NCBI GenBank assembly: GCA_002428565.1
Contig: DIXA01000036.1
Location: 5,321-69,320 of the forward strand
Source of the DNA: Anaerolineales bacterium UBA6092
GTDB taxonomy: Bacteria; Chloroflexota; Anaerolineae; Anaerolineales; UBA4823
Direction: 5' to 3'
Length of the DNA: 64,000 bases
Shown here: positions 1-64,000 of the stretch, piece after piece
Layout: each line of letters begins with the position of its first letter
Position numbering within the stretch: position 1 is the stretch's first letter
Made by a program: the position numbers and the translations under genes
Notes under the pieces: model-generated
Database searches by the model: none
Told to the model about the DNA's origin: nothing
The model's input: only the letters and a program-made list of their open reading frames with translations

Positions 1-252
1 ACCGGCGGGCTGGATGATACCGTTCAGCAGTATAATGAAGGCAAAGGCACTGGCACCGGCTTTAAGTTTTGGGAGCCCAGCGCCGCGGCCATCTATTACA
101 CCATCGGCTGGGCAGTGAGCACCTATTATGACCGCAAAGCGCACATGGCCAAGATGATCCAGACCGCCATGGCGCAAGATTTTTCGTGGAAGCGCAGCGC
201 CCGCCAGTACCTGGACCTGTACGCTCAGGCGCAAGCGGTCAAGGGCCGTTGA
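1..252 (+). CDS. glgA: glycogen/starch synthase, C-terminal end (5' part lies outside the window)
   Basis: Frame 1 is open from the window edge to TGA at 250-252. It reads TGGLDDTV..GTGFKFWE..DFSWKRSARQYLDLYAQ, the conserved C-terminal block of GlgA-type glycosyltransferases. It is absent from the ORF track because it has no start codon. Confidence 0.7.
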   Translation, partial: TGGLDDTVQQYNEGKGTGTGFKFWEPSAAAIYYTIGWAVSTYYDRKAHMAKMIQTAMAQDFSWKRSARQYLDLYAQAQAVKGR

Positions 253-303
253 ATCCCGCTTTCCAGCCGCGCTCGGCGGGCGGGGCCAGATTGTGATTAG
301 GAG

Positions 304-1458
304 GTGGCTATGTCTACGCAAACCCCATCTAGTAAAAAATCGGGTTCAGGCTGCCTGAAGATTGTGGCAGTGCTGGTGGCGGTGCTGCTGGTTCTGGCGC
401 TGCCGTTGTGTTTATTCTTCTTCGACCTGGGCCAGGCGGTGTTCAACGTGCCGCTGGTCAAGGGCATTGTCACCGACGAGGTGGTGAACTCTGACCTGAT
501 CCCCGCCGCGCTGGAGTGGCTCTCAGACCGCCGCGCCCAGGAGCGTGTGGAGAGCGGCGAGGCGCTAACGGGCATCACCGAGCCGGACGTGGTCTTGCTG
601 ATGTCTTTCCTGGATGCCAGCGACTGGCGGCAGATCAAGCAAGAGGTGCTGACCGACGCGATCCTGACCGATTGGACCTCGGTGACGGTGGACGGCGTGT
701 ATGCCTGGATAGACACGCAAGAGCGCAACCCGCAGGTCGCCTGGAGCATGCAGGCTTTCAAGGAGCGGGTCAACTCAGAGCACGGCACCAACTCGATTGT
801 TATTGCCTTCAAAAAGCTGGAGCCTTGCGAGCAGAGCCAGATCGCCGATTTCCAGGCCCGGCTGGCAGCTGCCCCGCAGGGCACGGAGGTGCTGTATAAC
901 CTGTGCAACTTCCCCGACCCCTGGCACGAAGACCAGTTCCAGGATTACCTGGACGCGCTGACAGATGTGGTCAAGAACGTGCCCGATTCGTTCAACCTGA
1001 CCGAGGAACTCTTGCAGGTGGAAGATGCGGCGGGCGGGGTAGGACCCGAGGCGCTGAAGGGCTTGCTGCGCAATATCCGCACGCTGGCGGGGCTGGCCTG
1101 GCTGGTGCCGTTGGTGCTGGCGCTGCTGCTGCTGGTGCTGGCGGTGCGCTCGCTGGATACCCTGGGGCGCTGGCTGGGCTCGCCGCTGCTGGTGGGCGGG
1201 GCGCTGACCCTGCTGCCGGCGCTGGTCTACCGCGCCCTGATCACCAATCTGCTCATCTCTGGCCCGCTCAGCGAGGCGCCCGAATTGATCCGCACGGAGG
1301 CCACACGGGCCATCCTGCGCCTGGCAGCCGAAGTGTTCCGTCCGCTGATGTTCCAGGCCCTGGTGATCCTGGTGGTGGGGCTGGTGCTGGTGGTGCTGAC
1401 ACTGGTTCTGGGCCGCAAACAGAAACGATCTACAGCCGAGGTTTTCAATGAAGGGTGA
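304..1458 (+). CDS. hypothetical membrane protein
   Basis: 384-aa ORF with an N-terminal TM segment (LKIVAVLVAVLLVLALPLCLFFF) and C-terminal TM segments. GGAGG lies just upstream of the ATG. No recognisable catalytic motif. Confidence 0.6.
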   Translation: MAMSTQTPSSKKSGSGCLKIVAVLVAVLLVLALPLCLFFFDLGQAVFNVPLVKGIVTDEVVNSDLIPAALEWLSDRRAQERVESGEALTGITEPDVVLLMSFLDASDWRQIKQEVLTDAILTDWTSVTVDGVYAWIDTQERNPQVAWSMQAFKERVNSEHGTNSIVIAFKKLEPCEQSQIADFQARLAAAPQGTEVLYNLCNFPDPWHEDQFQDYLDALTDVVKNVPDSFNLTEELLQVEDAAGGVGPEALKGLLRNIRTLAGLAWLVPLVLALLLLVLAVRSLDTLGRWLGSPLLVGGALTLLPALVYRALITNLLISGPLSEAPELIRTEATRAILRLAAEVFRPLMFQALVILVVGLVLVVLTLVLGRKQKRSTAEVFNEG

Positions 1459-1705
1459 TATTTACCGCCGATACCTGATCCAATTCGTTAAAGATGCCAT
1501 CCGGGAGAGCGATGGCAGCAATGCCGGGATTGCTGCCGCCCTGCAAGAGCGCTACATCCCCGAAAGAGGCCCCAAGAGCTGGTTCCTGAAGAATGCCGAG
1601 GAGCAGATCCGCGCCCTGAAAGATGCCCGCATGGCCTTCGACGAACACCGCCATTGGCCGCGCTCGCTGGTGCTTTCGCACCTGGGGCTGGACCCAGATA
1701 TTTAA
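1448..1705 (+). CDS. hypothetical small protein (85 aa)
   Basis: The ORF overlaps the upstream gene by 11 nt and ends directly at a strong terminator. No recognisable motif. Confidence 0.35.
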   Translation: MKGDIYRRYLIQFVKDAIRESDGSNAGIAAALQERYIPERGPKSWFLKNAEEQIRALKDARMAFDEHRHWPRSLVLSHLGLDPDI

Positions 1706-1761
1706 CCAAAAAAAGGGTCAGCGGCGACGCTTTGCGCCGCCGCTGACCCTTTTTTTTGGTT
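1704..1761. terminator. bidirectional intrinsic terminator
   Basis: AACCAAAAAAAGGGTCAGCGGCG...CGCCGCTGACCCTTTTTTTTGGTT forms a GC-rich stem flanked by an A-run and a T-run. It sits between convergent genes. Confidence 0.7.
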
Positions 1762-2041
1762 AAATCTGTTCGAAATGCGGCATGTTGACCACGAGGATCG
1801 TGGCGCGGTGCTCGCCGCCTTCGGCAGGGCGGCAAACCTGGCGCAGGGTCTCGATCACGCTGTCCACCTGCTCGGCTTCCATGCCGATCATCAGGGTCAC
1901 GTTGCCGTGACGCAAGAAGCCGCCCGTGCTGGCCACGCGGGTCACACGATAGCCCTGCTTGACCAGCGCCTGGAGAACATCCACATCATCTGTGTCACGC
2001 ACGATGACGATCATCAGTTTCATGGTAGTAGTTTCTTTCAT
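1760..2041 (-). CDS. PII-like cyclic-di-AMP receptor family protein (DUF970, YaaQ/DarA-like), short form
   Basis: MKLMIVIVRDTD..YRVTRVASTGGFLRHGNVTLMIG...FEQI parallels the B. subtilis DarA pattern as recalled ([32 protein letters not shown]...FHQF). The start may be the internal ATG at 2023. Confidence 0.75.
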   Translation of the reverse strand: MKETTTMKLMIVIVRDTDDVDVLQALVKQGYRVTRVASTGGFLRHGNVTLMIGMEAEQVDSVIETLRQVCRPAEGGEHRATILVVNMPHFEQI

Positions 2042-2373
2042 ATCTGCTCAAACCTTTCCACTTCAACGATGTAGACCGTTGCGCCGCCCATCTCAGCCTC
2101 AACCATTGGCAGGGGAGCCATGTTTGTCTGGATATTCAGGTGGGTGGGAAGGAATTGGCGATAGGGCTTGCAGTTCTGGCGCGCCAGTTCCAGCAGCTCA
2201 AGCAGGCGCGGGCTGCTGGTCCCCGCCATCAGGCACACGCTTTGCTCTTGCAGGATCCCGCCCAGGCTGTCAATGTGGGTGAAGTAGAATCCTGCCTGGC
2301 GCATACCCTGCTCCAGGTCGCCGGCCTGTGCGCCGCTGGTGATGATGAAGGCCAGGTGATCGATGTCTGCCAT
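2038..2373 (-). CDS. second DUF970/PII-like paralogue (divergent)
   Basis: HLAFIITSG..FYFTHIDSLGGILQEQSVCLMAG...EMGGATVYIVEVERFEQI has the same fold signature and the same C-terminal FEQI as its neighbour. It overlaps the downstream paralogue by 4 nt. Confidence 0.65.
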   Translation of the reverse strand: MADIDHLAFIITSGAQAGDLEQGMRQAGFYFTHIDSLGGILQEQSVCLMAGTSSPRLLELLELARQNCKPYRQFLPTHLNIQTNMAPLPMVEAEMGGATVYIVEVERFEQI

Positions 2374-2402
2374 AATCTCATTATACCTATTTTTTGGGAT
2401 AA

Positions 2403-3326
2403 ATGGGAAATGTGGAAAATATTCTGTTATACTCTGAGACTATGTTCAAGTTGTGGCTGGAAAAAGTGTACGAGCTGCTCAACTGCTGGAGCGGCGGTAT
2501 CCCTGAGATCATCAAGGAAACGCTGGAGGGCTTTACCCTGGCGCGGGCGGCCCAGTCCGCCGCCGGTTTGGCCTATTACGCCCTATTTTCCATGTTCCCG
2601 ATGCTGCTGCTCTTTGTGGGCGTGGGCAGTTACTTTCTCGAAGGGGAGGATGTTTCGCAGCGGGTGGTGGAATTTGTGACCCAGGCGCTGCCCATCTCCC
2701 CAGTGTTGCTGGAGGAGAATATCGACCAGGTGCTGCAGCGGCGCGGCACTTTTAGCGTGATCGGCATCATCGGCTTGCTGTGGTCAGCCACGGCGGCTTT
2801 TTCGTGGCTGGGATATCACATCAACCTGGCCTGGCCGGAGGCCAACCGGCGCAATTTTGTGCGCCAACGCCTGGTGGGACTGAGCATGGTGGGGGTGCTG
2901 GCGATTTTGTTCTTCTTTTCGCTGGTGATCTCCACGCTCGCCAAGCTCATCCCGGTTATCCAGGCGCAGTTATTCAACGGCATGGCCATTCCAGAGCCTT
3001 CCTGGGCGCGCTCTTCGCTGGTGTGGGTGCTGATCTTCCTGATGTTTGTGGCGATGTACCGCTGGATCCCGGCAACACAGGTGAGCTGGAAGGCGTCTTC
3101 CTGGGCGGCGCTGGTTGCCACCATCATGTGGCAGTTGGCCTCCTATGTCTTTACCTGGTACGTGCGCGTGGGGCTGGGGCGCTACGAGCTGATCTACGGC
3201 TCGCTGGGGGCGGTGGTGGCGCTGCTGGTGTTGGTGTACCTCATCGCCTGGATCATCCTGTTCGGCGCGCACCTGTGCGCGGCCATCACTCACCACCAGC
3301 GCCGGCGCGGTGCGATGGCGGCTTGA
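2403..3326 (+). CDS. YihY/BrkB family inner-membrane protein
   Basis: 307 aa with about 6 TM segments. The N-terminal block (AAQSAAGLAYYALFSMFPMLLL) and C-terminal block (YGSLGAVVALLVLVYLIAWIILFGA) are typical of the YihY family. The start may be the ATG at 2444. Confidence 0.8.
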   Translation: MGNVENILLYSETMFKLWLEKVYELLNCWSGGIPEIIKETLEGFTLARAAQSAAGLAYYALFSMFPMLLLFVGVGSYFLEGEDVSQRVVEFVTQALPISPVLLEENIDQVLQRRGTFSVIGIIGLLWSATAAFSWLGYHINLAWPEANRRNFVRQRLVGLSMVGVLAILFFFSLVISTLAKLIPVIQAQLFNGMAIPEPSWARSSLVWVLIFLMFVAMYRWIPATQVSWKASSWAALVATIMWQLASYVFTWYVRVGLGRYELIYGSLGAVVALLVLVYLIAWIILFGAHLCAAITHHQRRRGAMAA

Positions 3327-3363
3327 GGGCTTGCCGCTGAGGTCAACTCCTCGCAGGTATCCG

Positions 3364-3410
3364 AAAAAGAGTGTGCGCAGCAGGCTTTGCCTGCTGCGCA
3401 CACTCTTTTT
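3364..3410. terminator. bidirectional intrinsic terminator
   Basis: AAAAAGAGTGTGCGCAGCAGG-CTTTG-CCTGCTGCGCACACTCTTTTT forms a stem of about 20 bp between convergent genes. A second G/C hairpin follows at about 3417-3448. Confidence 0.75.
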
Positions 3411-3446
3411 CGAAAAACCCCCTGCCCCGATTTTGGGGGAGGGGGT

Positions 3447-4376
3447 TTATATACCCGCACTATGTGCGATATGGATGTAGCGGCTCAGCTCAGGGCGTTT
3501 GCGCACCTTTAACACCTGGATGCTCCCGTAACCGGCCTCTTCCAGCCAGGCGGAGATGTCCTGTTCAGCCAGGTACACCGCTCGGGGGGCCAGGCTGGTC
3601 AGGCGGCGGAAGATCGGCAGCAGGCCGGGCAGGTCCTGCTCCAAAGAGCGCCCATACGGCAGGTCGGTGACGATCACATCGGCGCTGCGGCTGGTCTCCC
3701 GCGCGTCCAGGCGCTCCACGTGGGGCGGCAGGCCGAAGTGGGCCAGGTTGCGGCACGACATGTGCACCATCTTGGGGTTGTGGTCGGCGCCCCAGGCTGG
3801 CACACCGATGGCGGCTGCCTCCAGCAGGATGGAGCCGGTGCCGCAGAAGGGATCCAGCAGGCTGCTGGCGGGCGGGCAAACCAGGTTGACCAGCCCGCGT
3901 GACAGGCGCGAGGAGAGCGAGCTGGAGGTGCGGTAAGGCTTGGCATCGTGGAGGCGGAAAGAAGCCCTTGTTTCGCTGAGGATCTCACCCAGCCACAGCC
4001 CGCTGGCCTGGGCGACGATGAGGAAACGGTGGCTGGGCGCATCCAGGTTGGGATAGGCGTTCAGGGCGTCTGCCACGGTGCGGATGGCGCGTGTTTTGCT
4101 CTCTGGCGGCGTGCCGGAGAGGTACACGAAACCGAGCTGGAAATCCTCGGCGGGGATGGGCTGGGCAGCCACAGCCTGGGCCAGCGCCTCCAGCGTGGGG
4201 GCCTGGGCCAGGCAGCGCAGCCCTGCCGTCACGTAAGCGGCGCGGGGGATCAGATCGACGCTCTGGCAGATTGCCACGCCGTCGCCGTCCGGCCAGCCGC
4301 CGGTGAGGTTGGCGCACTCGGCCGCGACCAGCTCGTTGCCCGGTATGCGGGCGCATAATGCTCGCAGGTCACTCAT
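3447..4376 (-). CDS. SAM-dependent methyltransferase (UPF0020/Trm11-RlmL-like, N6-A/N2-G class)
   Basis: Motif I is LLDPFCGTGSILLEAA and motif IV is VTDLPYG. The start was moved to ATG 4376 (MSDLRAL...) because the longer ORF would read through a perfect 21-bp hairpin. Confidence 0.7.
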   Translation of the reverse strand: MSDLRALCARIPGNELVAAECANLTGGWPDGDGVAICQSVDLIPRAAYVTAGLRCLAQAPTLEALAQAVAAQPIPAEDFQLGFVYLSGTPPESKTRAIRTVADALNAYPNLDAPSHRFLIVAQASGLWLGEILSETRASFRLHDAKPYRTSSSLSSRLSRGLVNLVCPPASSLLDPFCGTGSILLEAAAIGVPAWGADHNPKMVHMSCRNLAHFGLPPHVERLDARETSRSADVIVTDLPYGRSLEQDLPGLLPIFRRLTSLAPRAVYLAEQDISAWLEEAGYGSIQVLKVRKRPELSRYIHIAHSAGI

Positions 4377-4401
4377 ACCGTGTATTATAGCCGTTCTATC
4401 C

Positions 4402-4447
4402 TTAAATCGTGATGGGTGGCGCATCAGCGCCACCCATCACGATTTAA
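4402..4447. other. perfect 21-bp-stem hairpin (4-nt loop)
   Basis: TTAAATCGTGATGGGTGGCGC-ATCA-GCGCCACCCATCACGATTTAA. No U-tract follows on either strand. It abuts the structured intergenic element. Confidence 0.6.
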
Positions 4448-4452
4448 ATGAT

Positions 4453-5070
4453 AAAAGCACTCTTCGGCTGGTGTGGCAATCATGGCCCTGATCGGGATCT
4501 GATCCGGTCCGCATTCGTTCAGAAGTTTACCGTTCCTTTGACTTTCCTTCCCAGTGATATTTTGCTGGTGAGGATCGTCTACCCCAGGTTGCCCCTGTGG
4601 TTTCGGTTTTCGCCGAGACAGGGTTTCCCGACCTGGCAGACCGTTCTGCCTTTGGGTTGGAGTGCGGTTGAACTGGCTGGCATGCACTGCCAGGGGAAAG
4701 CCAGTTCTCCTTCTGTCCGTTTTTAGGCTTTAGACCCATCACTTTGCGTCGCCGGTTTTCGCCGGTTTTGCCTTTTCGGATGGTGTGGCTGCCCTGGCTT
4801 TTCCGTTGGATGTTTCTGGCCATCGTCGTTCGCGTGCAAACGTCTGGGTGGCACACATCGTTCGGATTATGCGGTTTCTGGCATGCTTGTGCCAGAATAA
4901 GTACCGCTCGCTTTAGGCCCAATCACTCTGTGCCCCTGGCTTTCGCCAGGTTTGCTATTGTCGGAGGCCTGGCAGTCATGGCCTGGGCAGGGGTGTTTAC
5001 CTGCTTGCGCTTTAGACCCATAGCTTTGCGTCGCCGGTTTTCACCGGTTTTGCGTTTTCGGAGTGCTTTT
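4453..5070. ncRNA. candidate large structured RNA or MITE-like element (strand unresolved)
   Basis: The divergent intergenic region (about 850 nt) has no credible ORF. A 10-bp helix joins its ends (4453 AAAAGCACTC / 5061 GAGTGCTTTT). Three homologous modules lie at 4727-4780, 4910-4965 and 5009-5062. There are at least 8 local hairpins, including CCTGGC-TTTC-GCCAGG, three CTGGCA..TGCCAG stems and a nested AACTGGC...GCCAGTT stem. Confidence 0.35.
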
Positions 5071-5177
5071 TTTACGGAACTATTGAATTTGTAAGGTGCG
5101 GTTGTGGTAATTACAACGTAGCATAATAACGACCGCGAGTCAAGTGAGATTTTTTCAGTTATGCGCAATCCAGAATA

Positions 5178-5213
5178 AGCCGAAAAGCAGTGTGAGCGCA
5201 CTGCTTTTCGGCT
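5178..5213. other. perfect 15-bp-stem hairpin upstream of the kinase gene
   Basis: AGCCGAAAAGCAGTG-TGAGCG-CACTGCTTTTCGGCT ends 12 nt before the ATG at 5226. It could be a regulatory or boundary structure. Confidence 0.5.
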
Positions 5214-5225
5214 ATACTAGGGGGC

Positions 5226-6221
5226 ATGAAACCTTATGCGACATTGACCGAGCGCGGCCGGGCCCGCCGCCTGCGGGCGCTGGCCTCTCAAGCCCTGCAG
5301 CAGTACGATCTGCAAGTGGCCCGCCTGCGGCTGGTGACGAACAGCTTTAACGGCATTTTTCGGGTGGATACCACCGGCGGGGAGAAGTGGATCTTACGCG
5401 TGACACTGCCCGAGGGCGGGCACACGCCAGCGCACGTAGCCGCCGAGATGGATTGGCTGGCGGCCCTGGCGCATGATACCAGCCTGAGCGTGCCGTGCCC
5501 TCTGCCCGCCCGGGATGGCTCGTTGGTGGTGGAAGCCTGCACCGAGGGTGTGCCCGAGCCGCGCCTGTGCGAGGTGTTCAGCTGGGTGCCAGGCACCGAT
5601 CTGGCCGACCACCTCACTCCGGCCAGCATGGCAGCCCTGGGCGAACTGAGCGCCCGCCTGCACGAGCACGCCCGCAGCTACCATCCCCCGGCTGGCCTGG
5701 ATCTGTTGAGGTTTGACCGCGTCTTCCCCTTCCCCGAGCCGGTGATCCTGTTCGATGCCGGGGTGGAAGCCATTTTCAGCCCCGCCCAACACGCCCTGAT
5801 CCGGCAGGCGCGCGATTTTGCCCAGGCAGCCATCCACCGCCTGCAAGCCAGCGGCGAGCCCATGCGCCTCATCCACGGCGATCTGCACCAGTGGAACGTG
5901 CGCTATGCCCGCGGCCTGCTCTCGCCGATTGACTTTGAAGACCTGATGTGGGGCTGGCCGGTGCAGGATATTGCCACCACGCTGTATTACTTTGAAGATC
6001 GCCTGGATTACGCCGCCCTGCGGCAGGCCTTTGAGCAGGGCTACCGGCGGGCCTGCCCCTGGCCTGAGCGCGGCCCCGGCGAGATCAACGCCTTCATCGC
6101 GGCGCGTGCCCTGGGCATGGCCAATTTCATCCTGCAAAACAACGCCCTGCTCGATATTGACCTGGCGGCCTTCGCTGGCAGGCTGGAAAGCCTGCTGAAG
6201 CGATCGATGGCGGGGTTTTAA
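5226..6221 (+). CDS. phosphotransferase family protein (APH / homoserine-kinase type II fold)
   Basis: Catalytic loop LIHGDLHQWNV (HGDxHxxN), followed by IDFEDL. AGGGGG RBS lies upstream. Confidence 0.8.
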   Translation: MKPYATLTERGRARRLRALASQALQQYDLQVARLRLVTNSFNGIFRVDTTGGEKWILRVTLPEGGHTPAHVAAEMDWLAALAHDTSLSVPCPLPARDGSLVVEACTEGVPEPRLCEVFSWVPGTDLADHLTPASMAALGELSARLHEHARSYHPPAGLDLLRFDRVFPFPEPVILFDAGVEAIFSPAQHALIRQARDFAQAAIHRLQASGEPMRLIHGDLHQWNVRYARGLLSPIDFEDLMWGWPVQDIATTLYYFEDRLDYAALRQAFEQGYRRACPWPERGPGEINAFIAARALGMANFILQNNALLDIDLAAFAGRLESLLKRSMAGF

Positions 6222-6374
6222 CCAGAACGGGGTTCGGGATGAACCTCCTTCCCGCTTCTCAGGTATATCAGACAGGCACTTACGTTGCCGTCTGTTGCAC
6301 GAAGTAACATTGCAAAACATAGGGTTAGCTTGCCAGGTAGCCCGTTAAAAACAGGGAGTATTCTCACAGGGAGC

Positions 6375-7343
6375 ATGTGCAAAATGAAGACTTTCGCAAC
6401 TTATACGGAAATGCGCCAAAGAATTGGTGAATTATTCCAGCAGAGCCAGCATGCCGAAGCCGCCGAGATACTGACATGGGGCCTGGGGCAGTTCCCAGAT
6501 AAGCTACTGGCCAATGTCTACAACCTGGCAGCTTGCCAGGTATTGCTGGGGCAGGCAGAGGAGGCCGTGAAGACGCTGCATTATGGCTTAGATCATGGCG
6601 TCTGGTTCAGCCAGTGGGATCTCGAAGGCGATCTTTGGCAGCCTTTGAAGGATTTAGAAGCTTTCCAGCGCGTTCGCGAGCGCTCTGTGGAATGTAAGGA
6701 AGCAGCTCAGAAGCAATCCAGGCCCGAATTGACCATCGTGCCTCCCCAGGAATACGACCCAGCCAGGAAATATCCGCTTTTCATCGCTTTGCATGGCGGC
6801 GACGAAACCGTTGCAGACCTCCGACCGCACTGGGTTTCACCCAGGTTGAAAAACGAGTTCATCGTTGCTTATCCCCAGTCAGGCCGGGTGGTTTCGATGA
6901 AGGGGTTCAGCTGGATGGGTGATGAACAGGATCGGCAGGAAATCTTGTCTGCGTACCAGGCAGTGTTGAAAGCGTATCGCGTGGATAAGGAGCGGATCAT
7001 TGTCGGAGGGTTTTCGGCCGGGGGACACATGACCCTGACTCTGCTACTGGATGAGCAGGAAATTCTGCCGATCCGAGGGTTTGTTGTGCTCTGCCCATCC
7101 GCGCCCGAGAGCTATCCGCCCCAGGCCATTGCCCGTATCCGCGCCCGTGGGCAGAGGGGGTTATTACTCACCACAGAAATGGACCCGCGTTTGGATGACC
7201 AACGCAAGGTGGCAGAGGCATTCCAAGCCGGGGGTGTGGCGTGTCAATTCATCATCACGCCCAATGTTGGGCACTGGTATCCACCAGATTTGGCGGAGAG
7301 AATTGATGCCGCCATCCAGACAATCTTTGAGCCACAGGCCTAA
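6375..7343 (+). CDS. alpha/beta hydrolase (carboxylesterase/dienelactone-hydrolase type) with helical N-terminal domain
   Basis: Nucleophile elbow GGFSAGGHM and C-terminal His (VGHWYP). The start was set at ATG 6375, preceded by AGGGAG. Confidence 0.75.
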   Translation: MCKMKTFATYTEMRQRIGELFQQSQHAEAAEILTWGLGQFPDKLLANVYNLAACQVLLGQAEEAVKTLHYGLDHGVWFSQWDLEGDLWQPLKDLEAFQRVRERSVECKEAAQKQSRPELTIVPPQEYDPARKYPLFIALHGGDETVADLRPHWVSPRLKNEFIVAYPQSGRVVSMKGFSWMGDEQDRQEILSAYQAVLKAYRVDKERIIVGGFSAGGHMTLTLLLDEQEILPIRGFVVLCPSAPESYPPQAIARIRARGQRGLLLTTEMDPRLDDQRKVAEAFQAGGVACQFIITPNVGHWYPPDLAERIDAAIQTIFEPQA

Positions 7344-7509
7344 GATCTCATAATGGGCCTGGCCGCCTCGATCCGAAGGTATCTGGCGCACCGGCCCAGG
7401 CGATCGAAGCGGGCCCCCCTACATCCATTCATGGTAGACTACGGATGGCTACATTCAAGGAGCAATACTGAGGGGCATAGAGATACTACATAATGAATGG
7501 AGAGTAGCT

Positions 7510-8166
7510 ATGAGAGGCGACCTTCAATTTCCACCGTTAACAAATAACGAATTCAAATCCCAGGCAATGCCAAGCTTTTTAGAAGTATTCAACCTCCCTT
7601 GTCCATTTGTAGCGCCATTTACTCCCCGAATGGCTTCAAGAATAGTAATTTACTGCGAAGTATACCCACATGCAGAGCTGCTTGACCCGATCATTGAAGT
7701 CGCATCAAACATGGGTGACAAGGGTTTCTATTTTGCATTTACTGAGGAATACAATGTAGATGGAATATGGTATCTATGTTATCCTGGTTTGTCAGGAAAA
7801 GAGTTATATCTCAAAACCTGGTTTATTCCATTCGATAAAGTCAAGGATTACCAGGGACAAACATTTTTAACAAATCATGTTTTGTATTCACCCCAGGGAA
7901 AATGGGGCCTTTATATGAGTACTGAACACTTCTTACTGATCGGTGGTATCCCGGAATTTGTAAGTAAGATTAAGCAACGAATTCCAAACCTAGACGAGTT
8001 GACCCATCAATTTCTTGAAGATCAGAAGTGGAGGCACTTATTCTTACATTCCGGAATCGAATGGGTACCTAAATTCCTCGATCATGTGTATGGATCTGAG
8101 ATTACACAGCGCTTATTGGACGAACACGGCCTGAATGATACTTTGCAAGGCAAAATCACCAAATGA
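7510..8166 (+). CDS. hypothetical protein, compositional outlier
   Basis: 218-aa ORF. The local 60-nt spot count is about 35% GC, against about 65% in neighbouring genes. No recognisable motif. Confidence 0.5.
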   Translation: MRGDLQFPPLTNNEFKSQAMPSFLEVFNLPCPFVAPFTPRMASRIVIYCEVYPHAELLDPIIEVASNMGDKGFYFAFTEEYNVDGIWYLCYPGLSGKELYLKTWFIPFDKVKDYQGQTFLTNHVLYSPQGKWGLYMSTEHFLLIGGIPEFVSKIKQRIPNLDELTHQFLEDQKWRHLFLHSGIEWVPKFLDHVYGSEITQRLLDEHGLNDTLQGKITK

Positions 8167-8429
8167 AAGCCGAACCAACGGGGAACCCAGCCCACCCACC
8201 TTCCGTTGACGGGGAGTTTTGATTACACCCAAAATTTGACCGCAAAAATACCCTGGTCAACCCGAAGTGCTACTTCAAAAAAAGTGCGCGGAAAAAGCGC
8301 CACCCACTATTCCAATGCCGCCACGACGACTACCACTTTTAAACTGAACTGACGACTGGGGACAGGTCGGTCTTTCACTCAACCTGTGTCCCCACCTGTC
8401 ACACCGTGTCATAAAACCTGTTTCCGCCA

Positions 8430-8458
8430 TTGACAAGTTGCTCCAACCCCTCTAAACT
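8430..8458 (+). promoter_or_regulatory. putative sigma70-type promoter giving a leaderless or near-leaderless comM mRNA
   Basis: TTGACA (8430-8435), a 17-nt spacer, then TAAACT (8453-8458). The comM ATG is at 8465 and there is no Shine-Dalgarno sequence between them. Confidence 0.4.
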
Positions 8459-8464
8459 TATCTC

Positions 8465-10042
8465 ATGCTCTCTCGCGTTCACTCTTGTGCAGTCATCGGC
8501 CTGGAAGGGGTCATCGTCGAGGTAGAAGTGGATACCGCTGACGGCCTGCCGGGCATCACCATCGTCGGGCTGCCGGATGCCGCCGTGCAGGAAGCGCGCG
8601 AGCGCGTCCAGGCGGCCATCAAGAACACGCATCTGCCCTACCCGCGCAAGCGCATCGTGGTCAACCTGGCCCCGGCTTCGGTGCGCAAAGAAGGCCCCAC
8701 CTACGATCTGCCCATCGCCCTGGGGGTACTGATCATGACCGGGCACATCCCGCAGGAGGCGGTGGACGGTGCGCTGGTGGTGGGCGAGCTTTCGCTGGAT
8801 GGCAGCGTGCGCCATGCGCGCGGTGTGCTGCCCATGGCAGCTACCGCCCGCCAGGAAGGCTTCCGGCGCATCTTCGTCCCCGAAGCCGATGCCGCCGAGG
8901 CGGCCCTGATCCCCGACCTGGAAGTGATCCCGGTGGCTTCGCTGGCGGGGCTGCACGCCCACCTCACCGGGACCGCCCGCATCGCCCCGCGTGACCCAAT
9001 CACCCCCGACGAACTGCCGGTCATCACGCAGACGGATTTCCGCGAGATCAAAGGGCAAGAGCACGTCAAGCGCGCCATGGAGGTGGCGGGCGCGGGTGGA
9101 CACAATATGCTCATGGTTGGCCCGCCCGGTTCAGGCAAAACGCTGCTGGCGCGGGCCATGCCGGGCATTTTGCCCAAGATGACGATTGACGAAGCCCTGG
9201 ATGTGACCCGCATCTACTCGGTGGCTGACCAACTGCCGCCGGATACCCCGCTGATCCAAAACCGCCCCTTCCGTTCCCCGCACCACACCATCAGCCACGC
9301 CGGGCTGGTGGGCGGCGGCAATCAGCCGCATCCTGGCGAGATCAGCCTGGCGCACCGCGGCGTGCTCTTTTTGGATGAGCTGCCCGAGTTTGGCATGCGT
9401 GTGCTGGAAGTGCTGCGCCAACCCATGGAAGACAAGGTGGTGACGATCAGCCGGGCGCAGGGTTCACTGACCTTCCCGGCCAATTTCCAGTTGATCGGCG
9501 CCATGAACCCCTGTCCTTGCGGTTATTTCAATGACGCCATCAAGCCCTGCACCTGCTCCTCCAGCACCGTCACCAAGTACCAGAAGCGCATCTCTGGGCC
9601 GCTGCTGGACCGCATTGATATCCACATCGAGGTGCCGCGGGTCGAATACGACAAGCTCAGCGACAGCCGTTTTGGCGAATCTTCGGCGGTGATCCAGGCG
9701 CGTGTCGAGGCGGCGCGGCAGTGCCAGCGCGAGCGTTTTTCCGTCGGGGCGAAGCATTCGCCGCATGACGCCACGCCAGACAGAACCTCTCTGGCGAATG
9801 CTTCGCCGGTACAATGCAATGCCGATATGCGCCCGGCGGAGGTGCGATCGTTCTGCGATCTGGATGATACCAGCCGCAGCCTGATGAAGACGGCGATGAA
9901 CCAGTTGCAGCTCAGTGCGCGGGCGTATCACCGGATATTGAAATTGGCGCGCACGATCGCAGATTTAGCGGGGAGTGAAACGATTGGCCCCAGCCATTTG
10001 GCGGAGGCGCTGCAGTATCGTCCGCGGGGGATGATGGGGTGA
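8465..10042 (+). CDS. comM: Mg-chelatase-like AAA+ helicase ComM/YifB
   Basis: N-terminal Lon-protease-like domain (HSCAVIGLEGVIVEVEVD). Walker A GPPGSGKT, Walker B VLFLDE, Zn-like CPCGY..C.C, and C-terminal [18 protein letters not shown]. Confidence 0.9.
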   Translation: MLSRVHSCAVIGLEGVIVEVEVDTADGLPGITIVGLPDAAVQEARERVQAAIKNTHLPYPRKRIVVNLAPASVRKEGPTYDLPIALGVLIMTGHIPQEAVDGALVVGELSLDGSVRHARGVLPMAATARQEGFRRIFVPEADAAEAALIPDLEVIPVASLAGLHAHLTGTARIAPRDPITPDELPVITQTDFREIKGQEHVKRAMEVAGAGGHNMLMVGPPGSGKTLLARAMPGILPKMTIDEALDVTRIYSVADQLPPDTPLIQNRPFRSPHHTISHAGLVGGGNQPHPGEISLAHRGVLFLDELPEFGMRVLEVLRQPMEDKVVTISRAQGSLTFPANFQLIGAMNPCPCGYFNDAIKPCTCSSSTVTKYQKRISGPLLDRIDIHIEVPRVEYDKLSDSRFGESSAVIQARVEAARQCQRERFSVGAKHSPHDATPDRTSLANASPVQCNADMRPAEVRSFCDLDDTSRSLMKTAMNQLQLSARAYHRILKLARTIADLAGSETIGPSHLAEALQYRPRGMMG

Positions 10043-10055
10043 CCCATGTGCGCCG

Positions 10056-10122
10056 CAGTATTTGATCAAAGCGATGTTCGAAAAAGATTGCGCCGCGGCG
10101 GTGTGCATGGGGTTAGGGCACC
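10056..10122 (+). repeat. short copy (S1) of the junction repeat family
   Basis: CAGTATTTGATCAAAGCGATGTTCGAAAAAGATTGCGCCGCGGCGGTGTGCATGGGG... starts 14 nt after the comM stop. It matches the right end of L1, L2 and L3. Confidence 0.7.
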
Positions 10123-10179
10123 ATAAGAGGGGGGTGTGGGCTGCTGCTATCGACAGGGTTGTCCCCTTTTTGCTTCGAT

Positions 10180-10980
10180 TTATTGCACGTGATACATTTT
10201 CCAACTGCGGCGCGGGGTGTAGCCCAATTTTAGCGCCAGGCGCATGGAGATGTCGTTGGCAGCATCCCATTGGGGCTCGAGGCCATTTTCCAGGCAGTAT
10301 TCAAGCAGGGCAACACTCAACTGCGTCCCCAGGCCCTTTTGGCGATGGCGTGGATCATCGTTATAATCCACCCGAATATACACCTCCAGGACATTGTTAC
10401 GGATAGGGTAGTTCGCGGCAGCAAAGCCAATGATTTTTTCGTCTTCCAATAGGCAGAAACCGGCCCCTTGCTGTAAAAAGTCTGCCAAGGCAAAAAACTT
10501 GCTGAGCAAATCTTGAGATAACATGCCTTGCTGATCATTGACGTGGGACGCTTCAATCGGAACTATGCGCAAGCCGGCAGGCAGCTCAGTTTTCAGGCTG
10601 CGCAGGTGCTCCAGGCTGAGTGAAGATGCATCGAAGCTGGTGCGCGGGCAGGCTTGCAGTTTTTCACCAAAATAAGCCACAAGATGGCGCTCCCATTGTT
10701 CGCTGGAGGGTACCAGCCATCGATCCGCGAGAATCAGTTCGAGCAAGGGGGTCACATCTTTGGTATCGGGGTCTCCCCACAGAAAATAGGCCGGGGGCGT
10801 ATAAAAACTGGCCAGGGTTGGTTCAATTTCCGTATCCACCCAAATTTCGGGAGTGAGAAACTCAAAGGCAAATTGGATATAGTTGGTGAAGTGTTCAAAT
10901 TGATTGAACACGGCCTGATATGTGGAGTTTTTGGCCTGCGCCACTTTAACGAACGGGGTCGGTGCTGTAATGCTCATCAT
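10180..10980 (-). CDS. GNAT family N-acetyltransferase
   Basis: The C-terminal acetyl-CoA pocket region (RRQKGLGTQL, in the Q/RxxGxG/A style) sits within a GNAT-length domain. Confidence 0.7.
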   Translation of the reverse strand: MMSITAPTPFVKVAQAKNSTYQAVFNQFEHFTNYIQFAFEFLTPEIWVDTEIEPTLASFYTPPAYFLWGDPDTKDVTPLLELILADRWLVPSSEQWERHLVAYFGEKLQACPRTSFDASSLSLEHLRSLKTELPAGLRIVPIEASHVNDQQGMLSQDLLSKFFALADFLQQGAGFCLLEDEKIIGFAAANYPIRNNVLEVYIRVDYNDDPRHRQKGLGTQLSVALLEYCLENGLEPQWDAANDISMRLALKLGYTPRRSWKMYHVQ

Positions 10981-11004
10981 TTTCTCTCTTTCTGTTAGAA
11001 CGTG

Positions 11005-13143
11005 CTAAGGTTTCAGGAGGGTGATCACTTCCGTACTGACCCAGTAGAGGTCGCCTTTGTAAACGTAAAACAGGTACTTGCCATCTGGGGAGATGGTTGC
11101 AATCGACGCGCTGGTGGGGATACCCTGGCGCTGTAAACTTTTAGGGGCGCTCCAGCCTCCATCTGCCTGGAGGAAGCGGACCCCCAGGTTGGCATTGCCA
11201 TCATCGTAGACCAGATAGCTGCCATCCGGGGCAATCGCCGGGTGGACGCCGTCGCATTGGTTTTCAAAGGCAGTAAATTGCCCATTTGCCAGTGTAACCA
11301 GGCTCAGGCTTGGCCTGCCGCTGGTGGAAAAGCTGGTGACGTAGATTTGTCCGCTTGAATCTGAGCTGACAAACATTCCCTCCCCAACATAGCGAGGCTC
11401 TGACCATCCCTCAGCGGTGCGATCTACCGCCCAAATGCCGGCATCCATGGTACTGGTTACCCCGGCAGGCGCGGGGCGGAACCAGCCAAAATAAAGGGTT
11501 TTGTTGTCGGCAGTGACGTGGGGCTCGAAGGCGGGGTAGCCAGCCGCAAAAGAAGCGGGAGCCGGGGCCGTCCAAACGCCATTGAGCAGGTGCGTCTCAT
11601 AAAGCACATTCTCTTGCCCGTCCAGGCGCCGCGTGAAATAAAGTTCTTTGCCATCCGGGGAAAAGCTGGCGGCAAACTCTGTGGCCCCTTCCATAGAGAC
11701 GATACCCGGCGCAAAGACCTGCGGTGTCAGCCCGGGTGGGGTCTGCCCCAGGTAGGCGCTCCCATTCATGCCAACATCCACTTTCATCAGGTAGATTTCA
11801 AATTGCCGGGTGAGTCGCGAACCGACCAGCAGGCAACTGCCATCATCCAGTTGCAGCCAACTGCGCAAAACATTGTGCTGTCCGGCTGGTTTAATCGTCC
11901 TTTCCCAAACCAACTGTCCACCAGCGTCTATTCTGGCGATCGAGATCAAGCCCGGCGAACGCCCAGACAGATCTTTGACCCAATCCCCAGCCGCAATATA
12001 CCCGCCGTCGGCGGTTTGGGTGACCACCATAGGGTAATCTACCATTGTGGGGTCTCCAAATTGGCTGCTCCAGACTTCATTGCCTTGCTGATCCACTTTG
12101 ATCAACAGGAAATCGACCATGGCGTGAGCCGTGTCATCGGCAGGTGCAACCGATGCGGCGATGAGATACTGGCCGTCGGCGGTGCGCAGCAGGTCAGAGG
12201 CTGAGATGGTCCCCTCTTCCCAGGTGCGCTCCCACACAATTTCACCATTCCTATCCACCTTGAGCAAGTAGGCATCGTCTCCTGGCTGCGGGAAGCGCAG
12301 GAGCGAGGCCACGACGACAAAACCGCCATCCGTTGCCTCCACGCCGCCGCTGGTCAGCAGGTTGTTCTGCCCCCCAAAGGTCTGAGACCAAACCAGGCCA
12401 CCTGCGGAGTCTACTTTGGCCAGGTAAATATTACTGCGCCCGGCATAGCCGCCATAGCCAGCCGCGCCGGGGTCGGCAACAATATCGTCAGGATCAACAA
12501 CGTTGCCCCACAGCATGAAACTGCCGTCAGCAAGGGCGCACACAGAGACCATTTCATCCAGTGTGCTGCCATAGGTGTTTGACCAGATTTCATTGCCTTG
12601 CAGGTCAACTTTGACGAGGTAGGCATCCGCGCCGCCCGCGCCAGAAGATCTGGTCATCCCGGCCAGCAGCAGGTTCCCATCGCTGGTATGGGCAATCGAG
12701 AGGCCTTCTTCGGCTTTTTCGCCGCCGTAGGTTTTCTCCCAAAGCACCTCCCCGTTTTCATCCGTGCGAATCAGGTAGATGTCGCCGCTGTTGCCTGCCC
12801 CAGACATATCCAGCCCAGCCGTGCCCACAATGTAAAAGCCGCCGTCTTCGGCCACCAGCACGTCTTCACCCATGTCGGCTGCCGTTTTGTGATAGATCCG
12901 ATCCCAGAGAATGCTCGGAATTTCGGGGGTGGGGATGGCGGTGGGTGGGAGTGTGGCAGTCGGCGGTGCGGAGGTTGCTGTGGGCGGAATCGCAGTGAGG
13001 GTCGGGGGAACTGCTGTATTGGCCGGAGGAACTGCTGTATTGGTTGGGGGAACCACTGTAGGGGTGGGGGTTGATGTCGGTGCGCAGCTGGTGAGCAGGC
13101 TCAACAAGATGACCAAAATGGCAAACTGTCTAATGTATCTCAT
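11005..13143 (-). CDS. secreted lipoprotein with beta-propeller repeats
   Basis: Lipobox LLTSC. Pro/Thr repeat linker (PTNTAVPPANTAVPPT). Repeated G..(V/I)W motifs and a TolB/PD40-like C-terminal part (SPDGK.LYF). Confidence 0.75.
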   Translation of the reverse strand: MRYIRQFAILVILLSLLTSCAPTSTPTPTVVPPTNTAVPPANTAVPPTLTAIPPTATSAPPTATLPPTAIPTPEIPSILWDRIYHKTAADMGEDVLVAEDGGFYIVGTAGLDMSGAGNSGDIYLIRTDENGEVLWEKTYGGEKAEEGLSIAHTSDGNLLLAGMTRSSGAGGADAYLVKVDLQGNEIWSNTYGSTLDEMVSVCALADGSFMLWGNVVDPDDIVADPGAAGYGGYAGRSNIYLAKVDSAGGLVWSQTFGGQNNLLTSGGVEATDGGFVVVASLLRFPQPGDDAYLLKVDRNGEIVWERTWEEGTISASDLLRTADGQYLIAASVAPADDTAHAMVDFLLIKVDQQGNEVWSSQFGDPTMVDYPMVVTQTADGGYIAAGDWVKDLSGRSPGLISIARIDAGGQLVWERTIKPAGQHNVLRSWLQLDDGSCLLVGSRLTRQFEIYLMKVDVGMNGSAYLGQTPPGLTPQVFAPGIVSMEGATEFAASFSPDGKELYFTRRLDGQENVLYETHLLNGVWTAPAPASFAAGYPAFEPHVTADNKTLYFGWFRPAPAGVTSTMDAGIWAVDRTAEGWSEPRYVGEGMFVSSDSSGQIYVTSFSTSGRPSLSLVTLANGQFTAFENQCDGVHPAIAPDGSYLVYDDGNANLGVRFLQADGGWSAPKSLQRQGIPTSASIATISPDGKYLFYVYKGDLYWVSTEVITLLKP

Positions 13144-15511
13144 GATTTCCTTTTCTCCTGATTGTTACGGCGCTGGCTGCCGGGGCGGTTGACGCAGTTG
13201 GCGCCGGCGCCCAGGTGGCCGCTGCGTCATATCCTTTGCCGTCAGTTAACGCGGTGAGCGTATCGGAGGCCAGATCGTAAACCCATAGTGTGCTTTTCGG
13301 CCAGCGATTGGAGTAAATGGAGCGGCCGGAATGGCCCGTCGAGATGAGCACTTGCTTCCCGTCCGGCGAGTATTCCAGGCCTTCCAGATATTCGGCAACT
13401 AAAGCAGTGCGCCTGAACTGGCCGGTAGATACGGTAACGAGATACAGGCTGGCATCCTGCCCATTTTTTGTCTTTCCAAAGACGGCGATCGATGTCCCAT
13501 CCGGCGACCAAACAGCAAGCTCCGGCGTGGTATCTGCTGGCAATGGGCCAACGGGGCGCGACGTGCCGTCCAGCTTCACAATCAAAACCTGCTCGGACTG
13601 TGCAGAGACAACGACAATCTCCGTCCCGTCCGGCGACCAGGCTGCCGAGAGGAGGTCGCGATATACTTCGCGGATTTCCCCGTTCGAGAGGGATAATACG
13701 TAGGCGTTATGCGCTCGGATGGACTCGTCCGGCGACACATCCTCGATCAGGATTTGCTCCCCGTTGGATGCCCATTCCACTGCACCGGCTATCCAGTCGA
13801 GTGGGAATGCTTGCTCGACGCCGCTCCCATCGCTGCGCAGGATGGTCACGACGCTGCGCTTGTCGCTTGTGCCGGCGACGGGGTGGACGGCGGCGACGGC
13901 CAGGCGCGTTCCATCGGGCGACCAGGTTGGGTCTATCCAGGGGTACGCCAACAGCGTCTCTGTGACACCCGCACTGAGTTCGATCGGCGCAGCACCATCG
14001 AGCCCCGCGCTCCAGACTTCCAGTGGACCGTGCCGGTCGCCGCTCAGGCCGTTGGGAACCACTATGTAGGCGATCCTTTGGCCGTCCGGCGACCACACCG
14101 GGCGCAGGCAGGTATCCCTTGGCTTGCCCCCCGCCAGCCAGCGTTGGTTGGAGCCATCGGCGTTCATCACATAGATCGCAGGCTTGCCATCCCGGTCGGA
14201 GAGAAAGGCGATCAGGCCGGCGCCGTTATCGCCCAGGGGCTGCGTGGTTGTCACGCTGGCGGTCGGCACCGGCGCCCAAGCGCCATGTGAGTCATATCCT
14301 TTGCCGTCGGTTAACTCGGTGAGTGTGTCGGAGGCCAGATCGTAAACCCATAGCGACCTTCTCAGCCAGCTACTGGAGTAACTGGAGCGGCCAGGATGGG
14401 CTGCCGAGACGAGCAGTTGGCTTCCGTCCGGCGAGTATTCCAGGCCGTCCAGAGATTCGGCGACCAAAGCAATGCGCCTGACCTGGCCGGTGGATACGGT
14501 AACGAGATACAGGCTGGCCTCCTGCCTATTATTTGTCGTTCCAAAGATGGCAATAGCAGTCCCATCCGGCGACCAAACGGCAAGCTCCGGCGTCGTATCT
14601 GCTGGCAATGGGCCAACGGGGCGCGATGTGCCGTCCAGCTTCACAATCAAAACCTGCTCGGACTGTGCAGAGACAACGACAATCTCCATCCCATCCGGCG
14701 ACCAGGCCGCCGAGAGTAGGTCGCGATATACTTCGCGGATTTCCCCGTTCGAGAGGGATAATACGTAGGCGTTATGCGCTCGGATGGACTCGTCCGGCGA
14801 CATATCCTCGATCAGGATTTGCTCCCCGTTGGATGCCCATTCCACTGCACCGGCTATCCAGTCGAGTGGGAATGCTTGCTCGACGCCGCTCCCATCGCTG
14901 CGCAGGATGGTCACGACGCTGCGCTTGTCGCTTGTGCCGGCGACGGGGTGGACGGCGGCGACGGCCAGGCGCGTTCCATCGGGCGACCAGGTTGGGTCTA
15001 TCCAGGGGTACGCCAGCAGCGTCTCTGTGACACCCGCACTGAGTTCAACCGGCGCAGCGCCATCGAACCCCACGCTCCAGACTTCCAGCGGACCGTGCAG
15101 GTCGCTCAGGCCGTTGGGAACCACCATGTAGGCGATCCTTTGGCCGTCCGGCGACCACACCGGGGGCAGGCAGACACCCCTTGTCTTCCCTTCCGCCAGC
15201 CGGCGTTGGTTGGAGCCATCGGCGTTCATCACATAGATCGCAGGCTTACCATCCCGGTCAGAGAGAAAGGCGATCAGGCCGGCACTGTTATCGCCGAGAG
15301 GCGGTGTGGCTGTCACGCTGGCGGTCGGCGCCGGCGTGGCCGTGGCCGTGGGCGTAGCCGTAGCCGTGGCCACGATAGGCTGGCTGGTAGGGGTGGGCAA
15401 AACGTTGGGCGCCGTGGCGGTGGATGTGGGCGCAGGGTCTGCTTTACTGCAACCAGTCACGATCATCCCTATCAGTAATATGATGAGCATTGTTCGCAAT
15501 CGATTTGGCAT
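13130..15511 (-). CDS. PD40/TolB-like beta-propeller lipoprotein containing an internal 355-aa tandem duplication
   Basis: Lipobox IVTGC. DGKPAIYVMNADGSNQR and WSPDG repeats. The two halves are near-identical. Confidence 0.8.
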   Translation of the reverse strand: MPNRLRTMLIILLIGMIVTGCSKADPAPTSTATAPNVLPTPTSQPIVATATATPTATATPAPTASVTATPPLGDNSAGLIAFLSDRDGKPAIYVMNADGSNQRRLAEGKTRGVCLPPVWSPDGQRIAYMVVPNGLSDLHGPLEVWSVGFDGAAPVELSAGVTETLLAYPWIDPTWSPDGTRLAVAAVHPVAGTSDKRSVVTILRSDGSGVEQAFPLDWIAGAVEWASNGEQILIEDMSPDESIRAHNAYVLSLSNGEIREVYRDLLSAAWSPDGMEIVVVSAQSEQVLIVKLDGTSRPVGPLPADTTPELAVWSPDGTAIAIFGTTNNRQEASLYLVTVSTGQVRRIALVAESLDGLEYSPDGSQLLVSAAHPGRSSYSSSWLRRSLWVYDLASDTLTELTDGKGYDSHGAWAPVPTASVTTTQPLGDNGAGLIAFLSDRDGKPAIYVMNADGSNQRWLAGGKPRDTCLRPVWSPDGQRIAYIVVPNGLSGDRHGPLEVWSAGLDGAAPIELSAGVTETLLAYPWIDPTWSPDGTRLAVAAVHPVAGTSDKRSVVTILRSDGSGVEQAFPLDWIAGAVEWASNGEQILIEDVSPDESIRAHNAYVLSLSNGEIREVYRDLLSAAWSPDGTEIVVVSAQSEQVLIVKLDGTSRPVGPLPADTTPELAVWSPDGTSIAVFGKTKNGQDASLYLVTVSTGQFRRTALVAEYLEGLEYSPDGKQVLISTGHSGRSIYSNRWPKSTLWVYDLASDTLTALTDGKGYDAAATWAPAPTASTAPAASAVTIRRKGNHEIH
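13226..15333. repeat. 2 x ~1065-bp direct tandem repeat inside the CDS
   Basis: The sequence at about 13226-14268 recurs at about 14291-15333. For example, the spurious ORFs starting at 13709 and 14774 are 1065 nt apart and begin with identical peptides. Long stretches are identical. Confidence 0.85.
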
Positions 15512-15523
15512 TTCCTGTCTCCT

Positions 15524-16648
15524 TTATCGATTAATACCCCACAAAATAATCGCCTGACCTTTATTGGCGCTGGACGCCAACAGTAAACCATCCGGCGAGA
15601 ACGCAAGAAAATAAATATACTCGTCATGACTATCGAGGGTGCGCAGTTCTTCCCCGCTCTTTGCATCCCATAACTTAATCAATCCATCCGCGCTTGCCGA
15701 GGCCAGGATGGTGCCATCGGGCGACAGCGCCAAGCCATAAACGTAACTCCTGTGACCGCTGAGCGTGCGTATTGCCTGTCCACTCTCGATATCCCAAAAT
15801 TTTATCGTTAAATCGCCGCTCGACGAGATAAGCTGGCTGCCATCTGAGGTAAAAACCAGGTTATACACATTGCCGCGATGTCCGTTGAGCGTACGCAGCT
15901 CCTGCCGGCTTTCTATATCCCAGAGGGTGATATCTGTGTTGCCCTCCGTATTTCCTGAGGCCAGCAACGCGCTATTGGGGGAGAAAGCTAAACTGCCGAT
16001 TGGGCTATTGGGCGCTTGAAGGGTGTACAACTCTTGTCCGTTGTTTACATCCCAGACGGTAATCGTACCTTCCAGATCTCCGCACGCCAACAGTCCGCCA
16101 TCAGGTGAGAAGGCAATCTTCATAATGAACGTTTTGCGTTGGCTGAGGGTTTGGATGAGCTGCCCGTTGTTCACAGCCCAGATCCCGATCGTGTTATCAG
16201 GATTACCCACCGCCAGCAGGCTGCCGTTTGGAGAGAAGGCCACGTTGTACACGCGTGCTGCCGGTTCCGTCAGGGTATCCATTTTCAGGCCAGTTTGGAT
16301 ATCCCACAGCGTTAAAACGAGATCGCCGCTCAGGGATGCCAGGTGAGCCGTATTCGGTAAAAAGACCAGGCCGGTTACCCCATCTTTGTGCCCAGCGAGG
16401 GTTGCCAAGGCTTCAATCTGAGCCACATTGGATAATGAAATTGCTTCTCGTTCAGGATCTGCGCTTGGTGTGACCGAGGGTGCAGGTGAAACAACAGGAG
16501 CAGTGGTCGGTGTGGCTATTGGTAAGAAAGCGGGTGGAACCGGTGTGGCCGTGGCGGAGGGCGGCGTTGGGGTAGCGTTGGGTTGGCAGCCGACCGTCAA
16601 AATGGAGCAGAGAGTTAGTATCAAAACCAGGCGAGAGAGTGTGGACAT
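15524..16648 (-). CDS. WD40-repeat lipoprotein
   Basis: Lipobox LTVGC and a Pro/Thr linker. Seven repeats of the form GH...V..LAFSPDG..LAS...D.TI.LWD. Confidence 0.85.
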   Translation of the reverse strand: MSTLSRLVLILTLCSILTVGCQPNATPTPPSATATPVPPAFLPIATPTTAPVVSPAPSVTPSADPEREAISLSNVAQIEALATLAGHKDGVTGLVFLPNTAHLASLSGDLVLTLWDIQTGLKMDTLTEPAARVYNVAFSPNGSLLAVGNPDNTIGIWAVNNGQLIQTLSQRKTFIMKIAFSPDGGLLACGDLEGTITVWDVNNGQELYTLQAPNSPIGSLAFSPNSALLASGNTEGNTDITLWDIESRQELRTLNGHRGNVYNLVFTSDGSQLISSSGDLTIKFWDIESGQAIRTLSGHRSYVYGLALSPDGTILASASADGLIKLWDAKSGEELRTLDSHDEYIYFLAFSPDGLLLASSANKGQAIILWGINR

Positions 16649-16743
16649 AGTTTTTCCTTTGGGTACAGAATCAGCCGGGCGGGCAGGAAAGCATTTGTAT
16701 CTGTCACGGCGGCATTTGTGGGTGCAACGCGCTTTCCGTCATG

Positions 16744-18015
16744 CTATTTTTCCCCGGCGCGAAGTTCCTTCTCCAGTGTGACAAATTCGCTGACTGTGGT
16801 CATTCCAACCTTTTGATAGAGCCTGGTGGCGCCTGTGACATTAGCGGCGTCTACACCCAGGCCGATGGTCTGGGTGCCGCGCCGGTAGAATTCGCCAAAC
16901 GAGCGGTGGAGCAAGGCCAATCCCAGCTTTTGGGCGCGCCAGGCCGGGCGGACAGCCAGAATGTGGATCCAGCCAATGCCCATCCGATATTGGTTGATGG
17001 CGAAACCGGCTACCTGGCTGCCATCCCAGATCACGACCCACAAGGTGGGGTCATATTCGGGGTTTTCAAAGGTGTAGTAAGAGAACTCGTCAAAGCTCAG
17101 TTGGTGGCTGCCCCAATTGGTCTGAAAGGCTTCGTTGCGCGCCTGCCAGATGGCGGTGGCGTGTTCATCCTTGACAAAGGGGCGAAACTCCAGCCCCTCC
17201 GGCAGCACCGGCGTGGGGGGCGCGGCCTTGAGGTCAATGCCCATGCGCCAGTGATAGCGCACCGGGGTGTAGCCTGCCTGCGCCAGGATGGCCTTGCCCG
17301 CCTCGTCTTTGTTGTCTAACGCCACACGGATGAAGACCCGTTGTTCGGGTGCGGCCAGTGGCACATGCTGCGCCCGGGTGCGGCTTTCCAACGCGCCCAG
17401 CAGGGCGGCTTCAACGCCCAGCCCCTTGAAGTGAGGATGAACATAGATGTCGCCGCTCATCTCACAGTGTTGACTGATGTCGAAGACCGCACCATACCCC
17501 ACCAGGCGTCCGGCCTGGGTCTGGATCAGGAAAGCGTCCTGTTCGGGGTCAAAACCCTCATATTCCCATTCGTTTTTCAGGTCTTCGGGCGTTACTGCCG
17601 TACTGGTATCACCTTCGGCTTCGCAAATCTCATAAATCAACTGTGCGATAGCCTGTAAGTCAGTCCGCTGGACGGCGTGCAGGATCAGCGAAGCGTTGAG
17701 AGGCATAGTTGGCGAGGTTGGGGTGGCCATGCTGCGTTCTCCTGTATTGCTGGGTGAAGGCGCTATGTTTTTCTTCTCCACCGGTTGGATGGAGACCAGG
17801 ATCAGACCCAGGTCGCGGATGCGACCGAGAATGCCGTGCAAAGCAGCCTGGTCGGGGACGGAGCCGGTCAAGAGGCTGTCATCGCCGTTGGGGGTAATGA
17901 CAAATTCCTCGAACCAATCCGACCAGCATGGGTCGAGCTGACCTTTGATACAAACCTGGTAACAGGCAGGTTCTTGCGAACGGAAAGCGGTTTCCTGACT
18001 CAAGGTGTTTGGCAT
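16744..18015 (-). CDS. double-GNAT acetyltransferase (mycothiol-synthase-like architecture) with small N-terminal domain
   Basis: Two GNAT cores (VHPHFKGLGVEAALL and VRPAWRAQKLGLALL). They are preceded by an 80-aa domain (DQAALHGILGRIRDLGLILVSI). Confidence 0.7.
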   Translation of the reverse strand: MPNTLSQETAFRSQEPACYQVCIKGQLDPCWSDWFEEFVITPNGDDSLLTGSVPDQAALHGILGRIRDLGLILVSIQPVEKKNIAPSPSNTGERSMATPTSPTMPLNASLILHAVQRTDLQAIAQLIYEICEAEGDTSTAVTPEDLKNEWEYEGFDPEQDAFLIQTQAGRLVGYGAVFDISQHCEMSGDIYVHPHFKGLGVEAALLGALESRTRAQHVPLAAPEQRVFIRVALDNKDEAGKAILAQAGYTPVRYHWRMGIDLKAAPPTPVLPEGLEFRPFVKDEHATAIWQARNEAFQTNWGSHQLSFDEFSYYTFENPEYDPTLWVVIWDGSQVAGFAINQYRMGIGWIHILAVRPAWRAQKLGLALLHRSFGEFYRRGTQTIGLGVDAANVTGATRLYQKVGMTTVSEFVTLEKELRAGEK

Positions 18016-18120
18016 GGCGCAAGAATACCCCCAACCAGGTGTATTGTCATCACCAAGTGGGTGAGGCAGGTGGGTGAATTAGCAAAAACGATCAGGGGTG
18101 TGCGGTACTGCCAGGGATGA

Positions 18121-20772
18121 TCATAATAACTTCAATTCCCTGGCCCGGGCAATGGCTGCGTAGCGGTTGTGAGCATTGAGTTTGCGGTACAGGTTCTTGA
18201 TATGGGTGCGCACCGTGTTGGTCGAGATCACCAGCTTTTCAGCGATTTTCGGCGCATCCAGGTCGGTGGCTAGCAGGCGCAAAACTTCCAGCTCGCGCTC
18301 GCTGAAAGGTTCGAGCAGTGCTTCAGGCACAAGTTGTTCCACAGGTTTGGAGCGTTGGGCAAAAGCAGCCAGCAAGCGGCGGGTAAAGTTTGGGCAGATA
18401 GACTGGCGATCTGCCAGAAAGAGCAGCTTTTCCATCGCCTGGCCTTCGCGCAGGAAGGTCATCATCCGGTTGTCAGGCTCGGCCAGGGCCAGCGCCTGGG
18501 CCAAAGCCTCCAGCGCCGCAGACTCATCTCCGAGAGCCTGTAAAGCCAGCGCGCGCAACACATGCGGACGCATCATGAGCCTGGCGGCCGGCTCGTTCAT
18601 GCCGGCCAGCGACCGATCCACCACATCCAGAGCAGCCGCGGGCTGCCCGGTTTTGAACAGCAGGCGCGCTTTCATGGTGAAGGGATATTCCGTTTGTGCA
18701 TCATCATACACGCGCAGGTATTCCTGCACAGCAACCTCATCCACCGGTTCACGATCCAAAAGCCCGTCCACGATCAGGCTGACCACCATCTGCTCCACCC
18801 AGAGTGAGATTTTCGCGGCCAGCTCCAGAGCGCGCTGGTAGACCTGCATGGCTTGAGCCAGATCGCCGCTGAACATCAGCGTATGTCCCAGGTATTCACG
18901 GCACATCACCTCGGCGCCGATATGCCCCGAACGTTCACTCAGCGCCAGGCCTTTGAAGCCAAACTGACTGGACTTCTCCGCCTCGTTCCATTCGATGTAA
19001 ATGCGCGCCAGGATGGCGTAGTTCATGGAGGTAGCCGCAATTTCTTGATGTGTGCGCTGGTGGTAATCAGCTGCAATATCCAGGGCTTGCTGGCAAACCC
19101 GATGTGCCTCGTGCAGGTGGCCTGCGCCCATGTGTCCCATTGCCAGCGCCGCCGCGGCCATGACCACTGCATGAGGCTTTTCCGCCTGCAGCGCCAGTTC
19201 CAGGGCGCGTTGCAAAATCGGCATAGCGTCAGGGTTATATCCATCTTTTGAGAGAATATCGCCCCACTGGGCCATATTGGTTGCCCGCAGTTCCACTTCT
19301 GCGGGCGGCAGCCATATTTCTGCCTGCTGTGCGTGGTAGACAGTGTTCGCCACATCGCCCTGAGAGCCATAAATATCAGCCCAGGCGGATTCAAGATGGC
19401 CGCGCAGGCGTGCTTTCTCGGCGCTTTCGGGCATATTCTCGATGTGTGCGGCAACGGTTTCGAGGATTTGGTGTGATTTCTGGAACTGGCTATTTTCCAG
19501 CAAAAAGGCGCGAGCGATCCCCAGCCAGGGTTTATCGCTGACCATCGAAACGGGGATGGTTTCCAATTTTCGGAAAGCCGCCCCTACTTCATCCTGATTG
19601 AAAAGCAGGAAGACGTTGCCAGCAAACAGGTGTTCCGCCATTTGGATATCGCCCGCTTCCAGTGCATAGTGCAGCGCATCCAACCGCCGCCCTTGACTGC
19701 TGTGCCAGACAGCAGCGCGACGTTGAAGTTCAGTGGTTAACCCGGGGTGGGCCTGCCCCAATTTGATGCGCAGCAAATCCGAAAACAGGTGATGATAGCG
19801 ATACCACTTGCGCTCCTGGTCAAGTGGCAGCAAGAACAGGTTGGATTGTTCCAACTGCAGCAGGGTGGCCTGACTGTTACTGCGATCGGTCACTGCATCA
19901 CACAAGGCTGCGTTCATCTGGTCAAGCACCGAGGTCTTGAGCAGGAAATCCTGCACATCTGGGGGCTGTTTTTCCAGCACTTCTTCAATCAGGTAATCAG
20001 CGATAAAGCGATGACTGCCTGCCAGGCTGGCAATGATTTCTTGCGGGTTGGCCTGACCTTGCAGGGAGAGCGCTGCCAGGTGCAACCCGGCAATCCAGCC
20101 TTCAGTGCGCGTTTCGAGCGCGGCGACCTCCGCCTCCGTCAGCCTCAGCCCCATGCTGGTATTCAAGAATTCGGCGGCTTCCTGGGGGGTGAAGCGCAGA
20201 TCGGCAACTCGGATTTCGCTCATCTCGCGGCGGGCGCGCAGGCGTCCGAGCGGCCAGGGCGGGTCGGTGCGACTGACCAGGGCGAGGTGCAAATAAGCGG
20301 GTTGGTGATTGAGCAAGAATTGCGGCACAGCCTGGATGACAGACCGGGTAATCACGTGGTAGTCATCCAAAGCCAGCAGAAATGGCATGGGAATGGTAGA
20401 GATTTCAGCCGCCAGCATTTCGAGAAAATGGACCGGAACCGGGTCAAAATCCTGTGGATTGGCAGTGCTCAGGGTCTCGAGCAGGTCTGAGCCAAATCCT
20501 GGCTGAACTGTCTGAATGGCGCGCAGCAGATAGGTGAGAAAACGCAGTGGGTCGTTATCCAGTTCGTCGAGCGCCAGCCAGGCGACAGGTCGTCCGCTCT
20601 GGCGCAGCCATTCGCTGGCAATAGTTGTTTTGCCAAAGCCGGCGGGGGCAGAGATGAGGGTCAGTTTCCCATCCAGGCCAGCGTTCAACTGCTGGATCAG
20701 GCGCGGGCGCAGTACCAATCCTGGCTGTAAGGGTGGAATCTGAGTTTTGGCAACGAGATAAGAAGTGTTCAA
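18121..20772 (-). CDS. MalT-like LuxR-family regulator (STAND ATPase + TPR + HTH)
   Basis: Walker A SAPAGFGKTT, Walker B-like LALDDYH, a long helical repeat region, and a C-terminal LuxR HTH (SERELEVLRLL...ISTNTVRTHIKNLYRKL). Confidence 0.85.
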   Translation of the reverse strand: MNTSYLVAKTQIPPLQPGLVLRPRLIQQLNAGLDGKLTLISAPAGFGKTTIASEWLRQSGRPVAWLALDELDNDPLRFLTYLLRAIQTVQPGFGSDLLETLSTANPQDFDPVPVHFLEMLAAEISTIPMPFLLALDDYHVITRSVIQAVPQFLLNHQPAYLHLALVSRTDPPWPLGRLRARREMSEIRVADLRFTPQEAAEFLNTSMGLRLTEAEVAALETRTEGWIAGLHLAALSLQGQANPQEIIASLAGSHRFIADYLIEEVLEKQPPDVQDFLLKTSVLDQMNAALCDAVTDRSNSQATLLQLEQSNLFLLPLDQERKWYRYHHLFSDLLRIKLGQAHPGLTTELQRRAAVWHSSQGRRLDALHYALEAGDIQMAEHLFAGNVFLLFNQDEVGAAFRKLETIPVSMVSDKPWLGIARAFLLENSQFQKSHQILETVAAHIENMPESAEKARLRGHLESAWADIYGSQGDVANTVYHAQQAEIWLPPAEVELRATNMAQWGDILSKDGYNPDAMPILQRALELALQAEKPHAVVMAAAALAMGHMGAGHLHEAHRVCQQALDIAADYHQRTHQEIAATSMNYAILARIYIEWNEAEKSSQFGFKGLALSERSGHIGAEVMCREYLGHTLMFSGDLAQAMQVYQRALELAAKISLWVEQMVVSLIVDGLLDREPVDEVAVQEYLRVYDDAQTEYPFTMKARLLFKTGQPAAALDVVDRSLAGMNEPAARLMMRPHVLRALALQALGDESAALEALAQALALAEPDNRMMTFLREGQAMEKLLFLADRQSICPNFTRRLLAAFAQRSKPVEQLVPEALLEPFSERELEVLRLLATDLDAPKIAEKLVISTNTVRTHIKNLYRKLNAHNRYAAIARARELKLL

Positions 20773-21056
20773 ATGGTATCACCTGGCGCGAGCAGCCACT
20801 CAACACGGTTGCCCGACGGTGAGATTCTACCGCAAGGATAAACCAAATGCCAACCAAAGTGATGGGTAATGGCGCAGCTTGCCAGATACGCATTGTAGGA
20901 GAGAGCTGCCGCCTTGAGAAATACCAGACTACCTGTACGCTATGCTTGTGAAGTGCCGATATAGTGTTTGCGGGGATCGTTGACAGCGGCCTGGAAGCCA
21001 ACACTACTCCCTCGCCCCCTCCACCGACCCACTGGCCCCCCTTAAACCCCCTCCAA

Positions 21057-21088
21057 GCGCAAGAGCCTGCCGTCTGGCAGGCTCTTGC
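21057..21088. other. perfect 14-bp-stem hairpin at the left edge of repeat L1
   Basis: CGCAAGAGCCTGCC-GTCT-GGCAGGCTCTTGCG. No U-tract follows. Confidence 0.5.
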
Positions 21089-21107
21089 GTGAATGCATTA
21101 TGCCCTT

Positions 21108-21377
21108 ACACCGCCGCTCCCGCCAGAGCGGGACGAAACTTATTCCCGTACACAATCACGCCGCGCGCGTCGCTTTCTGATCGATCCCGCTGCTCAATTC
21201 TCACCCCTCGCATCGCCGTCTTTATCCTGCAACCGCCACACGGATCCCGTACATATTCCCACCTGTGGGGGTTGGTTGTAGAGTCAGGCGTGCGTGGTCC
21301 ATATATTATATTCCCTTGGGAGTATATCGCCAAAGCAATGTTCGAAAAAGATTGGGCCGCGGCGCTGTGCGTGGGGG
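21108..21377 (+). repeat. long copy (L1) of the junction repeat family
   Basis: Aligns over about 270 nt with 36704-36971, with many base substitutions and no obvious indels. The right 45 nt (21331-21376) form the box shared with S1, S2 and L3. Confidence 0.8.
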
Positions 21378-21396
21378 TAGTGTACTGTAATCCATA

Positions 21397-21478
21397 GGTG
21401 CTCTATAATCTGATTTGTGTATCCGATAAGCTTGTATTTCTCACCCCCGCCCTCACCGAGAACCTCACATTGTGTGTA
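21397..21478 (+). repeat. conserved junction linker, copy 1
   Basis: GGTGCTCTATAATCTGATTTGTGTATCC...CTCACCGAGAACCTCACATTGTGTGTATC matches 49119-49200. It is absent upstream of the equivalent point in intact comM. Confidence 0.7.
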
Positions 21479-21919
21479 TCCCTGTCCTTGCGGTTATTTC
21501 AATGACGCCGTCAAGCCCTGCACCTGCTCCTCCAGCACCGTCACCAAGTACCAGAAGCGCATCTCTGGGCCGCTGCTCGACCGCATCGACATCCACATCG
21601 AGGTGCCGCGGGTGGAGCCGTCGGGGCGAAGCATTCGCCGCATGACGCCGCGACAGACAGAACCTCTCTGGCGAATGCTTCGCCCGTACAGTGTAATGCC
21701 GACATGCGCCCGGCGGAGGTGCGCCAATTCTGCGACCTGGATGACACCAGCCGCAGCCTGATGAAGACGGCGATGAACCAGTTGCAGCTCAGTGCGCGGG
21801 CGTATCACCGGATATTGAAATTGGCGCGCACGATCGCAGATTTAGCGGGGAGTGAAACGATTGGCCCCAGCCATTTGGCGGAGGCGCTGCAGTATCGTCC
21901 GCGGGGGATGATGGGGTGA
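21479..21919 (+). pseudogene. comM: comM 3'-end remnant (copy 2)
   Basis: Homology to comM begins at the equivalent of about position 9509 (CCCTGTCCTTGCGGTTATTTCAATGA). A deletion of about 95 nt after PRVE shifts the frame. The last approximately 180 nt, including the stop, are identical to intact comM. Confidence 0.85.
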
Positions 21920-22010
21920 CCCATGTGTGCCGCAAAATCGATGGGACGGCGCACGCCGACAAAACCTGGTTGATCACGATGCACTTGTGCGGGTAAGGAT
22001 TCTGGTTGCC

Positions 22011-22058
22011 CCAGTATTTGATCAAAGCAATGTTCGAAAAAGATTGGGCCGTGGCGGT
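22011..22058 (+). repeat. short copy (S2) of the junction repeat family
   Basis: CAGTATTTGATCAAAGCAATGTTCGAAAAAGATTGGGCCGTGGCGGTGT lies downstream of comM remnant 2. Confidence 0.7.
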
Positions 22059-22070
22059 GTAAAGCGATCT

Positions 22071-22487
22071 TCAACCCTTCAACCATTCCTTGACGACATT
22101 CTCAATTTGATCGCGCACCTGGCGAAACCTGGCCAACTTTTCTTCTGGGGTACCCTGAAAAGCAGCAGGATCTTCAAAGGCCCAGTGCAGGCGCGTGCCC
22201 ATGCCCGGAAAGGTGGGGCATTTTTCTTCCGCGCGGCTGCAGACGGTGATCAGGTAGCCGAAATGCACCTTGCCAAGGTACTGAGTCAGTCCCTTGGCAA
22301 AATGCCCGCTCATATCTACACCGGCTTCTTCCATCACCTGAACCGTTAGCGGGTGGATCACGGATGGTTCCAGACCGGCGCTGAAAGCCTCGAAGCGCTC
22401 GCCGCCGTACTGGCGCAAGAAGGCTTCAGCCATCTGGTTGCGGGCAGAATTGCCAGTGCATAAGAAGAGCACTTTGGGCTTGTTCAT
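22071..22487 (-). CDS. arsC: arsenate reductase, thioredoxin-coupled LMW-PTPase family
   Basis: CX5R P-loop (LFLCTGNSARNQ) plus the downstream Cys pair (VCSRAEEKCP). Confidence 0.8.
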   Translation of the reverse strand: MNKPKVLFLCTGNSARNQMAEAFLRQYGGERFEAFSAGLEPSVIHPLTVQVMEEAGVDMSGHFAKGLTQYLGKVHFGYLITVCSRAEEKCPTFPGMGTRLHWAFEDPAAFQGTPEEKLARFRQVRDQIENVVKEWLKG

Positions 22488-22489
22488 GG

Positions 22490-23326
22490 CTACATTGCCT
22501 GGATTTCTAAAGCCGGTATTTCAGCACCAACGGAGGCTGCAAAGCCCATCAGATTATCTCTGTCCCACTCCCACGAGTTCAGATCTGGGATGGCATGATA
22601 GGCGGTGAGATCAAGTTGGATGGGGGTAACAGAGACGCAGCCCTCGGCCAGCACACCGATATCGGTGCCGCGCTCGGGAACGCCCGTCGGCAGGTCGCCG
22701 GCCGTCCAGTAGTAGGGTTTGCCGCGCGGGTCCAGGCGTTGGTCAAGCCTGTCATGGTAAACGCGCAGCCCCTGGCGGGTAATGCGGATGCCTTTCAACT
22801 GTTCGTAGGGCAAATAGGGCACATTGACGTTCAAGAGAACGTTCGGCGCCAGGCCGTAGCGCAGCACTGATTGGGCCACCACGCGGGCGATCCTGGCTGA
22901 GGCGGTGTAATCGGCCGGACCGACCAGGTGTTCGGGTGACTCGAGCGACATGGCAATCGCCGGGAAGCCCCAGATGGCTGCCTCCATGGCGGCGGTGACT
23001 GTGCCTGAATAGGTCACGTCGTGCCCCAGGTTGGCATAGGGGTTGATCCCTGATACCACCAAATCGATCTTTTCGGGCAAGAAGCCGCACACTGCCAGCG
23101 CCACGCAGTCTGATGGGGCGCCATCGCTGGCCCAGGCGGTCACGTTCTCACTCAGCCGCACCTCTTTCACGCGCAGGGGTCGGTCCAGGGTTTTGACATG
23201 CCCAGAGGCAGACCAGTTTCGGTCGGGAGCCAGGACGCTGACCTTGCCCAGGTTGCTCATTTCTTCGGCCAGGGCCAGCAGCCCGGGGGCGTTCACGCCA
23301 TCGTCATTGGTAACGAGTATATGCAT
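22490..23326 (-). CDS. surE: 5'/3'-nucleotidase SurE
   Basis: N-terminus MHILVTNDDGVNAPGL, then SGINPYANLG and YSGTVTAAMEA. Confidence 0.9.
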   Translation of the reverse strand: MHILVTNDDGVNAPGLLALAEEMSNLGKVSVLAPDRNWSASGHVKTLDRPLRVKEVRLSENVTAWASDGAPSDCVALAVCGFLPEKIDLVVSGINPYANLGHDVTYSGTVTAAMEAAIWGFPAIAMSLESPEHLVGPADYTASARIARVVAQSVLRYGLAPNVLLNVNVPYLPYEQLKGIRITRQGLRVYHDRLDQRLDPRGKPYYWTAGDLPTGVPERGTDIGVLAEGCVSVTPIQLDLTAYHAIPDLNSWEWDRDNLMGFAASVGAEIPALEIQAM

Positions 23327-23596
23327 AGGGATCTCACTTTCTTTGTTGTATGAGTTTTCTTTTTCATCATAGAAATCGTACCACTTCTGTCTTGTTTTTG
23401 GGCTAAGGGCGCGTTAATAGATCGTAAAGGTTTTGTTAAACTACAAACCCCTACGTTGCTGCCGAAAGAGATTGTTAATGTGTTGTGTTGCCTTGGGAAC
23501 TGATCACCAGCGCCGTGGCGATGTGGAAAGAGAGATGGCCCCCCTAACCATCCCGGTTGGGCATAGGGCCACAGGGGGCGTTCTGTGAGGTTGGAT

Positions 23597-24499
23597 TTAT
23601 CCCCCTATCTCCTCAAGGAACAGGCCAATCTGTTGATCGTACTTGGCGGGATCTGTGCCGTAAGAGAGGGCATGCTCAGCGCCAGGGCAAAGGTAGAGCC
23701 GGCGCAAGCCCTGGCTTTTGGCATCGAGCAGATCTTGGGCCATGCGCGGCGGGATGTACGTATCGGCCGCGCCGTGAACGATCAGCACGGGGGCAAGGAT
23801 GTGGGCCATGCCCGCTTGCGGCGATACCTGGCTGAAGCGCATGCCTGTGCGCAGCCAGGCAAAGAAGGATGCCAGCGGCAGCAGGGGGAAGGACGGCAGG
23901 TGAAAATCTTGCTGCAGGCGGTAGGCAAGCAGATCCTGTAGATCGGAAAAGGCGCAATCCGAGACGACAAAGGCCGGACGGGCATCCATGGCAGCGAATT
24001 GCAGCACAGTGGCCGCGCCAAACGATTCGCCCATCACACCGACGCGCCCCCCCAACTCAAGCTGCGCCAGCGCCCAATCGAACATGGCCTTGAGATCGTT
24101 CTTCTCGTAGTACCCAAAGGTGGAGTTTTTGCCCCCGCTGCGCCCGTGGTTGCGGTGATCGTAGAGCAGTACATTATAGCCGCGGCGGTAGAACATGCCC
24201 ATGTATTTGACCATGCCATACAGTGTGTAGGTGATGCCATGGGCGATCACCACCGTTTTTTGCGCTTTGGGTTGGGGGAAGTACAGGCCAAATAGTGGGT
24301 AGCCGTAGGGTGAAGTGATGCGCACTTCCTGCTGAGGCATGGCGTTGAATTCATCTTCTAGCAGGTAGCCCTTCTCCACTTCGATACGGTAGGTGTCTTC
24401 AACCGTGAACTTCTTGGGCAGTACCACCTGATTGGCAAAGAACAGGCCTGCCACAGCCAGCAGCAGGACCAGGATCAGCAAGATGACCAACAGGGTCAT
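23597..24499 (-). CDS. membrane-anchored alpha/beta hydrolase
   Basis: N-terminal TM segment. HG oxyanion motif (VIAHGIT), nucleophile elbow GESFGAAT, and C-terminal His (GAEHA). Confidence 0.75.
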   Translation of the reverse strand: MTLLVILLILVLLLAVAGLFFANQVVLPKKFTVEDTYRIEVEKGYLLEDEFNAMPQQEVRITSPYGYPLFGLYFPQPKAQKTVVIAHGITYTLYGMVKYMGMFYRRGYNVLLYDHRNHGRSGGKNSTFGYYEKNDLKAMFDWALAQLELGGRVGVMGESFGAATVLQFAAMDARPAFVVSDCAFSDLQDLLAYRLQQDFHLPSFPLLPLASFFAWLRTGMRFSQVSPQAGMAHILAPVLIVHGAADTYIPPRMAQDLLDAKSQGLRRLYLCPGAEHALSYGTDPAKYDQQIGLFLEEIGG

Positions 24500-24504
24500 G
24501 CGGG

Positions 24505-25851
24505 TCAGTCCAGGGCTTTGGCTGCCAGGGCGGCTTTAACCTGTTGCAGCCGTTTACCGTGCAGGGGGTAGAAGAACAGCACGCCCAAGGCCAGCAGTGC
24601 GCCGATGGCGGGCGGAATGGACATAAAAATCCGGAAGCCAGTGTTCACCGTTTCGGGCTGGAGGCTGAGCAGCGGGTCGTAGTGATACAGGGTGGTTAGC
24701 CAGCCAAACACCACCGCCGCCAGGGCGTAGGCCAATTGAATGACAAATCCGCTCATGCCAAAGTACATGCCCTCGCGGCGCTGGCCGGTGCGCACCTCAT
24801 CCTCATCGATCACATCAGAGAGCACCACATCGCCCATCAGGATCAGCCCAGCCAGGGCAATTCCGACGAAAGCCGCACTGATACAGGCCCCCAGCACGCT
24901 GCGCACCAGCGCCAGCGGGATCACGGTGACTGCCAGCAAACCATAGGCAATCATCAGCGTGGTGCGGGCTTCGAAGCGGTTGGCGACCCACTGCCGCCAG
25001 GGCCACAGGGCCACCCCCGCGGTGACGAAAGCGATCCCCAGAATGAGCGAGGTGATGCTGGCATCCGCGTTCAGGCTGTACTTGGCGTAAAAGGCCATGC
25101 CGGTGGAGAGCGTGGCGGTGGCAAAATGGCGCATGGTCTGGGCGATCACGATGGTGACAAAGGAGCGGTTGACCAGCGTGGCGCGCAGCGCCGGCAGCAG
25201 GGGGATGGCCTCGGCCTGCACCGAACGGGCGCGCTCGAACATGCCGCGGGTGCTGAAATACAGCGCCAGGGCGGTGATGACCGCGAAGATCAGCGCCATC
25301 ATTGGCCAGCCGAGCATGTCCGCCAACATCACCGGCATGGCGGCGCCAACCAGTAATCCCACCGTCATGAAGATGTTCATGCGCACGGCAACGTCGGTGC
25401 GCTCTCGATAATCCAGGAACATCTCCGGCAGCAGGGCGTAGTAGGCGGTCTGTACGACCGTTGCCAGGCTTTCAAACAGGAAAAGGGCGATGGCAAAATA
25501 GATCAGCAGAGCCACCGGCTGGGCGCCGCCATCAAAGGGGGCCAGGAAGAGGGCCGCGAACAGCGCCGCGTAGGGCAGGGTGCCGAAGAGAATATAGGGG
25601 ATGCGCCTGCCCCAGCGTGTTTTGGTGCGGTCAGAGATGTAGCCCATCACAGGGTTATTGATGGCGTTGTAGATGGCAAAGCCGGTCATCACGGCGGCGG
25701 CCCAGGCTGGGTTCAGGCGGCGTACATCACTGTAGAAGAACAGCAGTGCAGCATTGACAGCCTGGTAGGGGATGGCGCAACCCAGGTTGCCCAGGCTGTA
25801 CAGCCAGCGTTGAAGGTTGGTGGAAGTTGTGTTGGATGCGGCGAGTTGCAT
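24505..25851 (-). CDS. MFS transporter, glycoside-pentoside-hexuronide:cation symporter-like
   Basis: About 12 TM segments. The GPH-type loop motif is SDRTKTRWGRRIPYILFG. Confidence 0.75.
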   Translation of the reverse strand: MQLAASNTTSTNLQRWLYSLGNLGCAIPYQAVNAALLFFYSDVRRLNPAWAAAVMTGFAIYNAINNPVMGYISDRTKTRWGRRIPYILFGTLPYAALFAALFLAPFDGGAQPVALLIYFAIALFLFESLATVVQTAYYALLPEMFLDYRERTDVAVRMNIFMTVGLLVGAAMPVMLADMLGWPMMALIFAVITALALYFSTRGMFERARSVQAEAIPLLPALRATLVNRSFVTIVIAQTMRHFATATLSTGMAFYAKYSLNADASITSLILGIAFVTAGVALWPWRQWVANRFEARTTLMIAYGLLAVTVIPLALVRSVLGACISAAFVGIALAGLILMGDVVLSDVIDEDEVRTGQRREGMYFGMSGFVIQLAYALAAVVFGWLTTLYHYDPLLSLQPETVNTGFRIFMSIPPAIGALLALGVLFFYPLHGKRLQQVKAALAAKALD

Positions 25852-25872
25852 GACGATGGTATCTCCTCAATA

Positions 25873-26849
<977 letters not shown>

Positions 26850-26850
<1 letters not shown>

Positions 26851-27836
26851 CAGCGCTCTCTCCTGGTATGCGGATTGACCCAACAGGCTGCCCGGTGATC
26901 TTCTTCCACCGTGAGCAGGGCAGGAACTTCGCGGTGGCAGCGCTCTACCACGAAGCGGCAGCGCGGGGCGAAGGGACAGCCGCTGGGTTTTTTATGGAGG
27001 ATGGGCGGCAGGCCATCGATGGATTCCAGGCGGCGGTGTTCGCTCTCGTCCAGCCGGGGCAGGCTGTTCAGTAATCCCATGGTGTAAGGGTGAGATGGAT
27101 TGGCGTACAATTTCTTAATGGGGGCTTCCTCGATCACATAGCCTGCATACATCACCACAATGCGGTGCGCCAGCCCGGCGATCAGGCTGAGATCGTGTGT
27201 GATCCAAATAATGGACATGCCCAACTGCTGGCGCAGTTCTTTCACCAGCCTCACAATCTGCGCCTGAATGGTCACATCCAGGGCGGTGGTTGGCTCATCG
27301 GCAATCAAGAGCTTGGGAGAGCACACCAGCGCCATGGCGATCATGGCCCGCTGGCGCATGCCGCCCGAAAACTGGTGCGGGTAATCGCGCATGCGCTCTT
27401 TGGGGTTGGGGATGCCCACCAGGCTGAGCAGCTCCTCGGCACGCGCATTGGCCTGCTGGCGCGTCAGCCCCTGGTGCACTTCCAGCGGCTCGGTTAGCTG
27501 CCGCCCAATGCTCAGCACCGGGTTGAAAGCCGTCATGGGCTCCTGGTACACCATGCCAATCTCTGCGCCGCGCACCTTGCTCAGCTCCTGGTCGGATAGT
27601 TTGAGCAGGTCGCGCCCGCCGAACATGGCCGTGCCCGCGGTGATCTGCCCAGGGGGGATGGGGATCAGGCGGGTGATGGACATGACACTGACGCTTTTGC
27701 CGCAGCCGCTCTCCCCCACGATCCCCAGGGTTTCGCCTTCTGAAACCCGGAATGAAACGCCGTTCACCGCGTGATTCCAGCCGCCTTTCACTTTGAAGCG
27801 GGTTTCCAGGTTTTGCACGTTCAAGATATCATCCAT
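26850..27836 (-). CDS. peptide ABC transporter ATP-binding protein (DppD/OppD type)
   Basis: Walker A GESGCGKS, signature FSGGMRQR, Walker [13 protein letters not shown], and a C-terminal oligopeptide-type extension. Confidence 0.85.
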
Positions 27837-27858
27837 AATGCCCGTTCCTCATGGTTGC

Positions 27859-29958
27859 TTATTGTGGCTTGCGCAACTTTGTGAACAAGAAGGTGCCGAT
27901 TCCGATCAGCATAAGGGCGCCGCCAATCCCTAGTACAAAACTTGTTGGGTTGCCTTGCAGGGTTGGTGTAGATTGGGTTGCTGCTGCCTCCGCCAGTGTG
28001 GTTGCCTCGGGCGCGGCGGTATCGGCTGACCGCGTCGGGGTTGCCGTTGCAGGCGCCACGGTGGCAGAAGGGGCGGGGGTGGGTGGGATGTCGGTGGGCT
28101 GGGGGGGAGGGGTAGCCAGGATGGCGCTCAAATCGGGCGTTGGCGCAGCCTGGTAGATGGCAGCAATATCGGCTGTTTCATACCGCAGCACATCGCCCGG
28201 CTGGAAAACATCCAGCAGGCCGTTGGCAATCTCAAAGCCTTCGTTCGTGCCCAGGCTGAGCGTGGCAAAGCGCAAGTCGAGCGAAAAGACGCTGCCCATC
28301 CCCAGCACGGTGATCGTCTCGCCATCCAGCCACAGGGCGGCGTCTTGGGTCAAGCCAAAAGCCACCTGCTGTGGGTGGTTGTAGGCCAGGGAGAACAAGC
28401 GCCCCCAGCGGTTATTGTCTACCAGGCGCGGCTCGAAGATGGCGGGCAAAAGCCCCAGCCCATCAGCGAATTGCGTGCGCCCCTGCAAAAATGACCGCTG
28501 GGTGGCGGCTTCCACCTCTTCACCTTCGGTGGGCGTTGGTTCGTGGTTGGAGTAGACGCTGCCTGCCAGGGCTGCGGCGGCGTTATCGAGGAGCATGGGG
28601 GTGCCCTGCATCCAGGCATCTTTGAGGGGGGCCAGCGCGGCTACCGGCAGCAGCGATTGATCTTTGCCGATCACCAGGATGCCGGTGATCCCTTCGGGGA
28701 TGGTAATTGGCTCCGTTTGATCGGCGGGGATGAATACTTCCTGGTGGGTGGCGCTCAGGCCGGCAGTATATTTCTTCGCCTCGGCATTGGCTGCCGTTCC
28801 CGACTTATACCCGGCCATCACCACCAGAATATTGGCTGCCTGCCCGCCGCTGGCCTGCTCAAACTGCGCCAGCACGGGGCTTTGGGGCAGGGAGCCAAGC
28901 AGGTTGCCACCCAGGAAAAGCGCCCCAGCCCCCGGCGGCAGGCTGAGAAAATCGGCATCTCGTTCCAGCCGCGCTGGGAAGGGGGCCAGCGAGGCCTGGC
29001 GCGTGGTTAGATCGTAACGGGCGCCATCCTTTGCCAGCAGGTGTACCAGCACGTTCCGTACGCTGAGCAGGTGATCCTCACCCACGTAGCGCACCGCATC
29101 GGCGGCGTGATAGGTTTCGGCGTCCAGGACGGCCACCACGTACAGGCCAAACACATTGCCAACCTGATTGTAACCATCCACGCGCACGCCGGTGTAGGCA
29201 TCTACGCCAATGCCCACGTGTGGCACGCCGGGCAGCAGGATGGCGTTCAGCAGGCGGCTCAGGCGGGCGCGCTGGAAGAAGTGCTGGTCGAGGATGGCAT
29301 TGGGCAGGCTGGATGATAAGCCATGCAAGTCAGGGCTATTCCATACATCGGCTGCGCCAAATTTTAGCCCCGATTCGGCGGCGAAGTTCAGGTTGTAACC
29401 CGCCAGCATGCTGCTGGCCAGCATGCCGCCGCCGGCGCTGGTGCCGGCGATCACTGTGCCTTGTTCGTAGGCATCGGAAATGGCTTGCTCGATGGGTGTG
29501 TTGGCGATGGTGCGCATGGCCACGGTCTGATCGCCGCCCAGGATGAACACGGCGGTCACATCGGGTGTGAAATAGGCGGCGTTTTCGGGCAGCAGCGCAT
29601 CTGCGCGCGTAAACACCGGCACAATCACCGCCGTCACGTTCATTCCCTCGGGTGCGGCGCGCTTGCAGGCCTCCTGGATCTCATAGCGCCGGGTCTCGGC
29701 GTCCGTCATATTCACCTGGCGCTCGCCCTCGCTGATGGTTTCTGAGCTGGTGGAATACGTGGTGGGCAGCACGAGGATCTGCACGGTGTTATTTTGGGCG
29801 CGGGCAACGATGATGGTGCACAGCCCAGAGTACACATCGGAATAGCCCCCGCCAATGGGCACCAGCACGCCTTGGGTGGCTTGCCCTCGCACCGGCTGTG
29901 GGGGAGCGAGTAAAACAACCAGGGTAACGAAGGCCAGCAGGGCCCAAATCTTTCTCAT
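27859..29958 (-). CDS. exported, membrane-tethered tandem S51 (cyanophycinase-like) protein
   Basis: Signal peptide. Domain 1 has PIGGG, ILGGDQ, GTSAGGG and DQHFFQRARLSRL. Domain 2 has the parallel blocks FLGGN, IGKDQ, DNAAAA and RLVDNNRWGRL. A Pro/Thr linker and a C-terminal TM segment with KLRK tail follow. Confidence 0.75.
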   Translation of the reverse strand: MRKIWALLAFVTLVVLLAPPQPVRGQATQGVLVPIGGGYSDVYSGLCTIIVARAQNNTVQILVLPTTYSTSSETISEGERQVNMTDAETRRYEIQEACKRAAPEGMNVTAVIVPVFTRADALLPENAAYFTPDVTAVFILGGDQTVAMRTIANTPIEQAISDAYEQGTVIAGTSAGGGMLASSMLAGYNLNFAAESGLKFGAADVWNSPDLHGLSSSLPNAILDQHFFQRARLSRLLNAILLPGVPHVGIGVDAYTGVRVDGYNQVGNVFGLYVVAVLDAETYHAADAVRYVGEDHLLSVRNVLVHLLAKDGARYDLTTRQASLAPFPARLERDADFLSLPPGAGALFLGGNLLGSLPQSPVLAQFEQASGGQAANILVVMAGYKSGTAANAEAKKYTAGLSATHQEVFIPADQTEPITIPEGITGILVIGKDQSLLPVAALAPLKDAWMQGTPMLLDNAAAALAGSVYSNHEPTPTEGEEVEAATQRSFLQGRTQFADGLGLLPAIFEPRLVDNNRWGRLFSLAYNHPQQVAFGLTQDAALWLDGETITVLGMGSVFSLDLRFATLSLGTNEGFEIANGLLDVFQPGDVLRYETADIAAIYQAAPTPDLSAILATPPPQPTDIPPTPAPSATVAPATATPTRSADTAAPEATTLAEAAATQSTPTLQGNPTSFVLGIGGALMLIGIGTFLFTKLRKPQ

Positions 29959-30893
29959 TTCTCACCCTTTTCCACATGGTAAGGATCGAGAGCGTCACGC
30001 AGCCCGTCGCCCAGGTAGTTAATGGCAATCACCACCAGGAAGATCATCATGCCGGGGAAGATCGCCATCCAGGGGGCAGAGGTGAGGTATTTTTGCGTGG
30101 CGCTGAGCATATTGCCCCAGGTGGGCGTGGGAAGCTGAACGCCAAAGCCCAGGTACGAAAGCCCCGATTCGGTGATGATGGCCCCAGCCAGACCCAGCGT
30201 GGCAGTGACAATGATGGGCGAGGCCACGTTGGGCAAGATATGCCGCAGTAAAATGCGCAGGTTGCCCACCCCGATCATGCGCGCCGCCAGCACAAATTCC
30301 TGATCGCGCAATTCCATCGTGTTGCCTCGCACCAGGCGGGCCACGCCCATCCAGGATAGGCCGCCAATTACCGCAGCAATCGGCCAGAAGGTGCCCGGCC
30401 TCAGCCAGGGCAGGTCGAGCTGGCGCAGAAAGGTGGTCAGCACCAGCAGCAGGAACAGGCGCGGCACCGATTGGAAGATTTCTGTCAGCCGCATCAGAAC
30501 CGCATCCACCCATCCGCCGAAGAAACCGGAGAGCAGCCCCACCAGTGTGCCGATCCCGATGGCGATGCTCATCGCCAGCAGCCCCACCACCAGCGAGATG
30601 CGCCCGCCGTTAATGGTGCGCGACCACATATCGCGCCCCAGGTCATCGGTGCCCATCCAATGCTCAGCGCTGGGCGGCTGGAAGCGGTTGTACAAATCTT
30701 GATCGGTGGGCGAGTAGCGCTGGAAGAGCGGCGCGCCAGCCACCAGCACAATGATCCCCAACAGGATCATACTCCAAAAAACAGCCATTCCGTGCTTTAA
30801 GAATTGATACACAAAGCGGCGGAAGAGAGACTCTTTCTGCTCAACGGCGATTGCAAGGGGGGTTTCAGCCATGGGGTTCTCCTGCGCTTTCAA
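29955..30893 (-). CDS. peptide ABC transporter permease (DppC/OppC type)
   Basis: 6 TM segments. The binding-protein-dependent transport signature region is ARMIGVGNLRILLRHILPN. Confidence 0.85.
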   Translation of the reverse strand: MKAQENPMAETPLAIAVEQKESLFRRFVYQFLKHGMAVFWSMILLGIIVLVAGAPLFQRYSPTDQDLYNRFQPPSAEHWMGTDDLGRDMWSRTINGGRISLVVGLLAMSIAIGIGTLVGLLSGFFGGWVDAVLMRLTEIFQSVPRLFLLLVLTTFLRQLDLPWLRPGTFWPIAAVIGGLSWMGVARLVRGNTMELRDQEFVLAARMIGVGNLRILLRHILPNVASPIIVTATLGLAGAIITESGLSYLGFGVQLPTPTWGNMLSATQKYLTSAPWMAIFPGMMIFLVVIAINYLGDGLRDALDPYHVEKGEK

Positions 30894-31861
30894 TCCAACG
30901 TAATGCGTGGATCCAAAACGGTATAGACCAGATCCACCAACAGGTTGGATGCAACAATCAAAAAACTGTAAACCATCAGCACGGCCATCAGCACCGGGTA
31001 ATCGGTCTTCATGGCTGAATCAAAGAACAGACGCCCGATCCCAGGCCAGGCGAAAATAGTCTCTGTGAACAGCGCCCCGCCAAACAGGTTGGGCAAATCC
31101 AGCCCCAGCAGGGTGACGATGGGAATCAATGCATTGCGCAGGGCGTGCCTGGAGATGACCATTTTCTCTGGCAGGCCCTTGCCGCGCGCCGTGCGCACGT
31201 AATCCTTGTGGATCACATCCAGCATGGAGGAGCGCATGTAGCGCATGTAACTGGCTGCCGAGATGACCGCCAGCATGGAGACCGGCAGAATCAGGTGGCG
31301 GAGGCGGTCCAGTAGGTTGAAGGGCTGTCCCAGCGTCATCATCCCGGCGCTGGGCAGCAGCGGTTTTCCATCTGGCGTTTTGAGCAGCACAGAAAAGATA
31401 ATAATTAGCAGCAAGCCGAACCAAAATGTGGGCAGTGATTGCCCCGCCAGTGCCACGGTGGTCAGCAAATGATCGAAGAAGGTATATTGCTTCAGCGCCG
31501 AGTAGATCCCCAGGGGGATGGCAATTGCCAGCGTTACCAGGAACATCGAGCCCATCAGCAGCAGCGTATTGGGCAGGCGGTCGCTAATTTCTTGCAGGGC
31601 GGGCCGCTTGGATGTGAACGAGTTGCCCCAATCGCCTTGCAGCACATTCAGCAGCCATTTCGCATAACGCACAGGCACAGGGTCATTCAGCCCATATTTC
31701 TCGCGCAGGCGGGCCAGGTCTTCCTGAGTAAAATCGGGGTTCTCAGAGTACGCCGACATGATGCCGCCCGGTACTGAGCTGATCAAGCCAAAGATCAGCA
31801 CGCTGATGACCAGCAGGGTGAGGATGGCCTGGAGCGCCCGCCGAAGGATATATTGGGTCAT
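30890..31861 (-). CDS. peptide ABC transporter permease (DppB/OppB type)
   Basis: The typical N-terminus MTQYILRRALQAILTLLVISVLIF sets the start at 31861. The DYVRTARGKGL motif is present. Confidence 0.85.
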   Translation of the reverse strand: MTQYILRRALQAILTLLVISVLIFGLISSVPGGIMSAYSENPDFTQEDLARLREKYGLNDPVPVRYAKWLLNVLQGDWGNSFTSKRPALQEISDRLPNTLLLMGSMFLVTLAIAIPLGIYSALKQYTFFDHLLTTVALAGQSLPTFWFGLLLIIIFSVLLKTPDGKPLLPSAGMMTLGQPFNLLDRLRHLILPVSMLAVISAASYMRYMRSSMLDVIHKDYVRTARGKGLPEKMVISRHALRNALIPIVTLLGLDLPNLFGGALFTETIFAWPGIGRLFFDSAMKTDYPVLMAVLMVYSFLIVASNLLVDLVYTVLDPRITLD

Positions 31862-31950
31862 GGTCGCCTCGTTTTTGTCACAATCCAATCCAAAAAAGTA
31901 TGGGTTTCCAGCGCATTGCTGCGCTGGAAACCCATAGAAGATGGTACAGG

Positions 31951-33741
31951 TTACGGCTTCAGCCACCAGTTCTGAGAACCCCAGGTGAAGTCCATTGCCC
32001 CCGGAGAGACCAGGAAGTTCTGCAGTTCCACGCGGTAGCCGCTCAACAGCAAGCGTTCATACAAGTAGATGCGCGGCAGATCTTGGTTGATCTGCGCCGC
32101 CACGTTGCAATACAGTTCGCGCCGGGCGTCTACGTCTGTCAGGCCATAGGCATCATCCAGCCAGGCATCCACATCGGCGTTGATGTAGCGGGAGTAGTTC
32201 GAGCCGCTGCCCTCATTATCTGCGGTGGGGATGGAAGCTGAATGGTAGTTGCTGAACAAGTGGCTGTCAGGATCGGGGCCAGGGCCGGTGGTGTAGAGCA
32301 GGATATCGAAATCGCCGTGCTTGCGCATGCCGTTCTCGTCCCACGAGGCGAAGAGCGTGTCAGAGGGAACGTTCTCGATCACCAGTTCGATGCCAGCCTG
32401 GCGCAGCATTTCTACCAGTACCTGCTCGGTCTGCTCACGCAGCAGGTTGCCTGAGGTGGTTGCGATCGTCATGGATAGTCTCACGCCGTCTTTTTCACGG
32501 ATGCCGTCATTATCGGCATCTACCCAGCCGGCCCCTTCCAGCAGGGCAATGGCGCCTGCGAGATCATAGGTTGAGGGCTCTTGCGGGCAGGCAAAGGTGC
32601 CGGCAGGCAGCACTGTGGTGCCAACACGTACGTTGCCATACAGCAGGGTGTCCACGATCAGCTGCTTGTCGATGGCCATCTGCAGCGCCTGGCGCACAGC
32701 CAGGTCGTACAGGATGGGGTGGGGAGCAGCGGCCGGGTCGGCCGGGCCATCCACCGCGGGGTCAGCGAAGTTCAACAGCAGCAGCTCATTTTCGCCCGTC
32801 ACCGCGCCGGCATAAGCCACGCCCTGCGCCGACATGGCATCCAGGGCTACGAAATCAGCCTCGGTCAGATCCCACAGCACATGAATTTCGCCATTGCCAA
32901 TCATCGTCATGCCAACTTCGCGGCTGGGGATGATTTTGACAATCACGCTGTCCAGGTAGGGCTTTCCCGCTTCATGGTAATTGGCATTCTTGACAAACAC
33001 GATGTTATCACCGGCGGTCCAGCTTTCCACCATCCAGGGGCCGGCGCCGTAAGGCTGGCGATTGAACGCCCAGGTGTCGAGTGTAGCCAGGTCGCCCGCT
33101 CCGGTTGGCAGGATGTAGCTGAAGAGGCGCAGGTAGGGGGCATACACTTCTTCATAGGTCACCACCACAGTCAGCGCATCCGGGCACTCGATGCCCACAA
33201 TTTGGGAATAGCCTGAAGTGCTGGCTTGCGATAGCTCGGACATGATGGCGTCAAAGGTGTACTGCACATCGGCGCAGGTAAAGGCATTGCCATTGGCAAA
33301 TTTGACATCCGGCAAAAGCTGGTAGGTTACGATCATGCCGCCGTCGTCGGTTTCCTCGGCAATGGGCAGCGCTGCTGCCAGCACGGGGACGAAGTTGCCG
33401 TTCTCGTCGATCTCGACCAGGCCTTCAAAGACCAGGGAGGTCAGAGCGTCGTCGATGCTGGAGGCTGCCAGGATGGGGTTGAGCGTGGTGGGCTCTTGCG
33501 GGGTACCGACAATCACGGTGCCGCCGGTGGCGGGGCCGGTTTGGGGCGGCTCAGTGGTCGGTGCTGCGGTAGGGGCCACTACAGCCGTGTTGGTGGGTTG
33601 AACAGCCGGCGGGTTGGTCGGTGCGGCTGGCTCGGTAGCCTCAATTGGCTCTGTGGTGGGCGCTTCGGCGGCTGGTTGGCAGGCTGCTAACAGCATTGCC
33701 AGGATCAGCATGGTGAACAGGATGGTTTTCAGGGTTTTCAT
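31951..33741 (-). CDS. family-5 (peptide/nickel) extracellular solute-binding lipoprotein
   Basis: Lipobox LLAACQ and a Pro/Thr linker. About 540-aa SBP_bac_5-like body. It heads the ABC genes. Confidence 0.8.
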   Translation of the reverse strand: MKTLKTILFTMLILAMLLAACQPAAEAPTTEPIEATEPAAPTNPPAVQPTNTAVVAPTAAPTTEPPQTGPATGGTVIVGTPQEPTTLNPILAASSIDDALTSLVFEGLVEIDENGNFVPVLAAALPIAEETDDGGMIVTYQLLPDVKFANGNAFTCADVQYTFDAIMSELSQASTSGYSQIVGIECPDALTVVVTYEEVYAPYLRLFSYILPTGAGDLATLDTWAFNRQPYGAGPWMVESWTAGDNIVFVKNANYHEAGKPYLDSVIVKIIPSREVGMTMIGNGEIHVLWDLTEADFVALDAMSAQGVAYAGAVTGENELLLLNFADPAVDGPADPAAAPHPILYDLAVRQALQMAIDKQLIVDTLLYGNVRVGTTVLPAGTFACPQEPSTYDLAGAIALLEGAGWVDADNDGIREKDGVRLSMTIATTSGNLLREQTEQVLVEMLRQAGIELVIENVPSDTLFASWDENGMRKHGDFDILLYTTGPGPDPDSHLFSNYHSASIPTADNEGSGSNYSRYINADVDAWLDDAYGLTDVDARRELYCNVAAQINQDLPRIYLYERLLLSGYRVELQNFLVSPGAMDFTWGSQNWWLKP

Positions 33742-33829
33742 ATCTCCTCCAAAGGATTATAGTTTGGGTTTCCATTAAGCGGGGTGCGAGATAGGCTTTT
33801 CTTCTGCAGATAGAAATTCACCTCCAGAT

Positions 33830-34636
33830 TCACTCAGTGGATAAAATCGTTTTTGCTAGTTTGGCTTTGCGGGTTGGAATATCGTAAACACCGCCATCGG
33901 TCAGTAAGTGCAGCTCGATTTTGCTGTAGGCTGCCAGTTGCTCTTTTTCCAACTCGGCGGTGGTGCTGTCGCTGAGCTGCGAACCATCCACGATGGTCAC
34001 GCCGCCTGCGCCAATCGCCATTATCTGGCCCTCGGTGAGTACCGCGGCCGTATTCTCGTCCACGCCAATGCCCAGTAGGTTGGGTGTGGTGGTGACCACG
34101 TAGATCAAGCGGCCCAGCCGGTTGCGCTGGTTGAAGTGCTGGTCGAAGATCACTTTATCGGTCAGCCCCAGGCCTGGCACAAGCTGGACAATGCCGTGCC
34201 GCGGCGCCTGCCCCGACTTGCCATAGGCAATCATCATGGCCGATAAGGCGGCTGCCCCAGCAGAAGTGCCGGCAAACGTGCAGCCGTTCTGGTAAGCGCG
34301 CTGGATGGCTGCCAGCAGGGGCGTGCCTGCCAATACCGCCGTCAGGCGCATCTGATTACCGCCGCACAGGAAAATGCCAGAAGCGTTCTCGATGACCCGA
34401 ATGTATTCATCCTTTTGTGCTTGCTCACGCGAACGTACCGGCAGGATGATCGGCGCAGCCTGCAGCCCCAGGCTTTGCAGCGCCGCAGCTTCACGCTCGC
34501 CTGCATCAGCGTTCCCTGATGCCGTGGGCAGGATGACCATGCGCCCAGAACGACCGCCGCACCGGGCATACAACTCTGCCAGCACAGCGCCATCCAGGCG
34601 CATTGCTCCGCCAATGGCCATCAGGGTTGGGTTCAT
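33830..34636 (-). CDS. cyanophycinase-type S51 peptidase (cytoplasmic)
   Basis: AIGGA, LCGGNQ, nucleophile GTSAGAAA, and DQHFNQRNRLGRL. No signal peptide. Confidence 0.8.
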   Translation of the reverse strand: MNPTLMAIGGAMRLDGAVLAELYARCGGRSGRMVILPTASGNADAGEREAAALQSLGLQAAPIILPVRSREQAQKDEYIRVIENASGIFLCGGNQMRLTAVLAGTPLLAAIQRAYQNGCTFAGTSAGAAALSAMMIAYGKSGQAPRHGIVQLVPGLGLTDKVIFDQHFNQRNRLGRLIYVVTTTPNLLGIGVDENTAAVLTEGQIMAIGAGGVTIVDGSQLSDSTTAELEKEQLAAYSKIELHLLTDGGVYDIPTRKAKLAKTILSTE

Positions 34637-35316
34637 GCCTGTCTCTGCATGGCAGCCAGCAACTCCTCGGCTGCCTCCTCAATATGCTGCTTGACCAGTT
34701 TCTCGCTCAGGTCGGGGTCATGGTTTTCAATGGCCTGGATGATGAGCGTGTGTTCCTCCCAATCCGGGGCAATGCGTTCCGGCAGCGAGGATTCTGCCGT
34801 CAGAGGCAGGATGTTCCACAACATTGCTGGAAAGATTTCCCACATTTGCCCCAAGACGCGCGTCAGATAAGGCCGGTGGCTGGCGTTTGCAATTGCCTGG
34901 TGAAAACGCCGGTTCAATGGGCGGTACAGGTTGGCTTGTGCCGGATCGGAAAAAGCGGTCAGTTGCGCGTGAATGTTCTTGAGTTCTTGAAGTTCTTCGT
35001 CTGTAATGTTGAGCGCCGCGGCCCTGGCTGCCCGTCCTTCCAAAAAGCTGCGCGTGGCATACAGGTCTTCCACATCGGCAGCGCTCAACTGCACGACCCG
35101 CACGCCGCGGTAGGGGTACTGCTCCAGGATGCCTTCCGCTACCAATTCCTTGAACGCCTCACGCACGGGCATTTGGCTCACACCGTACTCTTGTGCGATG
35201 CGCTCCTGGCGCAGCCATTCGCCCGGCTGGATGCGGCCTTCGTGGATGTCGGCCCGCAGCCGGTCAGCTACCCAGCCGCGTAACTGTTTATGGTTTTCAA
35301 ATTGGTTATCATTCAT
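34633..35316 (-). CDS. GntR-family regulator with FCD ligand domain
   Basis: N-terminal wHTH (L.QERIAQEYGVSQMPVREAFKELVAEG) followed by a helical FCD-like C-terminal domain. Confidence 0.85.
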   Translation of the reverse strand: MNDNQFENHKQLRGWVADRLRADIHEGRIQPGEWLRQERIAQEYGVSQMPVREAFKELVAEGILEQYPYRGVRVVQLSAADVEDLYATRSFLEGRAARAAALNITDEELQELKNIHAQLTAFSDPAQANLYRPLNRRFHQAIANASHRPYLTRVLGQMWEIFPAMLWNILPLTAESSLPERIAPDWEEHTLIIQAIENHDPDLSEKLVKQHIEEAAEELLAAMQRQA

Positions 35317-35343
35317 GCGTTTACCCTTCCTGAAAAATTAGAT

Positions 35344-35362
35344 ATTAGATATAATATCTAAT
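35344..35362. promoter_or_regulatory. 19-bp perfect palindrome, candidate GntR operator
   Basis: ATTAGATAT-A-ATATCTAAT lies in the 108-nt AT-rich divergent region between the GntR operon and the asparaginase gene. An extra ATTAGAT half-site sits just upstream. Confidence 0.5.
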
Positions 35363-35424
35363 GTGCTATTAAAATATCATAAATAAATGATTGAGTCAAT
35401 AGGTAATTTTGGGGACTAACATCA

Positions 35425-36531
35425 ATGACAATGTTAGGCAGCATCAAAACAGGCCAACAAAGTTCTGCATCGGTTTACCTGCCCGTTCTGGAAGTTTGGC
35501 GCGGGCCAATCGTTGAATGCCAGCATTTTGGAGCCATTGCGGTGGTCAATGCCCAGGGTGCGCTTACCCATGCCTACGGCAACCCTTACCTGGTCACCTT
35601 TTTACGCTCTGCCGCCAAGCCGTTCCAACTCTTGCCGTTCGTCGAGTTGGGGGGTGTGGAGCGGTATCGCCTGACGGAAAAAGAGTTGGCGATTCTATGC
35701 GCCTCGCACGATGGCACCGACGAACACCTGGCCGTGCTGGCGGGCATCCAGGAGAAAGTGGGTATTGCGGAGCAAGATTTGCAATGCGGTGTTCACCCAC
35801 CTTACCATGCCCCCACCGAGAAGGTCCTGTGGCTGCGCGGCGAGCAGCCCACCCCCAACCGGCACAACTGTTCCGGCAAGCACACCGCCATGCTGGCGCT
35901 GGCGAAGATGCTGGGCGCTCCCAAAGAAAGTTATCTCGAGCAGAACCACCCTGTACAGCAGTTCATCCTCACCGCCTTCAGCGAGATGGTTTCCGTCCCT
36001 GTGAGCGAGATCATCCTGGGCCTCGATGGCTGCTCAGCGCCGGTCTTTGCCGTTTCTCTCTACCATGCTGCGCTTGGCTTTGCCCGCCTGGCGGATCCCT
36101 TGGCCTTGCCGGAGCCGCGCCGCAGCGCTTGCCGCCAGATTATCGCGGCCATGATGCATTACCCCGAGATGGTTTCGGGCTTTGGTACATTTGACACCTG
36201 CCTGATGCAGGCCGCCGGCGGCAGCGTTTTCACCAAAGCTGGAGCGGAGGGTTTCCAGGGCAGCGGCGTTCTGCCTGCTGTGGGGCGTTCTGCACGCGGC
36301 ATTGCCCTCAAGGTCGCCGAGGGGGATATCAGCGGCAGGTTCCGCCAGGGTGCCGAGAGCGCTGAGGGGCGGGCGCGGCCGCTAATCACGATTGAAACCC
36401 TGCGTCAGCTTGAAGTTCTCTCGCCTGCGCAGCTAGCGCAACTGGCCCCATTTGACGCGCGTGCACAATACAACTGGTGCGATATTAACGTTGGCCGCTT
36501 CGTTCCCGCTTTCAAGCTCAGTGCGCCTTGA
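35425..36531 (+). CDS. Asparaginase_II family protein (Rhizobium etli-type asparaginase homologue)
   Basis: NCSGKHTAML block plus a downstream DGCSAPV Cys. Length and pattern fit the asparaginase II family as recalled from memory. Confidence 0.65.
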   Translation: MTMLGSIKTGQQSSASVYLPVLEVWRGPIVECQHFGAIAVVNAQGALTHAYGNPYLVTFLRSAAKPFQLLPFVELGGVERYRLTEKELAILCASHDGTDEHLAVLAGIQEKVGIAEQDLQCGVHPPYHAPTEKVLWLRGEQPTPNRHNCSGKHTAMLALAKMLGAPKESYLEQNHPVQQFILTAFSEMVSVPVSEIILGLDGCSAPVFAVSLYHAALGFARLADPLALPEPRRSACRQIIAAMMHYPEMVSGFGTFDTCLMQAAGGSVFTKAGAEGFQGSGVLPAVGRSARGIALKVAEGDISGRFRQGAESAEGRARPLITIETLRQLEVLSPAQLAQLAPFDARAQYNWCDINVGRFVPAFKLSAP

Positions 36532-36540
36532 TCCCAATAA

Positions 36541-36568
36541 GCTTGCCCGGTGAGGCAGGCGAATTTTT
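36541..36568 (+). terminator. intrinsic terminator after the asparaginase gene
   Basis: GCTTGCC-CGGTGA-GGCAGGC followed by GAATTTTTG. Confidence 0.5.
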
Positions 36569-36703
36569 GATAAATCTTGACTTACCCAATCACCGAAAAC
36601 ATGTGCACCAAACCGCTGACCGGCTTATTGCAATGCGGATTCCGATGATTTGGATCAAAAAAGCGACGCGCCAGCGCCGCTTTTTGGGGAAATATGTGCT
36701 TAG

Positions 36704-36991
36704 GCTGCCGCGCCCGCCAAAGCGGGCCTAAATTTATTCCCGTACACGATCACATCGCGATCGTCGCTTTCTGACCGCACCCGCTGCTCAATTCTCACCC
36801 CTCGCATCGCCGTCTTTATCCTGCAACCGCCATATGGACCCCGTACACTCCCCCGCCTGCGGGGGTTGGTTGTAGTTTCAGGCGTGCGTAGTCCATATAT
36901 TGTGTTCCCTTGAGAGTATATCGCCAAAGCAATGTTCGAAAAAGATTGGGCCGCGGCGCTGTGCATGGGGGAAATGTACCATAAGAGGGGG
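36704..36991 (+). repeat. long copy (L2) of the junction repeat family
   Basis: Aligns with L1 over about 270 nt. Its tail (ACCATAAGAGGGGG) also matches the tail of S1. No comM remnant follows it. Confidence 0.8.
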
Positions 36992-37038
36992 CGCGGCGCG
37001 GCAAGTGTGCACCCACCACGCACGGCCTCAGGTAACAA

Positions 37039-40000
37039 TTACGCGCCTGCCAGCAGTTCGGCGACCACATCCTCCAGCCGATACGTGTGGGCGCGCTGGC
37101 GGCAGGCCGCCAGATCTGCTGTGCAGAGGTGCTGCTGCAGGATGGGCCAGTATTTCTCTACCGATGCGATGATATCCAGATCGTCGCCGGCGTGGTCTAG
37201 CCCCACTTGCAGCAACTCGGCGGCGCGAGCAACATCCCCATGGGTATGAACCAATAAACCGGCCAGGCTGACCAGCATGCAGGCAATATACACCTCCGAG
37301 CCCACCTGGCCCGCCAACTCAAGCCCCTGGAGATACCAGCGGCGGGCCTCCTGGTGTTCTCCCTGGTAAAGATAAGCCTGCCCCAGGTAATTCATCGTCA
37401 GGATGATGGATGGACGGTTGCCCAGTTCGCGCTTGATGCCCAGGCTTTCTTGCAGCAGGTCAATTGCCTGAGCATAATCCTGACCGCGGCAAACCACATC
37501 CCCCAGGTTGCCCAGAGCCGTTGCCAGCAGTTGGCGGTTCCCAACCTCCCGGCTGTAGGCAACCGCCCGGGTATAGAAGGTGCGCGCTTGGGCGAAATCT
37601 TTCTGGATATGCTCGATGGCGCCCAGGTTGATCAAGGCTCTGGCGGCCCCAGCCTGATCACCGATCTGCTCTGAAAGCGCCAGGCTCTCTGCATACCAGG
37701 GCGCGATCTCATCCCAATTGCGATGCGCAACGCTGACCGCATTGGCCAGGTAGTTGAGCGCCATAGCGGTCCCCCAGGCATCTCCAGCCTGGCGGTGCAG
37801 CGCAACGCTTTGCTCAAGCAGGTTTTGCGCTTCGCTGTACTCGCCATCCCAATAAGCCACCTGCCCCGCTACGGTCAGTGCAAAGGCATAATCACGGAGA
37901 TGTGCTTGGGCTTGCAAGGCAGCCAGGCTTTGCTGCAGCAGCGCCCGCGCCTCGGCAAAATTGCCCAGCCAGCCGTGGAAATCGGCCTGGTAGATCGACA
38001 GCCTGACCTGGCGCAGGCAATTAGCCTCTTCTGCAGGGATGGCTGCGGCAGCGCACTGAAAGAGCGCCAGCCCTTCCTGGTAACGACCTATGCCGCGATA
38101 GAATAGGAACATGGCCTCTGCAGCGGTTGTTATGGCATCCACGTCCTGGTGGGCAATGCCCCAATCCCAGGCGGCGCGGATCTCTTCGATCTCTGTGCGG
38201 ATCTCAGCCTGGGCCTGCTTCTGCCGCTTGCCGCGCAGGTCTTCCTGGCGCTGGTGAAGGAAGGCCGCATAGTAGCGGCAATGCGCTTGCTGCACCTGTT
38301 GCTGCTCCTCTGGCGAAGCGGCCAGGGTTTCGGTAAGATACTGTTTCAGCAAGGCATGGAAGATGTAACGACCGGACTGATCCTGGCTGATGATCGATTT
38401 TTGGGCCAGCGCCAGTGCAGTCTCTGCTGCAACCTCTGTCACAGCCTCGGCAGCCTGGCGGTCAAATGAGCGCCGGAAAACAGACAGCCGGGCTGCGGCG
38501 CGGCGTTCGGCATCGTCGAGCAGGTTCCAGGAATGGGTAAAGACGGCGCGCAGGCTTTGGTGGCGCGCCGGCACATCTCGCAGCGAGGTGACCAGGAAAT
38601 CCATATCTGCCTGGATTTGGGCTGCAATCTCTGCGCAGGAAAGCAGGCGTACCCAGGGAGCCGCCAGCTCGATCCCCAGCGGGGCGCCATCCAGCATCTG
38701 GCAGATGGAAGCCACCAGGGTCTGGTTATCGGTGGTCAGTTCAAAATCTGCCTGCACGCGGTGGGCGTGCTGCAAGAACAACTGCACCGCGTCGTAATCG
38801 GTGGGGTGATGCGCCTGCCCGGCTGGTGGATAGGATAAACCCGGCACATCCACCAGCCATTCGGCGCGCAAGTTGAGCCGTTGGCGCGAGGTAACCAGCA
38901 GTTTGACGTGCGGGGCGGCGCGCAAAATCTCTGTCAGCACATCCAGCGGGCTGAGGCTGTGGGGATCCGCAGAATCAGCAGGCGGCAGATCCAGCAAGTG
39001 CTCGAAACCGTCCAACACCAGCAGCAGTTCGCGGCTTTGCAGGTAGCCAAGCAGTTGATCCTTGGGGGAACGCCCGCCGCTGAATTGCAGGCCCAGGGCA
39101 TCTGCCAGGGCAGAGATCAGCGCTGCCGCCGAGCCCACCCCCGCCAGGGGAACGTTCCAAACCCCGTTCAGGAAAAAATCCAGCAGGTGGTGAGCGGCTT
39201 GCCAGGCCAGGCGGGTTTTGCCAATGCCCCCTGGCCCCAACAGCGTGAGCAGGCGGCAATCTGGTTTGTCCATCTGTGAGAGCACCTGATCGAGCAAGAC
39301 GCGCCGGCCAATAAAGGGCGTCTGTGGATCGGGCAGGTTGTGCCGGGGGGAGCCGCCCGCCATGCGAATGCGCTCATACAGCGCGTAGGTAGCGGGCTGT
39401 GGGGTAACACCAAGTTCATCCAGCAGGGCGCGCCGGCAAAGCTCATACTGGCGTAAGGCAGCGCTGCGCTGCCCGCTGCGCGCCAGCAGGCGCATCAGGC
39501 TCTGGTGCGCATCCTCGCGCCAGGGCTCCAGTTCCACCTGCCGTCGGGTGTAGCGGCTGGCGCGCGGGTAATCGTGGCGCTGCGCATACAGCTGCGCCAG
39601 GCGCTGCTGGATCTCCAGCGCCAGGCAGTGGTACTGCTCGCGCTGCAGCGTGATCCACTCGCTGAAGGGCACGTTATCCCCAACAAAAAAGCCCGATAGA
39701 AACTCGCCCTGGTAGAGCGCTTCGGCCTGCTCCAGGGCTGGGATGTGGCTCTCTGCATCTGCGAGCAGCGACGATGGACCCAGAGGACAGGCAGCCAGGT
39801 GCTTCTCAAACGCGCACACATCCAGCCAGAAATCGCTTTCTGGGTTGAGTTGAATGGTTTCGCGGCTGATCTCTAAAAACCGGGTTTCAGGGCCATCGCC
39901 GATGGCCTGGCGCAGATTGAAAAGCGCCTGGGAGAGGTTGCGGCGGGCCGAACGGTCATCTTGCTCGGGCCACAACAAGCCAATCAGTTCATCGCGGGAA

Positions 40001-40131
40001 TGCGGATGCTTTGCCTCGCAGGCCAGGTAAGCCAGCAGCGCCCGTACCTTGCTGGATTCAAACGATGTCACTGGGGCATCGTCCAGCAAAACGCGAAAGG
40101 AGCCAAAAAGATGAATTGAGAGACGAGGCAT
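37039..40131 (-). CDS. SARP/AfsR-type regulator (wHTH-BTAD + NB-ARC-like ATPase + TPR)
   Basis: N-terminus LFGSFRVLLDDAPV..SSKVRALLAYLA and a BTAD helical region. Walker A GPGGIGKTRLA, LVLDGFEH, and a long TPR array. Confidence 0.85.
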   Translation of the reverse strand: MPRLSIHLFGSFRVLLDDAPVTSFESSKVRALLAYLACEAKHPHSRDELIGLLWPEQDDRSARRNLSQALFNLRQAIGDGPETRFLEISRETIQLNPESDFWLDVCAFEKHLAACPLGPSSLLADAESHIPALEQAEALYQGEFLSGFFVGDNVPFSEWITLQREQYHCLALEIQQRLAQLYAQRHDYPRASRYTRRQVELEPWREDAHQSLMRLLARSGQRSAALRQYELCRRALLDELGVTPQPATYALYERIRMAGGSPRHNLPDPQTPFIGRRVLLDQVLSQMDKPDCRLLTLLGPGGIGKTRLAWQAAHHLLDFFLNGVWNVPLAGVGSAAALISALADALGLQFSGGRSPKDQLLGYLQSRELLLVLDGFEHLLDLPPADSADPHSLSPLDVLTEILRAAPHVKLLVTSRQRLNLRAEWLVDVPGLSYPPAGQAHHPTDYDAVQLFLQHAHRVQADFELTTDNQTLVASICQMLDGAPLGIELAAPWVRLLSCAEIAAQIQADMDFLVTSLRDVPARHQSLRAVFTHSWNLLDDAERRAAARLSVFRRSFDRQAAEAVTEVAAETALALAQKSIISQDQSGRYIFHALLKQYLTETLAASPEEQQQVQQAHCRYYAAFLHQRQEDLRGKRQKQAQAEIRTEIEEIRAAWDWGIAHQDVDAITTAAEAMFLFYRGIGRYQEGLALFQCAAAAIPAEEANCLRQVRLSIYQADFHGWLGNFAEARALLQQSLAALQAQAHLRDYAFALTVAGQVAYWDGEYSEAQNLLEQSVALHRQAGDAWGTAMALNYLANAVSVAHRNWDEIAPWYAESLALSEQIGDQAGAARALINLGAIEHIQKDFAQARTFYTRAVAYSREVGNRQLLATALGNLGDVVCRGQDYAQAIDLLQESLGIKRELGNRPSIILTMNYLGQAYLYQGEHQEARRWYLQGLELAGQVGSEVYIACMLVSLAGLLVHTHGDVARAAELLQVGLDHAGDDLDIIASVEKYWPILQQHLCTADLAACRQRAHTYRLEDVVAELLAGA

Positions 40132-40263
40132 CTTGAACTGTCAAAAACCGAATAACCCTGGTGAATATTTTGATTATACACGATTGGGTAACCCATACTC
40201 TCATCTTTCCTGATAATTGGCTGATACTGGTTTTATAGAATAGATGCAGCGAGGGCAAAACGC

Positions 40264-40503
40264 GTGCGTACTGTGCAAAACTACCGCTCTTACTTGCTGC
40301 GCCTGTGGCGCAGCGACCAGAATGCCGCAGCCTGGCAGGCATCCCTGGAATGCCCGCTGACGGGCCAACGCTGGGTTTTTGCCAGCCTGCACGCAATGTA
40401 TGCCTACCTGGATGGGTTGGCGGCCGAAGTACAGCCAGATGCCCACAGCGCGCCCATCTACCCTGTTCAGGAGAAGCCGCCCGGCGAAGCGCCGGGTGGG
40501 TAA
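40264..40503 (+). CDS. small conserved-pattern hypothetical protein
   Basis: YLLRLWRSDQNAAAWQASLECPLTGQRWVFASLHAMYAYL. I recall the LRLWR..W.ASLE.P.TG.R..FASL pattern recurring in small proteins of Chloroflexota, cyanobacteria and actinobacteria (memory only). Confidence 0.5.
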   Translation: MRTVQNYRSYLLRLWRSDQNAAAWQASLECPLTGQRWVFASLHAMYAYLDGLAAEVQPDAHSAPIYPVQEKPPGEAPGG

Positions 40504-40539
40504 ACAATCATCAGGTATCCATTTGAAGGAGGAACAAAC

Positions 40540-43407
40540 ATGAAACTCACGAAAATTATCGCAACACTGGTCATCGGCGCGGCGCTGGCGGTCGTCTGGC
40601 TGCTGGGGTTCAGCCCAACCTCAGCGGCCCAGGCAGATGCTATTACAAGCGTAGGCATCGATATAACCACCACAGTAGACGAATTCGGCGAAAACCTTAC
40701 CGCATGTTCCCTGCGCGAGGCTATCTATACTCTGAATACAGGTACAAACTTTGGCGGGTGTATCAATCCAATCATCCACCAAATTAACCTTCCAGCAGGC
40801 ACCTATATTCTCACCATCGCCGGCAGCGGCGAAGAAAACACTGCCCAGGGCGACCTGGATATTAAGGTTTCTATGACGATTGTGGGCGCCGGACCCAATG
40901 TCACAATCATCGATGGAGGCAAGTTAGACCGAGTCTTCGATATCCATGGCGCAACTGGCGAGGTCACCCTGGAGGGAATACGCATCAGAAATGGCGTGGT
41001 TACAGGCAATGGCGGCGGAATTGCCGCCGACACTGCAGACTTGACCTTACTGAACACGATTGTGTTTTCCAATACGGCTTCTGCCAACGGTGGCGGGATC
41101 TACGCTCTGACTACCTTCCTGGCGATGACCAACACACGCGTAGCCGCAAATGATGCCGTCAACTTCGGCGGGGGCATCATGCTCGGCGCCGACGATGCCA
41201 ATCTGCTGCGCATGGGGGTCAACTGCGTGGTGGCACAAAATACCGCCGACCATGGCGGCGGCATCTTTATCGCCGGTGGACAAATGTACCAGGAAGCCGG
41301 CCTGATCACGGAAAACACAGCCGACGAGAACGGCGGCGGAATTGCAGTGATGGGCGGCGATGCCCACCTGTTGGGCGGCGTCGTGCTCGATAACAGCGCC
41401 TTTAGCGGCGGCGGGGTATGGGTCAACAATGGAAGCGCACTCCTGAGCGGAACGATGCTGATCGACAATTCCGCCCTTGAAGGTGGCGGCCTGTTCACAC
41501 TGGGCAACCAATCGGTCGTCACCCAAACAGCCGCCAGCAGCATCATCAGTAACACCGCGCTGGGCGGCGGCGGTATCATGCATCTTGCCGGGCTTTTCAC
41601 TTTACAAGGCGGGGAGATCATCAGCAACACAGCCGGCAGTGCTGGCGGGGGAATCGCTGTATTTGGAGGCAACGTCAGCCTGAGCGAGGGGAGCATACGG
41701 AACAATTCTGCAGACCGCGGTGGCGGTGTTTACATCAGCGGTGGTGGAACCATCACAGCCACCCATATGCAGATCACGGACAATACAGCCACGAGCAGCT
41801 ACGGAGGCGGTATCTTTGCGCAGGCTTACGATGTAAAATCGGCTAGCTCCACAACTCCCAATGCTCTATCCCCATACCTTACCATCATCGGTGGAGAGAT
41901 CGCGGGAAATGAAGCTTCTTACGGCGGCGGCATCAGCGTTCGGCAAGGCATGGTGGCGTTGCTTGAAGATGTGCTGGTGCACGATAACCTGGCATCCAAC
42001 AATGGGGGCGGCATCAATGTCTCCAACCCGGATGCAGAATTACATGCCATCGGCTGCCAGATCACCGGAAATGATGCCTACCTGGGCGGCGGGCTCTTTG
42101 TCAACAACAGCCTGGCTTTCATCACCAACACGCTGATCGCCAGCAACACCGCGGTGGAGGATGGCGGCGGGGTCTACATGGCGCAAGCCATGTTGGGCCT
42201 GACCAATCTTACCCTGGACGGCAACCAGGCTTTCTCAGAAGGCGGCGGACTCTACCTCTACGGCGATACTAAATCTCCCACTGAAACCGCTCTCGGCATG
42301 CACTTCTCTACCATCACAGACAACGCGTCCGATAGTGGCGGAGATGGCATTCATCTCGTCGGGAGCATCACCACCCTTGTGCTGCAAAACAACATCCTGG
42401 CTGGCAATGGCACAGCCAACTGCAACACGGCCCTGGCCTCGGGCGGGTACAACATCGACAGCGGCACAACTTGCGGCTTCACTGCCGCAGGCGACCAATC
42501 CGATACTGACCCGCTGCTCGATGCGCTGGCAGATAACGGCGGCAATACGCTGACGCACGCCCTGCTGCCCGGCAGCCCCGCCATTGATACTGGGCTGTGT
42601 ATATCAGATGTCGATACAGATCAGCGCGGTGAGCCGCGCCCTAACCCGGTCAGCGCTGCCTGTGATATTGGCGCTTACGAGTCGAGCCTGCTCGGCGCAG
42701 CCGACTTGAGCATCCTGCAGACGGTTTCGCCTGCCAGCGCGCTGCCCGGCGAGAACCTGATCTACACCATTGCGTTTTCCAACACCGGGCCAGCCTGGGG
42801 TATGGGCGTGGTGATCAGCGAGGCTTTCCCTTCAGAATTAACCCTGTTGAGCGTCACCAGCACGGTCAATCTCACCGACGTTACAGATGCACAAGGCCTG
42901 GCCTGGGAAGTGGAGGGTCTCGAACCGGGGCAAGCGGGGTTCATCACTTTGACCGCGCAAGTCGGTGACGAAAATGTTCCTGCCGGTGCGTTGATCATCA
43001 CAGCCACCATCAACGGTGCGACGACGGACACACAGCCAGAGAATAACATTGCCGCCGCCAGTGTGGAAATCCTCAACGCCGCGCCGCTGGCGCAGGACCA
43101 GGCTTACACTGTCGATTTGAACACAACCCTGGTTGTGCAGGCCAGCGACGGCCTGTTGAGCACCGCCAGCGACCCCAACGGCGACACGCTGAGCGCCATC
43201 CTGGATACAGGCCCGCTGACCGGCACGCTGACACTCAACGCGGACGGCTCGTTCACCTACGTTCCCGTGGAAGGCTTCACTGGTGTGATCACCTTCACCT
43301 ACTACATCAGCGACGGTGCGCTGGATTCCAACCTGGCGACGGTGAGCATCACGGTCGAGCAGAGCCTGGTGCAGGTGTATTTGCCCACCGTGGTGCGCAA
43401 GCCATAA
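40540..43407 (+). CDS. secreted parallel-beta-helix repeat protein with DUF11-like and Ig/cadherin-like C-terminal domains
   Basis: Signal peptide and a CSLREAI motif. More than 15 GGGI/GGGV-containing beta-helix turns. LSILQTVSP...Y.I...N.G (DUF11-like) and PNGDTLS (Ig-like) motifs. Confidence 0.8.
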   Translation: MKLTKIIATLVIGAALAVVWLLGFSPTSAAQADAITSVGIDITTTVDEFGENLTACSLREAIYTLNTGTNFGGCINPIIHQINLPAGTYILTIAGSGEENTAQGDLDIKVSMTIVGAGPNVTIIDGGKLDRVFDIHGATGEVTLEGIRIRNGVVTGNGGGIAADTADLTLLNTIVFSNTASANGGGIYALTTFLAMTNTRVAANDAVNFGGGIMLGADDANLLRMGVNCVVAQNTADHGGGIFIAGGQMYQEAGLITENTADENGGGIAVMGGDAHLLGGVVLDNSAFSGGGVWVNNGSALLSGTMLIDNSALEGGGLFTLGNQSVVTQTAASSIISNTALGGGGIMHLAGLFTLQGGEIISNTAGSAGGGIAVFGGNVSLSEGSIRNNSADRGGGVYISGGGTITATHMQITDNTATSSYGGGIFAQAYDVKSASSTTPNALSPYLTIIGGEIAGNEASYGGGISVRQGMVALLEDVLVHDNLASNNGGGINVSNPDAELHAIGCQITGNDAYLGGGLFVNNSLAFITNTLIASNTAVEDGGGVYMAQAMLGLTNLTLDGNQAFSEGGGLYLYGDTKSPTETALGMHFSTITDNASDSGGDGIHLVGSITTLVLQNNILAGNGTANCNTALASGGYNIDSGTTCGFTAAGDQSDTDPLLDALADNGGNTLTHALLPGSPAIDTGLCISDVDTDQRGEPRPNPVSAACDIGAYESSLLGAADLSILQTVSPASALPGENLIYTIAFSNTGPAWGMGVVISEAFPSELTLLSVTSTVNLTDVTDAQGLAWEVEGLEPGQAGFITLTAQVGDENVPAGALIITATINGATTDTQPENNIAAASVEILNAAPLAQDQAYTVDLNTTLVVQASDGLLSTASDPNGDTLSAILDTGPLTGTLTLNADGSFTYVPVEGFTGVITFTYYISDGALDSNLATVSITVEQSLVQVYLPTVVRKP

Positions 43408-43430
43408 CCTATCAACCCGGCAATACCCAT

Positions 43431-43464
43431 CCCGCCCCTCTCTGAGGGGTAAGAGAGGGGCGGG
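43431..43464 (+). terminator. hairpin terminator after the beta-helix gene
   Basis: CCCGCCCCTCTCT-GAGGGGTA-AGAGAGGGGCGGG, a 13-bp perfect stem with a weak U-tract. Confidence 0.5.
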
Positions 43465-43870
43465 GAACACATAAAGTTCTTTGCGCTCGATCGCTTTGGG
43501 CTTGGGAGTGATCTCCCCGGCTGCGCTGCTGATTCTGATCGCACTGGTAGGGCTGCGGCGTTTGAACAAGGATACAGACCCGCCTCAGGCGACGTGATCT
43601 AAAAAGAGTGGGGAGTTGTTGCGCTTGGCTTTTGCGGGTGCCATCGCGTGGGGGCATGCACCATTTCCAGCCTTGCCGCGGTGCTGTACAAGGACTGCCT
43701 GCCTCCCCGGTTGCCCAAATCCTTCATCGATTCTACAATACTCCTTCACGGCTTCTTCATAACGGCGAGATATCATTTGGTTTGTAAGCAGGGTGAGCCA
43801 TCTCACCCAAAACAGAAAAACCTCAAGATCAAAACAGACCGTTATAAAACGGAAAAAAGGAGAAAAGAAA

Positions 43871-44644
43871 ATGTTCAAGAAAATTCTAACCACCACAGCG
43901 CTGATCGCCGTTCTTGGCGTGCTCGTCTTTGGCGCGGTCACTTCTGCACAGGCCAAGGCCCCCGATGGCGGCAATGGCCCTACGAATGGACAGTCTGTTC
44001 CCAGTGCGCAGACAGATGGCATATATGGCAGCGGCCGCGGTCAGGGCACTGGCAGCCTGGGCACCTTGCCCCCCGCCACCGGCGACCTGAGCGCCGAAGA
44101 AGCCGCGGCGCTGACCTTCATGCGCGAAGAAGAAAAGTTGGCCCATGATGTGTATGTAACGCTCTACGAGCAGTGGGGCTTGCCCGTCTTCATCAACATC
44201 AGCCAAAGCGAGCAGGCTCACAGCGATGCTGTCAAGGCTTTGCTGGATCGCTACGGTCTGGCTGACCCAGCCACGGGCACTGTGGGTGTGTTCACTGATC
44301 CCGAACTGCAGGCGCTCTACACCGAGTTGGTGGCGCTGGGCAGCCAGTCAGTGGCAGGCGCGCTCAAAGTGGGCGCGGCGATCGAAGAGATCGATATCCT
44401 CGATCTGCAAGAGCGCCTGGCCCAGACCGACAACGCCGACCTGCAGCAGGTGTTCAACAACTTGCTGAACGGCTCCTACAGTCACTTGCGCGCCTTCGTC
44501 TCCACCTTGCAGACTCAGACTGGTGAAGCCTATCAGCCGCAGTACCTCAGCCTTGAGGCCTACCAGGCGATCATCAGCGCCAGCGCAGGCAGCGGCAATG
44601 GTGCCGGCAGCAACCGGGGCGGTGGGCGCAGCGGCAGGCCGTAA
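43871..44644 (+). CDS. secreted DUF2202 (ferritin-like) protein
   Basis: The start is at ATG 43871 (AAGGAG upstream), followed by a signal peptide. Motifs LTFMREEEKLAHDVY and SEQAHSDAVKALLDRYG are present. Confidence 0.75.
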   Translation: MFKKILTTTALIAVLGVLVFGAVTSAQAKAPDGGNGPTNGQSVPSAQTDGIYGSGRGQGTGSLGTLPPATGDLSAEEAAALTFMREEEKLAHDVYVTLYEQWGLPVFINISQSEQAHSDAVKALLDRYGLADPATGTVGVFTDPELQALYTELVALGSQSVAGALKVGAAIEEIDILDLQERLAQTDNADLQQVFNNLLNGSYSHLRAFVSTLQTQTGEAYQPQYLSLEAYQAIISASAGSGNGAGSNRGGGRSGRP

Positions 44645-44659
44645 CCCTTTCCCTGTTCA

Positions 44660-44701
44660 AAAAAAGAGAGGAACGTGCAAACGCACGGTTCCTCTCTTTT
44701 T
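44660..44701. terminator. bidirectional intrinsic terminator
   Basis: AAAAAAGAGAGGAACGTGC-AAAC-GCACGGTTCCTCTCTTTTT. Confidence 0.7.
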
Positions 44702-44796
44702 CATTCCTGTACGATGCCTGCTTTCAAGCAGAAGGGTAGGGGCATATAGACAAGGTTACTCGCTTATTCCTCCACTGTTACACTGACCCTCCACTC

Positions 44797-44872
44797 GCCC
44801 CCGCAGGTGGGGGTGTTTGCTAGTTTTAGCCTTGCATTGACTGTATATTGTGTTCCCTTGAGAGTAGTTCGC
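44797..44872 (+). repeat. partial copy (P4) of the junction repeat family
   Basis: CGCCCCCGCAGGTGGGGGT...TATATTGTGTTCCCTTGAGAGTAGTTCGCC matches the L3 core. It breaks off before the 45-nt box. Confidence 0.7.
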
Positions 44873-45154
44873 CGGGCACCTGCTGTACTTCCTTTTCCTG
44901 TCCAACCTGGGCACTACGGTGTATCTGCCACGCGGCCAGTTTGATCAAGCCCTGGCCACCGCCCACAGCCGGCGCTGGATGAACTGAGGGGGGCAACCTG
45001 GAAACCGCGCTGCCCCTCTTTACCCAGGAGCGCAGCGTGGTAGGAGCCACTGGCGATTAGGGCCGAGGTGCGGAGATGAGCATGAGCTGTTACCACTGCC
45101 TGGCCCCTTGCCTGCTGGATACGGAATGTGGGGGGATGGGGCAGTGAGCACTCC

Positions 45155-48100
45155 TTAGCGTTTCAACGCCAGCGGCAAATAAACCCTCAGGTTCTCCACC
45201 GTTACGGTGCTGGTCAGCGCCAGGTGCCCCAGCGGATTGCCAATGGATAGCGTCACGGTATACACGCCTGCCTGTGCGTAGGCGTGGCTGGTGATCAGGT
45301 CGCTGCTGGTGGCGCTGCCATCGCCGAAGTTCCAGGTCAGAGTGGGGGTGGGCACCCCGGCGCTGATGGTGGCGGTGAAGACCACCGTTTCGCCCACATG
45401 CGCTGTGGTGGCCGATTGGGTGAAGCTGCCGGCGGGCGGCGTGCCGCAGACCGCCGGCCGGGGAAACAGCGCCAGCCCGCGCGGCCCGCCTTCCAACTGG
45501 ATGGAACTGACCACCTGCCCCGCGGCCGTATCCACCGCCCGCACCATGTATACATACGGCATACTGACATACACCAGCCCCTCGTCCGGCCAGGGGAAGA
45601 CGGCCACATCCCAGGCCATGCCATTTCCCATGCTTGCCCCCACCGTAATCTGGTCAGTGACCTCCCCGGTCTGCGTATCCACCACGTACAGCAGCCCCAA
45701 GGCCGGGTCGGTCGCATAAAGGGTCAGTCCGTCTGGTGAAACCTCTAGGTTTGCCATCGAGCCGTTGTTATCGCTGCCGGGCAGGTTCATCGTCCAGGTG
45801 TAGACCATGGTGTCGCTGGCGGTATCGATCACCACTACATCCATGTTAAGCACACTGCTGACGTAGGCGCGGTCGCCCAGCGGTGAGATGGCCATGCCCC
45901 AGGGGTGGTCCAGCCCGGCGGTGATGACCGCCGTCACACTGAAAGTAGTTCCGTCCAGCACGCTCACCGAGTTGGCATCTTTGCTGACGATGTAGATCTT
46001 GTCCAGGCAGGGGCTGGTCTCCACGCTGATGGGGCCGTCCTCCAGCCCGGTGATCACCTGCGTCACCGTCAGCGCGGCCGTGTCGATCACGCTCAGGCTG
46101 TCATCGTCGTGGTTGACCACGAAGGCCCGGCTGCCATCGGGCGAGAGGGCGATCTCGTAGGGGCGCGCCCCCACCGGGATCAGCGTGGACGTGTACGCGG
46201 CGGTCAGATCGATCACCGCCACCTGGCCCGTATCCCGCAGGCTGGCATACAGGGTTTTGCTATCGGCTGAGAGCACGCCGCGCCACGCCCAACTGCCTGT
46301 GGGCATCTGGATGTATTCGCCGGTGGGCTGGTGCAAGATCGTATCCATCACCCAGATGCGGTCCGAGTCAGGATCGAACGCATAACCCGGCCGCGCCACT
46401 GCGGCCACCACCGCGGCGCTGGTGGCCAGGCCGCCGGTTGGGTCGGCTGCCTCCACAGTGAACGCGTCGTGGTCGCCCATGGCTGCCCCGGTGGGGAAGG
46501 TCACCGTCACCGTGAAGGGAAAACTCTCCCACGGCCCCAGCAAGCCGGTGCTGCTGCTGGAAAGCGCCGCCGGCCACTCGGCCCCTGCCAGGCTCAGACC
46601 GATGGTGCGGGTCTCTGTGCTGGCGTTGCTCACCCGCAAGAGATAATCTACCGTCTCCCCGGCTGCGCCGTACTGCACCTGCTCTCCCGGCGTCAGTGTG
46701 ATCTCTGCCAGGCAGGTGCTGGGCCTGGGGAAGTAAGCCAGCCCGTTGATCCGCACGCCCACGTCCAGCGCTCCGACCACCGTGTGCGTTTGGGTGTTGA
46801 TCGTGATCACCTGGTTTTCCTGCTCTTCGGCCAAATAAGCATACGGCCCGTAACCGGCCGGCGCAAATTCCACATCGGTGATGCCGCTGTAATACAGGTT
46901 CAGGGCGATGGTGTGCAGCAGTTCACCGCTCAGGGCATCCAGCACGCTCACCGACGTGCTCCCATCCGCTACATACAGCAGCCGCCCGTCCGGTGAAATA
47001 TCGATCTGCTTTACCCACCCGCCAGCTGGCCAGCGATACAGCACTTCGTTCGTGTTGGTATCGATCACCGCCACTCTATCTTGGGTTCCCTCGACAACAT
47101 ACACATACTGCCCGTTGGGCGAAACTGCCAGATCAAACAGCCAGGCCACACCGGCAATCACATCGGTGACGGTCAGCGCGGCGGTGTCGATCACGTAGAC
47201 TTCCCCGCTGTACTGGGATGCCACGTAGGCCAGTTCCCGGCAGGGGTGTGCAGCAACCGCGTATGGATGGTCGCCGGTGCTCAGTGTGGCCACCACTGTT
47301 TGGGTGGCTGTATCGATGATCGAGGTGTTATCCGAGTTTCTGTTTGCTACCACCACCAACTCGCCGTCGTACGTGATGGCCAACCCATTGGGCGACGATC
47401 CAACGGGGATGGTATTCTTGACCGTGTTCGTTGCCGTATCGATCACCGCCACGGTGCCCGCCGCCCCCAGGCTGGCGTACAATGTTTCGCCGGAGGGGCT
47501 GAGGGCGCCCTGGAGCGGCCGCGACATGGATGGGAAGTAGATCCACCCGGTAATGATGTTCAACTGCCGGTCGAGGCGCACGATCTGCTCGGCGTAGTTG
47601 GCCATCACGAAGCCGTAATCGCCGGATGTCGCCGTGGTGTGGATGATGGCCTGGTTGTAGTACACGGTGGGGCTGAGGCTGGAGGTGACCTCCAGGGTGA
47701 CCTCGTCAAAATCGCCCGGCTGCGCCGCCAGCGGCACCGTCACCGTCACCACCGCTGTCTCGCTCTCGCCTGGGTTCAGGCTGCCCGTTTGAACAGCCGA
47801 GATTGCCGATGGCCAATCCGCCCCATCCAGCGCCAGGTCAAACGTGCCGGTGATGCCTGTGTCATTCAAGATCGTGAACTCGTACGGGATGGCTTGCCCA
47901 GCCACGCCAAACCCTTCTGGAAAGCCGGGCGTTACGTAGACATTGGGGGCCAGGTTGCCTGCCAGGTAATCAATGGCATTGGGCAGCAGTTCCTTTCCAG
48001 AGATTGCTTCGGCATAAAGATATTCCACCGGCTGCCCAAAAGCGACCACTTGCCCGGTTCCCCACGGATACTCGATCGTGGTCGCCGGCCCGCCTGGGGC

Positions 48101-48652
48101 GTTCCCCCCACTGATGATCACGCTCATCCCGGCCACGCTGCCGCTGAACGCTGCCCGGGCATTGGGGGTAAACGGATTTGAAAGGCCCGTTGCCAGTGGG
48201 TGAGACGTTTGGTTGATCCAATTCCACGAGTTGTACGAGTTGTAGATCGTGATCCCGCCCGGCAGGGTCAGGCCATCAAAGTCGCCGTACCAGCCGCCGG
48301 CGTGAAATTCCAGGTATCCGCCGGCCTGCACATAGGACTCAAAGCGATCGGCATTGGCTGCGTAAGCATTGTAAAAGGCATTGGATTGTTGGCCCGCTAT
48401 GATCACCGCGGGGTAGGCGCTTAGATCGATGGTGCCCATCTGATCCGAACTGGCAATATCATACAGCAATCCCTCGGCGCTCAACAGATCTTCGATGCTG
48501 CCCGTTCCAAACGGTCGCCCATCCATCAGCAGCAGCACCTGCCCCGCCGTGGGGGCGCGCTGCGGCGCCTGCGCGGCTGCGTCCATACCCGCCGCACCCG
48601 CCAGCGCCAAAATGCATACCCCAACCACCATACAGAAGAATGCCTGTTTCAT
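45155..48652 (-). CDS. giant secreted protein: GATase1-like N-domain, multiple YVTN-type beta-propellers, C-terminal PKD domain
   Basis: The start was set at ATG 48652 (MKQAFFCMVV... signal peptide). Repeated motifs of the form P.G.A.SPDG..LYV....VSVIDT. The C-terminal PKD-like block is TWNFGDGS. Confidence 0.8.
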   Translation of the reverse strand: MKQAFFCMVVGVCILALAGAAGMDAAAQAPQRAPTAGQVLLLMDGRPFGTGSIEDLLSAEGLLYDIASSDQMGTIDLSAYPAVIIAGQQSNAFYNAYAANADRFESYVQAGGYLEFHAGGWYGDFDGLTLPGGITIYNSYNSWNWINQTSHPLATGLSNPFTPNARAAFSGSVAGMSVIISGGNAPGGPATTIEYPWGTGQVVAFGQPVEYLYAEAISGKELLPNAIDYLAGNLAPNVYVTPGFPEGFGVAGQAIPYEFTILNDTGITGTFDLALDGADWPSAISAVQTGSLNPGESETAVVTVTVPLAAQPGDFDEVTLEVTSSLSPTVYYNQAIIHTTATSGDYGFVMANYAEQIVRLDRQLNIITGWIYFPSMSRPLQGALSPSGETLYASLGAAGTVAVIDTATNTVKNTIPVGSSPNGLAITYDGELVVVANRNSDNTSIIDTATQTVVATLSTGDHPYAVAAHPCRELAYVASQYSGEVYVIDTAALTVTDVIAGVAWLFDLAVSPNGQYVYVVEGTQDRVAVIDTNTNEVLYRWPAGGWVKQIDISPDGRLLYVADGSTSVSVLDALSGELLHTIALNLYYSGITDVEFAPAGYGPYAYLAEEQENQVITINTQTHTVVGALDVGVRINGLAYFPRPSTCLAEITLTPGEQVQYGAAGETVDYLLRVSNASTETRTIGLSLAGAEWPAALSSSSTGLLGPWESFPFTVTVTFPTGAAMGDHDAFTVEAADPTGGLATSAAVVAAVARPGYAFDPDSDRIWVMDTILHQPTGEYIQMPTGSWAWRGVLSADSKTLYASLRDTGQVAVIDLTAAYTSTLIPVGARPYEIALSPDGSRAFVVNHDDDSLSVIDTAALTVTQVITGLEDGPISVETSPCLDKIYIVSKDANSVSVLDGTTFSVTAVITAGLDHPWGMAISPLGDRAYVSSVLNMDVVVIDTASDTMVYTWTMNLPGSDNNGSMANLEVSPDGLTLYATDPALGLLYVVDTQTGEVTDQITVGASMGNGMAWDVAVFPWPDEGLVYVSMPYVYMVRAVDTAAGQVVSSIQLEGGPRGLALFPRPAVCGTPPAGSFTQSATTAHVGETVVFTATISAGVPTPTLTWNFGDGSATSSDLITSHAYAQAGVYTVTLSIGNPLGHLALTSTVTVENLRVYLPLALKR

Positions 48653-48900
48653 TGCCGCCTCCTTAATATTTTTGTTGTTTGTCCTGACCCTATAGAACCA
48701 TCGGTGTTGGCCGCAGTTTACCTGATCTGCAAAACCTGTTAGCAAGACAATGCACCGTGAGGCTGCGATGGATGATCGTTTCGCTGATGATGCTGGAATT
48801 ATGCCACAAAAAAGCAGATTGAGCGTTTAAACCGCCGACCGGGCGAAGTCGCCTGGCTAGAGGTTTTTTGGCGACATCTACCACCACACAAACTACCCAC

Positions 48901-49024
48901 GCGCCCCCGCAGTTGGGGGTTTGTTCTAGTTTCAGTCTTGCTGAAGCTATATATTGTGTTCCCTTGGGAGTAGTTCGCCAAAGTGACGTTCGAAAAAGAT
49001 AGGACCGCGGCACTGTGGGTGGGG
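48901..49024 (+). repeat. copy L3 (core only) of the junction repeat family
   Basis: GCGCCCCCGCAGTTGGGGG...GAGTAGTTCGCCAAAGTGACGTTCGAAAAAGATAGGACCGCGGCACTGTGGGTGGGG. It has the same order as L1 and L2, but its left arm is unrelated. Confidence 0.75.
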
Positions 49025-49118
49025 AATGTTCCGTGGAGGAGAGTGTGTTGCAGTGCCACGCGGCACATCCCGCCGTTTCCCTAGTTTCCTGCCAGTGGAT
49101 TGAATACATAAATCCAAA

Positions 49119-49200
49119 GGCGCTCTATAATCTTATCTGTGTACCCAACAAACTTGCCTCTCTCACCGCCGCCCTCACCGAGAACCTCACCTTGTGTGTA
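49119..49200 (+). repeat. conserved junction linker, copy 2
   Basis: GGCGCTCTATAATCTTATCTGTGTACCC...CTCACCGAGAACCTCACCTTGTGTGTATC matches 21397-21478. Confidence 0.7.
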
Positions 49201-49762
49201 TCCCTGCCCTTGCGGTTATTTCAATGATGCCATCAAACCCTGCACCTGCTCCTCCAGCACCGTCACCAAGTACCAGGAGCATCGTTCTGGGATGCCCGCA
49301 TCTCTGGCCCGCTGCTGGACCGCATTGACATCCACATCGAGGTGCCGCGCGTCGAATACGAAAAACTGAGCGACAGCCGTTTTAGCGAATCTTCGGCTAC
49401 CATCCAGGCGAGGGTGGAGGCGGCGCGGCAACGCCAGCGCGAACGTTTTGCCGTCGGGGCGAAGCATTCGCCGCATGACGCCGCGACAGACAGAACCTCT
49501 CTGGCGAATGTTTCGCCCGTACAGTGTAATGCCGACATGCGCCCGGCGGAGGTGCGAGCGTTCTGCAACCTGGACGACACCAGCCGCAGCCTGATGAAGA
49601 CGGCCATGAACCAATTACAGCTCAGCGCGCGGGCGTATCACCGCATATTGAAGCTGGCGCGGATTGGCGCGGACGATTGCAGATTTAGCGGGGAGTGAGA
49701 CGATCGGGCCGAGTCACCTGGCGGAGGCGCTGCAGTATCGTCCGCGGGGGATGATGGGGTAG
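49201..49762 (+). pseudogene. comM: comM 3'-end remnant (copy 3)
   Basis: Same left breakpoint as copy 2. It has an insertion of about 22 nt after ...TKYQ and a 10-nt duplication (GATTGGCGCG) near the end, so the frame is broken. It ends at TAG 49760-49762. No S-type repeat follows. Confidence 0.85.
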
Positions 49763-49884
49763 GGGAAATGGGAACGCGATCTCTCTAATTCTCACCTCCC
49801 CTGCCAATATAGGCAAGATCCAGAATCGGAGCATCAGATTTCCTAAGTAGGGGTTATTAACCTATATTAGGATGGAGGTGCTCT

Positions 49885-51519
49885 GTGAATTCACAACGCT
49901 GCGCGGTAAAAGTTCTGCGCCCCACTCAAGCGACTTTATTCGGATGGAGTCATTCCCGTTCGCCCGAACCAATCTCGCAAAGTTCATTGTCGTCAAATTT
50001 AGCCAATCTAGACCAGCCATTTTTCCTTCTCCAAAAAGATGACGGTTATTTCAGCGCCAACGATGGGCAAGCCTCGCAGCAAAGCGAGAATTCCTTCCAA
50101 GTAATCGGCCTGTGCCCTGAATTAAGCCCTTTTGATCTGGGCGATCCAGCCTTCAAAGCAACGTATGGGATGAAGTATTCTCTTTACGCAGGCTCCATGG
50201 CAAACGGAATCTCCTCTGAGGACATGGTCATCGCATTGGGGAATGGGGGGTTTATGGGCTCCTTTGGGGCCGGTGGTTGTTTGCCAACCCGCATTGAAAA
50301 AGCCATCCACCGTATTCAAAATGAACTGAATGGCAAACCCTACTTATTCAACCTGATCAACAGCCCTTTCGAGCCTGCATTAGAAGCCAGAACGGCAGAA
50401 TTGTATATCAAACACGGTATTCGCGCGATCGAAGCCTCGGCTTATGTGGCACTCACTTCAAATCTTGTGTGGTACCGCCTGGCTGGATTGTCTCGATTGC
50501 CGGATGGATCCATAAAGATCAACCATCGGATCATTGCCAAGGTGTCTCGTAAAGAGGTGGCACAAAAATTCCTGGCCCCCGCAGAACAAAGTATTGTCAA
50601 CCAGTTATTGGCAGAAGGAAAAATCACCGAAGAACAGGCGCGCTTATCGCAGTACGTTCCCACGGCTGATGATATTACCGTTGAAGCGGATTCGGGCGGT
50701 CATACCGATAACCGCCCATTGGTTAGCATTTTGCCAGCCATCCTCCAGCTGCGAGACTCGCTCCAGGATCAATATCAATTTCCCCAACCAACCAGGATCG
50801 GGGCAGCCGGTGGCATTGCCACCCCCGCTTCGGCGCTGGCGGCATTCATGATGGGGGCAGCCTACATCACCACCGGCTCTATCAATCAAGGATGCGTTGA
50901 GTCGGGGGCATCGGAACATAGCAAAAACCTGCTTTCCCAAATGGAAATGACCGATGTGGCCATGGCTCCGGCAAGCGATATGTTTGAGATGGGGGTAAAG
51001 GTTCAGGTGCTCAAGCGCGGAACCATGTTTGCCATGCGCGCTCAAAAGCTGTATGAAGTCTACCAGAGATACGAGTCAGTTGAAGAAATTCCAGCGCCTG
51101 AGCGAGAAAAATTGGAAGCCACGATCTTTAAGCGGAGCATGGATTCGGTGTGGAATGAATGTGTGAAGTTTTTCGGTGAGCGCGATCCCAAACAGATCGA
51201 GCGAGCCAATCAGAAACCGAAAGACAAAATGGCGCTCATATTTCGTTGGTATTTGGGCCTGTCTTCTCGCTGGTCTAACAGTGGAGAAAAAGGCCGTGAG
51301 ATGGATTATCAAATCTGGTGCGGCCCTGCCATGGGCGCATTCAACGATTGGGTCAAGGGGACGTATCTCGAAAAACCGGAAAATCGCTCCGTTACGGATG
51401 TTTCGATGCATATTCTGAGAGGGGCTGCATTCCTATGGAGGATCCGCATGCTCGAAGCACAGGGACTTCGTTTCGCGGACGAAATCTGCAAATACATTCC
51501 CACGGATCGGTTGATGTAA
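49885..51519 (+). CDS. pfaD: PfaD-family trans-acting enoyl reductase (nitronate-monooxygenase fold)
   Basis: GTG start with GGAGG 6 nt upstream. 544 aa containing YSLYAGSMANGISS, EADSGGHTDNRP and GAAGGIATP blocks typical of PfaD. Confidence 0.85.
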   Translation: MNSQRCAVKVLRPTQATLFGWSHSRSPEPISQSSLSSNLANLDQPFFLLQKDDGYFSANDGQASQQSENSFQVIGLCPELSPFDLGDPAFKATYGMKYSLYAGSMANGISSEDMVIALGNGGFMGSFGAGGCLPTRIEKAIHRIQNELNGKPYLFNLINSPFEPALEARTAELYIKHGIRAIEASAYVALTSNLVWYRLAGLSRLPDGSIKINHRIIAKVSRKEVAQKFLAPAEQSIVNQLLAEGKITEEQARLSQYVPTADDITVEADSGGHTDNRPLVSILPAILQLRDSLQDQYQFPQPTRIGAAGGIATPASALAAFMMGAAYITTGSINQGCVESGASEHSKNLLSQMEMTDVAMAPASDMFEMGVKVQVLKRGTMFAMRAQKLYEVYQRYESVEEIPAPEREKLEATIFKRSMDSVWNECVKFFGERDPKQIERANQKPKDKMALIFRWYLGLSSRWSNSGEKGREMDYQIWCGPAMGAFNDWVKGTYLEKPENRSVTDVSMHILRGAAFLWRIRMLEAQGLRFADEICKYIPTDRLM

Positions 51520-52269
51520 TCATCGAACCCTGGAAAAATTGAGAGACTCTCGTTCTTCGATACAAATCGTCAAAATAAAATCACCCTCCCTGCGCCAGAA
51601 TAGGCGCAGGGTTTCTTGATCACCAACGATGGATGCAGAAAAGCCAATGGGATTCCAGCCGTCGATCGAAGGCCCTGGCGTTTGCACATCTACACTGATC
51701 GAACGCGTATCCACTTTCAAACCGATGGAAAGTGCTTTCAAAATGGCTTCTTTGGCGCTCCAGGCTAAAGTGGCCAATACGGCCGAATCGCCGATTTGGC
51801 GAATCTCCTCCTGGGTAAAGAAATCTTGCACGAACTCCTGTGATCGTGTTTCAATCCGTTCTGCATCTGCGCCCAGGCGAATATTTTCTCGAGAGCAGGC
51901 ACACAGAACATAGCCGTTCGAATGGCTGATCGAGATTTGCGTGGCAGGATGTTGATTTCCATCGAGCAGGATATAGGGGGCGCCGCTTTGCCCTTTCAAG
52001 ATCTGTTTGGCTTGCATTTCATACTGAGCAAAGCCACCCTCTACCGAGCATAGGAGCCGTTTCATCGCAATACGGCTGGCAAGCCACTCCTTACGCCGTT
52101 TGCTGAAGCGAAGCGTTTTTAGAAAGGTTATTTCTTCTGTGCCCAGATACGGAATGAACTCACCTTCTTTCTCTTCGGTGAGCCCCGTATCCATTGCGGT
52201 AAAAGACCAAAAGATCATCATGGTGTGGTTTCTCCCCGGGAAAAGCAGCTTTCCCGGGGAGATGATCAC
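51520..52269 (-). CDS. Sfp-type 4'-phosphopantetheinyl transferase
   Basis: ISISHS, then GADAERIE (the Mg-binding D..E motif), then WSAKEAILKA. The start is ambiguous (52269, 52221 or 52194). The 3' end abuts pfaD convergently. Confidence 0.8.
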   Translation of the reverse strand: MIISPGKLLFPGRNHTMMIFWSFTAMDTGLTEEKEGEFIPYLGTEEITFLKTLRFSKRRKEWLASRIAMKRLLCSVEGGFAQYEMQAKQILKGQSGAPYILLDGNQHPATQISISHSNGYVLCACSRENIRLGADAERIETRSQEFVQDFFTQEEIRQIGDSAVLATLAWSAKEAILKALSIGLKVDTRSISVDVQTPGPSIDGWNPIGFSASIVGDQETLRLFWRREGDFILTICIEERESLNFSRVR

Positions 52270-52279
52270 GTTGCATAGA

Positions 52280-55200
52280 TTATGGGTTAGAAGCCGTAAC
52301 GAGTTTCTTTAAAGGCGCAACCAATTGCTGCTCTGCCGGGTAAGGGAATGCTGAAGTGCGGTAATCGGTCATTTCGAGGAATACGTCTCCCTTCGCATCC
52401 ACCACCCGGGCATCGAAAGAGTAGGTCTCGCCATGCAGATGCGGTTTCACTTCGGCATAGATGGCGACACCATTGATTGGCTGTTTGAAGATCTTGAGCG
52501 TTCCCACCGATTGCGGAAGGGCTAAAGTTCCCGTGGCGCCCACTTCATACAACCCTGCTGTCTGGAAGCACATTTCGATCAGCAGCGGTGTGGTGAGCAA
52601 AGAGGGATCATCAACACCTACTTTAACCAATTTCTTGTTGAATTTTCCCAGCAGTGAGCCATTTGCCGCCTGTGCTGATTCCAATACCTGGAAGGAAGGG
52701 CCATGGAAATACAAGTTGTAGATCTCTCTAGATGAAACGATATCCTTTTCACTCCATTTTGGGGGGGCAACAACGCGCTTGCTCTTCTGCTCGCCTGAGA
52801 TGAGGAAAACGTTTCCTGAGAAGTGCAGCGAGTGCTCTACTTCGCCATTGCGCCGGGCGATATCCGATTCAAGCGTCACTTCAAGTTTGATGCCTTCTGG
52901 CTTGCGGTAAGCCACTGCGTTCCATTGGATGGTTCGAGTTTTGTTGCCATAGAATTTGAAAGGAGAAAGGAACTGAATATTCTCCATGTGCTCTACATCG
53001 AACACACCGTTATTGGAGCCTAACACAGAAGCAATGTGCTTGGCCGCCACCGAAAAACCCTCGATCCCCATGACACCTGGCAATACAGGGGTTCCGTTGA
53101 TCGTGTGGTCGCGCAGATAAGCCACCTGCGTGGGGTCAAGGTCGGCTTCCAGGCGAATGCCCTGGTCGATGCTGAAGCTCGTCAGACGGCTGAACATTTT
53201 GTGGATGGGTTTCCCCTGACGCAAGGCTTCGTTCGCGGCCTGAACATCCACCCCGCAATCTCCGCTGCAGGCTGCCTCCAGCGTCCCCAGAGAGCCGGCG
53301 ACAACGTATTCGCCGCTCAAGCCCAGTTGAAGCGCTGCCCTCACCATCGGGGCCGCGGCTGCAGGCTTGAGCATCTCGATCCCGGCGCGCTCCATTAACA
53401 TCGGGATATTGCCGCGGCTGGCCATGCCCACTTCGGCCCAGGCGCCCCAGTCGATCGAGATTGCTCCCATGCCCGGATATGCATTGGGCAGCCACGCAGA
53501 GAACTTTGAAAGCAGATCATTGGCTGCGCTGTAATCGGTCTGCCCCGCATTGCCAAACCGGCCTGCCACCGATGAGAAAAATACCACCGAACCCGGCAGC
53601 AACTTTCCCTTTTCTAGTGTGCTGAGCAAGAAGTAGAAGCCATCTGCTTTCACTGAGATGGTCTGCTCAAACTCGGCGCTTGTTTTGCTTTCGATCTTGC
53701 GGCTCTTTTCGACACCCGCGGCGTGGATCAAGGTATCGACATGATCGGTAGCACGCTCGATCTCATGCACAGCCGCTTCAATGGATCGTTGATCGGTTAC
53801 ATCACAAACGATGTAATTCGCTCTTCCTCCACTGGCCCGGATTGCCTCCATCACCTCCAGCATGGCCGCGGCTCGCTCCAGGGCCATCACGCGCTGATCG
53901 AGCTGGACCGGGGTGGCTTTTTCGCCCTTTTCGTGCAGCCGTTTTTGCAGTTCCACTCGATAGGCGTTGCGATCGGCCTTGACCATGTCGATATCCTGGT
54001 CGTCCTGCGACGGGAGCGGTGTGCGGCCGAGCAAGAAAAATGAACCTTGCGTGGCCCGGGCAAGATCCAGCAGCACCGCTCCTGTAATTCCGCCGGTAGC
54101 GCCGCTGACCACAAAAACACCGTTTCGCGGCAGGGCGACCTGCGTGATGCCTTCCGAATGGACCTCTCTCAGCGAGACCGCATAACGAGATACATCGTCG
54201 TACCCGATCTCTGTCGTCACAGGATCATGCAGGGTTTCTTTGATCAAGGCGTCGGCAACGTTTGCCTCTTTGCGCGCAGATGGGAAGTCGATCACTTTGA
54301 TCAACTGGCCCGGTCTTTCGTGCCGCAAGGCTTTGATAAAGCCACTGATCAATCCACCCAGGGGATTTTCGCTGTTGAGCAGGCCCAGCAACCCCCCCAT
54401 CGCTGTGGCGCCGATCAGGAAAGCCGATTCTGGCAAGACTTTGGCTAGCTCAAACAAGGGATTGAGACTCTGTGCTCTTTGCTGCACCCACGTTTCAGGT
54501 GTCAGGGCCTTCCAATTGATTGTCTCATCCAGCGCGGTCAGGTAATAAACGCCCTCCAGGTTTCCCGCTTTGGCCAACTGGTCAATTTTTTCGACCGCAG
54601 ACATCGGATCGACAACTACCGGGATGGCCTTCATAGCCTTCAGTTTCTTGGACAATGCATGGCTTACTTTTGCGGAATTGGCCACGATCACGACCTCGCG
54701 GTCTGCCAGATGCACTTGCGTGCCGGAACACAATTCAACCTTTGGGATCATCACCAAGGTGGGCGCTCTGAAGGCCAATACAGCATCCGCCTGCGCTGTG
54801 ATACTCTCTGACCCAACCGGAGAAGGAACTGCAGGTTTTGGCGAGTCGATCGTTTTTGGATGGGCCTCTTTGATAACCGGTTTGTTTTGCGCGCCCAGGT
54901 TTTCTTCAACAAAAGCGATCACCCGGTCAAGCGTGTTGTAATCGGCCAGGATCAAATCTTCGCGGCGGGGAATACCATAATGGGTACGAATGGCGGCAAA
55001 CAGCTCGGCTTGCTTCACGGTATCGATGCCGAGGTCTGCCTCCAGGTCAAGGTCCAGATCGAGCATTTCAACCGGATAACCGGTTTTCTCGCTCACTTCA
55101 GCAAGCACATGCTGCTGGATGGCCTCCTTTTCGGGGTTGATCGCGGCCTGAGGCGCTGGGATAACTGCCTGTGCCACCGGCTCTTGAACCTCGACTTTGG

Positions 55201-58200
55201 CTGGCAGCAAGGAAGGAGTTGTTGCCCTCGTCTCATGAACACTGGGCTGCCTCACGCTATCCGACATGACCCAAAGGGTTGGCACCTGTCCATAATGCCA
55301 TGAGGCGCTGCGCGGATCACGGGTGGGCACCCCCTGGTCTTTGATGCGCAGCGTTCTTTTCACCAATTCGGTCTCGGCGTGGTCGTGCCCGCTCACTGCA
55401 GACAGCCATCCGGTATATCGTTGGCGGTCAACTCTTTCGCCTACCCCCGGGATTTTACGCACGAGCGTCATTGCAATTTGCGAACCAAACCCGGCGCCCA
55501 GGCGCAGCGCGTATTGCGGGTTATAAACGCCACCTTTGGAGAGGTTTAGATCTCCCAATTCGGGATCGGGCTCAAAACCTTCCTGAATATTGGCGATGGG
55601 AGGCACAATTCCGGTTTCCAATGCTTTGATGGCCACAACATCTTCAATGCCCACTCCCATGGAGTGACCGGTGAAACCTTTGGTATTGGCCACAATCACC
55701 TGGTTGGCGGCATTGCCAAAGCAGTAACGCAGGGCGCGAATTTCAGCGCTTGCGCTCCCGCCTCGCGCGGGAGTGTAGGTTTCGTGTGACATGAACACGG
55801 TTTCATGAGCGATGCTCTGGCGATGGATGCCAAACCGGCTCTCAGCAGTCTGAAGGAGACGGTCCATCACCTCGCTCACGTGTTGTGTATCAAGCCGCGT
55901 ACCATGGAATGCGCTATTGGCTGTGTGGGTGGAGAGGATTTCTCCAAGTCCACGTACACCACGCTCACGCGCAGCATCTTCGCTCTCGATCACCAGCGCG
56001 GCGGCGCCCATGCCCATGATCAGGCCGTTACGCCGCCTATCAAACGGGGTGGCCGCCAGGCGCAAATCGCCTTCTGTTGTTGCCGCGCCGCTGGCAAACA
56101 GGCTGGAGCCTACCCAGGCGAGAGAGTTTTCTCCGGTCACATCATCACCGGCAATGACCACCACACGGCGGCAGCGCCCGGTGCGGATCCAATCTTCTGC
56201 AACCGAAACCGCGTGGGTGGTTGTGGCGCAAGCATCATTTACATGGGTGTTCGGCCCGCGTGCCCCAATATACTCTGCAAATTGAGAGTGTCCCATCGAG
56301 AGTACGCGGAATATATATTTGCGGTCAAAATGATAATCAACCTCTTTGATTTTCGCTTCGAGCGCCTCTGCTCGTTGGTGCAGTTCATCCAGCAGCGGCA
56401 ATGGCCCATTCTCGCAAGACGCGCTTAACGATTGGATGAGTGAACGTACTTCTTGGAGCTGGCTTTCAAGGATCTTCGCTTCGTAGAAATGGCCTGCTTC
56501 TTCAACGACCCGATTCAAGCCCGGAAATGCTGAGCCGAAGATGATGCCCGTATCATCGCGCATGGATTCTGGCAATTTCCACCGGTCTGGCAACCAGCTT
56601 CCTTTCGTGGTGCGGCGGTAAGACATCACCAAGGGAATCCCCGCATCCCGCAGTGCTTCAATACCGGCAGCAATGGCCAGTTTGGAAGAAATATCCAACG
56701 AATCCACCTTCTCTTCGGGAATGCCGAATTCATCGACCAGATCAAACTCGCCCGCCTGGCCGGCAAATTTCAAAACCTGGTCGAGATCCGTGATCTCTTC
56801 CATCACTGCTCCGGCATCGCTTTTTACCAACCGCGTTACGTGTTTATCCAGGATCGCCCTGCGTGAGTGATCGCTGAGCGATTCGATGCGCATATCGCCG
56901 CGAAGAATGCGCTCGAAATTATCGTCGCCAAAAACATGGTTTTTTCTACCGGGCAAACCCAGGCCAAGGCCGGTGATAACCACTGAGCCGGTGATCGGGA
57001 GCGTGCCATCATCCCCGACAACCTGGGACCGAACTCCGTTGACCTGAGCGGGTTGTTCGCCGGGCTGATCGGCCCGGTCTGAGCTTTGCATTGGTTCCGC
57101 CGCAGGAACCCCGGCCGCGTAGATGCCGCATAGCGCTTCGTTGAAGCTGGCCTTACCACCTTTGCGAGGATGATTGGTAGCAATGATGGTTACATCCTCA
57201 TGATCTTTGAGGTTATCTTGCGCCAAAGCATTGAGCACACGTTTGGGGCCTGCTTCGATAAAAACACGCGCCCCTTCACGGTAGAGCGTCTGCATGCCTT
57301 TGACGAACTGCACTGGTGAGGCCACCTGGCGGGCAAGAATATCCAAAATCTCTTCTCGTTCCGAGGGGTAGAGCTCACCGGTCACATTGGCAACAATGGG
57401 CAACTGCGGTTTTTGCACGGTCATGCGCGCAATCACCGAGCGTAAAGGCTCGCTGGCGGACGCCACGATTTTTGTATGGAAGGCATGTGAAACCGGCACC
57501 TTGACCGCCTGGAACCCTTCGGTGGTAAATTTTGAAATTGCCAGATCGATCGCCTCAGAAGAGCCCCCCAACACAGATTGCAACGGGCTGTTGATATTGG
57601 CGATCACCACGTAACCATCGATCGATTGAATCACCTGCTCCACCTTTTCTAGCGGAGCAGATACAGCCGCCATGCTACCGGGATCGCCCATATTGAACTT
57701 GCTCATCTCTCTGCCTCGGGCGCTGACCACTTCCAGGGCTTGGGCAAAGGTCAAAACACCGGCTGATACCAGGGCGGCATACTCTCCCAGGCTGTGACCC
57801 ATCACCATATCGGGATAGACCCCATACTTATTGAGCACACGCATGAGCGCAATATCGGCGGTCAGCATCGCCGGTTGGGTGATGGCTGTTTTTTTGAGCT
57901 CTTGTTCGGCTTGTTTCAGTTCCTCGTCTGAGCCATCCGTGTAAATAAAACTGGTCAGGGGCCTGCCCAGAAGGGGCGTCATCACCCGATCTGCCTCGTC
58001 AAAGGTTTCGCGCACCAGGGGTTCCGTGTCGCGCAGGTCTAGCAGCATATTGACATATTGAGACCCCTGCCCGGGGAACAAGAAAGCCACTTTGCCGGGT
58101 TTACCGCCACCCCGGTATACCCCATGCGGCTGCATGGCTTTCCAGGTTACCGGCGATTCGTTCTCGAAGGCGGCCAAGGTCTTTTCTAATCGATGCGCCA

Positions 58201-60262
58201 ACTCGTCAAGGCTGGCAAAATCGATGGCGATCCTTTCTGCTTTTCCAAGCTCATTTTGGGTCGGGCAATGCGAGTCATAAGAATTGCCTGATCGCAAAGC
58301 AGTCAGTTGCTCTTTGATCTTTGTCTTCAGCCCTGGAATGTCATCTGCCGAGGCAAAGAAAAGCCCCTGGTAAGGCATTAATTCATGATCCTGGTTCTTT
58401 ACCATGGGTCGATCTGGCGAAACGCTTGGAGTGGTGTTTTCGTCTTTGGCCAAAGTTCCTTCGGTTGGGGTTGCGCCGTTATCCAATGCCTCTGTGACAA
58501 AGCCAACCACTTTTGCCAGCGTGTTGTAATCGGACAGTTTCAAGTCTTCCCGGCGCGGGATGCCATAATTGGCGCGCACCGCGGCAAACAATTCGGCTTG
58601 CTTAACCGTATCAATGCCAAGGTCAGCTTCCAGGTCAAGGTCCATCTCGAGCATCTCAACCGGGTAACCCGTCTTCTCACTGACCGCGGTCAAAACATAC
58701 TGTTCGACCGCCTCTACCTCCACACTGGCAGACGAGTGAATTTCTGTCATGTCATTCGATGCGGGTGGCGCCTCTGAAAGGCTTCTATCTGTCACCGTTT
58801 CAATCCTTTCCGGCAGAGAAAAAGAAGCCGCAGCCTTCCCTGACACCCCGGGGAAGTATTCTTCCAGAACGACGTGGAAGTTCGTGCCCCCAAAGCCAAA
58901 CGCGCTCACCCCCGCAAAACGATAATGGTTGCTCTCCACTTCCCATTCCTGGGTGGTATTGAGCACGCGAAATGGCAGGTTAGCAAAATCAAGATTGGGG
59001 TTTGGCCTCTCAAAATTGACCATGGGGGGCAAGGTTTTATGGTGTAAAGCCAGGATGGTTTTCAATAATCCGGCCGCGCCGGCTGCGCTTTTGAGATGCC
59101 CAATATTGGATTTCACGGAACCCAGCACAACGCTGTTCCTTGTCAGCCCCAGCGAGCCAAAGATCGCATTCAAGCTGTTGACTTCGGCTGCATCACCAAC
59201 TTTGGTAGATGTTCCATGTCCTTCCACCAGGCCTATCGCTTCTGGATTGACCTGGGCATCTTGCCAGGCGCGAGTGATCGCCAATTGCTGCCCCAGAGGG
59301 TTAGGAGCGGTGATCCCTTTGCCTTTGCCGTCTGAGCTGCCGCCAATCCCTCGAATCACTGCGTAGATCTTGTCGCCATCCCGTTCGGCGTCTTCGAGCC
59401 GCTTCATGAGGAAAGCGACCGCGCCTTCTCCCATCACAAATCCATTTGCGCCATCCGCGTAAGGCCGCGATCCATCGGGGCTAAGCGCCCCAATTTTGCT
59501 GAATTTGATGTAAGTTTCTGGCCCCATGTGGCGATCGATGCCGCCGGTGAGCACGGCATCAAATTTTTTCTCGAGCAAACCCTGGCAGGCGATTTGAACC
59601 GCGGCCAAAGAAGACGCACACGCCGCATCGACAACGAAATTGGGGCCGGTGAAGTTGAATACATTTGCCACACGACCGGAAATAATGTTGGATAATTCGC
59701 CTGGCATCGTATCTTCCGTGATCGCCGGCGATTTGGCGCGGATGTTTTCCGTAAACCCCTGGATCAACTCATCTCTGGATGATTCCGGAAGGTGCTTGAA
59801 TTCGGGGATATCTCGAAGCGCCTGGAGATATTCAGGCAAAAGGATTCTGAAAGTGGAGCGATATTGATATTCGCCGGCGTTGGCGTTGCCGAAAATGACC
59901 GCCACCCTTTCGGGATCCAGCTTCCGTTCGGGGTAACCAAAACAATTCAACGCTTGCTGGCTGACCGCGATGGCCCAGTGCTGCGTTTGGTCCATCTCAG
60001 CCAGCACTTTCGGCGGAATCGCCAGCCCATTTTTCAGAGGATTGAACTGGTAATCGCGCACGAATGCGCCAATCTTCGAATAGGTCTTATCGATGGCAGA
60101 ACGATCGGGATCGTAATATAGATCGATGCGCCACCGGTCTGCTGGCACTTCGATCACGGAGTATCTGCCCTGGATGATATTGTTCCAAAAGGTGGGAACA
60201 TCAAAGGCATCGGGCAAAACTGCGCCCAAGCCAACAATTGCGATCATTTTTCCGTTGTTCAT
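52280..60262 (-). CDS. PfaA-like iterative type I megasynthase, KS-CP-AT-KS-CP-KR-DH
   Basis: The start was set at ATG 60262 (GGAGGC upstream; MNNGKMIAIVGLG). Motifs in order: KS1 DAACASS (Cys codon 59618-59620), HGTSTKVGD and NIGH. Carrier-like LEADLGIDTVKQAELF. AT GQGSQ, GHSLGEY and HAFH. KS2 NDACATT, SHETYTP and GFTGHS. A second LEADLGIDTVKQAELF. KR GATGGITGA...YSAAN. DH HTINGTPVLPG. Confidence 0.9.
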   Translation of the reverse strand: MNNGKMIAIVGLGAVLPDAFDVPTFWNNIIQGRYSVIEVPADRWRIDLYYDPDRSAIDKTYSKIGAFVRDYQFNPLKNGLAIPPKVLAEMDQTQHWAIAVSQQALNCFGYPERKLDPERVAVIFGNANAGEYQYRSTFRILLPEYLQALRDIPEFKHLPESSRDELIQGFTENIRAKSPAITEDTMPGELSNIISGRVANVFNFTGPNFVVDAACASSLAAVQIACQGLLEKKFDAVLTGGIDRHMGPETYIKFSKIGALSPDGSRPYADGANGFVMGEGAVAFLMKRLEDAERDGDKIYAVIRGIGGSSDGKGKGITAPNPLGQQLAITRAWQDAQVNPEAIGLVEGHGTSTKVGDAAEVNSLNAIFGSLGLTRNSVVLGSVKSNIGHLKSAAGAAGLLKTILALHHKTLPPMVNFERPNPNLDFANLPFRVLNTTQEWEVESNHYRFAGVSAFGFGGTNFHVVLEEYFPGVSGKAAASFSLPERIETVTDRSLSEAPPASNDMTEIHSSASVEVEAVEQYVLTAVSEKTGYPVEMLEMDLDLEADLGIDTVKQAELFAAVRANYGIPRREDLKLSDYNTLAKVVGFVTEALDNGATPTEGTLAKDENTTPSVSPDRPMVKNQDHELMPYQGLFFASADDIPGLKTKIKEQLTALRSGNSYDSHCPTQNELGKAERIAIDFASLDELAHRLEKTLAAFENESPVTWKAMQPHGVYRGGGKPGKVAFLFPGQGSQYVNMLLDLRDTEPLVRETFDEADRVMTPLLGRPLTSFIYTDGSDEELKQAEQELKKTAITQPAMLTADIALMRVLNKYGVYPDMVMGHSLGEYAALVSAGVLTFAQALEVVSARGREMSKFNMGDPGSMAAVSAPLEKVEQVIQSIDGYVVIANINSPLQSVLGGSSEAIDLAISKFTTEGFQAVKVPVSHAFHTKIVASASEPLRSVIARMTVQKPQLPIVANVTGELYPSEREEILDILARQVASPVQFVKGMQTLYREGARVFIEAGPKRVLNALAQDNLKDHEDVTIIATNHPRKGGKASFNEALCGIYAAGVPAAEPMQSSDRADQPGEQPAQVNGVRSQVVGDDGTLPITGSVVITGLGLGLPGRKNHVFGDDNFERILRGDMRIESLSDHSRRAILDKHVTRLVKSDAGAVMEEITDLDQVLKFAGQAGEFDLVDEFGIPEEKVDSLDISSKLAIAAGIEALRDAGIPLVMSYRRTTKGSWLPDRWKLPESMRDDTGIIFGSAFPGLNRVVEEAGHFYEAKILESQLQEVRSLIQSLSASCENGPLPLLDELHQRAEALEAKIKEVDYHFDRKYIFRVLSMGHSQFAEYIGARGPNTHVNDACATTTHAVSVAEDWIRTGRCRRVVVIAGDDVTGENSLAWVGSSLFASGAATTEGDLRLAATPFDRRRNGLIMGMGAAALVIESEDAARERGVRGLGEILSTHTANSAFHGTRLDTQHVSEVMDRLLQTAESRFGIHRQSIAHETVFMSHETYTPARGGSASAEIRALRYCFGNAANQVIVANTKGFTGHSMGVGIEDVVAIKALETGIVPPIANIQEGFEPDPELGDLNLSKGGVYNPQYALRLGAGFGSQIAMTLVRKIPGVGERVDRQRYTGWLSAVSGHDHAETELVKRTLRIKDQGVPTRDPRSASWHYGQVPTLWVMSDSVRQPSVHETRATTPSLLPAKVEVQEPVAQAVIPAPQAAINPEKEAIQQHVLAEVSEKTGYPVEMLDLDLDLEADLGIDTVKQAELFAAIRTHYGIPRREDLILADYNTLDRVIAFVEENLGAQNKPVIKEAHPKTIDSPKPAVPSPVGSESITAQADAVLAFRAPTLVMIPKVELCSGTQVHLADREVVIVANSAKVSHALSKKLKAMKAIPVVVDPMSAVEKIDQLAKAGNLEGVYYLTALDETINWKALTPETWVQQRAQSLNPLFELAKVLPESAFLIGATAMGGLLGLLNSENPLGGLISGFIKALRHERPGQLIKVIDFPSARKEANVADALIKETLHDPVTTEIGYDDVSRYAVSLREVHSEGITQVALPRNGVFVVSGATGGITGAVLLDLARATQGSFFLLGRTPLPSQDDQDIDMVKADRNAYRVELQKRLHEKGEKATPVQLDQRVMALERAAAMLEVMEAIRASGGRANYIVCDVTDQRSIEAAVHEIERATDHVDTLIHAAGVEKSRKIESKTSAEFEQTISVKADGFYFLLSTLEKGKLLPGSVVFFSSVAGRFGNAGQTDYSAANDLLSKFSAWLPNAYPGMGAISIDWGAWAEVGMASRGNIPMLMERAGIEMLKPAAAAPMVRAALQLGLSGEYVVAGSLGTLEAACSGDCGVDVQAANEALRQGKPIHKMFSRLTSFSIDQGIRLEADLDPTQVAYLRDHTINGTPVLPGVMGIEGFSVAAKHIASVLGSNNGVFDVEHMENIQFLSPFKFYGNKTRTIQWNAVAYRKPEGIKLEVTLESDIARRNGEVEHSLHFSGNVFLISGEQKSKRVVAPPKWSEKDIVSSREIYNLYFHGPSFQVLESAQAANGSLLGKFNKKLVKVGVDDPSLLTTPLLIEMCFQTAGLYEVGATGTLALPQSVGTLKIFKQPINGVAIYAEVKPHLHGETYSFDARVVDAKGDVFLEMTDYRTSAFPYPAEQQLVAPLKKLVTASNP

Positions 60263-60506
60263 GTTTTTAGCCTCCAAAGCCAATTTTAGGTAATAGAAAT
60301 ACCTTCCATCAGGAGCGGGCTTGCCTCCCGGGACTAGAATGCGGCGCTTGCTTGTCAAGAATTAGGGTTTACTTAATTTGATAGTGTCACATCAGGTTCT
60401 TTCTGGGCGCAAAAAGCGGTAGGGATGTGCGTTTTGCGCCGATCAGATCCTTTCAGCATTTCTTCGAGCCTGGGCAATCGAATATCTCTGAGTTGCCTTT
60501 TGAAGT

Positions 60507-60992
60507 TCAATTGACTCGAATGATCTCTTTTCCTTTTTCAACTTGCTCGCCTGCTTGATACAGCACAGAAACCACAGTACCGGCGCTGGCTGTGCGCAAT
60601 TGCATTTGCATTTTCATCGACTCGAGTACAGCCAGGGTTTGATCCTGCTCGACGACATCGCCTACTTTCGCCAAAACGCTGACCAACACACCGGGCATGG
60701 GCGCGGTAATTGTTCCGACCTCTGCCCTTGCGGCTTGATGGCGGACGCGTTTTTGCGATGTTTTTACTTTTGCCAACACGCGTTGGCCTCCGACGAGGAT
60801 TTCAAGATGATCTCCATCGAGAGAGTTCAGGTGGAGTTCCATCGACTTCTTGCCGCGCTGCAATACATGCAAGCCCAATTCATTGATTGGCCTTAAATCT
60901 CCTGAGACTGGTTTGCCGTTTACTTTGAGGTGGCGTCCATCCAGGTGAACGTTGTATTCGTTTTTGCCGATGGTTATGTAGTACAAAGACAT
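60507..60992 (-). CDS. biotin carboxyl carrier protein
   Basis: C-terminal biotinyl domain with LESMKMQMQL (the MKM biotinylation lysine). Confidence 0.8.
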   Translation of the reverse strand: MSLYYITIGKNEYNVHLDGRHLKVNGKPVSGDLRPINELGLHVLQRGKKSMELHLNSLDGDHLEILVGGQRVLAKVKTSQKRVRHQAARAEVGTITAPMPGVLVSVLAKVGDVVEQDQTLAVLESMKMQMQLRTASAGTVVSVLYQAGEQVEKGKEIIRVN

Positions 60993-61010
60993 TCTTCCTC
61001 CTCTTCCTTG

Positions 61011-62489
61011 TCACATCTGCTCAGACCATGCGGTCTGTAACCAGGTATTTGTGTTTTCATCCTGAGGAAGTACTTGAACTTCGCGCTGCTGGTGGGTAAA
61101 TAAAGCCGCCGCTAAAGCAACTGCTTTTTCTAGCTCAACATCTTGATGCGCGGGCGGCAGCTTCACCTTTTCGAGATAAGTGGTATCCACATCACCTTCC
61201 ACAAATTTGGCACTGGTGATCAGTTGCTTCAGGAATTCCAGGTTGCTGCAAATGCCACCCATTTGGAATTCATCCAAGGCGCGCAGTAAACGCTGGATGG
61301 CGGAATGGCGGTTTTCTCCCCAGGCAATTATTTTGGCCAGGAGGGGGTCATAATCTACAGTGATTTCAATCCCTGGATACAGGGCGCTGTCAACTCGAAT
61401 GCCGGGGCCGCCCGGTTCTCTTAAGTAACTGATCGGGCCTGTGGAGGGCAAGAAATCCCTGGCGGTATCTTCGGCAAGCACCCTGGCCTCAATGGCTGCC
61501 CCGCGGATTTCCACCTGCCCCTGTGCGAGCTCCAGGGGGTGCCCAAGCGCAATCATCAATTGTTCCTTGACCAGGTCCAACCCGGTGACCATTTCAGTAA
61601 CCGGGTGCTCTACCTGGATGCGCGGATTAACCTCGATGAAGTGGAAATTGTTTTGCTTGTCCAGCAAAAATTCTACTGCTCCGAGGCCCCGGTATTTCAG
61701 GCTGCTTCCCAGCTTTTGCGCGGCCTGGCACATGCTGGCGCGGATCGATTCTGGCAGGCAAGGCGCCGGTGATTCCTCGATCAATTTTTGATGGCGGCGT
61801 TGAATCGAACACTCCCGTTCGCCCAAACAAACCACCTTGCCCTGACCATCTCCGATGATCTGGACTTCAATGTGACGCGCCTGTTGAACCATCGATTCGA
61901 GAAAGACACTGTCGTTTCCAAATGCAGCCAGGGCTTCTTGCCGCGCCGCCTCAATCACTTGCGGCAGCTCTTCTGCCGATTTTGCGAGACGAATGCCGCG
62001 CCCGCACCCGCCAACGGAAGCTTTCACTAACACCGGATAGCTAACCTGATAGGCCATCTCAACCGGGAGCTCCTGCGGGAGCGGTTGGTCTGATCCCGCG
62101 AGCACGGGCAAGCCGGCTGCGAGAGCCGCCTGACGAGAAGCCAGTTTATCTCCCAACAAGGCGAGGGTTTCCCAGCGGGGCCCGATGAAAATCATGCCAT
62201 GCTCTTCAACCGCTTTACAAAAAGCGCTGTTCTCAGATAAAAACCCATATCCTGGGTGGATCAGACTCGCATTGGTCTTTTTTGCTGCGGCGATGATCTT
62301 TTCAGCATCCAAATACGAGGATCGATCACCAATCAAGACCGCTTCATCGGCATAACGGAGATGTAAGGCGAGCTGATCGGAATCGGTATAAACTGCAACC
62401 GTGGGAATCCCTAATTCGCGGCAGGCGCGCAACACTCTTAGAGCAATCTCCCCTCGGTTTGCAACCAACACTTTTTTGACGTTTTCCAT
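61011..62489 (-). CDS. accC: biotin carboxylase subunit of an acyl-CoA carboxylase
   Basis: KVLVANRGEIALRV, ATP-grasp GGCGRGIR, EVNPRIQVEHPVTE, and a C-terminal extension of about 45 aa. Confidence 0.9.
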   Translation of the reverse strand: MENVKKVLVANRGEIALRVLRACRELGIPTVAVYTDSDQLALHLRYADEAVLIGDRSSYLDAEKIIAAAKKTNASLIHPGYGFLSENSAFCKAVEEHGMIFIGPRWETLALLGDKLASRQAALAAGLPVLAGSDQPLPQELPVEMAYQVSYPVLVKASVGGCGRGIRLAKSAEELPQVIEAARQEALAAFGNDSVFLESMVQQARHIEVQIIGDGQGKVVCLGERECSIQRRHQKLIEESPAPCLPESIRASMCQAAQKLGSSLKYRGLGAVEFLLDKQNNFHFIEVNPRIQVEHPVTEMVTGLDLVKEQLMIALGHPLELAQGQVEIRGAAIEARVLAEDTARDFLPSTGPISYLREPGGPGIRVDSALYPGIEITVDYDPLLAKIIAWGENRHSAIQRLLRALDEFQMGGICSNLEFLKQLITSAKFVEGDVDTTYLEKVKLPPAHQDVELEKAVALAAALFTHQQREVQVLPQDENTNTWLQTAWSEQM

Positions 62490-62515
62490 GGTCGGGTTTC
62501 CCTAAGGTTGAAAAA

Positions 62516-64000
62516 CTACAGGGGGATATTTCCGTGCTTGCGCTTTGAAACCGATTGACGTTTATCGCGTAAAACCTCAAACGCCTGGATCAATCGCGCA
62601 CGGCATTCTTCGGGTTGGAGGATATCGTCCAGGTATCCACGAGCGGCAGCCACAAGAGGGGTGGCCAGGTCTTGGCGATATTTTTGGATAAGCTCCTTTT
62701 GACTGGTATCTCGGTCTTCAGCAGCCTCGATCTCTTTGCGAAAGACGATATTCACCGCGGCTTCGGGGCCCATGACGGCGATCTCTGCGCCTGGCAGCGA
62801 GAAATTCATATCGCTGCCCAAATGCTTAGAACTCATCACGATATAGGCGCCGCCATAGGCTTTGCGTAAGATCAGTGCCACCTTTGGAACCGTTGCTTCT
62901 GCGTAGGCATAGATCATTTTGGCGCCGTGGCGGATAATGCCACCATATTCCTGCTCAGCGCCAGGCATAAACCCCGGTGTGTCAACCAGGGTAAGCAAAG
63001 GGATGTGGAAGGCGTCACAAAACCGGATAAACCTTGCGCCCTTATCGGAGGCATTGATATCTAAAACGCCTGCCAATGTGTCTGGTTGATTGGCGACCAC
63101 CCCGACGGTGTGACCATTGAGATGCATGAATCCAATCACCAGGTTGGTGGCATAGCCGCTCTGAATTTCCAGGAATTCTCCGTTATCGGCAATGGCCTCG
63201 ATTACTTGCAGAACATAATAGGGCTGTTGAGGGTTTTGGGGGATCAAATCGGCAATTTCGGCGGTGAGGCGGTTTGGATCATCACCCGACGAAACCGTTG
63301 GCGGAGCCATTAAATTGTTTGAAGGTAAAAAGGATAACAACCAGCGCACATTTTGTAATAACGACTCTTCGTCGACGGCGGTGAAGTGGGCCACCCCGCT
63401 GCGGCAGCGATGCACCTCGGCGCCACCCAGCTCTGTGGCACTGATATCCTCATGGGTAACTGTGCGCACCACTTCAGGCCCGGTGATGAACATGTGAGCA
63501 TTGTTCTCAACCATGAACACAAAATCAGTGATCGCCGGGGAGTAAACGGCGCCTCCCGCACAGGGGCCAAGAATGATCGAGATTTGGGGAATAACACCCG
63601 AAGCGCGCACATTGCGGTAAAAAATATCGCCATAACCGGCTAATGCATCCACTCCCTCTTGAATACGGGCGCCGCCCGAATCGTTCAACCCAATCACGGG
63701 GGCGCCATTTTGCAGCGCCAGGTCCATCAGGTGGGCGATCTTTTTCCCATGCGCTTCTCCCACCGAGCCGCCCATCACGGTGAAATCTTGCGCAAAAAGA
63801 TAGACGGTGCGCCCATCGATCTTCCCCCAGCCGGTCACCACGCCATCTCCATAGGGATGGCTTTTTTCCATGCCAAGGCCAACGGCACGATGCGTTGTGA
63901 ACATGCCAATTTCCTGGAATGTTCCAGGATCCAGTAATTTTTCAATTCGTTCCCTGGCAGTGGCTTTCCCTTTTGCATGTTGAGCTTCAATCCGCTCTTT
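62516..64000 (-). CDS. acyl-CoA carboxylase carboxyltransferase subunit (PccB/AccD5-like); 5' end lies outside the window
   Basis: The frame stays open to the window edge (KERIEAQHAKGKATARERIEKLLDPGTFQEIGMF...). Later come DSGGARIQEG and a duplicated crotonase-like CT fold. Confidence 0.85.
   Translation of the reverse strand, partial: KERIEAQHAKGKATARERIEKLLDPGTFQEIGMFTTHRAVGLGMEKSHPYGDGVVTGWGKIDGRTVYLFAQDFTVMGGSVGEAHGKKIAHLMDLALQNGAPVIGLNDSGGARIQEGVDALAGYGDIFYRNVRASGVIPQISIILGPCAGGAVYSPAITDFVFMVENNAHMFITGPEVVRTVTHEDISATELGGAEVHRCRSGVAHFTAVDEESLLQNVRWLLSFLPSNNLMAPPTVSSGDDPNRLTAEIADLIPQNPQQPYYVLQVIEAIADNGEFLEIQSGYATNLVIGFMHLNGHTVGVVANQPDTLAGVLDINASDKGARFIRFCDAFHIPLLTLVDTPGFMPGAEQEYGGIIRHGAKMIYAYAEATVPKVALILRKAYGGAYIVMSSKHLGSDMNFSLPGAEIAVMGPEAAVNIVFRKEIEAAEDRDTSQKELIQKYRQDLATPLVAAARGYLDDILQPEECRARLIQAFEVLRDKRQSVSKRKHGNIPL

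Follow-up and report, generated by a model that had tools for sequence, protein, structure and literature searches.

A discrete, abundant RNA from an Anaerolineales bacterium carries three c-di-GMP-I aptamers within one outer helix

In the window (the whole stretch of 64,000 nt analysed here), which comes from an Anaerolineales bacterium, the spacer between a methyltransferase gene and a kinase gene gives rise to a highly abundant RNA with sharp boundaries. Three aptamers of the c-di-GMP-I (GEMM-I) riboswitch family are enclosed in this RNA by a single helix, which is conserved through compensatory changes among related arrays. We suggest, with moderate confidence, that this is a free-standing, highly expressed RNA that binds cyclic dinucleotides and acts as a sponge or buffer or as a trans-acting sensor.

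Results

Three aptamers in a gene-free spacer

A sequence-only reading of the window had drawn attention to a long, hairpin-rich spacer between a minus-strand methyltransferase gene and a plus-strand kinase gene. This divergent spacer was recovered when gene positions were re-derived, and so were all of the hairpins reported in it (the 21-bp and 15-bp hairpins and the nested CTGGCA/TGCCAG stems) as well as the 10-bp helix that pairs its ends (Table 1). The same reading described three related modules of about 55 nt and left their strand open. An Rfam scan of the whole 64 kb returned only two above-threshold matches, both to c-di-GMP-I (GEMM-I, RF01051) on the minus strand: unit A at 5064-4960 (57.5 bits, E = 1.3e-08 over 64 kb) and unit C at 4782-4663 (36.4 bits, compared to a gathering score of 35 bits). 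Unit B went unreported by Rfam even at E <= 10. A covariance model, R1, built from 50 aptamers of the family described below, scored unit A at 79.5 bits, unit C at 49 bits and unit B at 23.5 bits (E = 5e-06), and a profile of the 5' half of c-di-GMP-I matched the minus strand at 5058-5011 (52 bits), 4962-4912 (21 bits) and 4777-4729 (51 bits).

Because of the Rfam matches to c-di-GMP-I, we identify the 55-nt modules as the conserved 5' halves of three aptamers, comprising the GAAA-loop hairpin, the GACGCAAAG junction and the start of P3. The modules are real and homologous but are not equal 55-nt repeats, as they are 5' halves with the matching 3' halves as far as 240 nt away. The match to this aptamer family also settles the orientation, since c-di-GMP-I aptamers are read here on the minus strand. 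In a permissive Rfam scan of 4300-5300, matches beyond c-di-GMP-I were at chance level, and the large-RNA models proposed earlier as a check (OLE, GOLLD, ROOL, HEARO and raiA) gave no match in this interval.

All three units have a GNRA-capped hairpin (as read, GGUGAAAACC, GGCGAAAGCC and GGCGAAAACC), GCAAA and GACGCAAAG-type junctions, and a CCGAA 3' junction. At the ligand contacts G20, A47 and C92, unit A has C, A and CC and unit C has G, A and CC. The corresponding positions of unit B are A, altered and uncertain, and only unit C has fully canonical contacts. The 5' half of unit B is solid (4959-4907), its P3 is imperfect, and its nhmmer score is 20.6-24.5 bits. Its 3' end is ambiguous, with one CCGAA at 4865-4861 and another at 4787-4783, the second of which adjoins unit C as units do in canonical triplets. 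The variant motif of unit B recurs in the middle unit of locus L011, and related GGCACAAAG forms are found in other middle units.

For unit C, Rfam placed the 3' half at approximately 4690-4663, a placement that contains several mismatched pairs and that we rejected. The true partner is 4488-4463, where a 3'-half profile matched 4487-4474 (E = 0.0017 in a local search). In a contig from run X22, the 5' half of unit C is joined to a 4486-4454 piece via an 11-nt loop. When the two halves in the window were joined in silico, the score was 58.2 bits over profile positions 4-82, compared to 48 bits for the contiguous stretch, in which the 5' half alone is matched. All 11 P3 pairs of the joined unit, read from the sequence, are standard (4742-4740/4473-4471, 4736-4733/4481-4478 and 4728-4725/4488-4485). 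The segment 4724-4489 is therefore a 236-nt insertion at the apex of P3, compared to P3 insertions of approximately 26 nt in unit A and 100 nt in unit B. The CCGAA of unit C (4467-4463) directly precedes the closing strand 4462-4453, which is followed by UUUUAUCAUUU. This succession of CCGAA, closing strand and U tract is the layout of the triplet family, which makes the window RNA an expanded triplet.

A sequence scan of the minus strand found no terminator-like sites between the units. Several candidates for additional units were discarded: 4660-4602 and 4857-4783 as relic aptamers, for want of profile support; 4541-4463 as a fourth unit, because the support is confined to 4487-4474, which is the unit C 3' half; and 38464-38447 as a further 3' half, where the profile match was judged to be due to chance. 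Folded as a 627-nt minus-strand RNA, the region has a z-score of -4.06 and beats 20 of 20 shuffles, and the end-to-end closing helix is retained in the minimum-energy structure. A stretch of 9 nt in the 21-bp hairpin (4409-4417) is complementary to unit C (4734-4742), but no more than chance would give, as about 1.4 complementarities of this length are expected in 850 nt by our own estimate.

Table 1. Features of the spacer and its flanking genes, in window coordinates
Feature	Position	Strand	Remarks
Methyltransferase gene	3447-4376	-	PF01170; Trm11-family
Perfect 21-bp hairpin	4402-4422/4427-4447		Repeat search; between RNA and methyltransferase start
Closing helix 3' strand, then U-rich tract	4446-4462	-	4462-4453 = GAGUGCUUUU; tract = UUUUAUCAUUU
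Perfect 10-bp end-to-end pairing	4453-4462/5061-5070		Repeat search
Unit C 3' half	4463-4488	-	GGGC-CAU-GAUU-GCCA-CAC-CAG-CCGAA
Unit C insertion	4489-4724	-	236 nt, hairpin-rich, apical P3; includes nested CTGGCA/TGCCAG and GGCAGA/TCTGCC hairpins
GGCAGA-CCGT-TCTGCC hairpin	4635-4650		Read in sequence scan
AACTGGCT/AGCCAGTT stem	4670-4678/4699-4707		Repeat search
Unit C 5' half	4725-4782	-	G20, GACGCAAAG, P3 5' strand; nhmmer 5'-half 50.6 bits
Unit B	4783-4959	-	Variant aptamer; A at position 20, GGCACAGAG replacing GACGCAAAG
Unit A	4960-5064	-	Complete c-di-GMP-I aptamer; C at "G20" position
Closing helix 5' strand and RNA 5' end	5061-5071	-	5070-5061 = AAAAGCACUC; contigs stop at 5071
Candidate -10 box AATAGT	5079-5084	-	7 nt upstream of RNA 5' end; predicted from sequence
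Perfect 15-bp hairpin	5178-5192/5199-5213		Repeat search
APH-family kinase gene	5226-6221	+	Bounds gene-free spacer on the other side

A family of aptamer triplets in Anaerolineales

A scan for the module core in one genome per species (185,579 species genomes) found 45 loci, one or two per genome, nearly all of them in metagenome-assembled genomes of Anaerolineales/Anaerolineae. The loci were annotated with Rfam, R1 and a profile HMM. Loci L001-L003 are from the same organism as the window and are uninformative because their spacer is identical. The exact sequence is present in public hydrocarbon-enrichment metagenome runs, and contigs of that project have the identical spacer. The best relative of the methyltransferase, 64% identical, likewise comes from an Anaerolineales genome; one scan of genome contigs with the protein gave no confirmed relative. 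A search of metagenome contigs with window-specific 21-22-mers found no diverged full-length 610-nt orthologue; L049, which came from this search, is a chance match in coding sequence.

The loci fall into two classes, single aptamers and back-to-back triplets. Single aptamers resemble ordinary riboswitches: they are flanked by a P1, in most cases a co-oriented gene follows closely, and position 20 is G in 32 of 33. Triplets occur at a minimum of 18 loci (L005, L007, L011 (twice), L012-L014, L016, L023, L024, L028, L033, L034, L036, L039, L040, L042, L044 and L048), are approximately 255-270 nt long, and have 0-5 nt between units. Approximately half of their units have A or C at position 20, compared to 1 of the 33 single riboswitches. 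A promoter-like sequence of the sigma-70 type, TTGAnn-N16/17-nAnAAT, ends 10-16 nt before the first unit in all 18 canonical triplets that could be checked.

Closing strands sit directly before the CGA of the first unit and directly after the CCGAA of the last. In an alignment of 17 arrays, for which the flanks were hand-picked and joined by a constant artificial linker, 81.6% of closing-helix cells are paired compared to 54.3% in shuffles, none of which attained the observed value in 500 trials, a contrast that is inflated because the arrays are related to each other. All eight pairs change on both sides, while slid controls gave 24-49%, and variants of the helix include GCACUC/GAGUGC, GCAUCC/GGAUGC, GCACUU/AAGUGC and CAACGCUC/GAGCGUUG. 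The 10-bp closing helix noticed in the window is this common outer helix of the family, and it stands at the P1 position of a single aptamer. A U run follows the closing helix directly in L024, L034, L006, L023, L040 and L031; other arrays have a strong hairpin and U tract 8-20 nt after it. At four loci (L005, L016, L028 and L042), the 5' arm of the terminator repeats the CUGCCGA tail of the aptamer, so that termination may be regulated at these loci. Overall, terminator arms that copy aptamer strands do not separate the single riboswitches from the triplets.

Expression and transcript ends

Metatranscriptome contigs in Logan from wetland, sediment, estuary and soil match the locus at 95-100% identity, and one contig of 347 nt has zero differences from the window. 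Further RNA runs, some of them from ice, are listed as containing the 3' part of the RNA. Across window positions 1-20000 in four metatranscriptomes, appreciable coverage was found in just two bins, which hold 4471-5071; the remaining bins had depths of 0.13 or less, and the depth of the methyltransferase gene was 0. Contigs from additional runs gave a consistent result. Contig depths at the locus were approximately 15-20 in two of these runs and 90-250 and 300-900 in the other two, and the locus accounts for roughly 0.1% of the bases in run X7, a rough estimate that is derived from contig depths, a poor measure of expression, and assumes 150-nt reads. The canonical triplet L036 gave the same coverage picture in four other metatranscriptomes.

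On the high side, locus-specific contigs end at 5071, flush with the closing helix and 7 nt past the candidate -10 box AATAGT (5084-5079). There is no convincing -35 box to partner AATAGT, and the window fails the family promoter pattern, in which canonical triplets have nAnAAT at the equivalent place. The promoter proposed earlier, TTGACT-N17-TACGTT at 5112-5140, would start transcription approximately 30 nt upstream of the observed end, and AATAGT fits better. A second candidate, TTGTAA-N17-TACAAA, was rejected on the same ground of a start upstream of the observed 5' end.

On the low side, contigs end at 4454-4473, and an Illumina adapter abuts 4465 and 4472/3 in two libraries. Such libraries usually cover the final bases of an RNA poorly, so these ends are compatible with an RNA end in the U tract at approximately 4446-4453. 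In L036, the adapter abuts 2611, the last base of the closing helix. The strand and ends of the RNA are read from assembled contigs and a few adapter junctions, and the exact ends are approximate because assembled contigs may be interrupted at repeats. Assuming dUTP-type libraries, the orientations of the adapters fit the aptamer-sense strand, which is suggestive only. One of the three interpretations offered by the sequence-only reading was a large ornate RNA of about 620 nt; a discrete RNA of approximately 610 nt bounded by the closing helix exists, and it matches no large-RNA family in Rfam.

The closing helix and the U tract would together form a long-range terminator that defines the RNA end. 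The 21-bp hairpin beyond them is not covered by any RNA contig and is probably a back-up terminator or an insulator.

Discussion

A proposed free-standing RNA made of aptamers

We propose that this Anaerolineales bacterium transcribes a non-coding RNA of approximately 610-625 nt from the minus strand, from about 5071 to about 4450, and that this RNA is an expanded member of a lineage-specific triplet family in which one helix encloses three aptamers. The aptamers are arranged head to tail, with no expression platforms between them. With C, A and G at position 20 of units A, B and C, the predicted sites would differ in specificity, and the RNA would work by binding cyclic dinucleotides in bulk, namely c-di-GMP and probably 3'3'-cGAMP-like molecules. 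The closing helix and U tract, backed by the 21-bp hairpin, would end transcription and protect both ends of the RNA, and the common outer helix probably couples the three predicted ligand sites. Under this proposal, the neighbouring methyltransferase gene would not be switched by the RNA. We infer action as a sponge or in trans from the abundance of the RNA and the absence of a conserved cis target. Three features of the window copy count against a free-standing binder: the C20 of unit A, the altered J2/3 and uncertain 3' half of unit B, and the absence of the canonical family promoter. More tentatively, the triplets could represent an Anaerolineae class of free-standing, very highly expressed RNAs with no recognisable content beyond three mixed-specificity aptamers and one common P1. 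Such RNAs might serve c-di-GMP/cGAMP-like messengers as sinks or buffers, or as sensors with several inputs, and the window copy, with its 236-nt insertion in one aptamer, would be an elaborated member; we find this plausible but somewhat less likely than not.

Possible control of a neighbouring gene

A conventional cis-acting tandem riboswitch is an unlikely but serious alternative. The three aptamers would gate one terminator, formed by the closing helix with its U tract, by the 21-bp hairpin or by both, and control read-through into the Trm11-family methyltransferase gene, and the 610-nt species would be the terminated leader. This aptamer family normally acts in cis, and tandem c-di-GMP-I aptamers are common, with 347 doublets and 12 triplets in one survey and one third of delta-proteobacterial GEMM copies in tandem. 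The methyltransferase gene is co-oriented with the array and starts 77 nt past the closing helix. Judging from c-di-GMP-I structures, the closing helix itself occupies the place where ligand binding would stabilise P1; in that case, ligand-dependent termination would make mechanistic sense. An efficiently terminated leader would likewise give an abundant short RNA with silent flanks, and the terminator arms that copy CUGCCGA at four loci hint at regulated termination.

Several observations at the window and in the family argue against control of the methyltransferase. The gene has no coverage in four runs in which the RNA is covered, and RNA contigs stop short of it. At five loci of other Anaerolineales that hold an orthologous methyltransferase gene, the spacer upstream of it measures 13-156 nt and contains no aptamer, and the adjacency of array and methyltransferase is therefore not conserved. 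The methyltransferase ATG has TATAAT 7 nt upstream and no Shine-Dalgarno sequence, suggesting a leaderless start of its own. Within the triplet family, the downstream genes share no common function and many of them face the array. Seven or more triplet loci have a convergent next gene (PEP carboxylase, a molybdenum hydroxylase subunit, DUF1361, UPF0047), and at other triplet loci an unrelated housekeeping gene, for example ruvB, comes next. Upstream of triplets are genes for an HlyD-like lipoprotein or a histidine kinase. Neither the methyltransferase orthologues nor the family loci revealed a conserved co-oriented downstream gene. The earlier idea of tandem regulatory leaders thus names the right building blocks, because the modules are riboswitch aptamers, but the convergent or unrelated neighbours and the methyltransferase orthologues without an array speak against regulation of an adjacent gene.

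Decay, antisense output and other explanations

The window copy may instead be a decaying duplicate, a triplet with insertions and lost ligand contacts that is transcribed without a specific function. The C20 of unit A, the low R1 score and ambiguous 3' half of unit B, the large insertions and the missing canonical promoter would all fit such a history, which we nevertheless consider distinctly unlikely. Contigs that are 97-100% identical over the RNA with its insertion were found repeatedly, at high depth, in RNA samples from wetland, sediment, estuary and soil. Unit C retains all 11 P3 pairs although 236 nt separate the strands, and the 10-bp closing helix is likewise preserved over 598 nt. 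Changes among variants lie in loops or are compensatory. In the 236-nt insertion, strains differ by single-nucleotide insertions or deletions and by changes confined to loops; the four changes at 4683-4686 are all in a hairpin loop. The unit B stem pair 4903/4875, which is U-A in the window, U.G in X7 and X14, and C-G in X10 and part of X13, is a compensatory pair.

Another scenario, which we regard as improbable, is a riboswitch-gated non-coding output, in which ligand-controlled read-through would produce antisense RNA against convergent neighbours or cause transcriptional interference. Riboswitch-controlled antisense RNAs are known in other bacteria. The convergent genes of the triplet loci lie 39-148 nt downstream, and where the 5' arm of the terminator repeats the 3' tail of the aptamer (L005, L016, L028 and L042), alternative pairing is possible. 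However, the downstream gene in the window is co-oriented, there is no coverage past the array in the window or in L036, and most terminators have no sequence in common with the aptamers.

The probability that the spacer is a REP/MITE-like repeat cluster or encodes a small protein is close to negligible: the region is rich in repeated hairpins and the JGI gene caller places a 92-aa ORF on the plus strand inside the spacer, but there is no further full aptamer copy in the 64 kb and only one or two loci in each other genome, the modules match a curated riboswitch family, a Pfam search with the ORF gave no match, and the frequent 1-nt insertions and deletions between near-identical variants (e.g., at 4585, 4597, 4600, 4650 and 4848) break reading frames and argue against a protein-coding role.

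Relation to known systems

As in typical c-di-GMP-I riboswitches (RF01051), units A and C pass the curated score, and the motifs are common to all three units. Unlike typical members, the aptamers here have no platform of their own and no conserved downstream gene, are placed three under one outer helix, have C, A and G at position 20 and very large P3 insertions, and form a discrete, abundant RNA. According to PMC9481103, position 20 determines the ligand, with G selecting c-di-GMP and A selecting c-AMP-GMP. By this position, unit B and many other triplet units would resemble the c-AMP-GMP (GEMM-Ib) riboswitches, which have A for G; unlike them, unit B also alters J2/3, and the C20 of unit A has no assigned ligand.

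Other tandem arrangements differ in their organization. Bc3-5, found in the cspABCDE 5' UTR of Bacillus thuringiensis, is described as a series of three complete riboswitches and, like the triplets, has three class-I aptamers in a row on one transcript. In contrast, the units of canonical triplets are only 0-5 nt apart and the set as a whole is closed by a single helix and a single terminator, and the neighbours of the Anaerolineales triplets are unrelated or convergent. The tandem glycine riboswitch, which sits in the 5' UTR of glycine-metabolism genes, similarly joins several like aptamers directly and reads them out via one terminal element, but its ligand and fold differ. Sponge RNAs such as CsrB and RsmZ are independent genes that are abundant and contain repeated binding modules, and CsrB binds a protein. 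The triplet RNA is like them in having its own promoter and terminator signals, very high abundance and repeated modules; its modules are small-molecule aptamers, unlike those of CsrB, and sequestration would be its function by analogy. The family differs from the known tandems in the lack of inter-unit platforms, the single outer helix, the mixed position 20, the independence from neighbouring genes and the abundance. To our knowledge, riboswitch aptamers are known almost only as cis-regulators. Stand-alone triplet RNAs did not turn up in full-text literature searches, although they may have been described elsewhere.

If the free-standing reading is correct, cellular levels of cyclic dinucleotides could be set or read directly by an abundant RNA that has its own transcription and consists solely of aptamers for second messengers. 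Such an RNA would parallel protein sponges and show a riboswitch aptamer in use outside cis-regulation. As a natural three-aptamer device with a single closing helix and mixed G/A/C specificity positions, it could respond cooperatively or combine several signals. It would also account for a non-ribosomal RNA signal that ranks among the more abundant ones in the metatranscriptomes checked from sediment, soil and wetland, a signal that comes from the Anaerolineae, a poorly studied lineage. On a smaller scale, the 236-nt insertion that is tolerated in P3 could serve as a guide for aptamer engineering.

Variation among relatives of the RNA

Metatranscriptome assemblies that match the RNA locus contain relatives that differ from it in the large insertion of unit C and in what lies beyond the closing helix. 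In a contig from run X22 that covers window positions 4454-4486 at a depth of ~819, an 11-nt loop replaces the 236-nt insertion, and insertion-bearing contigs are present in the same sample at a depth of ~260-290. Contigs from runs X7 and X22 run beyond window positions 5071 and 4454, and in these relatives the 3' closing strand leads directly into a 5' closing strand, with a further aptamer behind it. The junction of the 3' and 5' closing strands reads GAGUGCUU-CG-AAAAAGCACUC in the X7 contig and GAGUGCUUU-AAGCACUC in the X22 contig. These junctions reflect either directly abutting arrays or head-to-tail RNA, which would be circular or concatemeric. The adjacent closing strands would also form a local hairpin in competition with the long-range helices.

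The 3' end of the RNA at 4458-4469 (GCACTCTTCGGCT) is similar to the Illumina adapter GCTCTTCCGATCT; the end as mapped at this position could be imprecise owing to trimming of adapters or errors of assembly.

Flanking hairpins and putative promoter-associated motifs

A TATAAT at 4391-4386 is located 7 nt ahead of the methyltransferase ATG (4376), where a Shine-Dalgarno sequence is absent, making the methyltransferase mRNA a candidate leaderless transcript with its own promoter. The nearby 21-bp hairpin and the P3 of unit C have 9 nt in common (GUGAUGGGU; hairpin arm 4409-4417, P3 strand 4734-4742), such that the opposite hairpin arm could pair with the unit C aptamer; by our own estimate, chance alone would give ~1.4 matches of this length in the 850 nt of the region.

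On the kinase side, a perfect 15-bp hairpin lies ~100 nt upstream of the start of the RNA, which is on the opposite strand. The GGGGG ribosome-binding site of the kinase directly follows this hairpin, with the ATG 12 nt past its end. Read on the minus strand, the hairpin looks like a terminator, with UUAUUCU next.

Five loci with triplets of back-to-back aptamers (L011, L012, L013, L039 and L048) have a conserved TAGAAC-containing motif (e.g., ATAATTAGAACA) ~45-55 nt upstream of the first unit. The motif is immediately upstream of the -35 box, in triplets located after an HlyD-like gene. The TATAAT of the window methyltransferase likewise has a GATAGAAC upstream of it.

Other elements near the RNA and related arrays

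The 92-aa ORF called antisense to the aptamers has no Pfam match and is probably spurious. The gene with a c-di-AMP receptor domain is ~2 kb away from the RNA and adjoins a BrkB-family gene. Riboswitches of three other classes accompany related aptamers, and in L011 two triplets are arranged in tandem with a spacing of ~100 nt.

Locations of features near the RNA and at related aptamer loci
Feature	Location	Strand	Details
Perfect 15-bp hairpin	window 5178-5213		arms AGCCGAAAAGCAGTG / CACTGCTTTTCGGCT
CdAMP_rec gene (PF06153), 111 aa	window 2038-2373	-	c-di-AMP receptor domain
92-aa ORF, JGI gene-caller	window 4448-4726 = L002 2223-2501 (same organism, identical spacer)	+	inside RNA gene
TPP riboswitch	L034 3627-3738		180 nt downstream of triplet
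Cobalamin riboswitch	L029 4242-4382		adjoins aptamers
SAM riboswitch	L007 963-1062		near array

Follow-up and report, generated by a model that had tools for sequence, protein, structure and literature searches.

How do three copies of the 3′ end of one gene, all in the same orientation, come to bracket about 40 kb of other DNA? The question is raised by a 64-kb stretch of the genome of Anaerolineales bacterium UBA6092 (hereafter, the window), in which an intact, live comM gene (8465–10042, + strand) is followed by two partial copies of itself. According to the open reading frame (ORF) list, the gene encodes 525 aa, with ChlI, Mg_chelatase AAA+, and Mg_chelatase_C domains (Pfam, E = 1.8e-94), and homologues in Anaerolineales MAGs are 69–88% identical to the product. 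The answer that we favor, with confidence that is about evenly balanced, is that the 40 kb consists of non-autonomous, cargo-only islands stacked in tandem, akin to cis-mobilizable elements (CIMEs) or satellites, which a recombinase acting in trans put in place and homologous recombination then reshuffled.

The comM 3′ End and Its Downstream Copies

The segment that recurs downstream (9509–10042, +) comprises 534 nt, codons 349–525, and begins at the NPCPCG-coding core CCCTGTCCTTGCGG, the common junction point. Remnant 2 (21480–21934, +) and the outermost remnant 3 (49202–49762, +) start at the identical comM nucleotide (CCCTGYCCTTGCGG, comM nt 1045, codons NPCPCG). Self-BLAST and alignments thus confirm the sequence-only reading of this locus, which had described three same-orientation 3′ ends with the extra copies starting from the same nucleotide. 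Remnant 2 has lost 95 nt, the equivalent of live 9646–9740, in line with the earlier estimate of about 95 nt. Remnant 3 carries the 10-nt duplication noted then and an insertion that measures 17 nt rather than about 22 nt, and it ends in a TAG stop unlike that of live comM. The identities were 86.6% over 559 columns for 9509–10040 against 49202–49760, 96.4% for 9509–9645 against 21480–21616, and 95.9% for 9741–10057 against 21618–21934 (self-BLAST, alignment); with E-values of 1e-59 to 0 for these matches, chance is ruled out. The final 182 nt of remnant 2 (21746–21927) were identical to live comM 9869–10050 in a four-way alignment.

As had been read from the sequence, a linker that is absent from comM precedes each remnant. 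Linker 2 (21389–21479, +) ends ...CTCACATTGTGTGTAT and directly abuts remnant 2, and linker 3 (49111–49201, +) abuts remnant 3; both of these right-end motifs are ~90 nt long, and they are about 84% identical to each other. Linker 2 is homologous to the linkers of loci L092 and L147; it represents a divergent form of the ~70-nt main-type motif described below. The L repeats reported earlier at the two remnants are indeed there, and four L copies were found in place of two: L1 (21099–21388, +; match extending to 21397), L2 (36693–36991, +; 87% identical to L1, with neither linker nor remnant after it), a partial copy, Lp (44764–44873, +; repeat family D5), and L3, which together with a spacer of about 60 nt occupies 48870–49110 (+; L3 match 48870–49045). 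L1 is non-coding, with stop codons in every frame and no third-position bias. Folding of L plus linker gave no significant hairpin (z = −1.39 and +1.30), and no match to an Rfam family was obtained.

The short S repeats (repeat family D8) are homologous to the 3′ part of L. S1 (10052–10133, +) lies just 3′ of the comM stop codon, and its tail is similar to that of L2; S2 (22008–22060, +) lies downstream of remnant 2. Remnant 3 has no S repeat, as already described, and is followed by unrelated sequence and then a pfaD-like gene. Because the L copies at 36693 and 44764 stand without remnants, up to four modules are suggested, and the two insertions first proposed are probably an undercount. L2 probably marks the edge of another module that has lost its remnant.

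What do these boundaries enclose? Cargo A (10134–21098) encodes two GNAT acetyltransferases, three beta-propeller/WD40 proteins, and a MalT/LuxR-type regulator (Pfam), without a recombinase, and PADLOC found no defence system in it. Cargo B (22061–36692) encodes an LMWPc/ArsC-like protein, SurE, a hydrolase, an MFS transporter, an Opp-type ABC transporter with two S51 peptidases, a GntR regulator, and asparaginase II (Pfam; L216 gene calls). Cargo C (36992–44763) encodes a BTAD-AAA-TPR (STAND-type) regulator, a DUF11/cadherin-like surface protein, and a DUF2202 protein, and cargo D (44874–48869) a beta-propeller/PKD protein of 1196 aa (both Pfam). Across the related islands examined, about 45, cargo differs from island to island.

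Recurrence of the Junction in Other Genomes and Metagenomes

The sequence-only reading proposed repeated entry at one comM site, each time with a replacement 3′ end. Is this junction found elsewhere? In the genomes of three other Anaerolineales species (L001, L003, and L069), which were chosen without the junction pattern and whose comM is 70–80% identical to that of the window at the protein level, the junction lies within 3 nt of comM nt 1045. The metagenome set was chosen by a junction pattern with 8 fixed bases among the final 10 of the linker; at least 120 metagenome stretches matched it, and ~68 of the 80 contigs fetched consist of non-comM DNA joined to a comM fragment from aa 346–349. 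This recurrence bears out the proposal. A live copy was seen together with a remnant in L001, L003, L069, L092, and L110, and multiple remnants in about 10 metagenome loci.

A conserved motif of ~70 nt, the end of the element, always lies directly upstream of the junction. Pairwise identity is 0.46–0.60 from −70 to −10, and beyond −70 it drops sharply to 0.25, the random level. The junction at 11974 of L156, found without the search pattern, has the motif too, and all matches to the motif profile (51 of 51) directly abut the comM core. The islands range down to 0.76 kb (L001), with ends still perfect. No match to the junction motifs was found among 2.9 million viral contigs, and no protein family common to junction-adjacent genes was found across islands.

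Search for a Recombinase

Which enzyme could act at such a junction? A Pfam scan of the window that covered 40 of the 50 largest non-overlapping ORFs, including every ORF of at least 140 aa, found no integrase, transposase, resolvase, or Tn7-like protein, which agrees with the earlier reading. No tyrosine recombinase was present in the 8.4 kb upstream of comM or in the window, and the islands of L003, L069, and L070 yielded no recombinase either. A phmmer screen limited to three seed proteins found no recombinase less than 10 kb from comM in any of 80 genomes or among all ORFs of 80 metagenome loci. Furthermore, among the matches listed in Pfam alignment mode (25 families), those families matched by at least 2 of 124 cargo ORFs included no recombinase. 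The number of islands with a detectable recombinase was 0 of about 45. Large serine recombinase genes do lie directly beside comM fragments in viral contigs (loci L083, L086, and L088), where the fragments start at aa 212, 280, and 328; neither the window nor any Anaerolineae locus has such a gene.

That none of the islands has a detectable recombinase supports reading them as non-autonomous; that no recombinase was seen either there or near comM also counts against a site-specific reaction catalyzed in trans.

Homologous Recombination between comM Copies

ENA contig k141_322393 joins window positions 14875–21743 directly to about 49576–61519 through a hybrid remnant (BLAST), and this independent assembly lacks exactly 27,833 bp, which is island 2. 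The absence and the hybrid remnant together show homologous recombination between comM copies; the organism has natural haplotypes both with and without island 2. The crossover interval (ACCAGCCGCAGCCTGATGAAGACGGC and flanks; 21743–21771, +; partner about 49576–49604) was placed by the four-way alignment and BLAST of L210, and in the haplotype without island 2 the switch from remnant 2 to remnant 3 falls within a 26-nt identical stretch. Because it lies about 265 nt inside the remnant, this crossover was homologous and not at the att core.

The crossover interval is also the start of the remnant 2 block that is identical to live comM. The identity had been noticed before and attributed to a very recent event or gene conversion; homologous exchange between copies explains it better, because the crossover of the recombinant haplotype lies in the same 26-nt interval. 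The earlier reading had also pointed to an empty site as a check, and the outcome is partial: a haplotype without island 2 was found, and an entirely empty site, with comM directly beside pfaD, was not.

Other loci show breakpoints too. The remnant of L147 is a mosaic of linker, foreign 5′ part, and 3′ part, with the breakpoint at comM nt ~1360, and its 3′ part and downstream sequence match the L092 live end at 99% identity. In L136 and L149, the cargo is identical up to −35 within the linker and diverges from there. All three informative recent breakpoints (inside the remnant, at nt ~1360 in L147, and at −35 in L136/L149) lie away from the junction core; that no event at the presumed att core appears among them counts against the site-specific reading in trans.

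Could homologous recombination have built the whole array? It is possible, and we regard it as a serious if clearly less probable explanation, that the linker–comM junction arose once or rarely and has since been a recombinase-free docking platform, with islands spreading and turning over solely by RecA-type homologous recombination. DNA would arrive by transformation or other transfer, with comM as the left arm and linker plus truncated comM as the right arm, and would integrate through a double crossover, or else circles would loop out and re-integrate in Campbell fashion, so that an integrase would never be needed. The natural 27.8-kb presence/absence polymorphism, with its crossover in the 26-nt stretch, fits this explanation, as do the lack of a recombinase both near comM and in the islands, about 45 in number, the mosaic remnant of L147 relative to L092, which is of the kind predicted, and the change from identity to divergence at −35 of the L136/L149 linker.

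Divergence of the Live and Spare comM Ends

Between live end and remnant, dN and dS were 0.09 and 0.99 in L092, 0.04 and 0.75 in L069, and 0.02 and 0.28 in L001; remnant 2 and live comM of the window gave a dN of 0.01–0.02 and a dS of 0.12–0.14 (dN/dS 0.07–0.15). With an omega of 0.05–0.15 between live and spare copies, the differences are mostly synonymous, which indicates that each copy evolved in its own lineage as the end of a functional gene, and that the spare copies were brought in as working gene ends and did not arise by duplication on the spot. Remnants beside similar motifs are as divergent from one another as live comM is between species, and this species-level divergence includes third codon positions and is already present in the first 60 nt. 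Divergence of this order from the first base is the pattern expected of a mobile end abutting host-type DNA.

These observations weigh against spread by homologous recombination alone. A neutral, hitch-hiking linker would not be expected to show block-wise conservation ending sharply at −70, nor to be conserved across hosts whose comM synonymous sites approach saturation, and the remnants show no extra similarity near the junction, where a hitch-hiking gradient would produce it. The L092 and L069 remnants (75% identical, omega about 0.09, frames intact) must have been functional until recently, so their attachment to the linker, at the same nucleotide, must be recent as well. Such joining calls for a site-specific event or else for a crossover among the first few conserved bases, and a single crossover inside the repeat at 75–87% identity is implausible.

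A concordance test placed the live 3′ ends, not the outermost remnants, nearer to relatives. This result favors the docking explanation and counts against site-specific integration in trans. It also gives no support to the earlier view of the outermost remnant as the old native end, as it is the live end of the window, not remnant 3, that is nearer relatives.

Did each island once have its own tyrosine or serine integrase, since deleted, so that the array is debris, immobile except for homologous deletions? We consider this unlikely. Integrase-bearing elements are reported to insert in comM at an orthologous site in Gammaproteobacteria (Croucher et al. 2016; PMC4774983), the viral contigs pair a large serine recombinase with comM fragments, and L2 and Lp resemble eroded boundaries. 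On the other hand, neither an integrase nor a recognizable fragment of one was found in any of about 45 islands, the L repeat is non-coding and lacks a codon-position signal, the 0.76-kb island keeps perfect ends, and the viral contigs do not match the junction motifs. Moreover, the repeated recent displacement of functional gene ends argues for mobility that is still ongoing.

That the copies were produced by the assembly, or by the comM 3′ end simply being duplicated locally, is very improbable. Short-read assemblies do break at comM repeats (L082 stops 8 nt past the comM stop, and Logan contigs stop inside remnants), but the copies differ by 4–13%, plus indels, and other species show the same architecture. 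In JGI metagenome contig TOLCLC_10004475, which is independent, 20.8 kb that include remnant 2 with the flank on either side match at 100% identity. What is seen around remnant 2 is thus no fault of a single assembly, which speaks against the assembly duplication raised earlier as an alternative; duplication in situ followed by decay is excluded by the omega of 0.05–0.15.

Tn7-like transposition of the AbaR/Tn6022 type, an analogy drawn in the sequence-only reading, shares only the name of its target gene, comM, with this locus and has a negligible probability, being refuted by the anatomy: there are no TnsA/B/C or TniQ-type or other transposition genes, 0 inverted repeat pairs, and no short target duplication, and comM is restored intact by a 534-nt replacement end.

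Comparison with Known Systems

The ssrA islands of Dehalococcoides, which belong to the same phylum, Chloroflexota, stand in tandem, bounded by repeats of the target 3′ end with a conserved motif beside each (PMC3146451). The comM islands likewise lie in tandem downstream of one conserved gene, with direct 3′-end repeats and an element-borne conserved motif immediately upstream of each, and in both systems many islands lack an integration module. For the 15 such ssrA islands, the authors' reading was cis-mobilizable elements (PMC3146451); the accretion concept is that of Pavlovic et al. 2004, as cited in McMurdie et al. 2011 (PMC3146451). The comM islands differ in that a protein gene is hit mid-gene, with a repeat of 534 nt encoding the functional C-terminal third (20 bp in the ssrA islands), a motif of about 70 nt (15 bp), and turnover that was seen to be homologous and not at the att core. 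About half of the ssrA islands carry a recombinase, often of the CcrB-like serine type and located at the left edge (PMC3146451), compared with 0 of about 45 comM islands, a difference that counts against the in-trans reading.

Islands specific for dusA, trmE, yicC, and guaA (PMC4482086, PMC8409611) also use a conserved coding motif and restore the displaced gene end, but they have their own tyrosine integrase next to att and replace a short segment, whereas the comM islands replace 177 codons and have no integrase. With AbaR/Tn6022, the elements of Croucher et al., and serine-recombinase prophages, the comM islands share the comM target and a conserved in-gene site reused across genera. All of those interrupt the gene and bring along what they need for transposition or integration, whereas the comM islands keep it intact and are cargo-only. 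The insertion position is aa 349 here, as opposed to aa 212, 280, and 328 (viral) or the Acinetobacter site. In the large-serine-recombinase prophages, the recombinase is adjacent to the comM fragment and accompanied by phage genes; it is absent from the window.

Integron cassette arrays, and likewise integrase-less attC clusters, consist of recombinase-free cargo units that end in a recombination-site-like sequence and are stacked on one chromosomal platform. The comM islands are similar in having cargo units that end in a conserved site-like sequence at a single platform, but there is no intI beside it, the repeated unit includes a 534-nt gene fragment, no attC-like hairpin is seen (z = −1.4 and +1.3), and the units are multi-gene, up to about 15 kb. 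Xer-dependent integrating elements (IMEX) use a dif-like site and host XerC/D; the comM islands target a site inside comM, not a terminus site. Of the features of CIME-type elements, same-orientation direct 3′-end repeats, an identical insertion point, and a conserved arm abutting the repeat were seen, and no cognate recombinase was found in the window, the related islands, or the 160 loci searched with phmmer.

A Proposed Origin of the Array

How would a stack of CIME-like islands, our preferred reading, arise? Each island would bring a replacement comM 3′ end of 177 codons at its left end, so that the gene stays intact, variable cargo in the middle, and, at its right end, the conserved ~70–90-nt motif ending ...ATTGTGTRYAY. 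Integration would leave the previous comM end downstream, as a remnant joined to the right-end motif. Primary integration would be site-specific, and its catalyst may be a recombinase encoded outside the island, on a helper element or on the chromosome, that recognizes the motif and the comM core. Once stacked, the comM ends recombine homologously, as the island-2 haplotypes show. Further remnants may have been lost when S recombined homologously with the S-like part of L, which would leave L2 and Lp as bare boundaries in an array of up to four modules. The islands of this array would belong to a widespread Anaerolineae family whose target is a single site inside comM, at its conserved NPCPCG codons.

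Spare comM 3′ Ends in the Window

The intact comM gene (8465–10042) encodes a 525-aa protein with all three ComM/YifB domains. Self-BLAST and alignment of the window showed that the last 534 nt of this gene are present twice more in the same orientation: once as remnant 2 (21480–21934), which is 96% identical to the live gene and carries a 95-nt deletion, and once as the outermost copy, remnant 3 (49202–49762), which is 87% identical and carries a 17-nt insertion and a 10-nt duplication. The final 182 nt of remnant 2 are identical to live comM. Both remnants start at the same comM nucleotide, CCCTGYCCTTGCGG, in the stretch coding for the NPCPCG motif, and both are preceded by a linker of ~90 nt that does not occur in comM. 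Remnant 3 retains its own stop codon, after which unrelated sequence runs into a pfaD-like/PKS cluster. The repeats are confirmed, and the sequence-only reading of this locus, serial insertion with replacement 3′ ends, was largely right.

A non-coding repeat of ~290 nt, L, lies upstream of each window linker, and two more L copies stand without a remnant (L2, 36693–36991, and the partial Lp, 44764–44873). The two insertion events proposed earlier are probably too few, given these extra copies. The short repeats S, which correspond to the 3′ part of L, directly follow the live stop codon (10052–10133) and also occur after remnant 2 (22008–22060). L does not behave as a gene (stops in all frames, no third-position bias) or as a structured RNA (fold z-scores of −1.39 and +1.30; no Rfam match at L). 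The window-type linker (21389–21479 and 49111–49201) contains a TATAAT box and, at about −70, an approximate second copy of its terminal core (GATTTGTGTATCCGAT versus CATTGTGTGTATCCCTG at the junction), which could be a second protein-binding site.

The flanks have features of their own. The right flank (49885–63904) is a PUFA/polyketide-type cluster with a pfaD-like enoyl reductase, PPTase, biotin carboxylase, BCCP, carboxyltransferase and a multidomain KS-AT-ACP-KR-DH synthase of 2692 aa, which has an internal 218-nt repeat (54909–55126 and 58497–58714). Far upstream of comM, a tandem pair of c-di-GMP-I riboswitch aptamers on the minus strand (4663–4782 and 4960–5064; 57.5 and 36.4 bits) makes up the sole Rfam matches in the window, and a 54-nt repeat family (4727–5062) occurs with them around the small unannotated ORFs 4527–4922 and 4923–5201.

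The Junction as a Family Trait

Is this junction peculiar to one contig? The ComM protein of the closest relative is 88% identical to that of the window, and the homologues place the window in the Anaerolineales (Chloroflexota). Among 80 species-representative genomes carrying comM relatives at 69–80% amino acid identity, five had an intact comM followed within 10 kb by another comM 3′ fragment. In three genomes (L001, L003 and L069), with islands of 0.76, 1.6 and 7 kb, respectively, the fragment started within 3 nt of the window's junction position. Furthermore, a degenerate junction pattern retrieved at least 120 metagenome stretches; ~68 of the 80 loci fetched were true junctions of unrelated DNA with a comM fragment starting at aa 346–349, and ~10 were ordinary comM genes of other phyla. 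At least ten loci contained two or more comM copies. In an empty-site comparison, none of the window's flanking genes was syntenic with comM in the 80 species genomes, and a shallow literature search found no description of such an Anaerolineae island family. A phage origin was rejected, as the junction and L motifs had no matches in viral contigs; viral matches to comM fragments are a separate matter and stem from serine-recombinase prophages sited at other codons.

Some comM fragments begin at a second site, aa 212, immediately 5′ of the Walker A codons: at 14502–15390 in the Anaerolineales genome L070, with an intact comM 8.3 kb upstream and no recombinase in the island, and at ~9590–10459 in the viral contigs L084, L085 and L087. 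Directly next to the fragment in L085 and L087 is a large ORF on the minus strand (609 and 515 aa), in the position of the large serine recombinases detected in the viral contigs L083 and L086; neither ORF was picked up by the recombinase screen. Another viral contig (L089, IMGVR_UViG_3300029288_005871, 82 kb) encodes a 190-aa mini ComM-like protein (9827–10399), which keeps the C-x-C…C-x-C cluster and the C-terminal domain and is 22% identical to the C-terminus of the window ComM.

A Conserved Element End

The sequences upstream of the junction share a motif of ~70 nt, (GA)TAAGCCTTCAAAATCAC…TCCNTTANTGAGCAYGAAAAATATGTCCGATTGTGTRYAY, which is followed across the junction by CCCTG. Ungapped pairwise identity was 0.46–0.60 from −70 to −10 and 0.25 beyond, so that conservation ends at about −70. 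A diverged variant of the motif occurs in the window and in the loci L092 and L147, and a third variant in L001, L003, L093, L122 and L141. One junction found independently of the search pattern (L156, at 11974) carries the main-type motif, and a motif profile gave 51 matches in all the loci analysed, every one with the comM core immediately after it. The motif corresponds to no RNA family in Rfam, where the main-type linkers had no match at all.

Two other readings of the linker fail. It is not the promoter and start of a second, internally deleted comM copy, as comM promoters (TTGACA-17-TAAACT) are unrelated to it. An in-frame ATG (…AAT ATG TCC GAT TGT GTG TAT, then CCC across the junction) suggested that the remnants are expressed mini-genes. 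Only about half of the junctions have this ATG, irrespective of ORF intactness, and only ~30 of 75 remnants have an intact ORF. We read the ATG as part of a DNA-level motif and not as a reliable translation start.

The comM ends themselves were imported, not duplicated locally. Live and spare ends within one genome differ mostly at synonymous positions, with dN and dS of 0.094 and 0.99 in L092, 0.037 and 0.75 in L069, 0.02 and 0.28 in L001, and 0.01–0.02 and 0.12–0.14 between live comM and remnant 2 in the window. These ratios (omega 0.05–0.15) mean that each copy has a history as a functional gene end in a lineage of its own. Across loci, the remnants are as diverged as the live comM genes of different species, third codon positions included, from the first 60 nt onward; the conserved element end thus abuts host-type sequence with no gradient of similarity. 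A concordance test of the outermost remnant as the native end pointed, if anything, the opposite way: the live ends, not the remnants, resembled those of relatives.

Cargo and the Search for a Recombinase

No integrase, resolvase, transposase or Tn7-like protein was found by Pfam in 40 of the 50 largest non-overlapping window ORFs, which took in every ORF of at least 140 aa, and no tRNA genes are present in the window. The unannotated ORFs (7510–8166, 304–1458, 21927–22349 and others) were considered as hidden recombinases and had no Pfam or NCBIfam match. With XerD, lambda Int and gamma-delta resolvase as seeds, phmmer found no match near comM in the 80 genomes or in any ORF of the 80 metagenome loci, and the same search did pick up large serine recombinases in the viral control loci.

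The islands of L003, L069 and L070 carry STAND/WD40 proteins, beta-lactamase, cupin and an FAD enzyme. Among 124 cargo ORFs scanned with Pfam were TPR/STAND regulators, ABC transporters, LuxR, AbiEii, beta-lactamases, esterases and two-component systems, and none of the 25 Pfam families listed for them is an integrase. A rare integrase-bearing member of the family may exist, given a search with three seed proteins and a Pfam summary limited to 25 families. No protein family, large or small, was found to be common to the junction neighbourhoods across loci; a small Xis-like ORF beside the L092 linker was rejected, as it had no NCBIfam match and none of the small ORFs recurs from locus to locus.

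Large STAND-type NTPase/TPR or WD40 regulators (MalT/LuxR, BTAD-AAA-TPR and nSTAND1-WD40 types) recur as cargo in many comM islands, often beside the right end: in the window (18121–20772 and 37039–40131), L069 (13501–18480), L070 (8616–12260), L096, L103, L109 and L144. PADLOC did not class the two window proteins as defence proteins and found nothing convincing to make these defence islands.

Homologous Recombination among comM Ends

The arrangement around remnant 2 exists in another assembly. A 149-kb JGI contig (TOLCLC_10004475) is 100% identical to window 12490–33326, which covers island A, L1, the linker, remnant 2 and island B, and short-read assemblies break within the repeats, as expected of real repeats. 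Short-read contigs also break or start at a tandem duplication of ~1.07 kb (13194–15336; 92% identical; L210 begins at 14875) within the adjacent beta-propeller (PD40) genes 11005–13143 and 13130–15511.

An independent assembly contains a shorter haplotype. The 106-kb contig k141_322393 (ENA ERZ27315036) runs from island A, L1 and linker 2 through a single remnant into pfaD and lacks 27,833 bp, which is island 2, the segment between remnants 2 and 3. Its remnant is a hybrid: up to …GGATGAC it resembles remnant 2, with the same 95-nt deletion, and from …GGCCATG it resembles remnant 3; the switch falls in a 26-nt stretch, ACCAGCCGCAGCCTGATGAAGACGGC. A misjoin at k = 141 is an unlikely source of this hybrid, because remnants 2 and 3 share no exact match longer than 61 nt. 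Within the same 26-nt interval, the identity of remnant 2 to live comM rises from ~92–96% to 100%. The identical 182 nt, earlier ascribed to a very recent event or gene conversion, are better explained by homologous exchange, as their edge shares the crossover interval of the short haplotype. The short haplotype could derive from the window haplotype by deletion, or the window haplotype from the short one by insertion; insertion is favoured if a single event is assumed, but the coincidence has a probability of ~10% by chance.

Similarly, the L147 remnant is a mosaic of linker and foreign 5′ part followed by 99% identity to the live 3′ end of L092 and its downstream region. The cargo of L136 and L149 is 98.8% identical, with six mismatches in the 500 nt upstream, all in the last 35 nt of the linker; after that the two sequences part, and identity between their remnants is only 70%. 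In all three cases (island 2 haplotype, L147 and L136/L149), the breakpoint is away from the junction core. The comM ends demonstrably undergo homologous recombination.

Proposed Mechanism and Its Relation to Known Systems

We favour a model of two tiers as the best supported. In the first, a conserved element end would be joined to functional comM at one fixed nucleotide, even though the incoming and resident 3′ ends are only 75–87% identical. Joining of this kind is the signature of site-specific recombination, which would act at the conserved NPCPCG-coding core; the element would bring 177 codons that keep comM intact, and the recombinase, since no island encodes one, would have to act in trans from outside the islands. 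In the second tier, the stacked comM ends would exchange sequence homologously, as S and L probably also do; modules would thereby be deleted, inserted and shuffled. Such exchange is observed for island 2, and we infer it for L2 and Lp.

The main rival needs no recombinase at all: comM and the linker-remnant would be the homologous flanks at which double crossovers, or loop-out and re-integration, take place. This would fit the lack of recombinases in the islands, the mosaic remnants and the likeness of the live ends, not the remnants, to those of relatives. On the other hand, it accounts less readily for a 70-nt motif conserved as a block with a sharp boundary, and for functional yet strongly diverged gene ends that were displaced recently at one nucleotide.

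How do these islands compare with known ones? AbaR/Tn7-like transposons also target comM, and serine-recombinase prophages at comM were seen in viral contigs. Integrase-bearing elements target the gene in Gammaproteobacteria (PMC4774983). All of these disrupt comM and bring their own enzymes, whereas the comM islands do neither; they proved not to belong to Tn7-like elements, integrons or serine-recombinase prophages, and the Acinetobacter analogy of the sequence-only reading was wrong. The closest analogue is the Dehalococcoides ssrA island array, in which tandem islands are likewise bounded by repeats of the target 3′ end (PMC3146451). A conserved motif lies beside each ssrA repeat, and many of those islands lack an integration module and were read by the authors as cis-mobilizable elements (PMC3146451). 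The comM islands differ in their target within a protein gene, their 534-nt functional replacement, their longer motif and the lack of a recombinase in every member examined.

Island stacks at conserved gene ends are already familiar. The unusual feature here is more than 100 environmental instances with a recombinase in none of ~45 members examined, in a family defined by a fixed nucleotide in a protein gene, a 177-codon replacement end, a ~70-nt motif and a natural gain or loss of 27.8 kb. The comM islands are of interest as widespread, sharply defined and apparently recombinase-free elements caught in natural polymorphism. We suggest, tentatively and as a rather doubtful proposition, that Anaerolineae comM is a gene-capture platform without island-encoded recombinases. 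In one possible form, the platform would depend on a recombinase, encoded chromosomally or by a helper element, for which the ~70-nt linker and the NPCPCG core are the recognition sites, much as in an integron but with the integrase unlinked from the array; in another, truncated comM plus linker would serve as portable homology, and homologous recombination alone would capture, stack and shed modules of 0.8–28 kb. The family thus offers a test case for non-autonomous island movement by a helper recombinase versus homologous recombination alone, and for whether mobile DNA can target a competence gene while preserving it. The linker–comM junction is a searchable marker by which to catalogue accessory gene flow in the abundant, poorly cultivated Anaerolineae. 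In other bacteria, the ComM helicase drives the integration of transforming DNA (PMC4774983); if the proposal is true, the capture platform would sit at the very gene of that helicase.

What the first reader, a model, noticed from the sequence alone, without database searches (positions are those of the whole stretch)
49885..64000. Compact PfaA-like megasynthase cluster with an embedded second KS and its own three-gene acyl-CoA carboxylase
Gene order on the minus strand is carboxyltransferase, biotin carboxylase, BCCP, a 2,660-aa KS-CP-AT-KS-CP-KR-DH synthase and an Sfp-type PPTase. A PfaD-type enoyl reductase converges on them. Canonical PUFA synthases split KS-MAT-ACPn-KR-DH (PfaA), AT (PfaB), KS-CLF-DH2 (PfaC) and ER (PfaD). 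Here one polypeptide holds two apparently active KS domains: DAACASS/HGT/NIGH, and NDACATT/SHET/GFTGHS with a roughly 150-aa insertion. Each KS is followed by a single carrier-like domain, with one HAFH (malonyl-type) AT. No FabA-type DH pair, CLF, thioesterase or other release enzyme is present in the window. A dedicated carboxylase implies a private malonyl-CoA (or other carboxy-acyl-CoA) supply. The product is not predictable from sequence; candidates are a long-chain saturated or mono-unsaturated secondary lipid, an alkyl chain or an olefin precursor. The cluster continues beyond the right edge of the window.
Basis: partly seen in the sequence, partly recalled or inferred. Interest (0 to 1): 0.66.

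Follow-up and report, generated by a model that had tools for sequence, protein, structure and literature searches.

The report
Self-contained two-ketosynthase lipid synthase island
A six-gene island in an Anaerolineaceae genome encodes a complete fatty-acid-type assembly line with its own malonyl-CoA supply. It belongs to a very widespread synthase family (Shulse & Allen 'Type R') with no characterised product that I could find, and its carrier domains carry threonine where every known carrier has the cofactor-bearing serine.

Summary
On the minus strand lie a carboxyltransferase, a biotin carboxylase, a BCCP, a 2,660-aa KS1-CP-AT-KS2-CP-KR-DH synthase and a PPTase, with a convergent PfaD enoyl reductase.

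Two corrections apply.
- The cluster does not continue past 64000. Only 54 codons of the carboxyltransferase are missing, and a histidine operon follows.
- The architecture is not unique. It matches the 'Type R' secondary-lipid synthase catalogued in 2011, whose product was uncharacterised. At least 585 species genomes carry the family.

KS2 is a FabF-fold enzyme with invariant Cys/His/His, so it is not a chain-length factor.

This Anaerolineaceae clade is a variant in three ways.
- PfaD replaces the acyl-CoA dehydrogenase/ETF system that every other sampled clade places upstream.
- The carboxylase has three subunits instead of one chain.
- A carrier domain sits between KS1 and AT.

Most likely it is an autonomous, iterative, fully reducing fatty-acyl synthase fed by its own acetyl-CoA carboxylase.

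Two further findings:
- Nearly all carrier domains in the family have Thr at the phosphopantetheine site.
- The cluster is a low-GC island bracketed by comM 3' fragments.

The product and the release step remain unknown.

The parts
49885..51519 (+). PfaD-family FMN enoyl reductase (544 aa), acting in trans and convergent on the PPTase gene with no gap
   Evidence: TIGR02814 at 650.9 bits, cut-off 449. Pfam NMO. It is found next to the synthase only in the Anaerolineaceae clade, in 17 loci, and never together with the ACAD.
51520..52221 (-). Sfp-type 4'-phosphopantetheinyl transferase (233 aa)
   Evidence: Pfam ACPS 2e-12. The GxDxE and WSxKExxLK catalytic motifs are conserved across 55 cluster-linked homologs. 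A PPTase lies in the flanks of 51 of 81 loci, directly after the synthase or after the carboxylase gene.
52280..60262 (-). 2,660-aa megasynthase KS1-CP1-AT-KS2-CP2-KR-DH
   Evidence: JGI calls the same 2,660-aa gene.
58856..60244 (-). KS1, a PKS/PfaA-type ketosynthase with Cys-His-His (DAACASS, HGT, NIGH)
   Evidence: PF00109 and PF02801. Best NCBIfam is TIGR02813 PfaA, positions 9-468. Nearest PDB entries are type I PKS ketosynthases.
58496..58702 (-). CP1, a carrier domain between KS1 and AT, with Thr552 (codon 58607-58609) at the attachment position
   Evidence: PF00550. Aligns to E. coli ACP Ser36. A carrier at this position occurs only in the Anaerolineaceae clade.
57155..58084 (-). Acyltransferase with malonyl-type motifs (GHSLG, HAFH)
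   Evidence: PF00698 at 1e-49. TIGR00128 FabD at 214 bits. Motifs located.
55451..56995 (-). KS2, a FabF-fold ketosynthase with Cys1345/His1493/His1533 and a helical-hairpin insertion
   Evidence: Cys/His/His are invariant in alignment A1. FabF is the best match by sequence and by predicted fold, TM 0.76-0.83.
54908..55108 (-). CP2, a carrier domain with Thr1748 (codon 55019-55021) at the attachment position
   Evidence: PF00550. In the AF2 model the Thr is the first residue of helix II. CP2 is 74% identical to CP1 at the DNA level.
53432..54121 (-). Ketoreductase catalytic subdomain (YSAAN Tyr). The likely structural subdomain lies upstream, about 54122-54808
   Evidence: PF08659 at 5e-31. 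Motif located.
52331..53200 (-). PKS-type (PS-DH) dehydratase with HxxxGxxxxP (HTINGTPVLP)
   Evidence: PF21089 and PF14765. Motif located.
60507..60992 (-). Biotin carboxyl carrier protein (161 aa)
   Evidence: PF00364 at 1e-18.
61011..62489 (-). Biotin carboxylase (492 aa)
   Evidence: PF00289, PF02786 and PF02785. NF006367 at 579 bits.
62516..64000 (-). PccB/AccB-type carboxyltransferase, cut by the window edge (516 aa in full; start at about window-equivalent 64066)
   Evidence: PF01039 at 8e-182. PDB 1vrg 9e-199 and 1xnw 5e-185. Motif RKAYGGAYIVMS. Full gene seen in L001.
49202..49759 (+). Decayed 3' fragment of comM that marks the left boundary of the island. A matching fragment lies about 290-640 bp beyond the right edge
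   Evidence: tblastn and blastn against the intact comM at 8465-10042.

Best explanation
The six genes form an autonomous, iterative, type-I fatty-acid-like ('secondary lipid') synthase. It is a variant of the Shulse & Allen 'Type R' family.

Proposed mechanism (all steps inferred from domain identity unless marked):
1. The three-subunit biotin carboxylase makes malonyl-CoA from acetyl-CoA.
2. The single malonyl-type AT loads malonyl units onto the two carrier domains.
3. The cluster's own Sfp-type PPTase has first activated those carriers, presumably on the conserved Thr.
4. KS1 (PfaA/PKS-type) and KS2 (FabF-type) both condense. They probably divide the work by chain length.
5. KR, the PS-type DH and the trans-acting PfaD reductase complete each cycle. 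The result is a largely saturated long acyl chain.
6. No thioesterase is encoded. Release is probably by back-transfer to CoA through the AT, or by unlinked acyltransferases.

Shown here: the domain content, the intact catalytic residues, the conservation of the family and its synteny, and the ER swap. Inferred: the division of labour between KS1 and KS2, the degree of saturation, modification of the Thr, and the release route.

The cluster is a compositionally foreign 14.5-kb island.
For: - Complete set of elongation and reduction functions, with catalytic motifs intact.
- KS2 has invariant Cys/His/His and a FabF fold.
- The AT carries GHSLG and HAFH.
- The carboxyltransferase is closest to short-chain PCC/ACC beta subunits. 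It has Ile in GGAYIVM, at the position I recall as S. coelicolor PccB Asp422 / AccB Ile420, which favours acetyl-CoA.
- A carboxylase is linked to the synthase across phyla in three different gene forms.
- The ER slot is always filled. PfaD is present in 17 Anaerolineaceae loci. An ACAD, with or without ETF-alpha/beta and an FeS-CCG protein, is present in about 55 others. The two never occur together. The ACAD's best NCBIfam match is the reductive acryloyl-CoA reductase AcrC.
- The PfaD-type loci form one clade in the KS2 tree.
- The PPTase keeps its catalytic motifs.
- A WS/DGAT acyltransferase lies upstream in 13 acidobacterial loci.
- The architecture and the ACC link match Type R (PMC3098273).
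Against: - No product is known for any member of the family, as far as I could find.
- No release enzyme is encoded in the island.
- ER use in every cycle is assumed, so partly reduced products are not excluded.
- It is unproven that Thr can be phosphopantetheinylated.
- Only 3 of 17 PfaD-type loci have the carboxylase adjacent.
- The acetyl versus propionyl call for the carboxyltransferase rests on one residue recalled from the literature.
Confidence: 0.58

Rival explanations
1. The synthase is programmed like heterocyst-glycolipid or PUFA synthases. The ER and/or DH act only in some cycles, so the product is a very long hydroxylated, keto or unsaturated chain rather than a plain saturated acyl chain.
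For: KS1, KR and DH are PfaA-like. Two different KS domains suggest programmed steps. The carriers occur in tandem, up to seven per protein in relatives, as in PUFA and Hgl synthases.
Against: There is no FabA-type DH/isomerase, which canonical PUFA synthesis uses to make cis double bonds. A dedicated trans-ER is conserved in every clade. No glycosyltransferase or reductase tailoring genes are linked.
Confidence: 0.2
2. This is the organism's primary fatty acid synthase, and the adjacent carboxylase is its housekeeping acetyl-CoA carboxylase. The adjacency is ordinary operon organisation.
For: The gene set is sufficient for de novo fatty acid synthesis. No type II fab genes occur in the 64-kb window. 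Most PfaD-type relatives keep their carboxylase elsewhere.
Against: The cluster has 53% GC against 59-62% in both flanks. GC3 is 0.61 against 0.73-0.79. It is bracketed by comM 3' fragments, so it looks acquired. The family is scattered across many phyla; from general knowledge, lineages such as Acidobacteriota and Mycobacterium have their own fatty acid synthases (not tested here). The rest of the host genome could not be inspected.
Confidence: 0.1
3. It is a Pks13-like head-to-head condensation system. The carboxylase makes a 2-carboxy long-chain acyl-CoA, and KS2 condenses it with a chain built by KS1, giving a branched mycolic-like or ketone/olefin precursor.
For: Two active KS domains, a carrier on either side of the AT, and a co-located acyl-CoA carboxylase loosely recall AccD4 plus Pks13. 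NCBIfam Pks13 scores 413 bits, far below its cut-off of 2100.
Against: The carboxyltransferase groups with short-chain PCC/ACC beta subunits at about 1e-185 to 1e-199, against 1.9e-131 for the chain 9t97_D4a (deposited as 'propionyl-CoA carboxylase beta chain'; the D4 label suggests an AccD4-type subunit). In other phyla the partner is an ACC with the eukaryote-type ACC_central domain. The AT is malonyl-type. Carrier positions vary freely: 0-4 before the AT and 0-7 after KS2. There is no FadD32-like ligase or TE.
Confidence: 0.05
4. KS2 is a non-catalytic chain-length factor, as labelled for Type R in 2011. The system then has a single working KS.
For: Shulse & Allen annotate this position as CLF. 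Its Pfam KS scores are weak.
Against: Cys, His and His are invariant in 26 diverse homologs. They align to the FabF catalytic residues. The predicted fold is FabF, TM about 0.8. The NxACAxx motif recurs in most of 43 full-length family members.
Confidence: 0.05

Closest known systems
'Type R' secondary lipid synthase cluster (Shulse & Allen 2011, PMC3098273: Koribacter, Solibacter, Elusimicrobium, Roseiflexus)
   Same: One PfaA-like protein with a second KS-like domain after the AT, followed by carrier domain(s) and KR, and a neighbouring PPTase. An acetyl-CoA carboxylase gene lies in the Koribacter cluster. The product was uncharacterised in 2011.
   Different: - KS2 is clearly catalytic-looking rather than a CLF.
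- There is one carrier after KS2 and one before the AT, instead of 3-6 after KS2.
- The carboxylase has three subunits and lies upstream. In the acidobacterial loci I sampled it is a single-chain ACC between the synthase and the PPTase.
- A PfaD ER is linked. The 2011 description lists no ER. I find ACAD/ETF in the other clades.
Canonical PUFA synthase pfaABCDE (Shewanella, Moritella)
   Same: PfaA-like KS1, malonyl AT, KR and PS-DH. PfaD enoyl reductase. Sfp-type PPTase. Iterative use of carrier domains with an LGID(S/T)(I/V)K motif.
   Different: - No PfaB.
- No PfaC (KS-CLF plus two FabA-type DH).
- A FabF-like KS is fused inside the PfaA-like protein.
- Own carboxylase.
- Thr instead of Ser in the carriers.
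Heterocyst glycolipid synthase HglE/HglC and Azotobacter ArsA-D (Types F and P)
   Same: PfaA-related iterative synthases that make long acyl or alkyl chains for specialised lipids.
   Different: Those clusters have a separate KS-CLF-AT protein or type III PKS partners, plus tailoring genes. None of these is present here.
Type I fatty acid synthase with multidomain acetyl-CoA carboxylase (animals, fungi, Corynebacteriales)
   Same: All elongation and reduction activities plus a carrier are on or around one megasynthase and are paired with ACC. Release to CoA by a transferase domain, without a TE, has a precedent in fungal and CMN-bacterial FAS.
   Different: - Different domain order.
- Two KS domains.
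- The ER acts in trans.
- The sequences show PKS/PfaA ancestry rather than FAS-I ancestry.
Pks13 with AccD4/AccA3 (mycolic acid condensation)
   Same: A multi-carrier PKS co-operating with an acyl-CoA carboxylase.
   Different: The carboxyltransferase here is of the short-chain type. KR, DH and ER are present. There is no TE and no FadD32.

Membership tests
Type R secondary lipid synthase (Shulse & Allen 2011) | A single PfaA homolog with the order KS, MAT, second KS-like ('CLF') domain, ACP(s), KR | tested here: met
   Pfam on separate segments gives KS1-CP-AT-KS2-CP-KR-DH. All 67 loci with both ends of the synthase share the KS1-AT-KS2-CPn-KR-DH core. The extra carrier before the AT is a clade-specific variation.
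Type R secondary lipid synthase (Shulse & Allen 2011) | A PPTase gene downstream of the synthase | tested here: met
   PPTase at 51520-52221, 58 bp after the synthase stop. A PPTase lies in the flanks of 51 of 81 loci.
Type R secondary lipid synthase (Shulse & Allen 2011) | The KS groups phylogenetically with the Koribacter, Solibacter, Roseiflexus and Elusimicrobium KS | tested here: inconclusive
Homologs with 50-58% identity and the same architecture occur in Korobacteraceae, Bryobacteraceae, Kouleothrix and Roseiflexaceae MAGs. The acidobacterial loci show the synthase-ACC-PPTase order described for Koribacter.
Canonical PUFA synthase (pfaABCDE) | PfaC: KS-CLF plus tandem FabA-type DH/isomerase domains | tested here: not met
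   No FabA-type DH and no separate KS-CLF protein in the cluster or elsewhere in the window.
Canonical PUFA synthase (pfaABCDE) | PfaA scores above the TIGR02813 cut-off | tested here: not met
   942.5 bits against a cut-off of 1010.1.
Canonical PUFA synthase (pfaABCDE) | PfaD-family enoyl reductase | tested here: met
   TIGR02814 at 650.9 bits against a cut-off of 449.25.
   Cys282, His430 and His470 of the query segment are invariant in A1 and align with the FabF catalytic residues.
Phosphopantetheine-dependent carrier protein (PF00550) | A conserved Ser at the N-terminus of helix II as the attachment site | tested here: not met
   - Thr occupies this position in both window carriers.
- Thr occupies it in 271 of 271 carriers in 84 genomic synthase ORFs.
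- Across 266 database proteins the count is 478 Thr to 8 Ser.
- The fold and the rest of the motif are met.
Acetyl/propionyl-CoA carboxylase (PccB/AccB-type beta subunit with BC and BCCP) | Carboxyl_trans domain closest to short-chain acyl-CoA carboxylase beta subunits, with BC and BCCP partners | tested here: met
   Acetyl-CoA preference is inferred from Ile in GGAYIVM and is not testable here.
Pks13/AccD4-type condensation system | Long-chain-specific carboxyltransferase, C-terminal TE, FadD32-type ligase | tested here: not met
   The carboxyltransferase is closest to PCC beta. There is no TE or ligase in the island.

The most novel reading that the evidence does not exclude
The carriers of this whole family are phosphopantetheinylated on threonine by the co-clustered, divergent Sfp-type PPTase. 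As far as I could find, this would be the first natural Thr-linked phosphopantetheine. It may insulate a horizontally mobile, self-sufficient lipogenesis module (ACC, synthase, ER and PPTase) from the host's own carrier-modifying enzymes.
Probability: 0.4. Interest if true: 0.78.

Novelty: new variant of a known kind. Interest (0 to 1): 0.55.

Why it matters
This family is among the most widely distributed uncharacterised PKS/FAS-like systems. It occurs in at least 585 species genomes across Chloroflexota, Acidobacteriota, Actinomycetota, Myxococcota and other phyla. These include abundant soil and wastewater lineages. I found no product reported for it.

The comparison made here gives testable rules:
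- a conserved carboxylase partner;
- an obligatory trans-ER slot, filled by either PfaD or ACAD/ETF;
- two catalytic KS domains;
- carrier domains that can be moved around within the protein.

The compact 14.5-kb island in this window carries every needed function. That makes it a convenient unit for heterologous expression to identify the product.

The near-universal Thr at the cofactor site challenges the textbook rule that phosphopantetheine is attached to serine. Mass spectrometry can test this directly.

Tried and rejected
- Whole-synthase and PfaD searches of the 5.8-billion-protein database timed out. I used the KS2-CP2 segment and an acidobacterial KS2 instead.
- BLASTP of E. coli ACP against CP2 gave nothing. 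A Smith-Waterman alignment did.
- Ten literature searches found the 2011 catalogue but nothing else relevant. They found no product for Type R, no paper on the DTVKQAE motif and no report of Thr-linked phosphopantetheine.
- The Elusimicrobium genome paper is not held.
- I tried to name cultured hosts through cluster membership. Only generic names came back.
- The locus of a rare Ser-type relative (P0195, L087) is cut at the contig end, so its PPTase could not be compared.
- I rejected a long-chain acyl-CoA carboxylase, a CLF reading of KS2, and continuation of the cluster beyond 64000.
- I looked for an integrase to explain the comM-fragment repeats and found none. There is no Rfam family in the repeat.

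Full report
**1. What is there**

The ORF list and profile searches confirm six genes:
- a PfaD-family enoyl reductase at 49885-51519 (+), TIGR02814 at 651 bits against a cut-off of 449;
- an Sfp-type PPTase at 51520-52221 (-);
- a 2,660-aa synthase at 52280-60262 (-);
- a BCCP at 60507-60992 (-);
- a biotin carboxylase at 61011-62489 (-);
- a PccB-type carboxyltransferase from 62516 to the window edge (-).

Pfam run on eight separate segments gives the order KS1, PP-binding, AT, KS2, PP-binding, KR, PS-DH.

**2. Boundaries**

The window matches a 149-kb JGI metagenome contig in reverse orientation. That contig shows the carboxyltransferase is 516 aa. Only a small ORF and hisGDCBHAFIE lie beyond it. 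On the left of pfaD lie a beta-propeller/PKD surface protein and other unrelated genes. The cluster is therefore six genes and does not continue past 64000.

**3. KS2 is a real ketosynthase**

- In an alignment with 25 homologs of 49-62% identity, the Cys, His and His are invariant.
- They align with the FabF catalytic residues in the best PDB match.
- FabF is the best NCBIfam match.
- An AlphaFold model (pLDDT 77, pTM 0.76) superposes on FabF with TM 0.76-0.83 normalised to the target.
- The model has about 135 extra residues. These include two long helices at residues 186-245 of the modelled segment.

KS1 is PfaA/PKS-like.

**4. The family**

The KS2-CP2 segment finds more than 1,150 proteins at E <= 1e-10. 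They come from Chloroflexota, Acidobacteriota, Actinomycetota, Proteobacteria, Myxococcota, Calditrichota and Bacteroidota. The family-specific N-terminal half of KS2 finds 791 clusters at 50% identity among 1.84 billion proteins. The nearest are Anaerolineaceae MAGs at 60-75% identity.

Shulse & Allen (PMC3098273) described 'Type R' as one pfaA homolog, KS-MAT-CLF-ACP(3-6)-KR, plus a PPTase. They found it in Koribacter, Solibacter, Elusimicrobium and Roseiflexus. An ACC gene lies between the two genes in Koribacter, and the product was uncharacterised. The acidobacterial loci I fetched show exactly that order. I found no later characterisation. NCBI names for these proteins are generic.

**5. 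Synteny in 80 related loci**

- The core KS1-AT-KS2-CPn-KR-DH is constant, and a PPTase gene lies in the flanks of 51 of 81 loci.
- Carrier number and position are fluid: 0-4 between KS1 and AT, one case between AT and KS2, and 0-7 after KS2.
- A biotin carboxylase is linked in most loci, in three forms:
  - CT-BC-BCCP upstream (this window, L016, L023);
  - PPT-CT-BC-BCCP downstream (other Chloroflexi);
  - a single 1,750-1,890-aa BC-BCCP-ACC_central-CT protein between the synthase and the PPTase (Acidobacteriota and others).
- The reductase slot shows a clean swap.
  - PfaD is present in 17 loci, all in one Anaerolineaceae clade of the KS2 tree.
  - An acyl-CoA dehydrogenase of about 550 aa lies directly upstream of the synthase in about 55 other loci.
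  - That ACAD often comes with ETF-beta, ETF-alpha and an FeS/CCG oxidoreductase.
  - PfaD and the ACAD never occur together.
  - The ACAD's best curated match is the reductive acryloyl-CoA reductase AcrC.
  - I read this as non-orthologous displacement of a trans-acting enoyl reductase. That argues the family is fully reducing.
- A WS/DGAT acyltransferase lies upstream in 13 acidobacterial loci.

**6. The carboxylase**

The carboxyltransferase is closest to short-chain propionyl/acetyl-CoA carboxylase beta subunits (1vrg 9e-199, S. coelicolor PccB 1xnw 5e-185). It reads RKAYGGAYIVMS. From memory, the residue after GGAY is Asp422 in PccB and Ile420 in AccB and governs acetyl-CoA acceptance. 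Ile here therefore favours malonyl-CoA production. This fits the HAFH malonyl-type AT. It is a lead, not a test.

**7. Threonine carriers**

Both window carriers read DLGIDTVKQAE. E. coli ACP Ser36 aligns with the Thr. In the model the Thr is the first residue of helix II.

The same holds across the family:
- all carriers in the first 120 homologs;
- 271 of 271 carriers in 84 genomic synthase ORFs;
- 478 Thr against 8 Ser across 266 database proteins.

The few Ser cases (P0195, P0197, P0200) keep the same architecture and read LEADLGIDSVKVAE. So Ser and Thr exchange at one functional position.

The linked PPTase keeps the Sfp-type catalytic motifs. It is remote from every solved PPTase. I found no report of Thr-linked phosphopantetheine.

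The most economical inference is that the cluster PPTase modifies the Thr. This is unproven.

**8. Island structure**

An intact comM/yifB gene lies at 8465-10042. Decayed copies of its last ~180 codons, in the same orientation, lie at three places:
- 21471-21916;
- 49202-49759;
- about 290-640 bp beyond the right edge, between the carboxyltransferase start and hisE.

The last two bracket exactly the six genes. The cluster has 53.4% GC (GC3 0.61). The his operon has 62.4% GC and the segment to the left of the cluster has 59.5%. GC3 values measured outside the cluster are 0.75 for hisD, 0.73-0.78 for two genes in the left segment, and 0.79 for comM. This looks like serial insertion of islands into the 3' end of comM. 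No integrase is present, so the mechanism is unexplained. The foreign composition argues against the cluster being the host's primary FAS or housekeeping ACC.

**9. Verdict**

The locus is a clade-specific variant of a catalogued family for which I found no characterised product. It has PfaD as the ER, a three-subunit ACC, and a carrier before the AT.

The best model is an autonomous, fully reducing acyl synthase with two catalytic KS domains, fed by its own ACC (confidence about 0.58). The product, the KS division of labour, the release step and the Thr modification are all open.

Noticed in passing
window 8465-10042, 21471-21916, 49202-49759, and about 64286-64641 (L001 7849-8204): An intact comM/yifB gene is followed by three decayed, same-strand copies of its 3' end. 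They split the region into segments of 11, 27 and 14.5 kb. The last segment is exactly the lipid cluster, which has lower GC. This looks like serial island insertion into comM, but no integrase is present.
   Followed up: partly
window 58607-58609 and 55019-55021; loci L005-L084: The carrier domains have Thr instead of the phosphopantetheine-bearing Ser. This is nearly universal in the family (271 of 271 in genomic loci; 478 Thr to 8 Ser in database proteins). I found no literature on it.
   Followed up: partly
loci L024-L084 (for example L041 1299-6883 and 15510-21107): Outside Anaerolineaceae the synthase is preceded by an ACAD, often with ETF-alpha/beta and an FeS-CCG oxidoreductase. It is followed by a single-chain BC-BCCP-ACC_central-CT carboxylase of about 1,865 aa that resembles eukaryotic ACC. 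WS/DGAT lies upstream in 13 loci.
   Followed up: partly
window 4663-4782 (-) and 4960-5064 (-): Two tandem c-di-GMP-I riboswitch aptamers (36 and 57.5 bits, both above the gathering score). They lie upstream of a methyltransferase-like gene (UPF0020/RMKL) at 3447-4433 (-).
   Followed up: no
window 51519/51520 and 51588-51611 (+): The pfaD and PPTase genes converge with no intergenic bases. The best terminator-like hairpin for pfaD lies inside the 3' end of the PPTase coding sequence.
   Followed up: no
L007 1715-6398: In a close Anaerolinea relative, an NRPS module (C-A-T-TE) and a second PPTase lie directly upstream of the synthase, where this window has the carboxylase genes.
   Followed up: no
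window 1-9869: The matching JGI contig (TOLCLC_10004475) ends at window position 9870. The window must therefore come from a longer assembly of the same or a near-identical genome.
   Followed up: no
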